In this document: positions 1-64,000 of the stretch, in pieces
Numbering within the stretch: the stretch's first letter is position 1
Layout: the number at the start of each line of letters is the position of its first letter
DNA from: Ruditapes philippinarum
Lineage: Eukaryota
Length of the DNA: 64,000 nt
Assembly: GCF_026571515.1 (NCBI RefSeq)
Contig: NW_026855269.1
Location: 62,001-126,000 of the forward strand
Direction of reading: 5' to 3'
Program-made: the position numbers and the translations under genes
Notes under the pieces: model-generated
Databases searched by the model: none
The model's input: only the letters and a program-made list of their open reading frames with translations
Told to the model about the DNA's origin: nothing

Positions 1-250
1 TAACAGCTATCTCACTTTTGTTCCAAATGAAAAGTGTTAATTATGGTAAAATGTGTACTTTTTGCAATTGTCAAGAGGAAACTCTGTTGCATTTATTTTG
101 GGAATGTCCAAAAATTCAATCTTTATTTCAATATCTGAAAGACAATATAGATAATTTTTATGACATTTTTAAATGTAAATCATTTATTTTAGGTCATGAG
201 GTAAATGATTATAAGTATGATATTTTGTATTTTAGAATGGAAAAGGAAAT
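1..250 (+). mobile_element. 3' fragment of a LINE (non-LTR retrotransposon) ORF2, zf-RVT-like zinc knuckle; interrupted at 251 and resuming at about 6431
   Basis: ORF 18..260 contains CTFC-x4-ETLLHLFWEC, the CxxC...HxxxxC motif typical of LINE ORF2 C-termini. The frame is cut exactly at the TIR starting at 251, and degenerate LINE-like sequence (YIYMRKK...PTF) resumes after 6430. Confidence 0.75.
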
Positions 251-369
251 TGAGCCGTGACATGACGTCAAAGTTGACGCAAATGTTTTTAATTATGCGA
301 CGCGTGTTTTTCCAATCAGAGCTGTGCAGTTTTTAAACAGTGCACACATCAGTTGTATGTAAGGAAAAA

Positions 370-1984
370 AAATCACCAAAATAAACATTTATTGATTTTT
401 GGGTCACTTGGTCAAACGTCAAGGTCGCAGAGACCTTTCATGTCAAAATGCTTTCCGCTGATTATTTTGAAAACTAGTCATCACAAAGTCTTCATATTTC
501 ACATAGTATTTGGTCATTACTAGTAAATGACGCCTATTGATTTTTGGGTCACTAGGTCAAAAGTCTAGGTCACAGTGGCCTTTAATGTCAAAATGGTCCG
601 CTCATTATCTTGAAAACTATTCATCATAAAGTCTTCATATTTCACACAGTGATTGGACATAACTAGTAGATGACACCTATTGCTTTTGGGTCTCTAGGTT
701 ATATGTCAAGGTCACAGGAGCCTTTAATGTCAAATGGTTTCCGCTGATTATCTTGAAAACTAATCATCATAAAGTCTTCATATGTCACATAGTGATTGAT
801 TATATATAGTAGATGACCCCTATTGATTTGGGGTCACTAGGTCAAAGGTCACAGGGGCCTTAAATGTCAAAATGGTTTCCGCTCATTATCGCGGTTACTA
901 TTTATCACAATCTCTTCATATTGGCATTTTAATTGGTCATTACTAGTAGATGATCCCTATTGATTTCGGAGTCACTAGGTCAAAGGTCAACGTCACAGGG
1001 GGCATAAATGTTAAAATGGTTTGGCTCATTATCTTATCACAAAGTCTTCTAATTTGGCCATAACTAGTAGATGACCCCTATTGACATTGGGGTCACTCGG
1101 TCAAAGGTCAAGGTCACAGAGGCATTGAATAGTTGTACGGTTTCGGCTCATTATCTTGAAAGCTAGTTATCACAAAGTTTTCATATTTCACATTGTGATT
1201 GGTCAGACCTTGTAGATAACCCCTATTGATTTTTGGGTCATTAGCTCAAAAGTCAAGGTCAAAGGGGCTTTAAATGTCAGATTAGTTTCAGCTAAATATA
1301 ATCTTGAAAACTATTTATTACAAATTCTTCATATTTCACATAGTATATGGTCTTAACTAGTAGATAACCCCTATTGATTTTGGGGTCATTAGTTCAAAGG
1401 TCAAGGTCACGGGGATCAATACTGCCAGAATGGTTTTCGCTTATTATCTTGAAAATTATTTATCACAAAGTCATATTTCACATATTGATTGGTCATAAAT
1501 ATAAGATCACCCCTATTGATTTGTGGTAACTAGGTCAAGGTCACAGGTGTCTTTAATGTCAGAATGATTTCCGCTCATTATCTTGAAAATAATTTATTAC
1601 AAAGTCTTCATATTTCACATTTTGAATAGCCATATATAGTAGATGACCCCTATTGATTTTTGGATCCCTAGTTCAAAGGTCAAGGTCACAGGGGCCTTAT
1701 ATGTAAATATGGTTTCTGCTTATTACCTTGAAAAATTTTATTATCACAAAGTCTTCATTTTTAAAATAGTAATTAGTCATAATGGGGCTACTAGTTCAAA
1801 GGTCAAGCTCTTTATATTTCACATATTGATTAGTTATAACTAGCAGGTCATTATAATTTTTTTTCCATAACTGAACACTTTCATGTAGACTACCCATTTA
1901 TGGCAAGTTTCTATAGCAAAATTACCAATAATATTTGTCAAGGGCTAGAAATGGGGGGCATGTGTCGTTCGACATTTCTTGTTT
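370..1984 (+). repeat. About 170-180-bp tandem satellite array within a Helentron-associated (HINE/DINE-like) element
   Basis: About 8 units containing gatgacccctattgattttggggtcactaggtcaaaggtcaaggtcaca. Ends with ggggggcatgtgtc...ttcttgttt, the palindrome-plus-T terminus typical of bivalve HINE-type elements. Confidence 0.75.
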
Positions 1985-2434
1985 CAATTTTTGTCTTTTT
2001 TTTCTTTTTATTTTGTCCGATTATAAACTTATATCTAAAAATTGTAATTAAAAATATTTGAAGTTTTATGTATATTTTTTACTGTGAAATGTGTGATTTG
2101 GAAAGCATAACGAATTAAAATGATTATAATTTAAAATCAGCATGGTAAACTTTCTTTATATATTTTACTCAAATGTTAAGGATAGTATCTAGATAATTAT
2201 TCTTTAAAGATATTTTGATGCCCCGATTATATTTGACAAAAACTGACGGGTTTCTTTACCCTACGCTCTTCTTATTTGATGTAAAATGTTAGGTACCTGT
2301 CTCCATAAACAAAATAAATCTTTTCATATACTTTTTACATTGATTTATTTGAAATTATTGAACAAACAACTATAGTTCTTTATTATCAATTTTCAAGTAA
2401 GGAAAATATGAAGTAAGTGAAAATTAACTACAGA

Positions 2435-2564
2435 NNNNNNNNNNNNNNNNNNNNNNNNNNNNNNNNNNNNNNNNNNNNNNNNNNNNNNNNNNNNNNNNNN
2501 NNNNNNNNNNNNNNNNNNNNNNNNNNNNNNNNNNNNNNNNNNNNNNNNNNNNNNNNNNNNNNNN
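2435..2564. other. Assembly gap (130 N)
   Basis: Run of n characters. Confidence 1.
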
Positions 2565-3261
2565 CGATACAAAAGTTGAACTTCAATTGTCAATATTTTT
2601 CAAACAAGATGGTAAACTTTTGTTGTTTTTTTTTGGCATTTATGTCTAGAATATTTTATAATATAATATAAGGTTTTAAACGCTTTTTGAAAAAATGTTA
2701 ATTATACATCTTATACCTTTATGTAAGTATAATAAGAAAGATATCACATCACATTGATATCATTGTTTTTATAACGGTCACTCCAAACAAGCGTATATAA
2801 TTGAGCGACAATTTTTAAGTGAAGTGGATGAATGCGTAAGATCACGGGGAAGGAATGGTTACACGACGGAACTCCGTGACAGTTATAATAAGAACTCAAA
2901 ACAAGTTATCATAAGAACCCCATCCTTCGTGTAACAGTTCCTCCAATTTGGTCCTGCTTTATTTGAAACTAAGGGGGAAAAAATTTCCTTCACGTTATAT
3001 CATTTAACATAATGCAAGCAACATGCCCCAAGATCCATATTCATTTTCGTAACAGTTAGGAAAATGTATATTAAAGTAAAATATTGTGAAGTGCACAAAG
3101 GAAGTAAATTACACATTGCATACGGCACTTAAAATCCACGTAAATTATCAAACAGATGTCAAAATATGCAAAATAGCCCCTACTGCATTAATGACGCAGT
3201 AGATATGTGGTGATATTTTATTTTGTCAATATTTTGCGTTGTTATTTTAGATGAACTCAGG

Positions 3262-3442
3262 CAAGTTGTTGTAATAGTTTATGCTAATAAGTGAAAGTCT
3301 GGGTTTTTATTTTGATGTACACTAACAAATCGTTTAAATAGTTTATGCTAATAAGTGAAAGTCTGGGTTTTTATTTAGATATACTCTAACAAGTCGTTGT
3401 AATAGTTTATTCTAATAAGTGAAAGTCTGGGTTTTTATTTCG
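3262..3442. repeat. Three-copy tandem repeat, about 65-bp unit
   Basis: aatagtttat(g/t)ctaataagtgaaagtctgggtttttattt occurs three times head-to-tail. Confidence 0.85.
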
Positions 3443-3590
3443 TGAGATAAAACCCATATCACTCAGAGTATAACACTAATGGCGTTGGGAGTAAAGCTTT
3501 GTCGGCTTACGTATTACTTAATGATTCCTTGTAAGTCCTAAAATGCATTGTGTATTTTGTTCTTTAAAGCATATTTCTTGACTCAAAGGC

Positions 3591-5478
3591 AACAAGAGTG
3601 AAGATGTGAACATGGCCATCCCCCGCCGAATGTGTTTGCTCATTGGAAGAATGTATTATAGTAGAGCAGAATAATTCAATGTTAAGAGGTCTGCTGGTAA
3701 TGAAAACTGATAGCTGAAGTGATTACAGATTTGAAGGCTGAATAAAAACCAAGGGCAACAACTGAAAATTAATGCAGGGTATATGCTGCACTCCTCAATG
3801 AGATCTATCCACTTATTAAGTTTCAAGTTGATACTTTATGAGATAAACTCCGGACAAAAAGTATGAAAAATAACAAAGGGCAATAACTAAAAATTATAAA
3901 GGGTAGAATTATCATTCTTGCGCACAACATCCCTCCTCAATAAGATAAATCCATCTATGAAGTTTCATGTTGACATCTCTAAGACGTTTTGAGTAAAGAT
4001 AAATCCATCTCTGAAGTTTCATGTTGACATCTTTTAGACGTTTTGAGTTATGCTCCACTCAGGTGAAAAATTAAGTATGAAAAATAACAAAAGGCATTAA
4101 CAAAAAATTATGAAGAATATAGTTATCATTCTTGTGCACTGCACACTTCCTGAGTGAGATATATCCACCTATAAAGTTTCATGTTGATATTTCAAAGGTT
4201 GTTTGAGTTATGCTCTGGACAAAAAGTAAGTTTGAAAAATAACAAAGGGCAATTATTCAAAAAATTATAAAGGGTAGAGTTATCATTTTTCGCACTGTAA
4301 TCCTCCTCAATATGATCTATCCACCTATGAAGTTTCAAGTTGATACGTAAAATACTTTTTGAGATTTGTTCCGGACAAAAATGTGGGACAGAAGGACGGC
4401 AAATGGACGGACGTACGGCTGGAAGGACGATCGGAGACTTAGTTATATTTTGAGTTTCAAGTGAATACTTTATATAGTAAATATAGTAAATACTTAATGA
4501 GTTATTGTCTGGACAAAAAATAAGCATGAACAATTACAAAGGGCAATAACTGAAAAAATATGCACGGTAGCGTTATCAAATGGACGTCCGTACGGATGAA
4601 ATGACGGTCGGACACTTAGTTATATTTTGAGTTTCAAGTGAAAACTTCATAAAGTAAATACTTAATGAGTTGTTGTCTGGCAAAAACTAAGCATGAAAAA
4701 TTACAAAGGGCAATAACTGAAAAAAATATGCACGTAGCGTTATCATTCTTGTGCGCTGCACTTCTCATTGGGATCTGTTAACCTATGAAGTTTCAAATTG
4801 ATACCTGTAATACTTTTTGAGATAAACTCCGGACAAAATATATAAAGGGTAGAGTTATCATTCTTGCGCACATCATTCCTCCTTAATAAGATCTATCCAC
4901 CTATGAAGTTTCATGTTGACATCTCAAAGATCTTTTGAGTTATGCTCCACTCAGGTGAAAAAAGTATGAATAATAACAAAGGGCAATTACTCAAAATTAT
5001 GAAGGGTACAGTTATCATTTTTGTGCACTGCACACCTCCTGATTGAGATATATCCACCTATGAAGTTTCATGTTGATATCTCTAAGGTTTCTTTAGTTAT
5101 GCTCTAGTCAAAACTTAAGTATAAAACATAACAAAGGCCAATAACTGACAAATAATGCAGGGTAGGTTATCATTCTTTTCTGCTGCACTCCTCCTTAATG
5201 AGATATATCCACCTATGAAGTTTTAAGTTGATACCTCTAATACTTCTTGAGATACGCTCGGACAAAAAGTATGAAAAATAAGGGCAATAACTCAAAAATT
5301 ATAAAGAGTAGAGTTATCATTCTTATGCACTGCACTCCTTCTTAATATGATCTATCCACATATGAAGTTTCAAGTAGATACCTCAAATACTTTTGAGTTA
5401 TGCTCCGGATAAAAATGTTGGACGGAAGGACGGACGGAGACTATTTCTATATCCCCCGCCACCTTTTCGGTGGGGATA
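3591..5478 (-). mobile_element. HINE-like element with an internal array of about 150-bp units and a ggac microsatellite
   Basis: Starts aacaagag...atccccc. Repeated unit aaagggcaataact...gttatcattctt...atctatccacctatgaagtttca(a/t)gttgata. Ends with ggacggaaggacggacgg and the hairpin atcccccgcc...ggtggggat. Confidence 0.7.
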
Positions 5479-7038
5479 GTAACTGCGATAAGAAATAAAC
5501 AATTTTCTCCACAATGATAACTCTAAACAAATAAATAAAATTTGTAGATACTTGATTTGCAAATTATAAGAGACTATACAGGTATGTTAACTATATCTAA
5601 AACTCCATTAGAAGAAAATATTTTCAATTCAAACAAATATTATACCGCTGTAAGAAAACCAACATGTTTCATATGTAAAATTGTCTCTAAAATTCAGGTC
5701 GATTTTTATGTTTCAGTGTTAGTCTACTCTGGTATGGTAATAAATCAAAATGTAACATCTAAAATCTAGACTGTACAAGCTTTAAAAATGGGGGTAACGG
5801 TATTTCGATATTTTTACATACCCTTGCCGACTTTGCGACACCGTAAAAACATAATTGCATGGTCGTGCATATATTTTAACGACACGTCATTTACGTTATA
5901 CAAACAGAATGTTGACAATCCTACGTTACACGGATACTGCGTGAGCTAGTGAAGAAAAGCCAAATATACCACCGCCACTTAGCGTATTTGCGTACTTATA
6001 TCTCTTTTTGTCCGACCGTGCAACAAGTCGTTACATGAACTTTAGATGGCTTAAAATTGATATGGTACTCTTGAACAAAGTTTGTGTAATAAAGTCATTA
6101 TAAAAAATGTGAGCTACCTTGTCCATAATTTCAGTATCAAATTTTGCATGCGTTTTGTGCACTAAAATACTTCTATACATGTAGGAGTATATGTCAAGAA
6201 AAACGATGATTCAGTTTAATCCGTGTGATGTAGCATTTTTGAATGAGGTCGTCTCTGACGCCAAAGAAAACGACGTCGCAAAGTATTTACAACTTAAACC
6301 AAGTTTTCATTGTCCAAAAATAATCAAATTTGTCTTGAATGATTTAGAAAATAATACATTTTGAGAATCTTTGAAAAAAAGTAAAATGTCAAATTTGACC
6401 ACTATGTTGGAAATGTCATGTCACGGCTCATATATATGAGAAAAAAATACATGTTACCTACATTTATTGGTTTTTAGAAACAGTCTTGAATTGGCGTGAA
6501 ATATTTACAAAAATACAATTTTGACCAAACATGTGGCTGAAGGATGGCACTTTAATTAACTAAATTGGGTATACTAAATTTATTTACCACAAACCAATTT
6601 TGAACAATATTGTTAATTTTTTGCATAATACATAATCATACACAATTGTTTTACATGTACTCATTATGTGAATATCGATTGAATGATTGAATATTTGAAT
6701 ATAATGTATATCACACTTTTTGTATTATTTTTATATTTATTTATGACTAGATGATGATTGTTATATTATGTATATATCATGTAAGGTATCAGGGGGATGA
6801 CCCCGACCCTCTCATACCTTTTCTATTAAGGGGCAAATAAACGGGGTTACCCAGTTGGCGCCTCAAAAAAAGTTATGTTGAATGAATATCTGTACATGAC
6901 CTCATTATAGGGCTATTAACGTGTTTTTAATAGTGCAGCTTACCATCGCAGTGATCAGATTACAAGTAGTATAATTTACATATGGAATTTCAGAGTTAAC
7001 ATTTTGTTTCATTTAATTTGACCAATAAAATATAGTGA

Positions 7039-8541
7039 TTTTATGCCCCCGAAAGGCGGCATATTAAAATCGCACCGTCCGTCTGTCAGTCTGTCTGTCT
7101 GTCCGTCTGTGCGTCCCAACTTCATTCTTATCCTGACTGTAACGTTGTCTTCCATTGAGAGATTTTGAAAAAGCTTAGCACAAATGTCTACAACATCAAG
7201 ACGATGTGTCGCGTCCAAGAATTAGGTCCTTACCTCAAAGGTCAAGGTCACACTAACATTTTGAAGTTTCACATTATCACAACTAAGGTTAATAGATACA
7301 CACATTCGTGACCGGACTGTAACTTTGTCATACATCAAAGGATTTTAAAATTACTAAGCATAAATGTTATCCACATCAAGACAATGTGTCGTATTAAAGA
7401 ATTACGTACCTACTTCAAAGGTCAAGGTCACACTAAGTTGCACATTTTCACAATTAGAGTTAATAGGTACACAAAACCGTGTCCTGGCTGTGACTTTGTC
7501 ATGCATCGATGGATGTTAAAATAACTTGGCATAAATGTCTACCATATCAAAATGATGTGGCGCGTCCAAGAATTACGTCCCTTCCTCAAAGGTCAAGGTC
7601 ACAATAACATTTTGATGTTTCACATTTTCACAATAAGAGTTAGTTTCACACATTTGTGTCCAGACTGTAGCTTTGTCATGAATGGAAGGATTTAATAATT
7701 ACTTGGCATAAATGTCTACGAAGTCAAAACAATGTGTCGCGTCTAAGAATCAGGTCCCTACCTCAAAGGTTTAGATCATAGATTATAGTTTGAATGTAAC
7801 CATTCTCTTGAGAAGATACACATTCATGTATGGACGACTGTAACTTTGTCATGCATGGAAGGATTTTTAAAGTAACTTAGCACAAATGTTTACCACATCA
7901 AAAACGATGTGTCGCGGCTACTGTCCGTCCGTACGTCCCCACTTACACAACAATCATGTCTAGACTGTAACTGTGTCATGCATTGAGGGATTTTGAAATA
8001 ACTTGGCACAAATTTCTCTCACATGACAACGTTGTGTTGTGTTTAAGAACCACGTTCCTTCTTCAAAGGTCAAGGTCACACTTATATTTTGAAGGTTCAC
8101 GCTATCACAATTAGATATTACACAGTACACACATTCGTGTCTGGACTGTAACTTTGTCATGATTTGAAGAGTTTTAAGATAACTTGGCACAAATGTCTAC
8201 CACATCAAGATGACGTGTTGTGTGTAAGACTCATGTTCCTAGCTCCAAGGTCAATGTCACTCAGATAGTTTGAAGGTACTTATGCTCATTAAAAGAGTTT
8301 GAAGGTACCCAGTAGATCCAAACTGTAAGATTGGCATGCACTAAAATCACTTGGCATTAATGTCTACCACATCAAGATGATGTGTCACATCCAAGACCCT
8401 TTTCCCAAGGTAAATAGCATTTCATTTCACAAGAACAATATAAAGCAATTAGTTACTTTTATTCTTTTTTCTATTCATAATCCCTGCATGCTTAAGAAAC
8501 CTATTCGGTGGCATTCGTTTCATGCTTGACAGCTCTTGTTT
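7039..8541 (+). mobile_element. HINE-like element with gtct/gtcc microsatellite and an array of about 180-bp units
   Basis: 5' end ttttatgcccccgaaaggcggcata (hairpin) followed by a (gtct)n tract. About 7 units contain tcaaaggtcaaggtcaca and gactgtaactttgtcatg. 3' end is ...gctcttgttt. Confidence 0.72.
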
Positions 8542-9199
8542 GGTCAAATATGAAAGAGGGCGTAGTCAATACTCATTATTATTCTGGGGACTACTTTCTC
8601 AGAGGTTGTTTCTTTGACAGTCAGTTGCTTCAGCTATTCATTTCATCATCATATGTCAAACACGAAAAATTTGTTTGTATTCTATATCATCAATCATAAA
8701 CTAAGTTGTACTACTTGACATAAATGTAATTCTTTCTTCACTGCTTTTTATATCTTTCTTTCTATTTTCTATCTTTTCGTTACTGATAGTTACATCCAGC
8801 ATCTTAATTTTGATCAGCCAACCTATGATCGGCTTATACCAATTTGTGCAACATTAGCTAATAACATTGTTTGCACTAATTTTTCACTTTCTGGCGATTC
8901 ATCAGATAATTTACACTGATTTTTTTTAATAGTTATATCTGTTACTGGTTTATTAGTTCCATATTAGAATATTATATATTTGCTTAGAATAACATCTTTG
9001 GCAAAGTTTAACCTAAACACCTTGCGAGCAAATGTACGTGTTCAGATGAAATAATTCTCCATTTCTGTGTCAGAACGTTGAACTTTTTACGACCACGTTG
9101 TCTTCATCTAAGCGCCTAAGCTGTTATTTTTTCAAGTTTACTCATGTCGGTGAAAGTATTTATTGTTGGCTTAGTACCAGTAATGATATATAGAATCTT

Positions 9200-9272
9200 C
9201 TGCACCAGTAAATTTGGAACATCGCCATATGACCACTATTATGTTGGTGCGATGTAAAACCTAACCAAACAA
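9200..9272 (+). mobile_element. 3' fragment of a mollusc SINE
   Basis: tcgccatatgacc...gttggtgcgatgtaaaacctaaccaaac matches the 3' end of the fuller copy at 36805-37072. Confidence 0.5.
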
Positions 9273-10369
9273 TATATTAAATGGTTAAAGCAGCAGCAAC
9301 AGCAGCAATTATTTAATTCTCAATGACACCTTTCTGCTATTTTCTCACCCATTTCCTAGTTTTGAATACATTGTCCATTTATTCGTGTTTCACAGTACGT
9401 TTGTTAAATGGCATCTGTTATCTTAATTACAAAGTTATATTATAAGAAACATTTCTACAAACAAATACTTACTTTATCGTTGAACTATAATATCTTTCCC
9501 CTGGTAACTAACATGTTTTCTTAATATACAGTATCAGCATATGCATTTGTATAATTATTTAAAAATAATATCATTGTTTAACATGGACAAGGAAACTAAA
9601 TTATGCGAGCCAAACATAACATCTTGATGCATAGCATTCTTTTTGAACCGGATTTAAATAATACTTTAACATATAATATAAAATCATTTACTTGTCAATG
9701 TTCACGCTAGATTACCGATTCAGATTTATTTTTTCATGTAATATTTAGGCGATAATTTGTAGCAAAGCATAAATACGCCATAAACAGACAGGATGTTTGC
9801 GTGAAAATAAGCGGGCATTTCACGCATGAAAATGAGATAAAATATTACAATAACTGGTGTGCATGTTATACTATGTTTGTATATTATTTTGAATGCTTAT
9901 AACCTTCTGTATATATAGTGGTATTGCAAAGGTATTAAGTAATTCATTTAAACATATCCGCTATATATTGTGACTATAAATGATCAAAATTTTATTAACA
10001 GAAAAATTAAAAAGAAAATAAAAAGCCATCGGGGACATGAATAATTAAATAGATTCCGAAGTTCCTGAAACCAATATCAATATTCATCATTTTGCTAAAA
10101 TTGCAAGCAAACCAGCTGCATAATAATTCTTACCTTGATATTTAAAAAGTTCCATTTTATTCAAAATATCACCACCTTTAATTTGACTTGGAAACAACAT
10201 TTATGTTTATTTATTTAAAAACTAATTACAACTGCCTTCATTAACAACAATAAATGTATCAGTGGAAAGACACATAATGTTATTGAAACAGCATCCCCTC
10301 ACCGCTTTAAATTTGTTCAAATCCTTTTAGTAGGGATTATAGATTATTTCATGCAAAGGAAATATCAAG

Positions 10370-10660
10370 CCCGGTTACGGCAGGTCGATGGTTTCTCTCA
10401 GGCGGCTACTCTCGCCATGCACAAATAGGCACCTGAGACCCACCACAACAGTACCCTTTAAGCTGGATAGTCACCGTATGACCTAAAATTTCTTTCATGT
10501 AAAGAAAGTATCAAACTCGCTTACGGTCGGACAGTTGTTTAGGCGGCTACTCTCGTCCAAATAGGCACCTGAGGCCTTCCCACAACAGTTCCCTTAAAGC
10601 TGGATAGTTTCCGTATGATCTTTTACTTTGTTGACTTAAAATCCAACAAAACAAACAACT
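10370..10660 (+). mobile_element. Two tandem SINE fragments
   Basis: aggcggctactctcg...aaataggcacctgag...aagctggatagt...cgtatga occurs twice. The second copy ends in an aacaaaacaaac tail. Confidence 0.55.
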
Positions 10661-12131
10661 AGGAAGACTTTCAAATAGAATTAAGATCCCAGTTCCATGT
10701 TAACCTTACTCTGTTGTTGCCAGACCATGCTCAGCTTTGGGTAATTTAAGAGACTAACAACTGTTAAAATAATATCATACGACTAAATAAAACAAGCATG
10801 TAAGCTAGTCAGTTGCTTTAACGAGGAACTTTTGATACTTAGTGCTTTCAACATTTACGAAGAAAAACGTAAAAATTATTCATTGTTGTGATTTCATGTA
10901 ACTACTCCTAGGAAATTGTTATGTACGTTTTCATGAACAACTTAAGGCTTATCAAACATGTTGTGTTTACTTGAAGTAGTCGCCCGAAGCTTTTCGTGAT
11001 ATTATTAAGATTTTTGTCTGACTTTCATGAATAAATTACATGTATATTGTGCATAGGTTGAAATGCATTTGAATGCGTTTTAATTTTCGGTAAACATTTG
11101 TTATCCAGCAGGTATCGTGCACTTCATTAAAAATCAAACAACAACTACCAACATTACAACTGGATGGCAAACAAAAATATATGACTGACAGTTGTAACAA
11201 CTTGCATGATATGCACTGTATGTAAATCAAAGACAAGCCGTGTTTTACGTTAATCGTATTTCTTGTTCACATAAAATAATATAAAAGCTTTATTTTGTTT
11301 ACATTTAAAACGCTCGTTGTAGCAAATGAACGATAAAACAAAGAAAAAAGTAACATATGCACATGCTTTTTTAAAGGTATGTTTATCTCATATAAAAGCA
11401 ATGTTTGATTGTTATAAATGTTGCCGATACATATTTAAAATTATACTTTTTTGGCATGTTCGGTGATTTGATTTTGAAAATGTTATTGTTAACTTTTAAA
11501 AAAAATTTATTGGCGTATATTTCACATTATGAATGTCTAAATAGGTCAAGAATATTTTTTTAATTTGTAAGTATTTAAATAGTAATAATCACACTAAAAT
11601 GTTGTGCAGAATTAAAGTGGATTCTTTTTCGCGCTTTTGTTAGTAAACCCTTACACAAACCTTGCCTCATATCTTATCCCAGTGCTGCTATATTTTTACT
11701 GGTCATTCAATGTAAATGATTTCAATCTTGTTGCTAATGAATAAATCTTTACCACGTATCATATTTCATTGTTGATTTCGAAACGATAAACACTAACTCT
11801 ACAAATTTAATATATCAATGTTATAGTAGTGTTTAACACAAATTACTTTTTTGTCTGATGTTTTGAGATGTAGCTCTCATGAGTTCTAAATAATGTACAT
11901 TAAATTTCACGAACAGTTCTATTCCTACCGTATTTGTATTATAAAGATAATTTTGATTGTCCTTCGTCGTTCATAATTTTAAAAAGATATGAACATTTCA
12001 TACATATTATCATGTTTTAGTGTGAAAATGTTTCAGTTTTGTTTCATCGCCATTTTAATCATACATTTAGTTACATATATATTTAACTGGTATTTGAAAT
12101 TATTATTTCTGTTTCAGATTTATTATTCAGA

Positions 12132-14393
12132 ATGAAGCTGTTGATATGTTTTGTTATTGGTGTTATTACAACAGTACAATATGGCAGCGCATGTACATGT
12201 AATCCTAACATCTCAATACAGGACAAAAATTGTAGATCAAACTTCTGTATGTATTAAAACTCATTTTACTTTGAAATTCAATTAACTTTATCAAATGTAA
12301 ATTGTAAAATGTCATGTCTATTAAAGCTGATAAAATGTATTGTTTGGTCGATTTTTTTATTTATCATTGTTGAATAATTCAACTAAATACAGTAGTAGTA
12401 TTATTATCTTTTATCTATTAAAAAAAGTTTTATATACGCGTTAGATGTTGAAAATTAATTGTTTCAGAAAACAGGTACGTTTGCAAATTAAATCAAAGAC
12501 AATGTCTTTTATTTTCTGTTTAAAAGGTTTAATAGCTATAGTTATATTTGCACATATATCGATCCTGAATTTGTATCAACATATGTGTATATGTTTGATA
12601 ACTTTCAATCCAAAAACTGATCATCAAATGTGTGGTAAAAACGGAAAATACAATGTTTTGATACAGTGGTTCTGGTAAAGGTGTTGAACAATGGTAATGT
12701 GTATGGTATGGACAGAGTCTATAAGATCAATTTGATCGCTACATTTAGATCAAATGTAAGTACATTCTTAAATTATATTCATGATTTTTAACATACAGAA
12801 AGTCCTGTGCTGATATCAGAAGTATTCCAATTGCATGTCTTGAAATTTGTTCCACTAAATATTAAAGTCACCTTATTACAAATTACTAGAAAACTGAGCA
12901 CTTTATATTGAAACAAAATATCTTCGGTAAATATAGCGTTGATCTGTCAATAAAATCTTTAGATTATTCATATACTACATTAAACTATTGTGAAGTAAAC
13001 CAAGTAAATGACCAAATGTATTGCTTTGCACCTGCCGGAAGGGATGGTGGTAAAACATATAGTTTGTAAAATATCGTAACTTTTAATATACAGATGCAAG
13101 GTGGTGTTGACGTCAGACACTTATACACTGCTACAGATGGTTCTGCCTGCGGCATCATTTTACAGAAAGGCTATTATTATGTCCTTACAGGTAAGTGGCA
13201 AATGTGACCATGCTTTTGGAAATTATCTTTAAGCTGTGCTTCACTCTCCCCAGCCCCAATCACCCTTGTAAGCATAGCAAAATGTTTCAACATACATGTA
13301 TTTAGCCTTGTCTGTTAAATATTCTAAGAATTAACATGAAATCGATTTTTGTTCGATTTATTTTTAGCCGGACATGAGATAAAACGTGTTTTAACCATTT
13401 TTATTTTTTAATCATTTTGCACAACAGAAATGATTTTCTGGAATAAAGCAGTTAGGTAATTATCTGAAACTTTGCACACGACTTATTGGTCCTTACTACA
13501 CACAAAAATGTGTCCAGTCCCGTAATGTAAAAAGAGTCAGTGGAATCCCTTATTTACAAAGGAGTAGCCAGAGAATAATTTTGTTATGGACAATGCTAAT
13601 GGCTCATAAAATGTAATATTAGTCCTTCACGTGGTTCTAAAATATCAAATCGTTATTGCATTTCAATATTTTATACACCGATTACTTGTTTCCACACTTA
13701 CAATTCTTATTTTCATTGTAGTACTAGTAATTGCAAATGATTTTTTATGGTTAAACAGGTTACTACCGCAAAAGCGGAAGAAGGCGACAAATGCGTACAG
13801 GACTTTGTGATTTCAGGAATCGATTCCGTTCCAATCCCCAAAGTGTTTACAAACCACCGAGGTGCTACTGTAAGTTTCAAACGAAATTACATTTTCTTGT
13901 AAAAAGAATTGTTGGTAAGATAAGAAGTGTGGTCGTCTCGATTGCAGTGTATCTGTAGGTCTGTACGTACAAATGGATATTTTAGTGTCAACAGACAATA
14001 CTTATACATAACAAGGCATCTAACATAGTTGAGCTTGGTGAAAGCATCAGAGATTACAATAGTTTTGGTAATTATCGGTGTATGAAATCGTTCGTTTGAA
14101 ATAACAAAAATGCTTAATTCTTGAAAAAGTGCTAAAATATCAATAAATGATTCGAACAAAAAAAAGCAGTACCACTTTAAAAGACGACAGTTGTCAGATT
14201 TTTTCTGACATATTTTACTTCAATAACAGTAGATAATACTGTTGCAATATCAAATTAGTATTCATAGTTATTCGTTGAAAAATTCATGTAGGAATGAACC
14301 CAAGTAATAGGGTGACACATGTACAAGTTATTTCATTAAAAATGAAAGATGCATTCTTTTACATTATATAAATTGTTTTCTTCTTTTTCAGGA
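12132..14393 (+). CDS. Secreted single-domain TIMP/NTR-like protein, type A copy 1 (137 aa). Exons 12132-12246, 12667-12755, 13094-13190, 13759-13869, 14392-14393
   Basis: Signal peptide MKLLICFVIGVITTVQYGSA, then CTCNPN...C-RSNF|LVLVKV...YKI...|LYTATDGSACGIILQKGYYYVLTG|...GLC...YKPPRCY*. Has the six-Cys pattern of the TIMP N-domain. All introns are GT-AG with matching phases, and aataaa lies at about 14443. Confidence 0.88.
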
Positions 14394-16510
14394 ATCCATT
14401 GATCTTGTAAATCAAAGTGAACAGTGATTGTCTACAATAACAAATAAATACTTCTCTTGAAATTGATGTGGTTTTTTTTATCATGATTAAATATTGACAT
14501 ATACCTAATATTACATTTTAAACTTTTTGTTTGGGTTAAAACACTTAATTTTTAACGAATATACTAAGATTAAGTACACGTATTGATCTGTGTACCCGCA
14601 TCTCAAACAAAGAAAGAAGAAGGAAACAAAAACTGTCGAAAAGGACATATTTTGGAAATCTTCAGTGAACCGAACTTGTTATAAGAATAAAAATGGCCGT
14701 GTAATCAAAGACGTGAACATAGTACATAGACATTACGCTTAAACAAAGCAGACTTCGTATAAAAGGATAATGATACAGGGGTTATATATAATAACCTAGT
14801 CATTATTAAAAAAGAATTAAAATGATCAATACCTTGGTAACATTAAGGGTCATATTATCCTGATTTATTGTCAATATGGAAAGCAAATCATCAACGTCGA
14901 TTATTTATCTTTGTTGATCCGAGAGCCTTATTCTATTAGCTTATAGCATCCAACACGAACTAAAATAAATCGTATAAACTAATTATCTGGTTAACTTGAC
15001 GCTTTATTTCAAAAACGACGAAACAACAATAATTATATATCTGAAATCAAGCAAGCGAAATTCTCCAATTATATTAATAAACTTGAATACAATATTTGAC
15101 AAAGCTATAGCTTTCAAACATTGTTTGATTAAGATTTGATAATGATTTAAATCTACGATAACAATCTATATAAACGGTCTATCGTAGATGCTATGTTTTG
15201 CCCATCAACTCAAATCAAATGTAATATATCGGACTTGCAATCACCGGACTTGACATTCCTGAATTTCACGAACTTTTGCATACTTTCTTCTCCTCATCAG
15301 CAAGTCCTTCGTGTATTTAGGTTCAACATTATTAACGAAGTATGATTCCTATTTCATAAACAGGTGAAACTAACAAACATATTTTTAACATTAAATATTC
15401 TACTACAAATAGAAAGAAATCATATATTTTCTAAACACAAACTTAACTTACCTGTTTCTGAAATGATTTACAGGTTTAACATTACATTTTACACATTTCA
15501 TAGAAGTAAGATTCATTTGATCGCGTCTTGTCAATGTACATTCAAAATATTTACATAGTTAACCAGATATAAATCTAAAATTTACAAAGACGTTTATTTT
15601 TTAATTAAATGAGACAAGTTTTCTGTACAATACATCATCTTGTCAAAGGGACATAAACATTATTAAAATTAACTGCATTTTTTACATTTTTTAAAAAAAA
15701 AACCCATTGATTTACCAAATTATTAAGAACTGATATAAAAAGAAAAATTGGTAGTTAATAACAAATACGGAGTTCATTGCATACAGAAAAGCCGATGTTG
15801 AACTATTAAATCCGGATGTAACATTTTACACATCGTAAGGCTATTATTGTGAAGTAATTTTTTATAATTGTTATTTTTTAGAATGTTCAACATTAAATAT
15901 TTTGTAATTCAGGATCTGTGTACAAAAAAAGAATGTTTGATTAACCAGACAACAAATTACTTCATGTGTTGCTTAAATATAATTCCCGTTTTATGTGTTG
16001 TACATGCACCGTTTAATTGTTGTTGTTGTTGTTGTTCTGAACAATATTTATAGTAATGTCCATTGTTCACGAGGATTTTTGATTACTTTTTCATTACAAC
16101 AATTGTGGTAAAATGTTATTTTTTAATTTTTACCTGACCATTGACCATTTACATTTGTATGGGATTCATGTCCTTTTAAATTGCAATGCTTTTTCAATTT
16201 TGCTTAATTTTTTCACAATTATGATAATTATTCTAGCAAAATGGAGTGAGCGAATGATCTAAAAAATTTTGAACATAATTTACTGGTCTAGACTACATTA
16301 AAGGAAATCTAAATCTCTAAAACATTTGTAGTCCCGCCATGTCAAAAAGTGGAGTCCCTTTTATGCTGTCACGATAATCCTTTATTTCAAGCCTATTGTT
16401 TTTAACATATAAAATGCTATACAATGGAGATTTTAACTAAAATTCGTAGCTATAGTTAATGTAATTCTAGGCTAGATATAGATTAAAAGCAGATATAATT
16501 ATATAATTAG

Positions 16511-17830
16511 GGGTATGGAGGTGTTGACCACAGCAACAAACGATGGTGCTTGTGGAGTTATTTTACAGAAGGGGTACTATTATATTATCACAGGTGAGAT
16601 AAAACTTAATAAATATAATAGAAAAATCTTTAGAATTCCGCTTCAGAAACAAAAGTCAAACTGTTTACTATGATTGACTGTTTCCTTTGACCATATAAAT
16701 TCTACTACAAATGTTGTTAAATGCTCGTTTAAAATAGATACTTCCATAAATTATTTACTTATTTCTGTCGTAGATTTCTTTTAAAAGTTAATGTATACAT
16801 TGATTTACATAATCAAACGTAGCTTTATTTAAACCACAATTTGATCTTAGGTAAATAACTTAATGATTTATTTGATTTGAACAGGATACTTCCCCAGGTA
16901 TTTAAGACAAAGACAATTGCAGACTTGATTGTGTTATATTCAACAGCGATTCCGTGTTAAACCGCAAAGGGTTTACAAACCGCCAAGATGTAACTGTAAG
17001 TATCAAAGGAATGTCTTGTTCATTTCAAGGCATATTTGTTGTCTTTTCTTAAATGTCCCGTTATCTTCTCGTCATTTCTGTTCAACTGTTATTACGCAAA
17101 CACTATTATGTAACTGTTTCATTATGCTCAGTAGTTAAACTGAAATAGTGATATTTTTGGTCGTTGTTTTTTTTTGTCTGACAGTAGTTGTCTGTATCAT
17201 GTTATTGTAAGCTTTATTTTATCAGCGTTAACTAATGGATACTAAGTGGCTATGTGAAAATGTGTTGTGTGATATCAAAATCGATGCTATTCATTTCGCT
17301 CTTCTGGTGTGGCAAGAAACTTTAATTACGTGTTAAAGAGAACAATGGGGGAAAGTGGCTGTGTAACAAATTAAGTACCCATAAGTTACGACAAATGTCC
17401 GTATGTCAAAATAAGCATATTAATAGGCTTGTCAACACGCCTTTTTATTTTATATTAGAAACAACAGTTTCGCACCAAGCCTTCTATTGAAATACTTCTG
17501 AATAAATTAGGCACCTAAAATTGCATTTATGTAATGAAAAGGATAACAGCCGACAAGAATGTGTTCCATTGTCAAAGATAGGATAGGAATTTAAAAAACA
17601 CATCTATGACATTGTTTGGCATTTTTTGTTTAAAATACTGTCAGCTTAAGATACCAGTCTAGAACTCAAATGATTATCGGTTTATCCAATAACTACAAAC
17701 AGCAATATAAAACATACCAATGTATTTATGTTAATTTTGTTCAATTTATTTGTAGGTATTTGACGCTGCTGTGGTACTTAGTAAAGCATCGTGAATTGTT
17801 TTAGCATCTGGTGTTTATTATTTATAAACA
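16511..17830 (+). pseudogene. TIMP/NTR-like type A pseudogene (exons 3-5 only)
   Basis: Exon 3 (16511-16593) lacks 14 nt relative to the paralog at 22469, causing a frameshift. Exon 4 (16885-16995) has TGA at 16926-16928 in place of GGA. Exons 1-2 are absent. Confidence 0.88.
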
Positions 17831-19168
17831 CTTTTCCCTAAAGTTGTGTTTATCATTTTTACACACTTTCATACATCTTGATGACAGGTTTTGTTCTTTG
17901 TGAAGTTAAAGAAAGCCTTATTATTTCAGTTGTAATTGTAATAATGTTTGGAAAAAATAGCTCTGTACTTGTAAACCTATAAAAAAAAAAGGTGCCGCTC
18001 CCAGTATTTTATATATGGACAGTATATTTAAAGCACCAGAAAGCGTGCATTATATAGCCTGATTTTCTTATTTACGTCGTTTGTACAGACAAGTAAAATG
18101 AGTGGATTTGATGTAGACTAGAACAACTGGAGCACAAATAATTGAAAATTAATTAAGGGCCAATTATTTTTCAAACCTATTTATTTTTTAACTTTGAACA
18201 GTTTCCAACAAAATATATATATATCTTTCGCTTCTTTTGCTCTTAAGAAATTTGTATAAGCATAGAAAGTAAGTATTTTGTATGGAAGTCAAAGACGTTG
18301 ATTTTAATTAAATTAGACAATTTTTCTAAACGGTACATAATCTTGTAAAAGGGACATTAACATTATAAAATGCATTTCTATCATTTAAATGAAAACCACA
18401 TACTTAAATAAAATTATTAAGAATTGATACAAAAGATAAAAAAGTAGTTAATAATAAATACGAAGTTCACCGCATAAAGAAACAGCCAATGCTAAACTAT
18501 TTTAACCGGATGTAACACTTTTCAAATCGTGATGCTATTTTTTAATGTAAAATATTTTGTGTAATTTGACCGAATTTCATCCATCAAGTTGTTTATTACT
18601 TATAAACCAATAAATTAGGATATTAAGGTGGCTAATGTGTAAAGTGTCGTACTTTTGTTCCGCGCGGAGTCAGGCAGAAACAGAAAAATACGTATAAGTT
18701 ACATGGCATAAATCAGCCACTATAGAAAATTAATATTCACTAGCAGGATATTATTTTTTAGAATGTTCAATATTAAATATTTCATAATCAGGATCTGTGT
18801 CAAACATTTATTTACACAATAAAAGAAAGTTTGATTAACAAGACAACAAATTACTTCATGTAATGCACTTCTTACATACGCGTGTTGCTCAAATATAATG
18901 GCTTTTAATAAGTAGTACGTACATCGTTTGTTTTGTTGCTATTGTTGTATCTGCTGCTGGATTTTCGATCACATCCGGCTTGTTGTTGTTGTTGTTTTAT
19001 TACCATGTAAAAATATGTTCGTCACATTTTTAATTAGCGAATAAAAAGTGAAAACGACCTTGTACCAGTATGCACACTACACGGAACTTCAAAAACGTTG
19101 CTGAGTGGACGCTTGCTTATGTCACGTGCTATGATGCAAATTTATATTTCATTCTTAAGGAACGTTGT

Positions 19169-19291
19169 TATATATAAGTAAAAACAACTGATACTTATAG
19201 CCAAATAATGATAAATTAGCTTAGTGTTAAGACTATTTCGCAGATTCAGAAAGGATTTCACTACAGAAACATAACATTCGTGCAAAGGGAG
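19169..19291 (+). promoter_or_regulatory. TATA box and non-coding first exon of the type A gene at 19781
   Basis: tatatataag at about 19169, donor gag|gtaaga at 19292, and acceptor tttcag at 19760 just upstream of the ATG. Confidence 0.5.
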
Positions 19292-19780
19292 GTAAGATAC
19301 AAATGCAATATATATTTCTATTTAATGCTCATTATAATAGTAAATGTATTTTTTACTTATCGTCAATTTGGTTTTAATTATTTACATGGTAGAATATTTA
19401 ATTAAAGCTTTATAATCGAAAAGTTAATACAATAATGTTTGTTTATGTATTATATATAGAATAAAATGTATGTTGATTATATATAGTTAATATGGCAATG
19501 CATTTGATTGTACATATGTTTTGTAAAATACTGTATTAAAGCCACCATTTCAAAATTTACGCTTTTTAAAATGATAGCTTTTTGAAATACAAAACATGTT
19601 GAATGGTGAACAAAGAAAGTTAAGTAATTAACAATTTACAATAATTACCTAACATTGTCAACAAAAACAATAATTTCTCTCTTATGTACAGGGGAAGAAA
19701 TATTTTGATATATTCTTTAACATCTAATGTTTACAACATTGTTGTCATCATCTGTTTCAGGTACCCGTAAATTCAACAAA

Positions 19781-22700
19781 ATGAAATTCTTATTCTGTCT
19801 TGCTCTAGCTGCCATGGTGACAGTCCAATATTGCAGCGCATGTACATGTAGTCCTAATAATACAGTACAAGAAAAATATTGCAACGCGGACTTCTGTATG
19901 TTTATTATACCTCACATTACCTTAATACTATATAGCCTAATGTGACGTCAAATGATGTTTCGATCCATCATCCTGAAATGAATATCACCCGGATTAATAT
20001 TTTTTTTGCAATATTCTCCAGGGGCGAGTAATCTATATAGACAAAAGAAAACGTAATATTCTAGTCCTCTCCCCTGTTAAAATCAATGAGAATAATAATA
20101 CATAGAGGTAAAAAACATTACATTTAAATAAATCGGTAAAATAAAAAAAAATAGCACTTGTCTTTCTCGGCTCTGTCTAGAGTGTTATTTCAGTTCTCGG
20201 GTTGCTAATATGCACTGTTACCCTGAGAGGCATGTGCTATTTTTAGAATATTGGTTATGTAAATGTTGTCTCTTTGAAGGAACAACATCTGCATTCTTGA
20301 TGGTATCTTTATTAATTGAATTTAACAATCGTAGCTTTAAGCGAATGAAGCTTTCTGTTGCATAAACATGAATCAATAAGTAAAATATAAAGTTCTGAAA
20401 AGAAACATAAGTAGTGTCAAAGAGTGTAAAACTTTCACAGTCGATTTTTTTCATAAATTTAAAAAAAAAGAAATTTAATTGGTTTCATATGTTTTTATGG
20501 TTTATCTGAAAAGCATTTTGACAAAAATTGTCTCATTTATTTTACGTACATAAATTGTATCATGAAATACTTTAGCTTTCCCTCAAAAATATTGAGCCTA
20601 GTTATTCGTGAATACTCCTTTGATTTAGCAAAAATTAGCATCGTTCTTCCCATTAAGATGCTTTGTTATGTACAAAAATGTTATGCAGATTATTCTCAGC
20701 CCAATGTAGCGTTTATCCTCTTTTACTTACTGACCATAGTCTTGATGTATTTTAGAAAGGGTCTCAAATAGTGTCTAACATATCAGTCATAGCCACATAT
20801 CAAGGCATTCAATAGTTTTCTGAAATATGAGGGCCCCCAAAGACAACGTTTACAAAACGAGGTCCTTACTACAAGAACGCATTGCTTGAAATAATGAATA
20901 TTTTCAAAGACAAATCATTGCTTCTCAAAAGCTTTTAATTATAATCCAAAATATTTTGTCCAGAACAATAAACCACATATCACGTTTTTTCTACATTTGC
21001 TTATACTATGATAAATAATGAAAATATTTTTTGGAACAGTGATTCTTGTCAAGGTACTCAACGATGGCATTGTCTATGGCGGGAATAGAGTCTACAGAAT
21101 AAACCTAATCGCTACATACAGATCAAAGGTAAGTTCCTTCTAAATTGAATGTATGTCATAATTAATTTTTCATTATTACAACATTCCGTCGGCAAGAATA
21201 TTTTTTTATTTGTCTTACGAGTATCAGTATTATTTAGAAAATGTGATTCATTACTTTTCTTTCAAAGTTGCCTTTTATTGTTACAAAAGTCAATTTAAAA
21301 CAAGTGTATGACACATGTATTAAAGGTATAGAAAATATACATGCGAAAAGTGTGTAATATTTTCGGTCAAACACTTTAACTAATTTTAGCTATAAAACTT
21401 TTTCAATTTATGTCAGATACATTTTTTCATGCTCCAATGGCTTAGAACCACAAATGCCCCATGTGTTTTTAAACACTTCACCGAGGTCCTTAAGCCTATA
21501 AACATATAACATTTGAACTTCTTATATAAATTAGCCGGACAGAAATACAGAAAACAATTTAGAAATATTTTCAGAAATAAAGCGAAAATTCGTATTTTTG
21601 TGCTATTCTTATCCCGATTTAAAGTTGCATTATGTTTATTGTTTCCATGTCAAGTTGCGTTGCATTAGTAATATATTTCAAAAGATTGGCAATGACAATA
21701 GTGATTGTTTAATAATTGATAATGACAAATGTTTGTGGTACAATATAAAAACTATATAAATTATAAAAAGACAGTCCCACTGTTTGTAATGATGGAATAC
21801 CAATACATCCTGAACGATATATATAGCCATTTCCATTTGTCACGAGGCCATAATAATAAGTATGCCAAATGACTTTTGACACCTGCATTACAATAATGTC
21901 GATTTAAGTGAAAAGAACTGCAACGGATGGGTCATTTTTCACAATTAGAATAATTATTCTAGCAAAACGGAGTGGGCGAATGATCTGAAATTTTGAACCC
22001 AAGTTATCGGTCTAGACAACCTTAATCTTAATAAAACAATCTCGTCATTTCAAAAAATGGAGCCCTTTTAAAAATGCCACGTACTTAAAAATAGAAAACA
22101 TATATTTCGCGCATAGCGGTATGATTGTTATAACACGTGAAATATTTGATATTAGATATAACATCCAATTAATGGGTCTACCGCTAAAGTAATAACACGT
22201 GTAATATTCGATATTCGATGTAACATCCAATTAATAGGTCTAGCGCTTATGAATTTAGTAATTCTTAACCCATGTATGTATACGATTTAATGATATGTTT
22301 TGATAATGTTTTATTTTAAAGTTATTGTTTTTAGCATTTGAAATGATATGCATGCAGCCAAACATACACATAAAGTGTAATGAACGCTTGAAAAATTCGT
22401 AGCTATAGATCTAGTAAATGTCGTTTAAGGATTGATATCGATTGAAAGCAAATATTTCAAATATTCAGGTGTATGGAGGTGTTGACGTCCGAAAATTATA
22501 CACAGCAACAAACAGTGCTGCTTGTGGCGTTATTCTACAGAAAGGGTACTATTATATTCTCACAGGTGCGAGAAAACTATATGAATATATACATTGTAAT
22601 ACTTAGAATAGTCTTTATAATTCAGCTTCATAAGCAAACGTCAAACTGTTTACTATGATTGTCTGATTACTTTGAGCAAAGAAATTCTACTAAAAACGAT

Positions 22701-23767
22701 GGTTAGTTTACTACTTGTTTTAAATAAATACTTTCATTTATAACATATTTATTTCTGTCGTGGATTTCTTTTAAAAGTTTAGATATACATTGATGTAAAT
22801 AAATCGAATGTATTTTTGATTCAGCCACAATTTTAACTAACTTTAACTTAACTTACAATTTATTGGATTTAAACAGGATACTATCCCAGAAATATTAGAC
22901 AGAGGCAAATCCACACTGGACTGTGTTATGTTCAACAACGATTTCGTTTTAATCCGCAGAGGGTTTACAAACCACCAAGATGTAACTGTAAGTAAGAAAG
23001 GAAGGTCTTGCAAATTTTAAAGCATTTGTTGTCTTTTCCTAAATTCCCCGACATCTATTTTCCATGTCTGTCTGTTTTATATTACTCATAAATTCTTAAT
23101 GATACAGTTTTTATGCTCATTTGTTTTAATATGTTCTCATATATTTATATGATTAATCTTAAAGTTGAACGGAAAAATAATATCGTCAGCCAGTAGTTTT
23201 ATGTATCATTTTAATTGGAAGCATTCTTTTATTAACGGTAACTAATGGATACTAAGTGGCTATGTAAAATAGGTTGTTACATATCACAATCGGTGTTATT
23301 CTTCTCGTTCGTGTGGCAAGAAAATTCTATTAGTATTTAAAAGAACAATGGGGAGAGCAATTTGGTAGCAAATTCAGTACCTATAAGTAATGTCTGCCGA
23401 AATAATCATATTTGGGATTTGGTGTAACTCCTTCTTTAGTTACAACCGTTTCGCAACAATCTTTCTATGTATTTTACCCTTCCATTAAATTTCTTCTGCA
23501 TAAATGATATACGTAATAAATGCGTATAGGTAATGATAATGATTTTAGCCGACAAGAATGTGCTTCACTTTCGAAGATAGAACAGGAATTTCAAAAAGTA
23601 CATCTATGACATTGTTTGGCATATTTTTTATAATAAAGTTACCTTTAGACATCATTCTAGAACTTGAATGATTATCGATTTATTCAATAACTACATACAA
23701 CAGTGTGAAACATACCAATGTATTTATGTTGTTTTTGTTCATTTCTTTTTTTCTTCTTTTTTTAGGA
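19781..23767 (+). CDS. Secreted single-domain TIMP/NTR-like protein, type A copy 2 (137 aa). Exons 19781-19895, 21040-21128, 22469-22565, 22877-22987, 23766-23767
   Basis: MKFLFCLALAAMVTVQYCSA-CTCSPNNTVQEKYCNADF|LILVKVL...|LYTATNSAACGVILQKGYYYILTG|YYPRNIRQRQIHTGLCYVQQRFRFNPQRVYKPPRCN*. Exon sizes are identical to copy 1 (115/89/97/111). aataaa at 23834. Confidence 0.9.
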
Positions 23768-24289
23768 TTTTGGTGCCGCCGTGATACTTAGTAAAGTATC
23801 GTGGATTGTTTTAGTATCTAGTGTTTGGTTATCAATAAATACTTCTCTAAAATTGTGTTTATCATATTTACACACTTTCATACATCTTTATGACAGGTTT
23901 TATTCTTTGGGAATTAAAAGCGAGCCTTATTATTTCAGTCGTAATTGTATTTACTGTTGGGAATAGCACTGTGCTTGTAGCCTAGAAAAATGTGCCCAGC
24001 TCAGCATTTAATTTAAGAGCAGAATATTTAAGGCACCAGAAAGAGTGTTTTATAAAGCCCGGTTTTTTATTTAAATCGTTTGAACAGAAAAGTGAAAATG
24101 CCGAAAATTGTAATTAAATGAGCAGGACATAATCACATAACGATAAGCTTTCTACTCAAAAAAATATGTAGCATAACTACGTCATGTTACTTGTTTATTT
24201 TTTTATTTAGACACACTCTTACTAAAACACTCTAAGCATCCAATCTTTCCAATAATTCTGAATATTTAATAGTTCCGGTACAGTTTGCT

Positions 24290-26456
24290 TCAATGAGTTG
24301 GACATGTTAGATCAGTGAAATCGGGACTTGTATCGTATTTATTGTATATACTTTTGCATAGAGCTATATACATGCATTTCTTGTTACCACAATCAAAGTA
24401 GGATCAAGTAATAAAAGAAATATGTGTATTAAACCATAACATAAGTTCAAAATAATCTTCTTAAGGGCCATGGTACTTTTTGTTTGTTTTTATAAAATAT
24501 ATTTAATTACTTTCCTATAAAATCCTATCCTGTTATTGTAATATATAAATATATTTTTTTAAACAAGGTTTTGTATGTTAATGTGTTCAATGTATGAAAA
24601 ATATGAGGAAATTGCCAAGAAACGTTCTCCAATTTTTAACAAAGATAAACAATTTATAGCAGAATATTTAGTGTTTATTTCTAACAACTTTATAAAATAA
24701 GATAAAGAATGTTATGTGCCTACAATATAAGTATTTCAACTTTTCAAGTTATATATTTCGCTCAGAGCTATATGAATTTTACGACTGGTTGTTTCAAACT
24801 AATGAATGATAATAAATGATATAAACATGTTCATGTATATGATCATCATTCCATGTACCTGAGAGTATGTAATATTTGTCCTTAACCAAATTAGTGATAC
24901 CACATTGAGCACTGTCAGTTGCTGTATATACAAAATTGTTCCTGATGTTTCCCGTCACCTGAAGAACAGAAAACAATTTGCTAGCTTGCCACATACCAGT
25001 CTAGTTAGTGAAAATATAGCATACAGCTGAATATAACAATAGGTAAGTCATATCGAGATGGTCATCTTGGAAGCTCACAAGCACGAGTGTTTATTGGCAA
25101 GTAAACCTAAATAAGTAAGTCATTGATAATTTTACTTTATTTATGAACATGTTCATTGAATCTGAATTCATAGCATGCTGCTTTCACAAACGTTAATGTT
25201 ATCACATCTTGTTCAGCTATCAAAGAAAAATTCTCTCATAGCATAAATTGTCAAAAAGAGTTTTCAACATTCTGTAATTCCATAAACATGCTAAAATGAT
25301 ATGCTTTATGTCATCGCTAGATTCTTATGCTTTATGTCATCGCTAGATTCTTTTCCCGTGACCCGGCTACCAGGTCGTCTCGGTGATTTTGTCCGAGTTG
25401 TTTATTGTGACTCATTAGTATAACAGTGGCAATAAATGGAGATATATATATATACGAAAATCATGCAAAACAATAACATTCTTCCATTTGACTTATATGT
25501 TTCATCTAGTCGTACTCTGTACTTCAGTTTACTTTCTACTGCATCATTCGTTGCATTAGATTTGAAGTACACTAGAACAACTGGAAAACAATCATTAAGA
25601 ATTCTTTAAAGGCCCACTGAGTCCATGAAATGCTCTCAACGTTTTTTTTTTCAAACCTATTTTATTTATATACTTGAACAGTTTCCAAAAATACTCATTG
25701 GCTTCATATTCACTTTTCGCTTCTTTTACTCTTTAGCAATTGGTAGAAGTGTAGAGAGTATGTATTTTGTATGGAAGTCAAAATAACAGTACTACTTTTT
25801 ACATTTTCCTACGCTTACGTACCATTACTGCACATTCAGTCATTCAACACTAGTTTTTTTCGTAGTTTCACATCTAAGACGCTCTAAGATAATTATCAAA
25901 ATATTATAAAAACACAAAGCAGACCTACATAAAGAATTAAACAATATTAATTACAGAGGCATAATGTGCCTTTAAGTTCTAGTGTTGTGTTTGGAAGAAA
26001 ATGTTACAATTTAATCAATGAATAGAAACAATGATTTTGTACCGCATCTGAATATATTACAGCTTTGAAAGAAAAACAAATCTAAAAATGCTAAAGCCGG
26101 TAAAGGCACTGTTGACCTTATTGCAATTACTTATATATTTGTATGACTGATTTTGTTAATATAAAACTGAATTTGTTTTAAATGGCATGTAATATTTTCT
26201 TACAAGCTTAATTAAGAAAAATACTTTACATATTTATTCATCTTACATTTACTTCAAGTTGGTAAAAAGAACTTGTTTCTGATTTTTAATTTGTATTAAC
26301 AATGAAGTAAGAGTAATATTTCTAAATTGTATTCTTACCGAATTTTGTGCGAGTCGAGCAAAATTCCTCTTGTTCGGTCGGAAGTGGAAAACCACAAGAA
26401 GATGTATACACATGCGCAATACACGTAGCGAGTAACAAACCAGTCAAAAAGTTCAT
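24290..26456 (-). pseudogene. Divergent inverted TIMP/NTR-like gene, probably a young pseudogene. Exons 26456-26339, 25580-about 25486, 24958-24859, 24405-24290
   Basis: MNFLTGLLLATCIAHVYT-SSCGFPLPTEQEEFCSTRTKF|VVLVYFK...YRVRLDETYKSN|VTGNIRNNFVYTATDSAQCGITNLVKDKYYILSG|SYFDCGNKKCMYIALCKSIYNKYDTSPDFTDLTCPTH*. All frames are open, but Cys1 is Ser, the intron-2 donor reads ggaag instead of gtaag, and the intron-3 acceptor lacks AG. Confidence 0.75.
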
Positions 26457-27746
26457 GCTTCTTGGTCTAAAAAGTAACTTTTTGAATAAAATAATGCATT
26501 TCTATTGAGCTGTAATTGATTGCACTGTGCTAGGTAAACAAACACATGAACCATTACAAACAAATCGTTCAAAATGCTTGTTTGAACGAAATATAGAGGT
26601 ATATTGCCATAGAAGTAAGTAACACGCACAAAATCATTGTTAAACGGTTTAAAAAAGTATTTAAAAAGCAGCATATTTTTTGTTCCGGAACATTGTATTC
26701 TTTTTACGTACAGTATTCATTTGTGTTAAATATTATATCACAACGTTTTCAAGAATCGACAGTAGGATAATTGAAACAATACAATTTAACTGTTAATAAT
26801 TCTTATGAAAATAATCATAAGATATACCCATCACGATTTCAAAACACTTTTATCAGTTTGACATTTATGAAAATCAATATTATGGCATATATCTTTCATT
26901 GAATTTCAAATCAAATGGTGTGCCTTATATTCGTGATATGAACCCCATAGAAATGTAACACCACTATTTTTGATACAGTACCAAGGAATGGCACTATTCA
27001 GTTGAATTATACAAAGAACATATTGATATTTCAACCAAACTTATTCAGTACATGCAACTTCCACAAACCGGCCTTCTGATAAATGATTACTTCTTTACAA
27101 CAACAGTTTTCAAATTTCCCAATTTAAAACTTACAAGTAGAAGCAACAACTCTACGCAACTACCAAAATGTTTGTCTGAAAGAGTTTACATTGTTGAGGT
27201 TGCCCCGTACTTCTCAGACACAACATTTAAATGTACTTGGAGTAAAATCATTTCTACAATATCCGACTCTCTCAACACTATAAATGTTACAATATATCTA
27301 ATGATTACTTATTTGCAATCCCTGGTTAAATGACAAAAACTAATGGTATTAAAAATGAGAGGTGTAAGATATTTGCTAATTGTTTTTGCACAATAAATTT
27401 TCTTCAACGAAGAATATTTATTTTCCAGTATCCTCAGAAATCTCCTATTGCTTACCAGTTAAGAATTTAAATAAACAGTTACATACATTTATCCCATTTA
27501 ATATAAGATCTTTGTTAAAACTTAATTAATCATATTTGTACACCTCATATTATATCCTAAGTACCATAGCGTGATGAAAGTTTGTAGACACATGATTTAT
27601 TTCATTTCATTTTCAATTGAATATTAGCCTAGATATTCGCATGTAAATCATCTTCCATATATTCATACAGTCTCGTTACGAAGCAATTACTTTTCAAGCT
27701 ATTTCATTACTGTTTTATGAAAGTTTTTGTCTGTTCAGCTTGTTCT

Positions 27747-28412
27747 CTATTTTTGCATATTCATCGATTTCTTCCTTTTAATTGACATTTTGCTTAAATA
27801 TTTTGTTGTCGAAACAACATGTCCAACTGTTTTAACTGATCTCTTTATACTATGTTTCTTTACTCGAACTTGAACAGTTTTTACCTGATCCGCTGTGTAA
27901 GTATCCTTTTCTAACGATTCTTTTGTATCGTTTTCGCTCATTTCATCTATTTCAGACGCTTGCCTGACAGGCATTTTTGAATTTGATTTTCTACTCTGTG
28001 TGCATGGAGATTTTTGTACAGGTACGACATCTAATTCGTTTTCGGATTCATGATCGTAGTCAGAATCAGTTTCAACTTTTGTATCTTTTGGCTTAAAAAG
28101 TTCCCTTAATTCATCGTTTATGATATTTTTTCGTATTACATTTTCACTTTCTGCCTCGACGTCCAATCTCTTTAAAGCTATCGGAGCTCTTGCGTGTCTT
28201 TTTATAAGATCGATGTCAATATGAATACCTTCGTTTCCTAGACGGGACACACGTCTTCGTTGTAATTCTTCTTGACGCTCTTTCAACGTTTCCAGTTTTT
28301 CTCGAAACCTTTTTTTCCTTTCATAGCTTTCGGCGTTTTGGACATCTAAAATACGTATTAATTCTTCTAATCGGAGGTTTGTCCGCAAGGCACTTTCATT
28401 TGCGTTAGCCAT
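27747..28412 (-). CDS. Uncharacterised 221-aa protein: N-terminal coiled coil, acidic/disordered middle, basic C-terminus
   Basis: Long ATG-initiated ORF in AT-rich DNA with charged heptads (RKKRFREKLETLKERQEELQRRR). A splice acceptor lies upstream at about 28479, and decayed paralogs lie at about 48.1-48.7 kb and 56.4 kb. Confidence 0.75.
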   Translation of the reverse strand: MANANESALRTNLRLEELIRILDVQNAESYERKKRFREKLETLKERQEELQRRRVSRLGNEGIHIDIDLIKRHARAPIALKRLDVEAESENVIRKNIINDELRELFKPKDTKVETDSDYDHESENELDVVPVQKSPCTQSRKSNSKMPVRQASEIDEMSENDTKESLEKDTYTADQVKTVQVRVKKHSIKRSVKTVGHVVSTTKYLSKMSIKRKKSMNMQK

Positions 28413-30569
28413 AACAAATCAATATTTGTTTTCATTCCGATCGAGTATACAACATACTCCTCAAAAATCCTAGTAAATCTGTAAAAAATACCACTTTTGA
28501 ACCTGATTATAAGAATAAATGATAAAAACGTAAAAGCAAAATTGATGCCGTGTCTTCCATCCTCTACTACTTATTTTATTTAAATATCAATTTTTCACTT
28601 ATGTCTATCTCTGTTGAAAAATCCTGTACCAGTATTACATGCAAGGAGACAGTGAATTAATATCCGCTGTTTTGTAGATTTTTTATTGCGTAGTTAATAG
28701 CTCATTAAAAGATCATAAAAGACCCGTGAAACCATGGCGATAGTAATCGAGGACATTAATTTCCTAGGTTGTATTACATGGCTATTTATGAATAATTAAA
28801 CATGATGGCACAAATGGAATATAATATTACTTCTGAAGATTATGTGATTGTTAATACAAATTGGAAAATAAATTCATTCCGTTGAAAATAATTATTTAAA
28901 TAACAAATTTGCGAAAGAGTAGAAATGTTAAACAAAATAATTTCATTTAGAAATGGATCCATTGCACTGTATGTACATCAAATTGATTAGTTTGATTTTA
29001 TCGGCCATATTCTTAACTGACTCGAAGCTTTCGTATGTTCCTTTTAAATAGTTTCGGCTATCTTAAAGTTTGTTATGTAGCCACCAGAATATCAATGGGA
29101 ATATTTTACTGTAGAAAAATAATCTGTATTTTGGTCAGAGTCTCTGACTTTGCATTTCAAATGAAATAGGAAAAAGGTTTTGTTGATGTCAGGCAATACG
29201 TGAACGTATCGTAAGAGATTTAGGTTTTGTATTAACAAATATATACAGTCTCCAGGCACATTTTCCATTTTAAAAACCAAAATAACAAATTGCATATGTA
29301 CCGTGACAATCGTTTATATTTGTGAGAGATTTCAAAGCGTCATTGGTGCACTAAGTACTAGTTATTGAAATTTTTTTTATTCTTATTTGTGTGCAAAGAT
29401 GAAGGTTTATTTGTAAAAAAAACTTTTAATTACTTTTCGATTATAATGCTTAATATAAAAACACAACGAACATAGTTTCCCTACCCAATTTTCGTACTGA
29501 ACCAGTCACACGTTACATTTTACAACAAATGAATTTCACATTATTTTGTATATATTGGTCTTCAAATGTCGAAAAATTACAAAAAAATGGTATATTATAA
29601 TATGTTTAAAAATCAAAACACGAAATTTCTATAAGAGTGATCTGAGATCAATATTGCCTCATAAGATTTCCTAGCATAGCAAAAAATAAGAAAAAAAGAT
29701 ACGCTCACCTTTCTTTAACGTTTTATTGCAATTTTATTTCTGTGCCCTATACGTCGTTTTAAGATTATTGATATGTTAGAGTAGTCTATATATACTTCGT
29801 CAATTATGCTTTATAAATAATAAAAGTTGTTTTATGAAATTTAAATCCTTTCAAAATGTATTAGCAAGTATAGATATTTCCAAATTCTTGTATGCTACAA
29901 ACAGGTTATTAATCAGCTCAATTCCGTTTACATTTTCTATCATAGAAATGTCATCTGGCTATAAATACACTAATTATCATACCTTTCGGTTGTAAAGTAT
30001 AAAAACATTTGACATTTATGGAAACTATGTACTTTAAATGAAATAAAATCCTAGCATAGCATAATTATGCAAAATTGCTTCGTAAACATTTTGAAATATG
30101 CAAACGAAATATGAATTAGACGTGTGATCTTTAATCTAAAGCTGAGAGCATTTATTACTCTATACTAAAAATAAATGCAATAGTAATCATAAAAGTAAGA
30201 AATTTTCATCATTAATCTAACATTATATATACACGATTTAGCATAAACGATTGAATGGGACATCTTAATTGCCAACTTTTACCATTTCCGCACTATTCAT
30301 GAAACATATATGCGTAATAGCTAATGAGATAATCATACGAAAACAATGTCCCCTGTCTAATCTTCATTTTAAATAGTTAAAACTTACCACTTTTTGAACT
30401 ATTTGTGCATCAAACATACGTTAAAAATAGATAAATGACGCTTAAAACATATTAAATCAACGTCCTTGTTGTATTTTCTAATTATTTTAAGTTTGAATGA
30501 TGTGTGTTTAATTAAGGAATTAAAATGAGGGTTGAATCGAAAGGACTTTTCAGGAATGCAATTTCAATG

Positions 30570-30620
30570 TGAATTATAACATTAGATTTGAATTGGATCT
30601 AACATAAGACAGAAGTACAG
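30570..30620 (+). promoter_or_regulatory. Conserved non-coding first exon of the type B genes (paralogs at about 36489-36540, 49932-49983, 57818-57869)
   Basis: gtgaattataac(a/t)ttagatttgaattggatc, or a close variant, followed by a gt(a/g)agt donor recurs upstream of all four type B ATG exons, each of which begins ag|ATG. Confidence 0.6.
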
Positions 30621-31194
30621 GTAAGTGATCGAGACTGGTATGTTTTCTCTAATTATGTTATTTTGTGACTTTCTAATTCAGACAACCATAGATTTCATAC
30701 ACATATGTTATATCATTTGTTAAATTCTACTATTTTAAGACAACTGAAGAGACAGTTTTTATTTTTAAATAAATTACAACCTTTGTGCAAATACATCATT
30801 CTTTTTAACCACATTTGTTTATATATTTGAAATTCTTACATAGCGATTAACTTAAAATGGACACATCTGCATATTATTAAGAAATATACTTCAAAAATGG
30901 ATTTTTAGCATAATTTTTAGCCAAGTTTGAGTGAAAAGCTATGTTATGCAACGCTTTGCCATTTTTTGGCTTTTTTGAGCAATAAAAATTATCATTTTGG
31001 GCAAACGGAATGAGAGATAATTTTGAAATTGTTTACACAAGTTATCAGTCCAGAGATACACCAACTGGAAAAATAGTTTTGGTCCTTCGTGTGGAGTTCC
31101 TTTAAACAATAACGTAAGTTACATTCAGACGAATTAGTATTTGTATGCTTTTACTCCTTCTGAACTTTATTCTTAATTTCCATTTGTTTTCCAG

Positions 31195-34100
31195 ATGTCG
31201 TGGTATTTGATTAGTTTGGTCATAAGCAGTACATTCGCATATGTTCATGGATGTTCATGTGTCCCATTTGATCCAGAGATAGATTACTGTGCTAGAACTT
31301 CAGGATTTGGTGCGTTTACACTTTTGTAGTCTTTTAAGAAGTTTTGTGATAAATGTTAACGATATAACATAGAGTAACGCCATCAGATTAATCTTTTTAA
31401 TTACAGAATTATATAAAGTTATTTTGCAAACTCAAGATTTTGTGCGTTCATACATATGTTTCTGTTTCAATGGTAAACTGCTTAGAATTTTTTAGTCTTG
31501 TGATATAGATTAACGATATATCATAAGGTAAATCAATATTAGATTATAATAATAACTTTCAGAACAATGTCCAATTTTTCTAAATGTGATACTGTGTAAG
31601 GTCTGTTGTGAATATGCGAAAATCAGAAACTCACCTTAGATCAACTACAAAGGCCTGGTTTAAAATTCGGTCCCATACATGTATAATGCTTCATTCAATA
31701 GTTTTAATATTTCTAAAACTACCAACATTTTTTTATTGCCATCAATACTTTATTATTTCAGCTGCTGTGTTTAAAATCAAAGATAATGGTACTGTTGTCG
31801 GTATACAACTGGCCTATGATGTTGATATCCTCTACAAATATGTATTTAAGGTAACTATCGTCTAGGCACTAATGTTATAAGAAGATTTTTTAAGAAAACG
31901 CTGAAAAGGGTCCATTCTAGCTAGAGGCTAGTGTCGAAAATCTCAAAAGTACCAGTATTGATATAATTCACAGACATTTGGGGTTTGGAGCTCAAAACGC
32001 CTTTAAAATCCAAATAAAATGCATATTTGTCAATCCCAGCACATGTACTGATCATATATATCAAAAAAACTTAATATAAGCCGTTTTGAAAAAAATTCAT
32101 ATTTCAACATCTATAATAATACACAAGATAAAAATGTTCGCCGGAAAAAATCCGCACCCCTACCGTCATAATCACCATGTATTTTAATCCATTTCCAATA
32201 TTTTCACATAATCCTTTGGTCCATCGACACAGAAGATATAATTCTTCACGATGATGGTCAATTTTAAACTTCAACGGTAATATAAACAACGCAACAGCCG
32301 AAATAAACATCAATATTATCGCCGTTTTTTTCCAACGACAAAATCTTTCGATAAATTTAATGGACCAGACGGCTATGAACGAAGCTATCCGATTATGTGG
32401 CCCCAGCTTTGCCGTGTGCAAAATGCGCAGCGCTTTTAAGTTTGGGAACCACATAATCGGATAGCTTCGTTCATAGCCGTCTGGTCCATTGAATTTATCG
32501 AAAGATTTTGTCGTTGGAAAAAAACGGCGATAATATTGATGTTTATTTCGGCTGTTGCGTTGTTTATATTACCGTTGAAGTTTAAAATTGACCATCATCG
32601 TGAAGAATTATATCTTCTGTGTCGATGGACCAAAGGATTATGTGAAAATATTGGAAATGGATTAAAATACATGGTGATTATGACGGTAGGGGTGCGGATT
32701 TTTTCCGGCGAACATTTTTATCTTGTGTATTATTATAGATGTTGAAATATGAATTTTTTTCAAAACGGCTTATATTAAGTTTTTTTGATATATATGATCA
32801 GTACATGTGCTGGGATTGACAAATATGCATTTTATTTGGATTTTAAAGGCGTTTTGAGCTCCAAACCCCAAATGTCTGTGATATAATTTACTTTCATTTC
32901 AAAGCAGATTCATTACAAATGCTAAAATGTAAGAAAATGATACTGTACATATAAAATCGAATTGTCAAAAACTATGTTTTCAAATTAATCTGAATATTGC
33001 TTCTAACAAATCGTTAAATACGTCTTAACTGTATACTGTAGCAATGCATGAGCGTAAACAATATTGGTTAGCTCAACGCAAAGGCTTATATTTAATAAAA
33101 GGATACCTTAAATCCGAATCTACAAGAATTGTTTCATTTTGTGTATACCAAACATTACTATAAAATAAAATATAAAGACAATTAACAGTAAGAAATGTGT
33201 AGTATTAACTAGAATTTATGCCTTTTATACTTGTTTCTTTTTGTATGTATGATACATTAATATATAATATAAAGACAATTAACTGTATTTTGTAAACTGG
33301 AATTGATGCTTAACATTACAAGAGCAAATGATAAAAATAAAGTATTCAACAAGCATTGTTTTCATGTCTGTCGCTTCAAGTTAATGATTTAGGAAGAAAA
33401 ATAAATCTATTTTGTAAGACAATTGTTATTTTTTGAAAACTTATTATTTAATTATTGTATTTTGTAATATTCATTACGTATCGGTGTATTATTATGGCCT
33501 AGGCTCCAAGTGAAAATGTAAAAACTGATAAACTGTATACAATGGTTGATGGACCTGCGTATGGGATTCGTTTACGTCCAGATAGTTTCTATATCATCAC
33601 AGGTAAGTCAAGGATAGGTGTTGTTAGTACTGGTTTTGTTGTTTACACGCATATATTTTCAATATTTTTAACATCATGACAGGCAAATAAAGGCAAGGTG
33701 TTATTAATTTTGAGCTTTTATTTTTAATTCTGGTATTACTTCATTACATGTTAGGAATGCGAAGCTTTCAATCGTTTAGATTGTTGACCCTTTTTTCTAA
33801 AATAAGTCTTCGTATATTTTGAGGTAGGTGTAACATAGAATGTTTCTTTTTAACTTGTAGGTGGAATATTTTATGCCATCTTAGTTATCTTAATTATTAT
33901 TACGAATGTAAGTTAATTATAATAATGATAATAATGGTACTGCATGCCCGTTTAAGTCAGTAGCATCTTTAAACATGACCATTACTTACTTCTTGTTATA
34001 GTTATAAAACTGTTTTTATACATGTATAAATAGTTATATATACAGCGTCATCAATTATTTGTTTATTGTTTGCTTTGTTTACAGGATATTTTCAACTAAG

Positions 34101-34230
34101 GGATGAAACACCTACGGTAATGACAACATCACGTTGTAGCACACAAGACTACTTCAAAGAGAATCCAATCGTTAGTGGTGACCCACCTCCGTGCGAGAGA
34201 TCTGATAAACATGTTGAATTTTCTGAATGA
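31195..34230 (+). CDS. Secreted single-domain TIMP/NTR-like protein, type B1 (149 aa). Exons 31195-31309, 31762-31850, 33503-33602, 34085-34230
   Basis: MSWYLISLVISSTFAYVHG-CSCVPFDPEIDYCARTSGF|AAVFKIK...YDVDILYKYVFK|APSENVKTDKLYTMVDGPAYGIRLRPDSFYIITG|YFQLRDETPTVMTTSRCSTQDYFKENPIVSGDPPPCERSDKHVEFSE*. GT-AG introns. The fourth Cys is replaced by Tyr. Confidence 0.87.
31969..32880. mobile_element. Foldback-type non-autonomous DNA transposon: 432-bp arms, 48-bp spacer, 8-bp TSD; P-superfamily-like termini
   Basis: Arms 31969-32400 and 32449-32880 are reverse complements with one mismatch (32358/32491). TSD atataatt at 31961-31968 and 32881-32888. Termini are CACAGAC...GTCTGTG. Confidence 0.93.
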
Positions 34231-35399
34231 TCAATATTATATCACTGCAATAAAAAGTTAAATTGAACCTTTTTCGAACAAATGTGTTAAGTAAGTACAA
34301 TCCCGCAAATGTTTACATTTCAACAGTCCTAATCCATCCTGTCATCAAGCTTGGAAACTTTTCTTAAATATTTTTAACATGTTAACATTGCATACAGTTA
34401 TACAATACCATTGATAATATGGACTTGTTTTGAACACAATTTCAATGGCAAAGCACTGTAAGCTTCAAAGACAAGAAAAGCAACAAATGCCAATAAATAA
34501 TATGAAAGAAACACCGATGGTTCTGCACAGGCACGCATTAATGGAGCTTTCCCACCAAATGAGGTTACATTGGTTTAAATGTGAATTGATAATTTATTCT
34601 TGCTCCCCATCGTGACCCAAACTATAAAACGTTATAAACGTCAACAAATTTATTGGAACACCAATATAAGTATCTACACGGTTCAACAAAGATATCCAAA
34701 TGAACCTATTTTACATATAGTGAATGTCTATGCGGTCTAGACAGAACAGGAAAGAAGTAAATCTCAAAGTGTTTTTTTTCTTTTGACCTTTTATTAGATC
34801 TAACTTAAGCACATTTTCTCAATTAAAACACAACAACTAATTGGTGACAAATACCCTGCAAACACGCAGTTCTTCCAAGGCATACATCAAACGGATATGG
34901 TGGGTCCGTTCATATCTGAAAACACAATGAATAATTAAAAAAATGAAAGAAACGAAAATGTATATACGACTGCCAAGACATTTTTTTTAAACAAAGTGAC
35001 ATCTGGTGATAATCAAGATAAAATAATTTTAAAGCAAAACTATTTTACTTTGACTGTGTTTGTCTATTAATAATAATTTATAGGAAATCAGCAGCTTTTA
35101 TAGACAAAACAAAAACTTTACGATATCAGTAAATGTGTAATAAAGTATCAAATTTATATTTAATGTTTCTAAGATGTAAGGTTATTAGCAAACATTTACT
35201 TCAGAGACATTATTCATTATCAGGCTTTCCTGAAAATAATGATTACTATAAAAACAATTGTCAATTTCTTCACACACAAAAACATCATGCAAATGGTATG
35301 TATTGTCGTCAAACTAAACTGTTGGTGGCAATTGTCGTACAATGAATTGGCGACTGATTCAATTTCTGATGACAAAATACTATACAAACACCAAAATAA

Positions 35400-35875
35400 T
35401 GACACCTTAATGTGAAAGTTTCGATAGTATAGTTTTCATCGGTTGCTGCTGATTACCGGTACATTTTGAACATGTAAACTCCGTGGGCAAAAAATCCTTG
35501 TATCTAAGACAGAGCTTTTCCAAATAAGGCTTTATATGGTTGGTATTACAGCTATACGCATGCGCAGCTACATAGTCAATACGACAGCCATTACATACAT
35601 GAAAGAACTCATCCAACCACTGAAAGTTATTATGTGCCGGGGTAGGACTTATGATTGGTTTTCCATTTATGTTTTCAATATACTTGCTGGGCAAACATGT
35701 TTATTTGGACAGCTTAGTCTGATTTGCTCAGAACTACAACATACTGCGCGGTGCTAAAAAATTTTCAATGGTATTGCTATTAGATTTCCAAATTAATGGA
35801 CGTTAATTCAGATATGTTTTGAAAGCAATGAGGACATTCCCGAACCGTAATCTGACGTTAGGTAGTTGTCAGTGA
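35400..35875 (-). pseudogene. Degenerate GH128 glucanase exon 2
   Basis: GKPIISPTPAHNNFQWLDEFFHVCNGCRIDYVAAHAYSCN aligns to the intact copies. It has deletions, IWLTEF is eroded to FLPTEF, the NEPD region is disrupted, and no intact exon 1 was seen. Confidence 0.85.
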
Positions 35876-36804
35876 AATCGAGCAAAAAATAAACAAAACG
35901 CGGTTCGCTTCTTGCCCTAGGCTTTCGTTATTATAAATGCTATTTTGTTTTGATTCTTACGGTTTATGTAATCGAATTCCCTCAAAATAAACTGGTAAAT
36001 AATGGAATGTCTGTTACACAATCAACAGGTACGATGATTATATTTATTATCAGACATTACGACAAACCATGAAAGAATTATATTTAACAAGTGTGAGATC
36101 TATCTATATTAACAGTTCATAATTATGTCAATTGCTTCGTTTGCATTTATCATTTCAAATATATACAGTGACCTTAAATCTAAAGATGAGAGCATTTACA
36201 ATTCTTATATAAAATATATATTATAAACTTACAATTATTAATGTAAGAAACTCTGAATTAATCCAAATTTGTATACAGGATTAACATAAACGATTAAATG
36301 AGACATCTTTATAGTAAAATGTTACCATTGGTGCAGCAGCAAATATACGTTATATGTCATTAAATGACAGATGTAAATTATATATAGACAGTCTACTTGT
36401 GTATTTTTGTATTGTCAAGTTTATTTGCGTGCTTATAAATAGGAAGATATAACTGTGATTTATGGAGAGAGTCATTTGTAATTTCGATGTGAATTATAAC
36501 TTTAGATTTGAATTGGATCCCGCAGATGACAGAAAGAAAAGTAAGTTTCAATATTTAAAATGGTATTTGTTCTTCTCATATGCTGTTGTTTACTGTTATT
36601 TCGGTACAAATATAAATAAAATGCAAATATTTTGTATATTATTATGTTTCATAAATTGCCGCAACAAAACTTCAAGTGATCGATTATAATTAAACAATTG
36701 AAAACCTTTTTTAAAATACTTGATTCACTTGACCAAAATAATTTAATATCGACAGTTCATCATTTCAAAAAGGGCACTATTACATCGAAAAACTTTCTTT
36801 TAGT

Positions 36805-37072
36805 TTATTTGTTTGTTTGTTTTTTTGTTTTGTTTTTTTTTATTTTGAGTCAGACCGACGCGTTTGAAGGTCATATGACGACTTTCCAGCTTAACAGATG
36901 AAGGAAGACCTCATGTACCACTCCGTGCATTATTTTAGGCACAAGCCGGCATCTGAGTAGAACCTCCGGCGTTTGATAGCTTGATACCTTCCCCACATGG
37001 ACAAATGTTTGATTGAACCTGCAGCTATAAGGGGCAAATGAGTCTACGTTTTTAACCGCTCGTCCACGGGAG
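36805..37072 (-). mobile_element. tRNA-derived mollusc SINE in the first intron of B2
   Basis: (tttg)n tail, core aggtcatatgacgactttccagctt...ggaagacc...ctccgtgcattattt, and degenerate pol III boxes near 37010-37070. Confidence 0.6.
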
Positions 37073-37154
37073 AAGTAACTATAATCAGTATTATGTGTAT
37101 ACTTTTTCATTATTCTTTGCATTTTTATTTTTGCTTTTTCATTTTCCGTTTCAG

Positions 37155-39269
37155 ATGTCATGTTATTTAATTACCTTGGTCATCTGCAGTATGTTCTCAA
37201 ATGTTTCTGGGGTGTGTATCTGTGCTCTAGTTGATCCGGGGATAGATTACTGCAATTTCAATCCAGGATTCTGTACGTTTACAAATATGTTTTAGTTTGA
37301 ATTTGATTGTACTCAAAAGCTATTGTCTTGTGATTCAGGATGCATATAATGAACATTATTACTAGTTAACATAATATTATAAAAGTTTATTTTTAAAGTT
37401 TTAGCTATAAAACTCATAATCCTAAGATGGTCCGGAACGCATTTCGTTGTTCAATAACTAAAATAAGATTAACTACGAGGGACAGTTAAAAGTATTAATC
37501 TATGTGACGCTGTAATTAAGTGATCTTTCTGTGTAAAATTGTTAGTCCAACCCATCAAATTACCCACCCCCTCCCTCAACCACCCTTTAGCTCAATGCAA
37601 AAGCACGTCTCTTCTATCACCAATCCCGATATTATATAATAGTGTTTTCAGCCAGCATTCTTGACGCACTTCGCAAGCGTTCCCTGTTTTGGCCTTACAG
37701 TAGTAATATCACTTTCAGATGTTGCTGTTGCTGGACGAACAGATCAGGGTTCATTTTTGATATCTGTTTCCGGATTTGAATAGCCCGGCCCATCTTCTAG
37801 CAATGGCATATGGAATAACACTATTCCCATAAATATGTAGCAGAGAGCATAGCCTCTTCAAATCTAAACTGATTAATACTTTACAAACTCCCATTTGTAT
37901 TCGGTCCACAGGTAATTATATAATGCTTCGTTCATGAGCTTTGTATATTTCTTATATAAACTTATAGTCATATGCAATTTTTATTGTTTGTTATGATGGT
38001 TTGTGATTACTATCTTTACTTGCTTATTCTAGCTGCTGTATTTAAAATCAAAGGCAATGGTACTGTTGACGGTTCTCAGTTAGCTTATGATGTTGATATA
38101 CTTTACAAATACGCTTTTAAGGTAATTATCATATGTAATATAATACTAGGGAAAATATTTATACAACATTTAAAAGAAAATTGCAACAGCTAGTACATAG
38201 ATTATTTTTAATTTGTTGTTTTCATTTGTTTGCTTGTTTTGTTTTTGTTTGTTTGTTTAGGGCAGTGCTCACAATTTACTAAAGCATAAGGTAAAAGTAG
38301 TTTTAAAAGCCAGTAATGTAATAAGGAGGAATAAAATTTAACTAAAGCATGCAATAGCATTCCCCGGGTCCAAAACAATTCCATACAAATTCATATCGAA
38401 CTAATCTTATTTTTAAATCCAAACTCCCCATAACAAAGCAATATTGAATTGAATTCCGTCTGGCCTCGTGTTCATTTTCAGAGACTAAAAACCTATAATA
38501 TAAATAAATATATTTTATTAGGTAACCATAAAGTTTTTGTTGGGTATTTAATCATATATATACGTACAATAATTAAATGTACACTTTGATCATGTAATAT
38601 TATATGATCTAGGCTCCAAGTGGAAATGTGGAAACTGATAGATTGTATACATATGCTGATGTAGCTAACTGTGGAGTTCGCTTACGTCCAGATAGTTTCT
38701 ATATTATCACAGGTAAATAAAGGATAAATATTTTAAGTATTTTATTGGAGCGTAAATTGTAAATATAAATTTTACAAAATGGAAGATGTGCATATTTTAT
38801 TGTTTTTAAATATCTTATATTTTTGTTTTCAATCTATTCATGTTTTACTAGATATTATTTCATGTTCTCCTAGTCTAAGATAGATATTTAAGTAGGCAAA
38901 TTATCTCGTGCTATCATAAGATGTGTTAAAATCACATAATCATGTGACTATTGTCTGTCAAAAAATAATGATAATAATAAAGACATAAATCCTAATGCAA
39001 CAATAATTCTTTTTTATGTTCCATATCAGGATCAATCATTTCATGCAAAATTAACTTATTTTGATCAAAACTTACATATATTCAGTGTCATTAATACAGC
39101 CGTTTATTGTGTTGTTTTTTTAGGATATTTTGAAGTAAGACCTGACAATCCTGCTAAAATGAAAACGTCAGAGTGTCAAATATATGACTACTACAAAGAA
39201 AACCCGATTGAAAATGGTGATCCACCTTCGTGTGAGAGATCTGATGAATATGTTGAAATTTCTAATTGA
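37155..39269 (+). CDS. Secreted single-domain TIMP/NTR-like protein, type B2 (150 aa). Exons 37155-37272, 38033-38121, 38613-38712, 39124-39269
   Basis: MSCYLITLVICSMFSNVSG-VCICALVDPGIDYCNFNPGF|SAVFKIKGNG...|APSGNVETDRLYTYADVANCGVRLRPDSFYIITG|YFEVRPDNPAKMKTSECQIYDYYKENPIENGDPPSCERSDEYVEISN*. All six Cys present and GT-AG introns. Confidence 0.88.
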
Positions 39270-39992
39270 TCAAAATTATATCAAAACGGTAAATTGTAAA
39301 TGTTTCTACCTTCAGAAAGATATGTTTAGATGTTGTGATTCCAAGACATAATGTTCTTTTGCCTTATTTGAATCCTTTCTCCTCATTTCCTGCTTTTTAC
39401 GTTTCGCTTACATATTATGGAATATTAGGTAGTTTTTTCTTAAAAAACGTTAAGATATCGTTTCAGTTTTCTGAAAGGTCAGATTATTTTCTTAGAATTT
39501 GCAAAATCACAATATTCACGTAGAAACTGCATGGTTACTATGATCTCTAGAAACTTTAAGTTTCCAATACTCTCTTAAGGCCTCAACAGACGGTAGGATT
39601 TTGAAGTACAACACCAATTAAAACTAAGATGTACAAACAAATTTCAATGAGTGAAGGCTACTATTTCTTGATTTCGGAAACCTTAAGTCTAGATGTAAGG
39701 GATAGGACATGTTCTATTTTGAAAATCTTGTCGTACAGATTTTTACAGACCTCCCACAATGACAAGTAACAGATAACCAAATTATCTCCTGATAATGGGT
39801 GTAATGAATGAAATTCCAGAACAATTAGGGCTAAAAGGTAAACATAGTAGTAAGATGGGGTAAAAATGATGTTGAAAAACTCTTCAGGAGACCCAAAGTT
39901 GTGTTATGTTCGAATCCCAAATTATTCCGAAAATGATTATGTCACGGTATTGAATTGTTCTCTAATTAGGGGAGTGGAGGTAGTTTGTAGGC

Positions 39993-40072
39993 GGCCAGAT
40001 AGCTTAGTCAGTAGAGCCGCAGTACGGTATTCCGAGGGTCTCAGGTTTGAGTCTCGGGCAGGCTGCACATTT
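39993..40072 (+). mobile_element. tRNA-derived SINE-like head
   Basis: A-box-like tagcttagtcagtagag and B-box-like ggtttgagtctc. The stems are degenerate. Confidence 0.45.
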
Positions 40073-40228
40073 AAAAAAATATTTTTTTTAATGGAGGTGT
40101 TTCAATCATTACTCATGGCGAAAAAGTATTTAGTGACTAAAGTATGTAAAGGATCAATGTAAAGGGATCCTTTTTAGGGGAAACCTCAGATGATTCTTAC
40201 AGTGTAGAATTACCGTCTGAATGCAAGT

Positions 40229-43200
40229 CGAGGGTTCAACGCGAAACTAGTCTATGTGCATTTTTTAAAAATGTTCAGGAGAAGGAAAAAACTTTCTCAA
40301 TTGTTACATTTTCAGAATTTTTCAATATAATATAGATATAGTATGTATTTAAGAGAACTTCAACCATACTTATTTCAGTTTTGATAATCTGTTCATTAAA
40401 AATGATGTTTTAGTAAGAAATGTCACATAGAATAGTTTCGCGCCAGAATATTGTCATATATGGCTTAAAGATTGAATGCAATACTATTCTATGTGATTTT
40501 ATGAAAAAAGCACACTAGTGCTTCAGGGTATGTTATAATAACAATATGTGATAGAAAAACAGTTTTTTAATGATCTTATGAAAAATTCACATAGACTAGT
40601 TTCGCTCTGAATTTTGTAAAAAAACTGACTAGAAATTAGTCCTTGCGAAACTAGTCCAAGTGATATTTAGGATTTAAATGTATGGCAATTAAATGTTTAT
40701 TTTATAATATTGATTAATGTTAATTAAACTCATACAGTGCAAACAATAGAAACATTGCTTATATTTTATATATTACTGTGTCATAGAAATCAGTATTAAT
40801 TACATGACTTGTTTTCACAAACTGCTGTGTATGAATAGTATCCTGTTTACCAGTCTTTGATGAATCTGTGCACCATAACATGTCATTCAGTTCATTCTTG
40901 ATGAATTTTGCCATATTGAATTTCTATCCAATGAGGGAACATAACTAATAAGAGTTTCCAAGTTGAAAAGGGGCATAACCACTAAAAAATTTGCTTACAG
41001 GATAATGTCATTGTCTTACATCTTTCTTTTGACATGATATGTAAGCAATCTAAGTTTCATATTGAAACCTTAGATGTTCTTTAAATCATTAAACTTAATA
41101 AACAATTATAATAAAAATTGTATTGTAAAAAAGGGGCATCTGACTCCAAAAATATAGCTTTTAGATTATATGAATGCCCCTTGTGTCACAATGGAATCTT
41201 ACATTGATAAGCAAATATTCAAAGTTTCAAACTTTTAAACGTTTTTGCGTTTTAGAGTGCAGTCAAGATTTTTCACATTCCCAACAATAACAAGACCGAC
41301 TCGGCCATTGGTACAGCTCGACATTTTTATCGAAACATATCGAAGAGCTAAAAATAGAAAGCAGTCAACCCACTGTGCCATTTAAAATTTCATTTTGATG
41401 CATACATTTAGGACTAGGCATAATTATCACAATGCAACAAATCATCTCTAGTGTTGGGGAGATGTAACCCAAATAATGTATTCCATCTGCTTTGGACTAG
41501 AGAAAGAAACAGAAACAAAAACATGCACATGTATGTAAACATTGATTTGCTATAATGATGTAAAAATTAATTCAGAAATGGAAAACTGCTCAAATATCAT
41601 TATTTTATGGATCTTGTCACTTAAGTTAATACCCCCCTCTCCTTGCAATATCAGAAACAAAATCACACCATTGACCTGACAGAAGCTCATTTCCATAACT
41701 ATGTCCGGCCCTTCCCGCATACAGGTGAAGAAGCCTAGACGTAAAGATGTATTATATCAAACGTTTTATAAGAAAGTTTCTTGGATATTTGTATACACGT
41801 TTGAGGGTTGTTCGGGAAGTTCTGAGAATTTTGTCATATCTCCTATATTTTTTGTTTCTAAGACGTAATATTTTGCACATACTAAGATTAGTAATCACGG
41901 AACTATTCCTAAAAATTGAATAGAATCAGCTTTCGGAAATAGCCGGAAATAGCAGTAACCATAGCAACACTATAACGCCGCACCGGAGCAGTCCGACTCT
42001 AAAGAAAGGTTTAACGCGCTACACTTATAATATTTCGTAATTTTGATGACGTAAAAAATGCACGAAAACGCTGGTCAGCAGCAGAACGTCATGACGTCAT
42101 TTCCTGAAAATATCATAACGTTATTTAAATTCTCAACTGATCAACATTGTTTTAAAGTTGTTGCCCAGAGCCACTGAGTAAACAACATGACGTCGATAGG
42201 TGACGTTGAATTGCGAAGCATCGTGAAATTTTGTGTTGCGCTGGAAAAGTCTTCCACAGAAACAATGAAAATGATCAATCCTACAGGAAAATACAAGAAA
42301 TGCAGTCCGGCTACAGTGTAGAGATGGCATGCTCGTTTTAAAGAAGGAAGAAACTCGACCGAAGACGATCCTAGATGCGGTCGGCAGTCTGTTGTTGCAT
42401 GTTCAATTAAGGACTCGTAAAAAGACATGATAAATTGCGACAGAAGAACGACAGTTAGAGCTATTGCAGATGAACTTTGCGTATCAATTTCTACTGTACA
42501 CGGAATGCTAATAAGTGGATCAGCCGAAACAGGAAATGCATCGAAATCGCAGGTGACTACGTTGAAAAGGTGCGACGATCAATGGACTTTAACGTCGCAT
42601 AACGTTGCAAATGACGTCGTCGTGCTCCGGGTGTTTGTTTTATGGTTATTTACTATTTTTATTATGTTTTAGTTTCTATGTGTATGATGATGATATTTTC
42701 AGATACTGTACAGTATATATTGAAATAAATGCGTATATATTTATATTTACACTTACCCGACTACAACGTGTGCTATAAAACAATTCTCAGAACTTCCCGA
42801 ACAACCCTCGTATTATTCAAACTGATATGATATGATAAGCATGTTAATATTAATGAAACTTATGTTCCGAAAGATAAAAATATTTCAAAGGCAAACTAGT
42901 GGCAAGAATTTATGTAAGCAATACACAATTAGGTTACTTGTTAACTGTGTTTTTCATGACAGTTTTATTTGAATTATATGTGTTAAAATTTTTAACTTTA
43001 CTTTAAGTTTTATATGTTTTTTTGTTGTTTTTTTTTTTGCGACCAAAAATTTCATTCATAAGTTAGATAATATTTGTATGTCACTCAATCCATATCTTCA
43101 ACATTCTGTCCAGTAAGTTGTTGGACTGTGAACAGAGTTCAAGAGGATGTCAGACTTCCTTACACTGACACAAAAGTGGAATATGGCTAAAATTGCACAC

Positions 43201-44081
43201 ATTTCTAGTCATTTCAAGATGAAAATTATCATCAATATAAATCAAAAGGCAATTTCAGTCAAGCATTGGATTTATTATGGAGGGGTTCTCAGACTTAGTG
43301 AAATTTCTGTGTGACATTTAATCTCAGATATTAAGTTTAATGTTCATTTTACTTTGTCTGCTTATATAGAAATCATGTAGGATGAGATTAGTAGTTGGTC
43401 ATTTGCAAAAAATAATGGTTATAATGGTTATTATTGTTCAGTTATTTAGGAAAGTAGGCTACTGGTATGACTGGACTGACTGACAGTCACGTTTTTGAAA
43501 AACACTGATAGCTAATGTACTTAAATAATTCAATTTGTTGCTTCCATAAATTCTTTACACTAGTTTGCAGTTTGCCTTTGGAAACTTTTTAGTTAAAATA
43601 AATCATGATTAAAGAAACATAATGCCTGAATTGAACAATTTTTTTAAAATTATTAAAAAATAGTTCCAACAGAATTTCAATGCAAGCCATTACCAACTAC
43701 AAAGTGTGATTTGGAATAATTGTTAAAGGTTGTTTTAATATTTTTAATGATCTGAACTAATTTAACTATTGAAATAATGCAATTGTATAGAAAAATTGAT
43801 ACAAATTTTTTCACATAGGCTACTTGACTTAAAAAGAGATGTTAATATTAATGCGAAACTAGCCTATGTGCACATTTTTTGCAGATAGACTAGTTTCGCA
43901 TTGAACACATATAGCCTTTTTAGATACAATAGTATGGCAAATATGTTTTGTGTCCTTAACTATGCACAGGAAAAGGAAGATTTTAACACATAATGTGAGG
44001 ACTATAAAGACTTTTCAGAATATGTAAAAAAGACATTTTATGATAAAATGTCAGATAGACTAGTTTCACGTTGACCCCTCG
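40229..44081. mobile_element. TIR DNA transposon with 4-bp TSD (Sola-like), middle layer of the nest
   Basis: TIRs cgagggttcaacgcgaaactagtctat / atagactagtttcacgttgacccctcg. TSD aagt at 40225-40228 and 44082-44085. The subterminal motif gcgaaactag recurs near both ends. Confidence 0.75.
41802..42810 (+). mobile_element. Internally deleted mariner element (inner layer) with transposase pseudogene
   Basis: TIRs gagggttgttcgggaagttctgagaatt / aattctcagaacttcccgaacaaccctcg-TA. From 42187: MTSIGDVELRSIVKFCVALEKS...V*RWHARFKEGRNSTEDDPRCGR...DRRTTVRAIADELCVSISTVH (Mos1-type HTH), joined out of frame to the C-terminal KWISRNRKCIEIAGDYVEK. The catalytic DDD domain is missing. Confidence 0.9.
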
Positions 44082-44164
44082 AAGTGTTGTATAGCTTTGA
44101 AAATTGTACATCTTATCTCTAATTAATGCTGTACAACTAAATCCTACCGTCTGTTGAGGCCTTT

Positions 44165-44522
44165 AGACAATGCAAGGTTACAATAATCTCTCGAAAACTG
44201 CAAGGTTACGATAATCTGTTTGATACTCCAAGTTTTCCATAATCTCTTATAAACAGCAAGTTTGCAATAATTTCTAAAAAAACTGCAAGGTTGTAATATT
44301 CTCTTAGAAACTGCAAGATCATAATGATTACTTACAACTTGCAAAGTTTCAATGATATGTTCGATACATCAAGTTTTCAATAATTTCTTAGAAATTGCAA
44401 TGTTGCCATGATCTATTACACACTTAAATTTTCAATAATCCCTTAATAATTTCTTAGAAACCGTAAATTTTCAATGATTTCTTAGGAACCGCAAGGTTAC
44501 AATTATCTCTTAATAACTGCAC
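44165..44522. repeat. About 28-30-bp degenerate minisatellite (left part at about 39490-39575), split by the transposon nest
   Basis: The unit tctcttagaaactgcaaggttacaataa repeats on both sides of the 39579-44161 insertion. Confidence 0.7.
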
Positions 44523-45110
44523 ACCAGTACTTCTACGTATATTGTCATAATGGTGTGGTGAAGTGGACACAGTGACTAAATATATTCTAGTATTAACTCA
44601 ATTTTATTGACTACCTTGTTTCGAAATTAATTTCATTTATCTTATGTTTTAAATCAGATTTTACCCATGTTCGGATGCAATCCTCGGAACAACTTTTCGG
44701 TCTTTTTGAGGCATTATTTCCCGTTTGTTTCAAGTACAGTCGGCATACAAGCTAACTCTCGCTCCTTGATCTAGATATCAATTGACTGATAAAACTTTTA
44801 TTCTTTTTAAGAAATAAAAACAAAGCAAAAATATATTTCATGCGATAAATCTTGCAATTTATAGCATGTTATCGTTTATGTCAATATCTAAACTTTTTGC
44901 ACCACATTTGTAAAATGAAGGAGATGACTTTTTCCATTTATTTCCCTGAATTAAAACAATATATTGCCTGCTTGTATGTCTGCTTTATAAAGATCTTCAG
45001 TCCCAAAAGCTGAATAATGTTTTATATTAGTTGTAAATTAACGTGAAATGTATCATAAAACAGTTGATAAGATGCGTTTATTCAACACTTTTTTCAAGAA
45101 AATGAACTAA

Positions 45111-47031
45111 TTAACCAACAATGTGTGAGGAATGACCGTTCCCATTAAAGTTATTGTAGTAGTGTCCGATCATCGTGAGAGTGGAAGAATTATTGTGCAA
45201 AAGACTGGCGGCAGGATTTATGAATCCACCACCAAATATTCGCTTAACTCTCGCCATAAACCAAGAATACCTGTAACAAAATGAAAGGTTCTTATTGTTT
45301 ACGTTATAAGATGAGATATTGAAAAAATATCAGAGGATATTCGTTTGTTTTGATGACAATTTGTATGACATCATGAATGATAACATCATTTTGATAATCG
45401 GCATTCGGTTCCAATTTTGAAAACGTCTGAATAGTTAAATGGAAAATCTATAGAATCTGACGTATGATGAAAAGAAGCTTCGTATCTTTTAAGTTTAAAT
45501 AGACTATATAGCTTTCATAGAAGAAAGTGTTTTCTTATATAATATTTTTAACTTGCTTTACTATCTTGAAATACCATAAACATTCTCATTACCTAATGAG
45601 ATATATTCCTAAACATGACAATATAAATATATGAGATATAAGGTTATCAGGGCTGTAATCATACATCTACTTGTTAGACCTTATTTAATATCAAAATTTA
45701 TCAATATAATTATCATCAGAGAACAAGTAAATATTTTTATGAAAGGATAGAAAAAGGCATCCGTGAAGAACTTCCAAATGGCATAATACTGAAGATGAGT
45801 TTGATTATGTTCATGGGCGAAACTGGACATTGAAGATACCGTCCGCGGTCCCTAGCACAGGTTAAAGCTTAATTTAACGTTCTTAATGAAATTTTAAAAT
45901 TCTGAATTTAGAAACATCTGCAGAAGTGTTTCACAAAACGCTTTTTTCATTCCATTACCAAAGGTTCTTGTATAAAGTTTTGCCATAAAACAAACTAAAT
46001 GATGTGAGCAACAGTGATATGTACGGTGCTATTGTCGATTGCTTCATTGTCACTGTACAAATTATGACAAACAAGATCATCAAGACTTAATTATTTTACC
46101 TTAGCACGTAAGGCGCCGCCTCAAGTTTTGGTAACAGATTTCTCATTAAATGTAGTTGTTGGTGTTCGTCTGAAGAGTTCGGGCAGGCAAACTCGGTGAG
46201 CCAAATTTTCTTGTTGTATCTATGATACAGCTTTTCCAAATACGACATGATGTGATTGGCATTACAGCTATACGCATGCGCAGCTACATAGTCAATACGA
46301 CAACCATTGCATACATGAAAGAACTCATCCAACCACTGAAAGTTATGATGTGCCGGGGCAGGACTTAGAATTGGTTTTCCATGAGAATGTTTTTCAATTT
46401 CTGGCCAAAGATCAGCTACTTGCTGGGCAGACATGTTTGTTTGGACGGCTTGGTCGGGTTCGTTCAAAACCATAACATACGGTGCGCTGCTTGAAATATT
46501 CATGTGTATTGCGCCATTCCATTTAGATTTCCAAATTGTTGGAATAAATTCAGGCATGTAATGAAAGGAGTGAGGACATGCCTGAGTCACAGTCTGGTGG
46601 TAAGTAGTGAGGTCGTTTTTATAGTCATACCTGGAAAATATCAAAGAAATATTACGTGGTCAGTCACGACCTTGATTCTTTTTATTGTGTTTTCAATATC
46701 TTAAATAACGACTTAACTGTAAAGAATCTACAGGTAAAGATGTAACAACGGAGATAAATATAATGATGTAGTGTGATAATATTAGTACTAGTCATATGCG
46801 TACTGAACCTTTAATGTGAAAGAAAATTAAAGGAATAAAATAAAAGAAAATAATATGCAAAATAAATATAAACTTTACCTACCACCAAGCGATATTATTG
46901 AGATTTTTAAAATCGTCACACAATAGTCCTGAAGCCCACCCAACGACACCTTTCTTTTTAGATGCAAATGCAAACCCTGCGTACAAAAATACGCTTAATG
47001 AACAAACTAGTAGAAACTTGTCACTGGTCAT
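45111..47031 (-). CDS. Secreted glycoside hydrolase family 128 (Glyco_hydro_cc / Asl1-like) putative beta-1,3-glucanase, copy 1 (279 aa). Exons 47031-46883, 46630-46100, 45270-45111
   Basis: Signal peptide, SKKKGV start, WW|YDY, acid/base LNEPD, IDYVAAHAY, nucleophile IWLTEF, and R|YSWF...LTMIGHYY. These are clan GH-A motifs of GH128. The spliced ORF is 840 nt with GT-AG introns. Confidence 0.9.
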
Positions 47032-48085
47032 TTCGTGCTTGTGTGTACTATACGTATCGGTGCACCAAATGATAGTCCGTAGGAAACTTTAACAAACCGA
47101 TAAGGCATGTCAAAAACGAACGCTTTGAGTGTTCGTTCGTTAGTTTAAGCGGTCAAATGCAATCGCAATTTCGTCAGATTTTAGCACGTATATAAATTAT
47201 GACAGCATAGACATGGAAAACATACACGAATAAAATGTCTTTACAGAAAATCATATTTTATGCTTAATAACCATTTACCATTATTTTTATCAATATATTC
47301 TAAAATATTAATTGCAACATATTTATTTATATCTACAACATTTACAATCAATTCTGAATTATTGCATTTATTTTTTTTTCATGTTTAAGGATATATTTCC
47401 CCACTTTTTGAATTAAAAATATCACAGAGTAGTATTTTCTGACACAACTTCGTTTAAAGTAGCTGTGCTAGTTGAAGGTCATCAGGATGTCATTTAAACC
47501 TAATTCATCAGTTTGACTTTTACACAAAAATTCACAATCGTAAGGTACGTTTTTTCATTAAATTTTATGCATTAAATTGTTTGCAATTTTTTCCTTTTTT
47601 TCAACATTTAAAGACATTCTAAGGTGAATATAGCACCTGGGAAACCACAAACAATATTGATGAAAATTTCATTTTGACATAATTCAAAGAATAATTTAAA
47701 GTTTGTTTTAAAAAATACACTCATGCTCACCACATTCCACAATATTATCATTTTATGGATACATAATAATAAAAGAAATCAGGTCATACTTTCTCGCTAT
47801 TTATTTGCTGGTTCATACGTTCAAGTGACAAGTTTCTCTTATATGGCCAATAAATATACAATGTACCCATCGCCATACACTCACATAACACGTGGCAGAT
47901 ACAAAAGTTTTAAACGAAGGCATTCTGTTACGGGATGCAACATGTTTATCAAATATTGATACAAACATGAACTTTCAGTTTTCTCTATTTTTTCCATACG
48001 TCATAAAATACATTTTAAAACAAAAACAATGAACATTCTTCCACTATTTCATCTTAATGAAATATCTTGGTCGATTAGGTAATAC

Positions 48086-48682
48086 CATTTTTGTATATTC
48101 ATCGATGTTTGCCCTTTTATTGAAACATTTTTCTGTCGAACCAACATGTCCAATTGATTAAATTCATCTCTTTGTACCATGTGTCTGTACATACACTTGT
48201 ACGGTTAAATCCTTGTTGATGTATTATGTATATATGGATTTTTGTATCGTTTTCGCTTATCATCTATTTCAGGCGCTATCCTGGCATGTATCTTTGAAAG
48301 AGTTTCTTTGCTCAGTTTATTTTCACTTTGCTCAGGTTCGGCATTATATTAGTTTTTCCGATTCATAATCTTAGTATACTCTGTGGCTTTTATTTTAATA
48401 GTTCCATTGATTTATCGTTTATTATATTTTTCGAGTTGCATTTTCACTTTCTGCATTTCCGCTTCTTACACTTTAAATCACCAGGAGACTTGTATGACTT
48501 TGATTTGGTCGCTGTCAGTACTTAGACGGGGCACACGTCTCCTTTGTAATTTTCCTTGACATTCTTTTTTTTTTACCTTTTGTTTTCTTTCATAGGTTTT
48601 TGGCTTTTTGGACATCTCAAATACATATCAGTTCTTCCAGTCGCAGGTTTGTCCCAGAAGCATTTTTATTCTTGTAAGCTAT
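48086..48682 (-). pseudogene. Pseudogene paralog of the 221-aa ORF at 27747-28412
   Basis: Colinear similarity (atattcatcgat, caacatgtccaa, ttttgtatcgttttcgct, cattttcactttctgc, cacacgtct, tttggacatct). The ATG has become ATA and there are indels. Confidence 0.8.
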
Positions 48683-49069
48683 AACAAATTATTACAGATT
48701 TTCATTCCGAAATGTTTTGAAGCTCTGTTTTCATGAATCCACAACACCTGTATCTAAAACAATATCTACTTTTAACCTGATTATAAGAATAAATAGAGAA
48801 AAACGTTAATGTGAAATCGGACCCTTTTTAATTTCCTTCTAAAGCTTTCACTATTTTTAATCAAATACTAATGTTACCATAATGTCTATTTCTGTTGTAA
48901 ATTCCTGAACCATTATAACGTACAAGGAGACCGTGAATTAATATCCGCTGTTTTTCAGGTTTAATTGCGTAGTTAATAGATCATTAAGAGATCATAAAAG
49001 ACCCGTGAAACCATGGCGATAGTGAGCGAGACATTTATTTCCAAGGTTTTATAATGGTTATCTATGAAT

Positions 49070-49451
49070 TGTATCATAGTTTGGAGACCTTTCTGTTGAA
49101 AATGTGTCAGGGTTAAATCGTATACATATACATGTACAGAACGTTAACTGGAGTGCGGGTATTAGTTACCCGCACTCCAGAGCATGCCCATTGATTGGCT
49201 CATTTTTGCTGGGGTTTACATATTGTGACGGCAGAGAAAGGGAAAGCGACAGAAATGTCATATCCAGATGTTCGTTCATTGGTTCATTTTTGCCGGGGTT
49301 TCATATTGTGATACAGGGAACGTGTTTTTATATTTGACTATGATACAAAAGAGAAAGAACACCAAAACACTCGGCAATCTGATTTATACTCGGGGGCTAC
49401 GCCCCCTCGTACAAATCAGATAGCCTCGTGTTTCGGTGCTCTTTCTATTAC
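49070..49451. mobile_element. About 380-bp insertion with a long terminal hairpin (non-autonomous element, possibly Crypton-like)
   Basis: Absent from the paralogous site at about 28793. Hairpin agaaagaacaccaaaacactcggcaatctgattt...aaatcagatagcctcgtgtttcggtgctctttct. Confidence 0.55.
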
Positions 49452-50129
49452 TAATTAAACATAATGACACAAATGTAATATTATTTTACTTCCAGGTATA
49501 AGATAATCTGCAAATCTTCGTAAGCATGTTGAAATATGCAAATGAAATATGAATTGAAAGTGTGTGTGACCTATAATTTAAAGCTGAGAGCATTTATTAT
49601 TTATCATAAAATTAATCAACCTTCCAAATGGCTCTGTAATTGTATAAGTATATATCAGAAACTATCGAATGCCTAATATTTAATTAAATAATGCTTGGAA
49701 ATTATTTGAAAACAACGCCACCTGTCTAGTCTTTGTTTTAAATTCTCAAATTCAAATGTTATCATTATTGCACTTTTTGTGCATCAAACTTGATATATAA
49801 TTAAATAATATTATATGAAAACAATGCCCTTGGTTTTTTCTTTTATTTTTAAGTTTGAATTTTTTTTTGTGTTTAATCATGGATTTGAAATTGCGATTTA
49901 ATTAAAAGGAAAAGGCAAATGCAATTTCAATGTGAGTAATAACTTTAGATTTAGATTGGATTCTACATTGAACAGATGCTAAGGTGAGTACATGGATCTT
50001 GATAAAAATGATACCTATTTTCTCTTATACCGTTAATACTTTTCAGACCAACAAGAGATTTCATACAGATATTATTTCTATCATTCCTTTGAATGAATAA
50101 GTGTAAGTAAACTGCCAAAATAGCTACTG

Positions 50130-50161
<32 letters not shown>

Positions 50162-50323
50162 ATTACAGCCTTTGTGTAAATACTTCATTTTATTAGTTTG
50201 ATATCAACAGATAATGTTTTTAAAAAATCACTGTCAAAAAAAGAACGTAATAAATGTTCAGATAAATAATTGATATGAATGTCTTATTATTATTCTTAAC
50301 ATTGTCTTTTTCATATTTCCAAG

Positions 50324-52671
50324 ATGTTATTATATTTGGTGAGTTTTGTCATAAGCAGTACATTCGCATATGTTCATGAATGTTCATGTGCCCCATTTGA
50401 TCCAGAGATAGATTACTGTGCTAGAACTTCAGGATTTGGTGCGTTAATACGTTATTTTTACACTGCATAGAAGTTAAAGTCTTATGTAAAGTATATAGCG
50501 TTAAACAATCTCATTAATTGAATAATTTTATAGTTATTTTACAAAATTATGTCAAAATATTCAAAGATTTTCATGCTTATACTCATACTATCGTTATTTT
50601 ATTACTGCCAACAATGCTTGATTATTTTAGCTGCTGTGTTTAAAATCAAAAGCAATGGTACTGTTGTCGGTATACAACTGGCCTATGATGTTGATATTCT
50701 GTACAAATATGTATTTAAGGTAATTATTATTTAGACACTTATGTTATAAGTGTTATAATATGATATTTTATTTATTCTAAAAATGATAATTAAACATTAT
50801 AGCTAGCGGCAAGTGTATTAATCGCAACTGTACCACTATTGATTTTATTGGATTGCAGTTCTGTTACAAATGTTGCCAATGTACTGGAGCATATCGGATA
50901 ATTGAGACGTGAGCATGCCTAATGTCAAATTATCTTTATTGTTACCACAAATGTTAATGAAATATATGATACACATGAAATAATGTCTAAATGAAACATT
51001 AATATCTATAAAGACACTAAGATGAACAAAATGTATGATGTCAACAATAACTGATGCGAGAAACAACAGGAACAAATCATGAAATATGATACTCTGGAAA
51101 TGTCAAAATACACATTTTTGTCGTTTCTAGTTAGTGATCTGGGAAAAAAGTTTTTCATAAGGTAACTGTAATATAAGAAAAAGTTGAGTATTTAATCAAA
51201 TGTATTTTAGATATACATTTTAAATCGCTTTTATATTATGGTCCAGGCTCCAAGTGGAAATGTGATTAGTGATAAACTGTATACATATGTGGACGTAGGT
51301 ATGTGTGGAGTTCGTTTAAGTCCGGATAGTTTCTATATCATCACAGGTAAGTCAATGACAAGTAAAAAGGTTTCCTGCGGGGAATAATATAAACTATTAT
51401 AAAGATATTTCATTTAACTATTTTCAACATTGTTTTGGGAGAGGGGAATAAATAAACGTTTGTATCAGGAATATAGTTGACAATAATCGATCAAAATAGA
51501 AGAAGGTCTTTGGAAACTGGTGACCGTTGATGACCGGAGATGGTCGAACATAAAACAATTACATGTATTTCTTTTTAAGAAAATGATTAAATAAGCCTAC
51601 CATTTTACGAATAATTCTAAGCAAAAAATAAAATAAAGTAAACACACAAGTTTACGCAGAAAATATCTCTATTTATTATGGCAGATGTCACTACGAATAT
51701 TTTAATTTTGTAGATTTTCAGTATAAATTTATTGTTTGTGAAATTTGAGATACAAAGATAATTTTCAAATACATCATTCAAGTTTTTCCACCTTAAACGG
51801 TAAAATAATTATAAAAATTAGAAATATCACGTAATAGTTTTTTGTTCTTAATTAGGTGTAATTCTGGCTAATTCCCTAGAGGTAATTCCGTAACGTACCG
51901 ACAAACGGTATTTAGCCAGGTTTTCAAAAAGGTCAATTAACCAATCGTGTACGGTTTACAAATCACATGCTCCTCCATGTACCGAAAACAGGTCACGTGC
52001 TCCTCCATGCCTCAAAAGTTAAACGCGTACCAATACCCTGCGGTCTCCAGACCGCAGGGAATAAGTATAATTGATTTAGGTTTTGTTGTTTATGTGGGGT
52101 ATTGTGATTGGAATTGTGCAAAAATTCAAATTGAAAATACATCTATGTGAATTTCATTTCATTTTCAGGAACGCGAAACTTTTATTGATTAGATTTTTTT
52201 ATATCATATATTCATAAAAAAGTATTTTAATAGTCGTAGGCAGGTAAAGGATATATGTTTTATAAAGGTCCTCGAATGAAGAATATTTCGTGTCATCACA
52301 TTCAATATATTATGTTGATATTACCAACCAAAATAATAATAATACCGCAATCCCTGTTATATCAATGGCTTCTCTCATAATGTACATTTATTTCTAGTTA
52401 TTCGTGAAACTGTTCTTTTATATTCCATTTTCAAGATCAAAGATTCGTACTATTTTCAACTAATTTCAATAAAATTTTTACATAAACTATCATTAACACA
52501 GTCGTTTTTTTTTTTTGCTTTACAGGCTCTTTTGAATTAAGACCTGACAAGCCTGCTATAATGTTAACATCGAATTGTAATACAATAGACTTCTTCAAAG
52601 AGAATCCTGTCGTAGATGGTGTCCCACCGCCGTGCGAGAGATCTGATAAACATGTTGAATTTACTGAATAA
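50324..52671 (+). CDS. Secreted single-domain TIMP/NTR-like protein, type B3 (149 aa). Exons 50324-50438, 50631-50719, 51247-51346, 52526-52671
   Basis: MLLYLVSFVISSTFAYVHE-CSCAPFDPEIDYCARTSGF|AAVFKIKSNG...|APSGNVISDKLYTYVDVGMCGVRLSPDSFYIITG|SFELRPDKPAIMLTSNCNTIDFFKENPVVDGVPPPCERSDKHVEFTE*. aataaa at 52690. Confidence 0.88.
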
Positions 52672-53099
52672 TCAGTTTAATTTCACTACAATAAATCGGA
52701 GGTAATTCTTTCTTCAATCAAATCTGTTGAGAAAATACAATTCACAAAGTGTTGTCATTTTTGTTATTTCAACAGTCCCCATTGCCTTTTTATTATTTAT
52801 TAGCCATGTTTTTCTAGGCATAGTGGATAAAGGTATAGTGATGTCCTTGTCTGTTGTCAGATAACCACAATAACAATCACCAAATATAATGCAAGGGCAT
52901 AAATATGGGTAGCATATAACCCCTTTGATAGCTATCTTTAGGAAAACGAATGCGATAAGTCAGAGTGTCACATTCCTTTGGAATAGTGCGCATCTCTGCA
53001 ATAATATTATCAAAAGCGGTATATACAGCGTATGTAACACAGGAATATTAAAATGCGTATGAGAAGAATTTATTGATTTGTGATTACACAATACTTGAA

Positions 53100-56000
53100 T
53101 TAACCAACAATTTGTGACGAATGTCCAGTCCCATTAAAGTTATTGTAGTAATGTCCGATCATTGTGAGAGTGGAGGAATCATTGTGCAGAAGACTAGCAG
53201 CGGGAGTTATGAATCCACCATCAAATATTCGCTTAACTCTCGCCATAAACCATGAATACCTGCAATAATAAGATACGTTAGTTTTATTTCTTAATATTTA
53301 ATTATATGTGACATTGAAAAATCATCATAGTATTTATCGCTGTTACTCGGCTCGAACTTTTTGCGGTCCAACAAAATGTTATAGTTTCCACTAAGGAGGT
53401 CAATGTACTGTTTGTAGGACGGCTGTGGTCATCGTGAGTATCAAATTATTTAAAAGCTAACTGACACTTTTTTAATCTAGATGTAAAACGTTTGTATCAG
53501 GTATAATATTTAGGAAAAAGATAACAATTTTGATTTTATTTGTTTCCATATTGTACACGAGAATGCAAATCTTTTTCTCTGAATATAAAATTTCATTGCA
53601 ACGAGTAAGTGCTTAAATACATGTGTTATTATTTTTGCTCACAGAAAGAATTTGATAGTGAAGTCAAAAATGATAAATGTTCGTTTAAAAAATAAATCAA
53701 TTTCATTAACTCTCAATTTTGACCTTTGATTGCGACGATTTTAGGGTCATTTTCATAAGAAGAAGAAGAAATAGTTTATTTCGGTAACTTATACATGTAC
53801 AGTATCTCGTTACATACAATAATTACAAATATAATGATTCTGTGGTCACATGACAAAAGCAAAGAAAAAAATAATCAGAAGAACATAAAAAGTTTTAACT
53901 GATGACATTCTAACAGAGAACAGACAGCTGCAAATAAAGAAACAAAGAACATCACAATTTCATTATCATTCATAGAAATAAAAAGTTCCAGTAAGAAGAA
54001 AAACACCAAAAAAAACAAACAGAAAAGACGTGACAATAACATACATTTATTTGTTCTACTTTATTTACTGTCAAACCGTTTTGAGAATAACAATTACCTG
54101 ATAACAATTATAGATTGTTAAGAAAAAAAAAGAGAAAAAAATAAAAATCCCGATTGAATGTCCAAAACGTCAAAATTGAAACTGTTGTAGGCTCGGTTTG
54201 ACTAAGCCGGTTCAAGGACAGTATTGGAAAAGCAAGGTGTTTCTGCGCCCGATAGGACCGGTCCAAACAGAATTGAAACATGAAATGGTAAAATTTTGAG
54301 AAAAAAAAACATCCGCAGATGTGTTTGACAGAGTACTTATTACTTCATCGCCAAAGGTTCATGCATATGTTTTGTGATAAAATCAATTTACCTTTGTGAG
54401 TACAATGTAGTAATGGTAAAAACAATGTATTTGTCGAATGTTTCTTTATTGGATTCTATTATAGTTCACTAAAACTCATTTTTATTACCTTAGCACATAA
54501 GGTGCCGCCTCAAGTTTCGGTAACAGAGTTTTCATCAGATGCAGTTGTTGGTGTTCATCCGTAGATTTTGGACACGCAAACTCCGTGAGCCAAATTTCTT
54601 TATTGTATCTATGATACAGCTTTTCTAAATACGACATGATGTGATTGGCATTACAGCTATACGCATGCGCAGCTACATAATCAATACGACAGCCATTGCA
54701 TACACGAAAGAACTCATCCAACCACACAAAATTATGATGTGCCGGGGCAGGACTTAGGATTGGTTTTCCATGAGAGTGTTTTTCAATTTCTGGCCAAAGA
54801 TCAGCTACCTGTTGGGCAGACATATTTGTTTGGACGGCTTGGTCGGGTTCGTTCAAAACTAGTACATACGGTGCGTTGCTTGAAATATTCATGTGTATTG
54901 CGCCATTCCATCTAGATTTCCAAATCAGTGGAATGAATTCAGGCATGTACTGAAAAGAGTGAGGACATGCCTGAGTCACAGTCTGGTGGTAAGTAGTGAG
55001 GTCGTTTTTATAGTCATACCTGAAAGAAAAATCAAATAAACATGACGTGGTCCGCCCCTGTCTTGTATTTGTGAATTCACTTAATTGCCTACCATGGGTA
55101 ATGCATTACCTCCACTTTGAAGAGTATTCAAATAGAATATAGAATAGAATATATTGAAATTGAAGGGCGTGGGTTCAAACCCCAGTAGGGGCAACTTTTT
55201 TTTTTCTTTCTTTTTTTTCTTTTTAACATTATTTATGTATCTCTCTGATCCCTTGTGGAAGAAAAAAGGGTTTGATTTAAATTATATAATTATTGTAGGT
55301 ATTTATTCGCTAAATAATGCCAAAATTTATGGCAAATATGATACCAGATATTTTCAAAGTTTGATAAAATAAACACTTCACGGTAAAAGTATTTTATATT
55401 TCGCATGATCAACCAATATACCTTTAAAAAATTTAGGCAAACTTTGAAAACAGCCCCTTATTATGATAAATTTTAGGGATATTTTGAATAAGGCATTTTA
55501 GATAGGGAAATGGTAAAATTAGTGTTTAAAGTGGGTGGGGTAGAGTAACATTTTTATACATAATAAGAACATTTTGTTTAGAATCAAACATTTTGCTTGT
55601 GTAATTTGTAACCTGAATGTCATTATTTGTTTCTTAACAATGAGCAACAGAAAAACATTTTTTATAATGATGATATTACAGATTATTTAGAGTTTCCTCA
55701 TTTATGAAAATAAGCCCTTCTAATGGCAAAGTCTTAGTTCAGAAATATATCCATAACTCATAAACCGCACGGTAAATTTTATTTAAATTTTGCATACAGG
55801 TGACCTTGAAGACATATAACTGTCCTATGTTGTCAATTTTACAGTTCCTTGTGGTGCCCATTACCCATGGTCTACCTTTATCAAGAAACGAGAAAAAATG
55901 TACATAATCTACAAATAAAGAGGAAGTTAACAACGGACACTGTAATTATGTAGTCTGATGACACATTTACTAGTCAGAAAAAGATTGAATCTTCAATGTG

Positions 56001-56206
56001 AATGAAAATTTTTAAAAAAAAGAATAAATGATGTACAAATATAAAACATTTGCCTACCACCAAGCGATATTGTTAAGATTTTTGAAATCGTCACACAATA
56101 GTCCCGTAGCCCACGCAACGACGCCTTTCTTTTTAGATCCACATGTAAACCCTGCGTACAAAATTACGCTTAATGAACAAACTAGAAGAAACTTGTCCAT
56201 CGTCAT
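53100..56206 (-). CDS. Secreted GH128 putative beta-1,3-glucanase, copy 2 (279 aa). Exons 56206-56058, 55019-54489, 53259-53100
   Basis: Same exon sizes (149/531/160) as copy 1, with intact LNEPD and IWLTEF. Ends GHSSQIVG*. Confidence 0.9.
55091..55871. mobile_element. About 780-bp TIR element (MITE) in intron 1 of GH128 copy 2
   Basis: accatgggtaatg / cattacccatggt inverted ends. Its length accounts for the intron size difference (1038 versus 252 bp in copy 1). Confidence 0.6.
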
Positions 56207-56371
56207 TTCGTTTTTTGTTGTTGTTTTATTGTGAACTACACGTATATTCTATAATATCTTTATAACAAATGATAGTCCGAAAGAAACTTTAACAAACCGA
56301 TAAGACATGTCAAAAAACGAGTGCATGTCAGTGTAAGTGGCCAAATACATGAATAGATACCGTCGTTACAA

Positions 56372-56570
56372 AGACGGGACACACGTCTCAGTTATATTTC
56401 TTCTTGGCGTTTTTTTAACACTTTAATCTTTTTAAACGATTTCTTTCTTTCCTAGCTGTAGGCGTTTTGAACATTTCTTTTCTCAAGTTTCTTCACGTTC
56501 TAGGCTTGTCCTCGTACAAGTTTCATTTGTGTTAGGTATTATAAATCAGTATTTTATTCCGATCTTGTTT
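56372..56570 (-). pseudogene. 5' remnant of a third copy of the 221-aa ORF
   Basis: agacgggacacacgtct, ggcgttttgaacat, tttcatttgtgttag and attccgatc occur in the same order as in 28240-28442. Confidence 0.6.
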
Positions 56571-58497
56571 ACTATATGCTCCACAAACAAGTGTTTTGAA
56601 ACATTACACTTCGACGAATTGCCCATTGGTCCCTTAAAGTATATCATATCTGTATACGGAGAAAAATACAAATAACCAAATATGTATAACAAAACATTCT
56701 TTACGTTAACAAGCATAACAAACACTTTGTTCTTTACGCGTTGTTTTACGATTATTTTCAGCAACGTTAGTCTTACAAACTATTCGCTACATTATAATAG
56801 ATTATTACCATTCTGGAGGTCCTTTTAACTAGCAATAGAAATTTCCAAATTTTATTCTGTACCACGCAATTTGTGATTACAATGTAATTGTATCCAGATC
56901 AAACTCTCTTCATTGGCCATATAGACATAAAGGCAGAATGAAAACTGTTTCATACAATTTCCTTAAGTATTCCGGAATCTTAGATAATTATTGAAACACA
57001 CAAAAATATTAAAAGAAAACCAAAAGGATGACGATATAGAGGGTTGTGACTACATCAGTCTAAAAAATCTCATTTTTACATCAAAATACTTATTTTCGAT
57101 TTTAAGTAAAGAGGTTAAATTCTTAAAAGACAATCTGTTTTTGCATTGTTTTAGGTAAAGAAAAAATACTGATCGCTCTATTTCTTTTTAAGTTTTCACA
57201 AAGCAGAATAATAAGGCCGCCTTTATTGTGAATTATCTTACCTTTGAAAGAAGCACAAAAAAGTTTCGAGTGAGAATAATTCAAAAAAGAGATCGTTGAC
57301 TCATATTGATTCCATTTAAAACGTTTATTTTCTCATATTTTTAGATCATGCAAACTTTATTGTGTGAAACAATTTTATCCTGTCTATCTAAAAAGAAGAG
57401 CAAACAATCGGGCAAGAAAATACATAATGTATCAAAAGTGGCTTAATGTATTTTAAGAAAACTATTTATCTAAAATTAAACCACAATTCAAGCATTGTAT
57501 AATTATTCAATGTGCTTACTAAGTATTTTGAATAATATAAAATTCGGCCTTCAAACATTTATGATATATACACGTCCAATCATAAAATGTATAAAGCTTC
57601 CGAATCATTGTAAAATTATATACACGATTTAGCATTAACGAATTGATAAGGACATCTTAATTGCTAACTTTGCCATTAGCGCCCTGTTTATGCACCAAAT
57701 ATGCGTAATATTGGATTAAATAAGGCTTTGAAATTATATAAAAACAATGCCCCATTGTTTAGTCCTTATTTTTAATCATAATTTTTGTGTTATGAATATC
57801 AATTGTGATACCAAAGTATGAATTTTAAATCCAGATTTGAATAGGATCTTACTGAAGACAGAAATGAAAGTAAGTTTCGAGTATTATTTACATGTGTGTA
57901 AAAATAGATAAATACATTATATTAATGTGTGTATATATTTAAATATCTATAATTTCCATACTGTAACCATAGATCTTCTGTAATTATTTGCATTGTAATT
58001 GAATATTTTACTTGTTCCATTATAATTGTATAATTGTAAAAATGTGCTCTTCTTTTGGAGGAAATAAAGATATTATTATTATTATTTTGTTTTATAATTT
58101 ATTGATTTATTTTATATTTTTTATTATCATTTAGTTATTTATTTATTTTGCATGCAATTCCATCTTCTCTTGTTTTTGGTGTGTTTTTTTCGTTGTTGTT
58201 ATGTTTTATGGTGTTTTTTGTGTGTGGGGGTATATAAGTGGGTTTTTTCTGAACGAATATCACAATTGCTATTAACAACTATTAATTGTCAACATTTTTG
58301 TAAATGCTTCATTAGATTTCCAAGGTACCTTTATATTGAAAGAAAATGCATTTGAAAAAGACACAGTGATACGAAAAAAGTACTAGTCACTGAATGACTA
58401 AATTGTATTGTTTGCATTCCTATATTCCTTTGAATGAGTATTTTGCTTTTTCGTTCATGCAAACATTAATTTTATTTTATATTTTTTATATTTCCAG

Positions 58498-61400
58498 ATG
58501 TTATGTTATTTAGCTATCTTGGTCATAAGCAGCACTTTCTCATATGTTTGTGGTTGTACTTGTGCTCCATTCGATCCAGAGATAGATTATTGCGCACGAA
58601 CCTCGGGATTTGGTGCGTTTTCGTTTGAATTGAAATCTTCTTAGAAGTTATGGTCTTGTGGTATATCAACATATCGTTTTGTTTCGCTTGTTTTGTTAGT
58701 TTTTTCACTGATGTCTTTCCGATTTAGAAACAATTTTGTCATATCGATCCAACTCTTACTGGCTTTCTTAGATAACAGATAAGTTATTACCAATTTCTCC
58801 GTAAGTGACCGACTACAAATCCAACATAATTGGCGAGAGACAAATAGGCATTAGACTAAATTTTCGAAATCAGTTGTTATATTATAAGTCAAATAATAAC
58901 ATGGTGTACTTATGATCTGTAGCCGAAATACAAAGGTAAAAAGCCATAGTATTTATAATTTGTGGCTGAAATACAAAGCTAACACATCCATACGTTTTTA
59001 AGATACACCCAATCAAGACATTGGGGGACAATGGGGAACCTTAATATTAAAACGCATTATGTTTGAAGAGGTTCCTAATTATTTCTAATAATGTAACTTT
59101 TTCGTCACTTATATTACCTTTGTTTATTTACTTTTTATCACCAATTTTGTTTAAATTTGTATTTGTTATGCATGTAATTTTGACTTGCCGCAAAAATTGT
59201 ATTCATATCTGATTTTGCCACATGGGTCTAAGATATTCCGGGTGAAAAATAAATAAACGTATACATGTACTATCTAAAGCAAAATAATTATTGTTTGTAA
59301 TGGCCTTCATTTCTTGATTATTTTAGCTGCTGTGTTTAAAATCAAAGGCAATGGTACTGTAGAAGGGTTTCAACTTGCCTATAATGTTGATATACTTTAC
59401 AAGTACGTTTTTGAGGTAATAATCATTTTCAATAAAAATGTTATGAGAAAATATATACATGCACAATTTAATTATATAAAGCATTGAGGTGTCTATTATA
59501 TCTATAGTGTTGTAAATATTTCACTCTTAATTTTATTGAGTTTCCTGTTGGAGCAGTTCCATTTCAAATGCAGGGAGTAAGAAGAAATAAAAAGTAAGCG
59601 TACTCTAAAGGAGAAAACAATGGGCGGAAATAAAATATATTTATGTGTAAATCAATTCTGTTTTATGTCCAGACAAAATAACGAATTTACTTGGTACAAA
59701 AAATTCAAAGAAAGTATTACGTTTTCAATTATAAGGTCATAAAATTTGGAATTGTTCTAAATGTTCTATTGTGTTCCAGGCTCCTGGTGAAACTGTGAAC
59801 ATAGATCAGTTATTTACTGCTACATCTGGATCTATGTGTGGAATTCGCTTACGTCCAGATAGTTTCTATATCATCACGGGTAAATGAAGATTTTTTTTTG
59901 AACATTTGAATTATACCACATCAAAGATAAAGAGGATATTGAATAAGTGTAGGTTCAGTACTGAATTTATTGAACAAGTTGAATATAGTTATATCACGCA
60001 AGCCTCTGGCGACTATAATATTACTTAAAAGAATAAGTTCAATAAAAATTTAGTAATGAACCTTCACGAATATAATATTTTATTTATCACATATCATCCA
60101 AAATAACAACTGTTACTACGGTGAAAAGAAATGGCTAAGAACGCACTTAAATTGCAACGTTAACATGCAGCGCGTCTTTATATGTTTGTATAATGCAAAT
60201 GACCACTTTAAAACATATGAACTTCGACTATAATATTACTTTACAGAATGGGTTCAATGAATTTAGTAATGAACCTTCAAGGATATAATATTTTATTTAT
60301 CACATATCATCCAAAATAACAACTGTTACTACGGTGTAAAGAAATGGCTTAGAACGCACTTATAGTGCAACGTTAACATTCAGCGCGTCTTTATATGTTT
60401 CTACAATGCAAATGACCTTACGTTAAAATATATGCACGGCCGTGCAATGCCATTTTACGGAGCCGCAGAAGCGGCAAGGATATGTGATAAATAACGATAT
60501 GAGAGTGAAACAAATGTGTGTGTGTTTTTTGTATATCATATAAATATACATTAGTAATGAACCTAAAATGACATTATGCAACAACATATCAATACAATTT
60601 TTCTGAATGCGAAGCTTTCAAAATAATATTTAGATCTCTCTTTCTATGCCAAGCATAGAAGTTGGTATCTCCTACGTAGAAGTTATCCTTTTTATAGAAC
60701 TTTATAAATTGGCACCAGTACGCACGCAGTCGTTTATACCTTTTGTTTTACATACGCTGTATCATCAATACAATCGTTTAAACCTTTTGTTTTACATACG
60801 TTGTGTCGTTAATACAGCCGTTTATTCTTTTTGTTTTACATATGTTGTGCCGTCAACAAAGTCGTTTATGCCTTTTGTTTAACATACGTTGTGCCATTTA
60901 TACAGTCGCTCATACCTTTTGTTTTACATACGTTGTGCCGTCAATACAGATTTTTTGTTTTGCATATGTTGTGCCGTCAATAAAGTCGTTTATACCTTTT
61001 GTTTACATACGATGTTCATCAATGAAGCGGTTTAAACCTTTTGTTTTACATACGTTGTGTCATTTATACAGTAGATTAAACCTTTTGTTTTACATACGTT
61101 GTGTCATTTATACTTAAAAGGTTGTCTATACCTTTTGTTTTACATACGTTGTATCATTAATGAAGCCGTTTAAACCTTTTGTTTTACATACGTTGTATCA
61201 TCAATGAAGCCGTTTAAATCTTTGTTTTACATATGTTGTGTCATGTATACAGTCGTTTAAACCTTTTGTTTTACATACGTTGTATCATCAATGAAGCCGT
61301 TTAAACCTTTTGTTTTACATACGTTGTGTCATTTATACAGTCGTTAAACCTTTTGTTTTACATAGGTTGTATCATCAATGAAGTCGTTTAAATATCTTGT

Positions 61401-61674
61401 TTTACATACGTTGTCTCATTTATTCAGTCGTCTATACCTTTTGTTTTACATATGTTGTGTCGTCAGCTTTTGTTTAACATACGTTGTGTCATCAATAAAG
61501 TCGTTTATATCTTTTGTTTGTTTTACAGGATATTTTGAAGTAAGACCCGATAAGCCTGCAAAAATGGTAACTGCACTATGTTACACACAAGACTACTTCA
61601 AAGAGAGTCCTGTCGTAAATGGTGACCCACCGCCGTGCGAGAGATCTGACAAATATGTTGAATTTTCTGAATGA
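58498..61674 (+). CDS. Secreted single-domain TIMP/NTR-like protein, type B4 (149 aa). Exons 58498-58612, 59327-59415, 59780-59879, 61529-61674
   Basis: MLCYLAILVISSTFSYVCG-CTCAPFDPEIDYCARTSGF|AAVFKIKGNG...|APGETVNIDQLFTATSGSMCGIRLRPDSFYIITG|YFEVRPDKPAKMVTALCYTQDYFKESPVVNGDPPPCERSDKYVEFSE*. Canonical CTC start and six Cys. Confidence 0.9.
59950..60495. mobile_element. Intronic insertion with an internal tandem duplication of about 215 bp and inverted motifs
   Basis: cgactataat...aatgcaaatgacc occurs at about 60010 and 60226. atttatcacatatc and gatatgtgataaat are inverted copies. Confidence 0.5.
60725..61520 (+). repeat. About 44-bp minisatellite (about 18 units) abutting the exon-4 acceptor of B4
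   Basis: Unit ttttacatacgttgt(a/g)tcat(caatgaa/ttataca)g(c/t)cgtttaaaccttttg. Confidence 0.92.
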
Positions 61675-62310
61675 TGAATATAATACATTTGTAGCACTGC
61701 ATTAAAAAGTAAAATATTATACTCGTATGCCTTCAATACACTTATATATAAAAATATATTATAGATATTGATTTTAGTCTAATAAAACCATTAAGATCAT
61801 TTTTTAGCAATTTGATTGCTTTCATTTTTTAGCAATTTGATTGCTTTCCGATGAAGCGATGTTTCGGCGCAGTCCGGTGCCTTTCAGTCTTTGTATGCAT
61901 AGAATAGAAGTATTTAGAGCAGGTATTTGTAGATAATCAAAATCCGTCAAGAAATAACCAATGTATGCCAAAAAGTGTAGGTTTATAAGTGCCTCGGAGT
62001 GTATATAGTATACGTCAAAAAAATATTTTTTTATAAAATATGGTCCAGTGACCTACATCGTCCAAATTCTTATAATAAACACTATATTTCACTGTTTTTA
62101 CACATTGTTTTTTAAGCTCTATCATGAAATTATTGTTACAGGTTTATTGGCAAAAGCTATCTACAAAAAGTCATCAAAACGTATCATGCTTTCACTGGCC
62201 TATGCAATGTTGATTAAGTATGATTGTTATACGAACAGCAAGTGTTTGCAAATATTTTCATCTTGTGGGTAGATTTCAAATACCGAAGATATTGCCTTAC
62301 GAAACTGTTT

Positions 62311-64000
62311 TCATTGGTTGAACAAAGAGATTTCTTCTTCTATTAAATCTTTAAGTTCATCGATACAGTCATCATCCTTGTTTTCAAGTAGATTTACGGT
62401 CGGATTGAAATACTCCCCTATGTGTCGTTTATGTAGACGATGTGCAAACTCTTGTAAAAAGTTCAGATAGCGGTTGGCTAGTTCTTCTTTGTACCAGTAT
62501 TCATCCTTTGGTAAAATTTCACACAGCCACAAAAGTGTTGTCTGAAAGTCAAATTTATGTCCTACATATAATATTATGTATTAAATTGTATATGAATCAC
62601 ATTTTATGTTTATCAAAAATGCTGATAAGAATAAGTAAAGATTGTTTGAATTTATCTTGTATGTAATCTTACAGACCGATGTTGACATGTAGAAAGAGAC
62701 GAAGAACCAGATTTAAAAAAACTAAATACCTTTAATAGGTACGAGGAAATTTCTTTTAATCCGGTCGATTTTGACTTCCATTGCATCAACTTCTTTTTCA
62801 TAATTCTAAGGCATGCCTTGCGCCACGTGTTTGCGTCATCAATATCTCTCAAAAGTTCATTTTCGCAGTTTGCATACGAAATTTTCCAGTATTTATCTCC
62901 TTTAGGCACCAAATATATCTGCTGACATTTCACAATGTCTATTTTTTCTTTCGTGAGCCACTTTTTAGTGTCGCGTCTTGGCCACCCAAAGTCTGTGACA
63001 CTTATTATCTCATTTGATAAGGTTAATTTTGGAGTTATATCTACGGAAATATTTGGCCCGTCGTCCTGTTGGATTGTCAGCGTTACAGCCGGACCTCTAG
63101 CACCACGGTTTAAACTAACTGCATCAAGTCCTGAAATTTACATTTTTGGTATGCAAAGAATGGATAATAACAGTGGAAAATGAAAGAAATTTGGGGGACA
63201 TTTGTTCTGGTTGAAATAAATATACGATATGTTTACAATTTGAGCACTTCAGATATGCCATATGAACTTTTTACACAAGTGACGATTATGTAACCACTTA
63301 CGCTATCAGAATAAAGTAAACATACCATACACAGCATTATTGACAAAGTCGTGAAACTCGGACAGGAGATAGTATGGCAAAATCATCGTCCGTTTTCTAT
63401 CCGGTACACAGCAATTTGGAAATCTTGAATTAACCCGCCGAGAAACATAAACAGCTTTAAAGCCATCAGGCACGTAGGGTTCGTTAGGGTTTGGACGTAA
63501 GGATCTCCTCTCATTTGGAAAATATCGCTTCCCTGTGTGTACGAAGGTCGATGGAATCTAGTATAGTAATGAATTATTAGCGTTTAAAACTTCAGCATAT
63601 GAGTGTAAATTTCTTTTGGATAAATGAATATAGATATGAAGAAGAATTAAAGTAACAGCTTATTAATTTGTTTACAAACTTAATGGAAATGCATTAATCA
63701 ATAAGTTCGGAGAAAAACTGAATTTTTTTTTTATCATAAATCAATTGAACAAATCTAAAATGAAAATGACAGTTTAAAAATGTATTACGTTTACTTTATT
63801 TCTATCATGACTGTCAATGTCATCCCATTCGAATTCGAAGTCAACCGGCTCATCACTTAGTTCTAGTTCTTGACAATTGATTAGGATATCAACACTATAG
63901 TCTAACTCTTCTGCTTTTCCTACTTTTACTCCAACAGCATATGAACCTTCGGTGGTAGCCTCCTTTGAAAAACGAGCTCTGTTTTCTCTTTTATTTAGAA
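62311..64000 (-). CDS. cGAS-like receptor (Mab-21 family nucleotidyltransferase, cGLR), 5' end beyond the window. Exons >64000-63795 (or 63789), 63557-63326, 63130-62730, 62541-62311
   Basis: EGSYAVGVKVGKAEELDY (GS...ExD), GPAVTL...ISVDITP (third acidic residue), WP...W, LVPK, WKISY...E, SSYLLK|TTLLW and YFNPTVNLL are Mab-21/cGAS motifs. Splice phases are consistent and there are no internal stops. Confidence 0.9.

What the first reader, a model, noticed from the sequence alone, without database searches (positions are those of the whole stretch)
27747..64000. Co-duplicated cassette of TIMP-like inhibitor plus GH128 beta-1,3-glucanase, ending at a cGAS-like receptor: candidate secreted defence cluster
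Seen: the order [orphan ORF(-), TIMP-B(+), GH128(-)] repeats. Unit 1 is 27.7-35.9 kb with the GH dead. Unit 2 is 36-47 kb with the orphan missing. Unit 3 is 48-56.2 kb with the orphan dead. Unit 4 is 56.4-61.7 kb, where a cGLR occupies the tail-to-tail slot of the GH. The orphan decays in every extra copy, while four TIMP-B and two GH128 frames stay open despite diverged introns. Known: TIMP N-domains inhibit metzincin metalloproteases, GH128 enzymes cleave beta-1,3-glucan (fungal, oomycete and algal polymers), and cGLRs make cyclic dinucleotides for STING. Inference: a co-regulated mucosal, digestive or haemolymph module that degrades glucan-walled microbes while blocking proteases. Passive co-duplication of neighbours is the null model.
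Basis: partly seen in the sequence, partly recalled or inferred. Interest (0 to 1): 0.8.

Follow-up and report, generated by a model that had tools for sequence, protein, structure and literature searches.

The report
Co-duplicated TIMP-like and GH128 clam genes
A stretch of a clam genome carries four tandem copies of a small TIMP-like gene interleaved with copies of a GH128 glucanase gene and ends at a cGAS-like gene, and the best reading is neighbouring genes copied together by chance rather than a purpose-built defence module.

Summary
Window 27.7-64 kb (Ruditapes philippinarum contig C3756) has four collinear, diverged units.

- **TIMP-B genes:** four 4-exon genes are open, with canonical splice sites in all copies.
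- **GH128 genes:** two 3-exon PF11790 genes are intact and one is a wreck.
- **Orphan ORF:** one 221-aa ORF is intact, plus two decayed copies.
- **Right end:** a Mab-21/cGAS-like gene lies tail-to-tail with TIMP-B4 and runs past the window end.

The family calls hold. A family profile hits N-TIMP-3 at 2e-14, and the AF2 model matches TIMP N-domains. GH128 scores 155 bits and aligns with solved GH128 structures through the NEP and TEF motifs. Coding exons are under purifying selection (dN/dS 0.13 for GH128, 0.2-0.55 for TIMP-B), while intron flanks are near random. TIMP-B3 and GH128-3 are spliced and transcribed.

The "co-regulated defence module" is not supported.

- PF11790 matches 30 places on 14 contigs and TIMP-like exons lie on 11 contigs. 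Only C3756 and its near-copy C5593 carry both.
- Two other GH128 arrays contain no TIMP exon.
- On C5307, TIMP-B duplicates with the cGLR and without GH128.
- In Mercenaria the retrieved relatives lie on different chromosomes.

The parts
27747..28412 (-). Orphan ORF, 221 aa, Lys/Glu/Arg/Ser-rich, intact only here
   Evidence: No homologue among 1688 candidates, no Pfam family, no Atlas hit. In the clam's own genome only itself plus one remnant.
31195..34230 (+). TIMP-B1, 4 exons (31195-31309, 31762-31850, 33503-33602, 34085-34230). Product equals NCBI LOC132742696 (P0002). Tyr replaces the conserved Cys of the CG motif.
35416..35866 (-). GH128 pseudogene remnant (exon 2 only, with stops, a deletion and a frame change)
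   Evidence: PF11790 at 1.2e-12 on a 95-aa piece. tblastn with P0003 shows stops. No match to exons 1 or 3.
37155..39269 (+). TIMP-B2, 4 exons (37155-37272, 38033-38121, 38613-38712, 39124-39269). N-terminal motif is C-I-C-A-L.
45111..47031 (-). GH128-2, 3 exons (47031-46883, 46630-46100, 45270-45111), open frame, canonical splice sites
   Evidence: PF11790 at 1.9e-36
48088..49069 (-). Decayed copy of the orphan region (many stops)
50324..52671 (+). TIMP-B3, 4 exons (50324-50438, 50631-50719, 51247-51346, 52526-52671). Spliced transcript seen.
   Evidence: GT..AG joints 50717>51245 and 51342>52522 in run X3.
53100..56206 (-). GH128-3, 3 exons (56206-56058, 55019-54489, 53259-53100). Spliced transcript seen.
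   Evidence: PF11790 at 5.3e-36. CT..AC joints 53256>54486 and 55016>56055 in run X3.
56353..56475 (-). Short remnant of the orphan ORF (2 stops)
58498..61674 (+). TIMP-B4, 4 exons (58498-58612, 59327-59415, 59780-59879, 61529-61674). Carries all six conserved Cys and the C-T-C-A-P motif. A 44-bp x 17 tandem repeat lies in intron 3.
62314..64000 (-). Mab-21/cGAS-like gene. Coding pieces lie within 62314-62580, 62655-63137, 63309-63557 and from 63777 on. It continues to about 64562, beyond the window.

Best explanation
This is the right-hand end of a tandem array of small secreted single-domain TIMP-like genes in the Manila clam.

**Origin (inferred).** One member of a separately expanded, secreted GH128 beta-1,3-glucanase family came to lie tail-to-tail beside a TIMP-B gene. 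Unequal crossing-over or segmental duplication then copied the whole block [orphan ORF, TIMP-B, GH128] several times. The array stops where the next unrelated gene, a cGAS-like receptor, begins.

**After duplication (shown).** Each gene followed its own fate.
- TIMP-B and two GH128 copies are kept by purifying selection and are transcribed.
- One GH128 copy and two orphan copies have decayed.

**Functions (inferred from family).**
- TIMP-B proteins are extracellular metalloprotease-inhibitor-like proteins.
- GH128 proteins are secreted retaining beta-1,3-glucanases. Their substrate could be dietary laminarin-type glucans or microbial walls.
- The cGLR is an intracellular nucleotidyltransferase sensor.

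The genes share a duplication history, not a demonstrated joint mechanism.
For: **Duplication.** Collinear blocks at 67-89% identity. Units 1 and 3 share the orphan, all TIMP-B exons and GH128. The smallest TIMP-B dS is B1-B3 at 0.25.

**Selection.**
- GH128-2 vs GH128-3: dN/dS 0.13 over 277 codons.
- Six TIMP-B pairs: dN/dS 0.21-0.55 over 147 codons.
- Exons are 68-94% identical while intron flanks are 50-68%, against about 52-58% for shuffles.

**Independent fates.** The GH128-1 remnant has stops and the orphan copies carry stops.

**Linkage is local.**
- PF11790: 30 places on 14 contigs.
- TIMP-B exon-4 profile: 7 places, 4 of them in the window, 2 on C5307 and 1 on C5593.
- TIMP-family profile: 66 exon matches on 11 contigs.
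- The contigs carrying both are C3756 and C5593 only. C5593 is a reverse-collinear copy of unit 3 (75-96% identity by block).
- In 38 kb from two other GH128 arrays (C853, C7860; four GH128 genes), 27 TIMP-like queries gave no hit better than E 0.11. The same queries gave 147 hits at 1e-3 in the window.
- C5307 carries two [TIMP-B4-like + cGLR] blocks and no GH128.

**Other species.** Eight Mercenaria TIMP-like proteins (seven clusters) lie on a 73,516,942-bp chromosome and one on a 75,806-bp scaffold. The five Mercenaria GH128 relatives retrieved lie on sequences of 85,987,162, 120,499,105 (three proteins) and 82,914,371 bp.

**Families.**

**Transcription.** Spliced contigs for both unit-3 genes in run X3.

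**Literature.** Tandem duplication as the driver of bivalve TIMP expansion, and 11 'pseudo TIMPs' in M. mercenaria, are in print (PMC10755359, passages read). Radiation of cGLR genes in bivalves, to more than 200 cGLR proteins in a single genome, is in print (PMC9980059, passages read).
Against: - Retention of intact TIMP-B beside intact GH128 in two units (three counting C5593) is also what a selected pair would show.
- The window's GH128 sub-lineage (window copies plus C5593) is always next to a TIMP-B, so within that sub-lineage the linkage is complete.
- GH128-n and TIMP-B(n+1) are head-to-head, 2.3-3.3 kb apart, and could share regulatory DNA.
- Both unit-3 genes are transcribed in the same sample (X3).
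- The whole-genome searches give lower bounds, and contigs are short (C5593 is 23 kb).
- The Mercenaria test rests on the contig-length field for only those homologues that the word-based search returned.
Confidence: 0.75

Rival explanations
1. One reading: the cassette is a co-regulated secreted defence or digestive module. GH128 attacks glucan-walled microbes while TIMP-B blocks microbial or host metalloproteases, and the cGLR belongs to the same immune neighbourhood. Selection favoured copying the pair together.
For: - Both frames are kept under purifying selection in units 2 and 3.
- Both unit-3 genes are spliced and transcribed in one sample.
- All copies of this GH128 sub-lineage found (window and C5593) sit next to a TIMP-B.
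- All three families are ones expanded in bivalves, two of them with immune literature.
Against: - 12 of the 14 GH128-bearing contigs show no TIMP-like exon, and 9 of the 11 TIMP-bearing contigs show no GH128.
- A direct look at four other GH128 genes found none.
- Unit 1 lost its GH128 while keeping TIMP-B.
- TIMP-B4-type genes duplicate with the cGLR instead.
- The Mercenaria relatives retrieved are on different chromosomes.
- The cGLR is not secreted.
- Three of the four TIMP-B copies depart from canonical inhibitor features: B1 lacks a disulfide Cys, B2 has Ile at position 2 and no Pro at position 5, and B3 has Glu just before Cys1.
Confidence: 0.1
2. A young, lineage-specific partnership. 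Linkage is not ancestral, but in venerid clams the head-to-head GH128(n)/TIMP-B(n+1) pairs now share a bidirectional control region. The block is amplified for dosage of both products.
For: - Divergent orientation with 2.3-3.3 kb between first exons.
- The upstream blocks 46715-47116 and 55896-56316 are conserved at 75%.
- Both genes are transcribed in X3.
Against: - The conserved upstream block covers the GH128 first exon and its near flank, and nothing shows a shared element.
- Depth on the exons of both genes is low in one raw RNA run and absent in the other (X21 about 1-6x; X23 zero).
- The decayed orphan copy lies in the space between the two genes in unit 3.
Confidence: 0.1
3. Assembly artefact: the 'units' are mis-joined haplotypes or collapsed and expanded repeats rather than true tandem copies.
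For: The assembly is fragmented (15,874 contigs). C5593 and part of C5307 look like alternative haplotypes or recent copies of parts of this locus.
Against: - The units differ by 10-30% in exons and are nearly unalignable in introns.
- Intron lengths differ, and the units differ in content: a dead GH128, a missing orphan, and about 5.8 kb between TIMP-B2 and GH128-2 against about 0.4 kb in unit 3.
- Haplotype duplicates would be far more alike.
- The RNA contigs match unit 3 specifically, with 0-6 differing letters per piece.
Confidence: 0.03

Closest known systems
Bivalve TIMP / 'pseudo-TIMP' tandem expansions (PMC10755359)
   Same: - Small secreted proteins with signal peptide, C-x-C-x-P start, six Cys and an NTR/OB fold.
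- Expanded by tandem duplication.
- Many copies too diverged for domain databases.
- The paper reports 11 'pseudo TIMPs' in the venerid M. mercenaria (passages read).
   Different: - TIMP-B is below Pfam's TIMP cut-off (17.5 vs 23.1 bits for P0001; no hit for P0002).
- It has 4 exons, whereas 132 of 142 molluscan TIMP genes in that paper have five.
- It has no C-terminal TIMP domain.
- It is interleaved with an unrelated enzyme gene.
- Ruditapes does not occur in the paper's main text (0 occurrences). Its supplements could not be seen.
GH128 beta-1,3-glucanases of bacteria and fungi (solved structures 6UAX, 6UAQ and others)
   Same: PF11790 at 154.9 bits over profile positions 13-237. The best solved relative scores 4.5e-24, and the NEP and LTEF motifs align.
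   Different: - This is an animal, intron-containing gene that belongs to a family with at least 30 matches in the clam genome.
- The characterised mollusc beta-1,3-glucanases named in PMC7551256 are GH16 (passages read).
- No paper describing a molluscan GH128 was found.
Animal cGAS-like receptors (cGLRs), radiated in bivalves (PMC9980059)
   Same: Mab-21 NTase core plus C-terminal helix bundle. The best solved relatives are cGAS and cGLR1, with 'PAVTL...ISVDI' aligned.
   Different: - The position defined as [QT] before GS is Glu here.
- The spacing of the motif parts cannot be measured without a spliced model.
- About 230 polar residues precede the core.
- No activity or ligand is known.
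Tandemly duplicated immune or digestive gene families of bivalves in general (C1qDC, IAP, I84 inhibitors)
   Same: Lineage-specific tandem arrays, pseudogenised copies among intact ones, and candidate haplotype variants on other contigs (not resolved from paralogues). This rests on the search listing only.
   Different: Here two unrelated families alternate within one array, which is less usual than a pure array.

Membership tests
TIMP / NTR (PF00965, N-terminal inhibitory domain) | Sequence match to the family model above the curated cut-off | tested here: not met
   P0001 scores 17.5 bits against a cut-off of 23.1 (E 0.0038), and P0002 has no hit. At family level, 16 of 18 aligned relatives match PF00965 at E <= 0.01 (best 1.5e-13) and 8 of 18 match NTR. 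The profile of the 18 hits N-TIMP-3 at 2.2e-14, and all 15 listed chains are TIMPs.
TIMP / NTR (PF00965, N-terminal inhibitory domain) | OB-type beta-barrel fold of N-TIMP | tested here: met
   AF2 model of P0001 with an 18-sequence alignment: pLDDT 81.8, pTM 0.73. All 17 Foldseek PDB chains listed above rank 19 are TIMP-1/2/3 chains, best 2j0t_D at E 1.3e-6 and TM 0.68 normalised by target.
TIMP / NTR (PF00965, N-terminal inhibitory domain) | Mature N-terminus Cys1-x-Cys3 directly after the signal peptide, with six Cys forming three disulfides | tested here: inconclusive
   - HMMER aligns query residue 22 (first Cys of C-T-C) with residue 1 of mature TIMPs.
- B3 and B4 have all six Cys.
- B1 has Tyr for the 'CG' Cys.
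- B2 has C-I-C-A-L.
- The signal cleavage site was not predicted because no tool was available. The requirement for a free Cys1 is recalled knowledge.
TIMP / NTR (PF00965, N-terminal inhibitory domain) | Inhibition of metzincin metalloproteases | not testable with these tools
   Needs recombinant protein and protease assays.
GH128 (PF11790, Glyco_hydro_cc) | Match to the family model above the cut-off over the whole catalytic core | tested here: met
   Window exon-2 ORFs score 1.9e-36 and 5.3e-36. The full NCBI model P0003, which is 94% identical to GH128-3 exon 2, scores 154.9 bits against a cut-off of 21 over profile positions 13-237.
GH128 (PF11790, Glyco_hydro_cc) | Two catalytic glutamates (NEP and TEF motifs of clan GH-A; their roles are recalled, not from a call) | tested here: met
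   'LNEPD' and 'WLTEFAC' are present in GH128-2 and GH128-3 and align with the same motifs of solved GH128 6UAX and 6UAQ. The NEP region is destroyed in the unit-1 remnant.
GH128 (PF11790, Glyco_hydro_cc) | beta-1,3-glucan hydrolysis | not testable with these tools
   Needs laminarin or curdlan assays.
cGAS-like receptor (cGLR) | Mab-21 NTase core plus C-terminal helix bundle | tested here: met
   PF03281 at 1.9e-10 and PF20266 at 3.1e-13 on separate exon pieces. The closest solved chains are cGAS and cGLR1.
cGAS-like receptor (cGLR) | Active-site motif h[QT]GS [X8-20] [DE]h[DE]h [X50-90] h[DE]h (PMC9980059) | tested here: inconclusive
   - Read by eye..T-E-G-S, then 11 residues, then E-L-D-Y in the first coding exon, and V-D-I in the third.
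- Glu stands where Q/T is required.
- The 50-90 spacing cannot be measured without joining exons, which was left out.
- phmmer of the first-exon piece found no cGAS chain.
Functionally linked gene cluster (co-regulated module) | Linkage conserved across paralogous loci and across species | tested here: not met
   Only 2 contigs carry both families, against 14 with GH128 and 11 with TIMP-like exons. No TIMP exon lies in two other GH128 arrays. The Mercenaria relatives retrieved are on different chromosomes.
Functionally linked gene cluster (co-regulated module) | Co-expression by tissue or challenge | not testable with these tools
   Run metadata are coded. Only presence of spliced transcripts of both genes in X3 was shown, with low depth in X21 and none in X23.

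The most novel reading that the evidence does not exclude
A venerid-specific sub-lineage of animal GH128 glucanases has been captured inside a TIMP-like array and is being co-amplified with it under selection. The head-to-head GH128/TIMP-B pairs would act as a shared regulatory unit next to a cGLR. That would be a nascent eukaryotic 'defence island' in which a glucan-degrading enzyme, a protease inhibitor and a nucleic-acid sensor are inherited, and vary in copy number, as one block.
Probability: 0.1. Interest if true: 0.6.

Novelty: new member of a known kind. Interest (0 to 1): 0.3.

Why it matters
The case shows how bivalve genomes build alternating arrays of unrelated secreted-protein genes by segmental duplication. 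A neat repeated gene order need not signal a functional module.

The most useful by-product is an unreported fact. The Manila clam carries a large, clustered, intron-containing GH128 (PF11790) family with at least 30 matches, and relatives exist in Mercenaria, Mya and the limpet Patella. The characterised mollusc beta-1,3-glucanases named in the one paper read on them (PMC7551256) are GH16.

If these enzymes digest laminarin-type glucans of microalgae or attack fungal or oomycete walls, they matter for clam nutrition or disease resistance. The diverged single-domain TIMP-like genes add to the known 'pseudo-TIMP' expansion of heteroconch bivalves.

Tried and rejected
**Pfam TIMP exon by exon.** The whole-genome PF00965 search found none of the window's TIMP-B exons. 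It was too weak on single exons, so I used profiles built from window exons (A1) and from database relatives (A2) instead.

**Orphan ORF.** No Pfam family, no homologue (only proteins of about 121-387 aa were eligible), no Atlas hit. It is unexplained. It could be an exon of a longer unannotated gene.

**Haplotig or paralogue for C5307 and C5593.** A DNA search of the clam's own genome with window 10000-27700 returned only dispersed repeats and not even the window itself. The question is left open.

**Intron comparison by BLASTN.** Introns cut out alone gave almost no alignments. I replaced this with global alignment of intron flanks against shuffles.

**Run X1.** Its contigs cover intron and intergenic DNA, and its RNA label is a guess. 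It is not used as evidence of transcription.

**Literature.**
- Searches were too broad to be informative.
- 'GH128' gave 139 papers. All but one of the 25 listed concern fungi or bacteria; the other is on rice cultivars.
- 'GH128' plus 'mollus' gave 4 papers, none describing a molluscan GH128 (passages of PMC7551256 read).
- 'Glyco_hydro_cc' or 'PF11790' gave 11 papers, none on animals.
- 'Ruditapes philippinarum' plus 'metalloproteinase inhibitor' gave 6 papers, none on this locus by title (listing only).
- Subscription journals and supplementary files were not searchable, so 'not in print' holds for these searches only.

**Earlier findings of the scan.** Nothing was shown.

**Horizontal-transfer origin of molluscan GH128.** Considered but not tested.

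Full report
**Where we are.** The window is G000:C3756:62001-126000 of a 1.41-Gb, 15,874-contig assembly. The NCBI protein LOC132742696 of Ruditapes philippinarum (P0002) is identical to the four TIMP-B1 exons apart from read-through at exon edges. It is recorded on a contig of 151,295 bp, which is the length of C3756. The DNA is AT-rich, with GC 0.28-0.34. I take the organism to be the Manila clam.

**Observation.** Self-BLASTN shows collinear repeated blocks from 27.7 kb to 61.7 kb. The orphan region 27749-28793 matches 48087-49069 (70%), and part of it matches 56357-56587. Blocks around each TIMP-B exon recur in all four units. The GH128 main exon recurs three times. Instead I laid database proteins on the window.

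- **TIMP-B genes.** P0001 and P0002 give four exons in each of four TIMP-B genes: 31195-34230, 37155-39269, 50324-52671 and 58498-61674, all on the plus strand.
- **GH128 genes.** P0003 gives three exons in each of two GH128 genes (47031-45111 and 56206-53100, minus strand). It also gives one exon-2 wreck at 35866-35416 with stops, a deletion and a frame change.
- **Splice sites.** Every predicted intron has GT..AG and every gene ends in a stop codon.
- **Orphan ORF.** The 221-aa ORF is open only at 27747-28412. About 0.003 frames of that length are expected by chance in the window. The unit-3 copy is riddled with stops, the unit-4 remnant has two stops, and unit 2 has no copy.
- **Right end.** The Mab-21 gene lies tail-to-tail with TIMP-B4 and runs out of the window. 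Its first coding exon ends near 64562.

**What the genes are: TIMP-B.** The protein is about 150 aa. It has a hydrophobic N-terminus, then C-[ST]-C-x-P, a third Cys ten residues later, a 'CG' Cys in exon 3 and two Cys in exon 4.

- On its own it is below Pfam's TIMP cut-off: 17.5 vs 23.1 bits for P0001 and nothing for P0002.
- The exhaustive phmmer search found 24 representatives at E <= 0.001.
- Eighteen of them aligned (A2) give a profile that hits N-TIMP-3 at 2.2e-14. All 15 listed chains are TIMPs, aligned from mature residue 1.
- 16 of the 18 members match PF00965 at E <= 0.01, and 8 of 18 match NTR.
- The AF2 model (pLDDT 81.8) has TIMP-1/2/3 chains for all 17 Foldseek chains listed above rank 19.

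It is therefore a single-domain N-TIMP-fold protein with no C-terminal TIMP domain. The copies are not equivalent.

- B1 has Tyr where 17 of 18 family members have the 'CG' Cys.
- B2 reads C-I-C-A-L.
- B3 has Glu directly before Cys1, which by the recalled -1 rule is a poor signal-peptidase site.
- Only B4 shows every canonical feature.

**What the genes are: GH128.** The exon-2 ORFs match PF11790 at 1.9e-36 and 5.3e-36. The full NCBI model P0003, encoded on C5593, scores 154.9 bits over profile positions 13-237. Its best solved relatives are GH128 structures (6UAX at 4.5e-24), with the NEP and LTEF motifs aligned. Both motifs are intact in GH128-2 and GH128-3. Homologues found are from Ruditapes, Mercenaria, Mya and the limpet Patella, plus unnamed environmental sequences. 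That is 20 proteins at E <= 0.001 out of 26 candidates.

**What the genes are: cGLR.** The exon pieces match Mab-21 (1.9e-10) and Mab-21_C (3.1e-13). The best solved relatives of the third piece are cGAS chains and a cGLR1, with 'PAVTL...ISVDI' aligned. The motif published for cGLRs (PMC9980059, passages read) is partly visible by eye: GS, then 11 residues, then E-L-D-Y, and later V-D-I. However, Glu stands at the [QT] position, and the spacing cannot be measured without a spliced model. I therefore call it a Mab-21/cGAS-like gene and a probable cGLR.

**Selection and expression.** I summed Nei-Gojobori counts exon by exon, without joining.

- GH128-2 vs GH128-3: dN 0.043, dS 0.324, ratio 0.13 over 277 codons.
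- Six TIMP-B pairs: ratios 0.21-0.55, with dS from 0.25 (B1-B3) to 0.80 (B1-B4) over 147 codons.
- Exons are 68-94% identical. Intron flanks of 100-150 nt are 50-68% identical, hardly above shuffled controls at 52-58%.

The frames are therefore kept by selection.

In run X3 (Logan contigs) there are spliced pieces with exactly the predicted joints. For TIMP-B3 they are 50717>51245 and 51342>52522 (GT..AG, depth 7). For GH128-3 they are 53256>54486 and 55016>56055 (CT..AC, depth 18-21). Each piece differs from the window by 0-6 letters. In raw RNA run X21, with about 4% of the run read, exon depth is about 1-6x. In X23 it is zero. The very deep bins 51295-52090 and 55076-55871 are intronic repeats. 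Tissue and treatment are coded, so co-expression could not be judged.

**Is the pairing a module? Within the genome.**

- PF11790 matches 30 places on 14 contigs, mostly in arrays: C853 x4, C7860 x5, C2909 x5 and others.
- The TIMP-B exon-4 profile matches only 7 places: 4 in the window, 2 on C5307 and 1 on C5593.
- The broad TIMP-family profile matches 66 exon-sized places on 11 contigs.
- Only C3756 and C5593 appear in both lists.
- C5593 (23 kb) is a reverse-collinear copy of unit 3 and the start of unit 4, at 75-96% identity by block. It is either an alternative haplotype or a very recent copy.
- I fetched 38 kb from two other GH128 arrays holding four genes. 27 TIMP-like queries found nothing better than E 0.11, while the same queries gave 147 hits at 1e-3 in the window.
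- C5307 carries two TIMP-B4-like genes. The second is followed tail-to-tail by a cGLR copy as in the window. Two more cGLR-like copies in the opposite orientation lie between the two genes. There is no GH128.

So whichever gene happens to lie beside a TIMP-B gets copied with it.

**Is the pairing a module? Across species.**

- Eight Mercenaria TIMP-like proteins (seven clusters) are recorded on a 73,516,942-bp chromosome and one on a 75,806-bp scaffold.
- The five Mercenaria GH128 relatives retrieved are on sequences of 85,987,162 bp (one), 120,499,105 bp (three) and 82,914,371 bp (one).
No eukaryotic genome other than G000 is reachable.

**Context.** The window's left part holds more TIMP-like genes.

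- A gene at 12132-13868 equals LOC132742695 (P0029).
- A broken copy lies at 16524-16991.
- Another copy lies at 19781-22983.
- A minus-strand fragment lies at 24857-25078.

The locus is therefore first of all a TIMP-like array. GH128 is the guest.

**Verdict.** The functional inference of a co-regulated secreted defence cluster is not supported.

Points that leave room for a young, lineage-specific partnership:
- This GH128 sub-lineage is always linked to a TIMP-B.
- The GH128(n)/TIMP-B(n+1) pairs are head-to-head.
- Both unit-3 genes are transcribed in one sample.

**Comparison with what is known.** Tandem TIMP expansion and 'pseudo-TIMPs' in bivalves (PMC10755359, passages read) and the radiation of cGLRs in bivalves (PMC9980059, passages read) are in print. 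A large GH128 family in a mollusc was not found in the searchable literature. That is the most reportable by-product. Supplementary files, which may list such genes, were closed.

**Score.** Interest is 0.3. This is a tidy, real structure with an ordinary origin and a modest new fact about animal GH128 genes.

Noticed in passing
window 12132-25078: More TIMP-like genes lie upstream of the finding. One at 12132-13868 (+) is identical to NCBI LOC132742695 (P0029). A broken copy with an in-frame stop lies at 16524-16991. Another copy lies at 19781-22983 (+), and a minus-strand fragment at 24857-25078. The whole window is a TIMP-like array.
   Followed up: partly
G000 contigs C853, C7860, C2909, C5488, C10008, C6812 and others: PF11790/GH128 is a large clustered family in this clam, with 30 matches on 14 contigs (a lower bound). 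The arrays have genes about 8-9 kb apart and share the same three-exon layout. No paper describing a molluscan GH128 was found. A horizontal origin was not tested.
   Followed up: partly
L003-L007 (G000:C5307:8001-58000): This stretch holds two TIMP-B4-like genes. A cGLR copy lies downstream of the second, collinear with window 56.7-64 kb at 80-91%. Two further cGLR-like copies in the opposite orientation lie at about C5307:32.9-36.6 kb. Whether this is a haplotype or a paralogue is undecided.
   Followed up: partly
window 60727-61465 and 60010-60434: A 44-bp unit repeated about 17 times and a 213-bp unit repeated twice lie inside intron 3 of TIMP-B4. The repeats create several spurious ORFs of 78-104 aa.
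   Followed up: no
window 390-1782, 4066-5406, 7123-8277: Satellite-like tandem arrays with periods of 143-145, 155-156 and 171-181 bp.
   Followed up: no
window 51295-52090 and 55076-55871: These intronic stretches have very high RNA and contig depth (hundreds to thousands) and many partly fitting reads. They look like dispersed, transcribed repeats inside TIMP-B3 intron 3 and GH128-3 intron 1.
   Followed up: no
window 39270-45110: TIMP-B2 and GH128-2 are about 5.8 kb apart, against about 0.4 kb between stop codons in unit 3. The extra DNA holds ORFs of 81-98 aa with no Pfam match. It may be an insertion.
   Followed up: partly
L008 1777-2673 (window 63777 to about 64673): The cGLR's first coding exon begins with about 230 polar, Lys/Asn/Ser-rich residues before the GS...ELD core. 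Their function is unknown.
   Followed up: no
window 18-260: An 80-aa ORF has a weak zf-RVT match (E 4e-4, below the cut-off). It is probably a retroelement fragment.
   Followed up: no

Follow-up and report, generated by a model that had tools for sequence, protein, structure and literature searches.

A predicted protease-binding ridge changes faster than its TIMP-like scaffold in four tandem genes of the clam Ruditapes philippinarum

Hypervariability of the reactive site in duplicated protease inhibitors is known from ovomucoids. The serpins SERPINB3/B4 offer the same combination of a conserved scaffold and a contact surface that changes fast after tandem duplication, together with the question of self versus foreign targets (PMC4136820). 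In the account of the razor-clam I84 inhibitors, no selected sites are reported (PMC9198434).

In human TIMPs, the core epitope comprises residues 1-4 and 66-70 (PMC3779175; for the epitope see also PMC5621753). Specificity is determined by residues 2, 4, 68 and Thr98 (PMC9409782), and further determinants are Met66, Glu67 and Leu34 (PMC8902619). Single-domain TIMPs occur in cnidarians and nematodes (PMC9409782, PMC4860685). A class of “pseudo TIMPs”, which match Pfam, PANTHER and PROSITE without a SMART NTR match, is expanded in Heteroconchia, with 11 members in Mercenaria and 18 in Dreissena; the paper gives no function for them, and neither “Ruditapes” nor “positive selection” occurs in it (PMC10755359). 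A duplicated bivalve TIMP-like gene is also known from the scallop byssus: its product, Sbp8-1, has extra free cysteines, polymerises and showed no inhibition (PMC5975577).

Here we describe four tandem genes (B1-B4) of the clam Ruditapes philippinarum. Their products resemble TIMPs in the signal peptide, the Cys1-X-Cys3 start, six TIMP-spaced cysteines and the OB barrel, and, by prediction, in wedge binding through residues 1-6, the C-connector and the EF loop. They are unlike TIMPs in having no C-terminal domain and a short AB hairpin; identity to TIMPs is 18-25%, the Pfam score stays below the cut-off, and inhibition is predicted. Like the “pseudo TIMPs” they are divergent clam TIMP-like genes, and their nearest relatives are short Mercenaria and Ruditapes proteins of about 30-36% identity, but their Pfam match is sub-threshold. 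Unlike Sbp8-1, they have six mature cysteines and none extra. Unlike SERPINB3/B4, they carry a multi-loop ridge on a TIMP scaffold, and the statistics are weaker. Both the family and the phenomenon are known; B1-B4 add a real and well-mapped new example of a hypervariable reactive site, for which the statistics on selection are borderline. In a search of openly accessible main texts we found no paper naming the B1-B4 genes or their accessions, which supplementary expression tables may hold, and among the titles listed no selection study on TIMP paralogues.

The gene array and its predicted fold

The window is a stretch of 64,000 nucleotides (RefSeq assembly GCF_026571515.1, contig NW_026855269.1, positions 62,001 to 126,000 of the forward strand). 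It holds B1-B4 in tandem on the plus strand, all intact, single-domain, and built of four coding exons separated by GT-AG introns (Table 1). A preliminary description of this DNA had placed the paralogues between 31195 and 61674, which are indeed the ATG of B1 and the stop of B4. A 5' exon ends at 36540 for B2 and at 57869 for B4. The B1 protein is identical to the annotated P0001 (LOC132742696), while B2 and B4 correspond to P0031 (LOC132742697) and P0003 (LOC132742704); all three Ruditapes philippinarum proteins are named “uncharacterized”. The neighbours of the array are Mab-21/cGLR-type and glycosyl hydrolase genes.

Table 1. Positions in the window of the four genes and of the features discussed in the text
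Feature	Position	Strand	Remarks
B1	31195..34230	+	coding exons 31195-31309, 31762-31850, 33503-33602, 34085-34230; 149 aa
B2	37155..39269	+	coding exons 37155-37272, 38033-38121, 38613-38712, 39124-39269; 150 aa from ATG at 37155
B3	50324..52671	+	coding exons 50324-50438, 50631-50719, 51247-51346, 52526-52671; 149 aa
B4	58498..61674	+	coding exons 58498-58612, 59327-59415, 59780-59879, 61529-61674; 149 aa from ATG at 58498
N-terminal Cys1-X-Cys3-X	B1 31252..31263; B2 37215-37226; B3 50381-50392; B4 58555-58566	+	no acceleration as patch
C-connector, mature 63-69	B1 33542..33562; B2 38652-38672; B3 51286-51306; B4 59819-59839	+	fastest-evolving patch
EF-loop region, mature 96-103	B1 34123..34146; B2 39162-39185; B3 52564-52587; B4 61567-61590	+	
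B2 extra Val codon	37212..37214	+	follows V-x-G of leader, precedes Cys1; would lengthen the mature N-terminus by one residue (prediction)

Each product consists of a leader of 19-20 residues and a mature protein of 130 residues, and the mature proteins are 66-79% identical in pairs. Cysteines stand at mature positions 1, 3, 13, 69, 100 and 119 in B2-B4, which gives Cys1-X-Cys3 and six TIMP-spaced cysteines; B1 has them too if Cys69 is accepted. The motif “MVDGPAY” quoted earlier for B1 ends in a Tyr (33560-33562) that turned out to be peculiar to the assembly, since position 33561 is G (a Cys codon) at full depth in four of four runs from four studies. A loss of the Cys1-Cys70 disulfide in B1, considered as a candidate, is therefore ruled out. 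By homology the six cysteines would pair into three disulfides. The C-terminal domain with its six further cysteines is absent, a stop following 11 residues past Cys119 in all four genes.

The family assignment (TIMPs are family I35 in MEROPS) was approached by sequence and by structure. The best PDB match in a sequence search is N-TIMP-3, with E 0.04. The curated cut-off of the Pfam TIMP entry PF00965 (23.1 bits), which is a score threshold and not a biological defining feature, is not reached by B4 (19.6) or by a further copy on contig C5307 (17.5), and B1 and B2 have no match. Scans of two B4 exons separately gave no Pfam match, and a PF00965 profile scan of the genome gave one match and missed B1-B4. 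A HMMER scan returned 27 hits, in which most of the close relatives carry PF00965 above the cut-off and the nearest relatives from other species are only 30-36% identical to B1-B4; a bacterial S8 peptidase (P0011) among the hits was excluded as spurious. The structure model of B4 (pLDDT 78, pTM 0.70) has N-TIMP-1 as the top Foldseek hit (E 1.6e-6), and the best 19 rows are all TIMP chains. Over residues 22-145 it superposes on N-TIMP-3 with Z 12.8 and rmsd 3.1 for 112 aligned residues. B4 is thus predicted to have the N-TIMP (NTR/OB-fold) fold.

Spliced joints were seen in public runs for B1 and B2 (X15 and X16, from two studies) and for B4 (X15 and X17). These runs were taken as RNA by guess, none being on record as such; for two DNA runs compared, no B1 or B2 spliced joints are listed. 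The exon 1-3 joints of B3 in X15 derive from the B1 contig and so are not B3's own. Runs X19 and X20 cover B3 and B4 barely or not at all. Contig depth in the public runs is unfit for ranking expression.

Three further copies, either alleles or paralogues, were found in the genome, two of them broken: contig C5307 has an intact B4-like copy and a broken one, and contig C5593 has a B3-like one whose exon 4 is interrupted by a stop.

Variation along the predicted contact surface

To define the interface independently of variation, B4 was folded together with the catalytic domain of a clam MMP whose gene has no introns. The complex scored 0.84 against 0.01 for the best of three controls; among reference pairs, 51 of 78 solved ones attain the mark, as do 2 of 108 mismatched ones (39/65 and 2/126 for eukaryotes). 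Between runs at least 98% of the contacts agree, and the pLDDT of the partner is at least 84. The pass may stem from likeness and not from binding, because solved TIMP-MMP complexes exist; the test can also be passed by a near relative of the true partner, and B4 is the sole copy modelled. The predicted interface comprises 24 mature residues (1-6, 15, 17, 33-35, 63, 65-69, 84, 86, 88, 98-101) and agrees with the core epitope of human TIMPs; residue 99 of the EF loop aligns with the residue before Cys5 (Thr98 of TIMP-1). In the predicted wedge, Cys1 would sit at the catalytic site, and the specificity pocket would be filled by residue 2. Cys1, Cys3, Cys100, Gly33 and Arg88 are invariant, as is Cys69 apart from the Tyr of the assembly.

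The preliminary description had set nearly invariant scaffold segments against three variable patches: the N-terminus, the loop before Cys4 and the segment around Cys5. The quoted motifs are all present in the sequence. The alignment of the mature proteins has 130 columns, of which 59 are variable and the other 71 invariant. The patches (19 columns) are indeed more variable than the rest (15/19 against 44/111 columns; mean pairwise difference 0.60 against 0.23), and a block permutation gives p=0.0002 for the excess, with patches that were picked by eye after seeing the data. The variation also lies on the contact surface, with 18 of the 24 predicted interface residues varying as compared with 41 of 106 elsewhere (Fisher p=0.0013). 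The claim that the copies diverge mainly on the ridge went too far. The patches hold 30% and the interface 32% of pairwise amino-acid differences (the interface being 18% of residues), and loops 50-59 and 84-95 vary as well (0.43 and 0.40).

The three patches did not fare alike. The N-terminal one is not accelerated, residues 2, 4 and 5 having dN/dS 0.63-0.75, no different from background; for interface residues of exons 1 and 2 dN/dS is 0.56-0.77, and 0.20 without B2. The C-connector (mature 63-68) and the EF loop (96-103) do map to the contact ridge. The interface excess sits in exons 3 and 4 (dN/dS 1.1-1.6). Invariant scaffold and variable patch contrast with each other even inside single exons 3 and 4.

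With cysteines left out, interface dN/dS is 0.94-1.10 against 0.21-0.26 elsewhere in six of six settings (LRT 42-46). The predicted ridge thus changes about fivefold faster than the rest of the protein. In the other loops (27-34, 50-59 and 84-95) dN/dS is 0.23-0.46 and, for every one of them, significantly lower than 1. Sixteen distant homologues show free variation in 73 columns; of these, the 11 ridge columns (a set partly chosen post hoc) differ by 0.76 and the 62 others by 0.29.

The expansion of TIMP-like genes in clams has no known function. B1-B4 would be a small natural specificity series, because their differences fall mostly at positions on which the selectivity of human TIMPs depends, with the interface share of 32% given above. 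Direct assays of the four proteins with enzymes of the clam and of pathogens are feasible and would bring the old self-versus-foreign question to a TIMP scaffold.

Codon-model tests, assembly letters and possible gene conversion

Codon models were fitted with a GY94-type program written for this analysis to 4-7 sequences, without orthologues; word searches for orthologues gave Ruditapes copies only (2 of 49 and 3 of 129 candidates). In the four-gene set, M8 assigns 7.5% of codons a dN/dS of 4.3. The tests give p=0.004 for M7-M8, p=0.007 for M8a-M8 and p=0.06 for M1a-M2a, and the statistic was reached in 0 of 79 null simulations, or in 2 of 85 with double-nucleotide changes simulated. The top sites are 99, 63, 96, 101, 68 and 103. 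Of the nine sites with posterior >0.5, six belong to the predicted interface (P=0.0013, or 0.018 if the comparison is confined to variable columns), and the other three (96, 103 and 56) fall outside the named interface residues.

The signal depends on the setting. Over 12 data/frequency settings, p<0.05 was obtained in five for M8a-M8, in five for M7-M8 and in none for M1a-M2a. With double-nucleotide changes in the model, four settings gave p of 0.036, 0.060, 0.053 and 0.24. The contact set defined from the literature (core plus EF) has dN/dS 1.65 and 1.38 (p=0.11 and 0.23), and in no setting does interface dN/dS differ significantly from 1 (p 0.68-0.97). The site-model signal weakens as B4-like copies are added: the ridge is conserved in the B4 lineage (0.39-0.41) as against 1.6-2.2 on other branches. 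Branch-site tests, with the foreground chosen post hoc, give p 0.04-0.23. Thus the diversifying selection proposed earlier is suggested by M7-M8 and M8a-M8 on the four genes, while M1a-M2a (0/12) and a mean interface dN/dS of about 1 speak against it. Episodic selection has probably acted on the ridge, and a dN/dS above 1 is suggested at a borderline level.

The same results bear on relaxed constraint, under which the proteins would have a non-inhibitory (matrix or structural) role and an unused ridge would drift neutrally on a retained scaffold. The interface dN/dS near 1 and the fading of the site-model signal are what such drift would give, a non-inhibitory bivalve TIMP is known in the scallop Sbp8-1 (PMC5975577), and B2 and B3 have an atypical residue at -1. 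We nevertheless regard relaxed constraint as unlikely, given the invariant interface residues listed above, the values of 0.2-0.5 in other exposed loops, the conservation of the ridge within the B4 lineage and the rejection of neutrality by M8a-M8 on the four genes.

Errors of assembly and gene conversion among the copies could produce an apparent ridge excess as well. Besides codon 69, codons 67 and 101 of B1 differ from the assembly in most runs, and codon 59 of B2 in most or all. B1 and B3 are near-identical in the 5' half, with zero synonymous differences in exon 1, and the fit gains when the 5' and 3' halves are given branch lengths of their own (2dL 24.3 for 5 parameters). Both observations together point to gene conversion, which would have partly homogenised the 5' half of these two genes. 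Since the four ridge elements are carried on four different exons, conversion could, as an idea, also recombine them. A PHI-type recombination test was significant in one of six runs only. The ridge contrast survives the masking of the four discordant codons (interface 0.98 against 0.20; M8a-M8 p=0.013) and the separate fitting of the halves (M8a-M8 p=0.018), and it is present within single exons. The masked and partitioned fits already largely refute an artefact, which we regard as very improbable.

Possible targets and the extra residue of B2

Our preferred reading, to which we give a probability of about 0.5, is that the C-connector and EF loop of these tandem duplicates diverged to fit different enzymes, most likely the clam's own MMPs, ADAMs and astacins. 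The secreted proteins are predicted inhibitors of zinc metalloproteases, and each copy would have come to suit a different enzyme after duplication. Bursts of positive selection may have affected about 6-8% of codons (63, 68, 96, 99, 101, 103), mostly outside the B4 lineage, while the scaffold and Cys1, Cys3 and Cys100 would have stayed under purifying selection. Host metzincins are plentiful in the clam: Peptidase_M10 has at least 17 matches, which lie on 7 contigs and represent no fewer than 8 MMP loci, and astacin has at least 41, spread over 26 contigs. Specialisation on host enzymes would thus be a sufficient explanation.

The preliminary description had seen in the variable patches a sign of foreign rather than self targets. 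This does not follow, because duplicates specialised on host enzymes give the same signature. An arms race, in which pathogen or parasite metalloproteases drive the ridge and the array is an immune repertoire, seems to us a possible but rather doubtful reading. Several observations would fit it. The three further copies, two of them broken, suggest birth and death of genes. B3 and its C5593 counterpart differ by 15-30% from exon 2 to exon 4, above the about 2-6% found in most flanks. Among the B1 sites in the 40 of 353 table rows listed, where cross-mapping between copies is possible, five of the six non-synonymous mature sites (34, 35, 67, 69, 101) belong to the predicted interface. The neighbouring genes are of immune type, and bivalve TIMPs have been tied to haemocytes and defence (PMC10755359). 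Copy turnover, B1 polymorphism and the neighbours thus lean toward defence. On the other hand, the non-synonymous B2 sites among those listed (59 and 102) are both outside the interface, B4 fits a host MMP in the predicted complex, and host metzincins are numerous. A narrow literature search found no paper on TIMP inhibition of bacterial metalloproteases in oysters. TIMPs are also not known to inhibit thermolysin-family enzymes, the main Vibrio metalloproteases, which we count against an arms race. For SERPINB3/B4 the same signature was explained by coevolution with proteases, whether endogenous or exogenous (PMC4136820).

Specialisation on different host enzymes could involve the very N-terminus of B2. 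TIMPs expose a free alpha-amino group on Cys1 once the signal has been removed. The residue at -1 is Gly in B1 and B4, Val in B2 and Glu in B3, where the C5593 copy has Gly; all other homologues compared have Ala, Gly or Ser before Cys1. The B2 leader is one residue longer, its Val coming after the V-x-G with which the leaders of B1 and B4 end. Signal cleavage usually follows a small residue, and if this rule is followed mature B2 would begin with Val-Cys1. Such a cleavage one residue early, at a site that we infer, would steer B2 away from MMPs. The parallel is the engineered [-1A]N-TIMP-3 with one extra residue ahead of Cys1, in which Ki for MMP-1 and MMP-2 rises from 1.7 and 2.7 nM to 800 and 970 nM, while ADAM17 and ADAMTS-4/-5 are still inhibited at 1.7-34 nM (PMC3003256). 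Unlike that construct, the predicted B2 extension is natural, sits on a distant scaffold and is a Val, which is absent from the tables of the paper. If cleaved before the extra Val, B2 would be the natural equivalent of a device used in the laboratory to obtain ADAM/ADAMTS selectivity.

A broader proposal, in which the array is an anti-pathogen repertoire against microbial or parasite zinc proteases, its exon-borne ridge is reshuffled by conversion and B2 is class-switched like [-1A]TIMP-3, appears improbable as a whole. The extra codon itself is also present in a public run: a contig of X16 spans exon 1 of B2 (37155-37272) with 0 other letters and 0 gaps.

Comparison of B3 with its counterpart on a second contig

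Between window positions 48552 and 57878, the region around B3, the third of four tandem single-domain TIMP-like genes (B1 to B4), was compared with G000:C5593, another contig of the same clam genome. The flanks are mostly 2-6% divergent, but within the B3 gene the divergence from exon 2 through exon 4 is 15-30%. The similarity stops just past the 5' exon of B4, and no B4 coding exon was found in the remaining 14 kb of C5593 beyond this point. At position -1, immediately before the mature Cys1, B3 has Glu (window 50378-50380) and the C5593 copy has Gly. Glu at this position would be unfavourable to signal cleavage; it may represent an error, an allele, or a second N-terminal variant.

Other TIMP-like loci and neighbouring gene families

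Two of the three type A loci have four coding exons, the first of these being P0010 (LOC132742695); the remaining one is a partial copy whose exon 4 contains a stop. Exon 4 of type A is basic and Arg-rich, in contrast to the acidic B proteins. The eighth TIMP-like locus appears to have lost Cys3, since its predicted N-terminus reads Cys-Gly-Phe.

The Glyco_hydro_cc exons, of which the first (after B1) is decayed, appear to have been duplicated together with the TIMP genes, and are covered by contigs from runs presumed to be RNA. Mab-21/cGLR-type copies, at least four in number, are also scattered among the B4-like genes of another contig (G000:C5307, 4300-49100).

Features of the window and the clam MMP frame
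Feature	Position	Strand	Remarks
Type A TIMP-like loci (3)	12132-13870; about 16500-17000; 19781-22990	+	single-domain
Eighth TIMP-like locus	about 24300-26456	-	
Open frame, 223 codons	27747-28418	-	lies in a segment that has one copy upstream of B1 and another upstream of B3
Second copy of that segment	48087-49069		
Glyco_hydro_cc (PF11790) exons	35400-35870; 45900-46660; 54270-55100	-	tail-to-tail, after B1, B2, B3 respectively
Mab-21/cGLR-type gene	62311-63137	-	adjoins B4
MMP open reading frame	L031:1336-2787 (G000:C699)		intronless, 483 aa; catalytic and hemopexin-like parts

Palindromic element and open frames

Intron 2 of B1 carries a 914-bp element (window 31968-32881) that is 97% palindromic and whose depth, summed over DNA runs, is very high; it is likely a foldback or MITE-type transposon. 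The 223-codon open frame at 27747-28418 had no Pfam match. The pro-region of the MMP frame reads PRCGCED.
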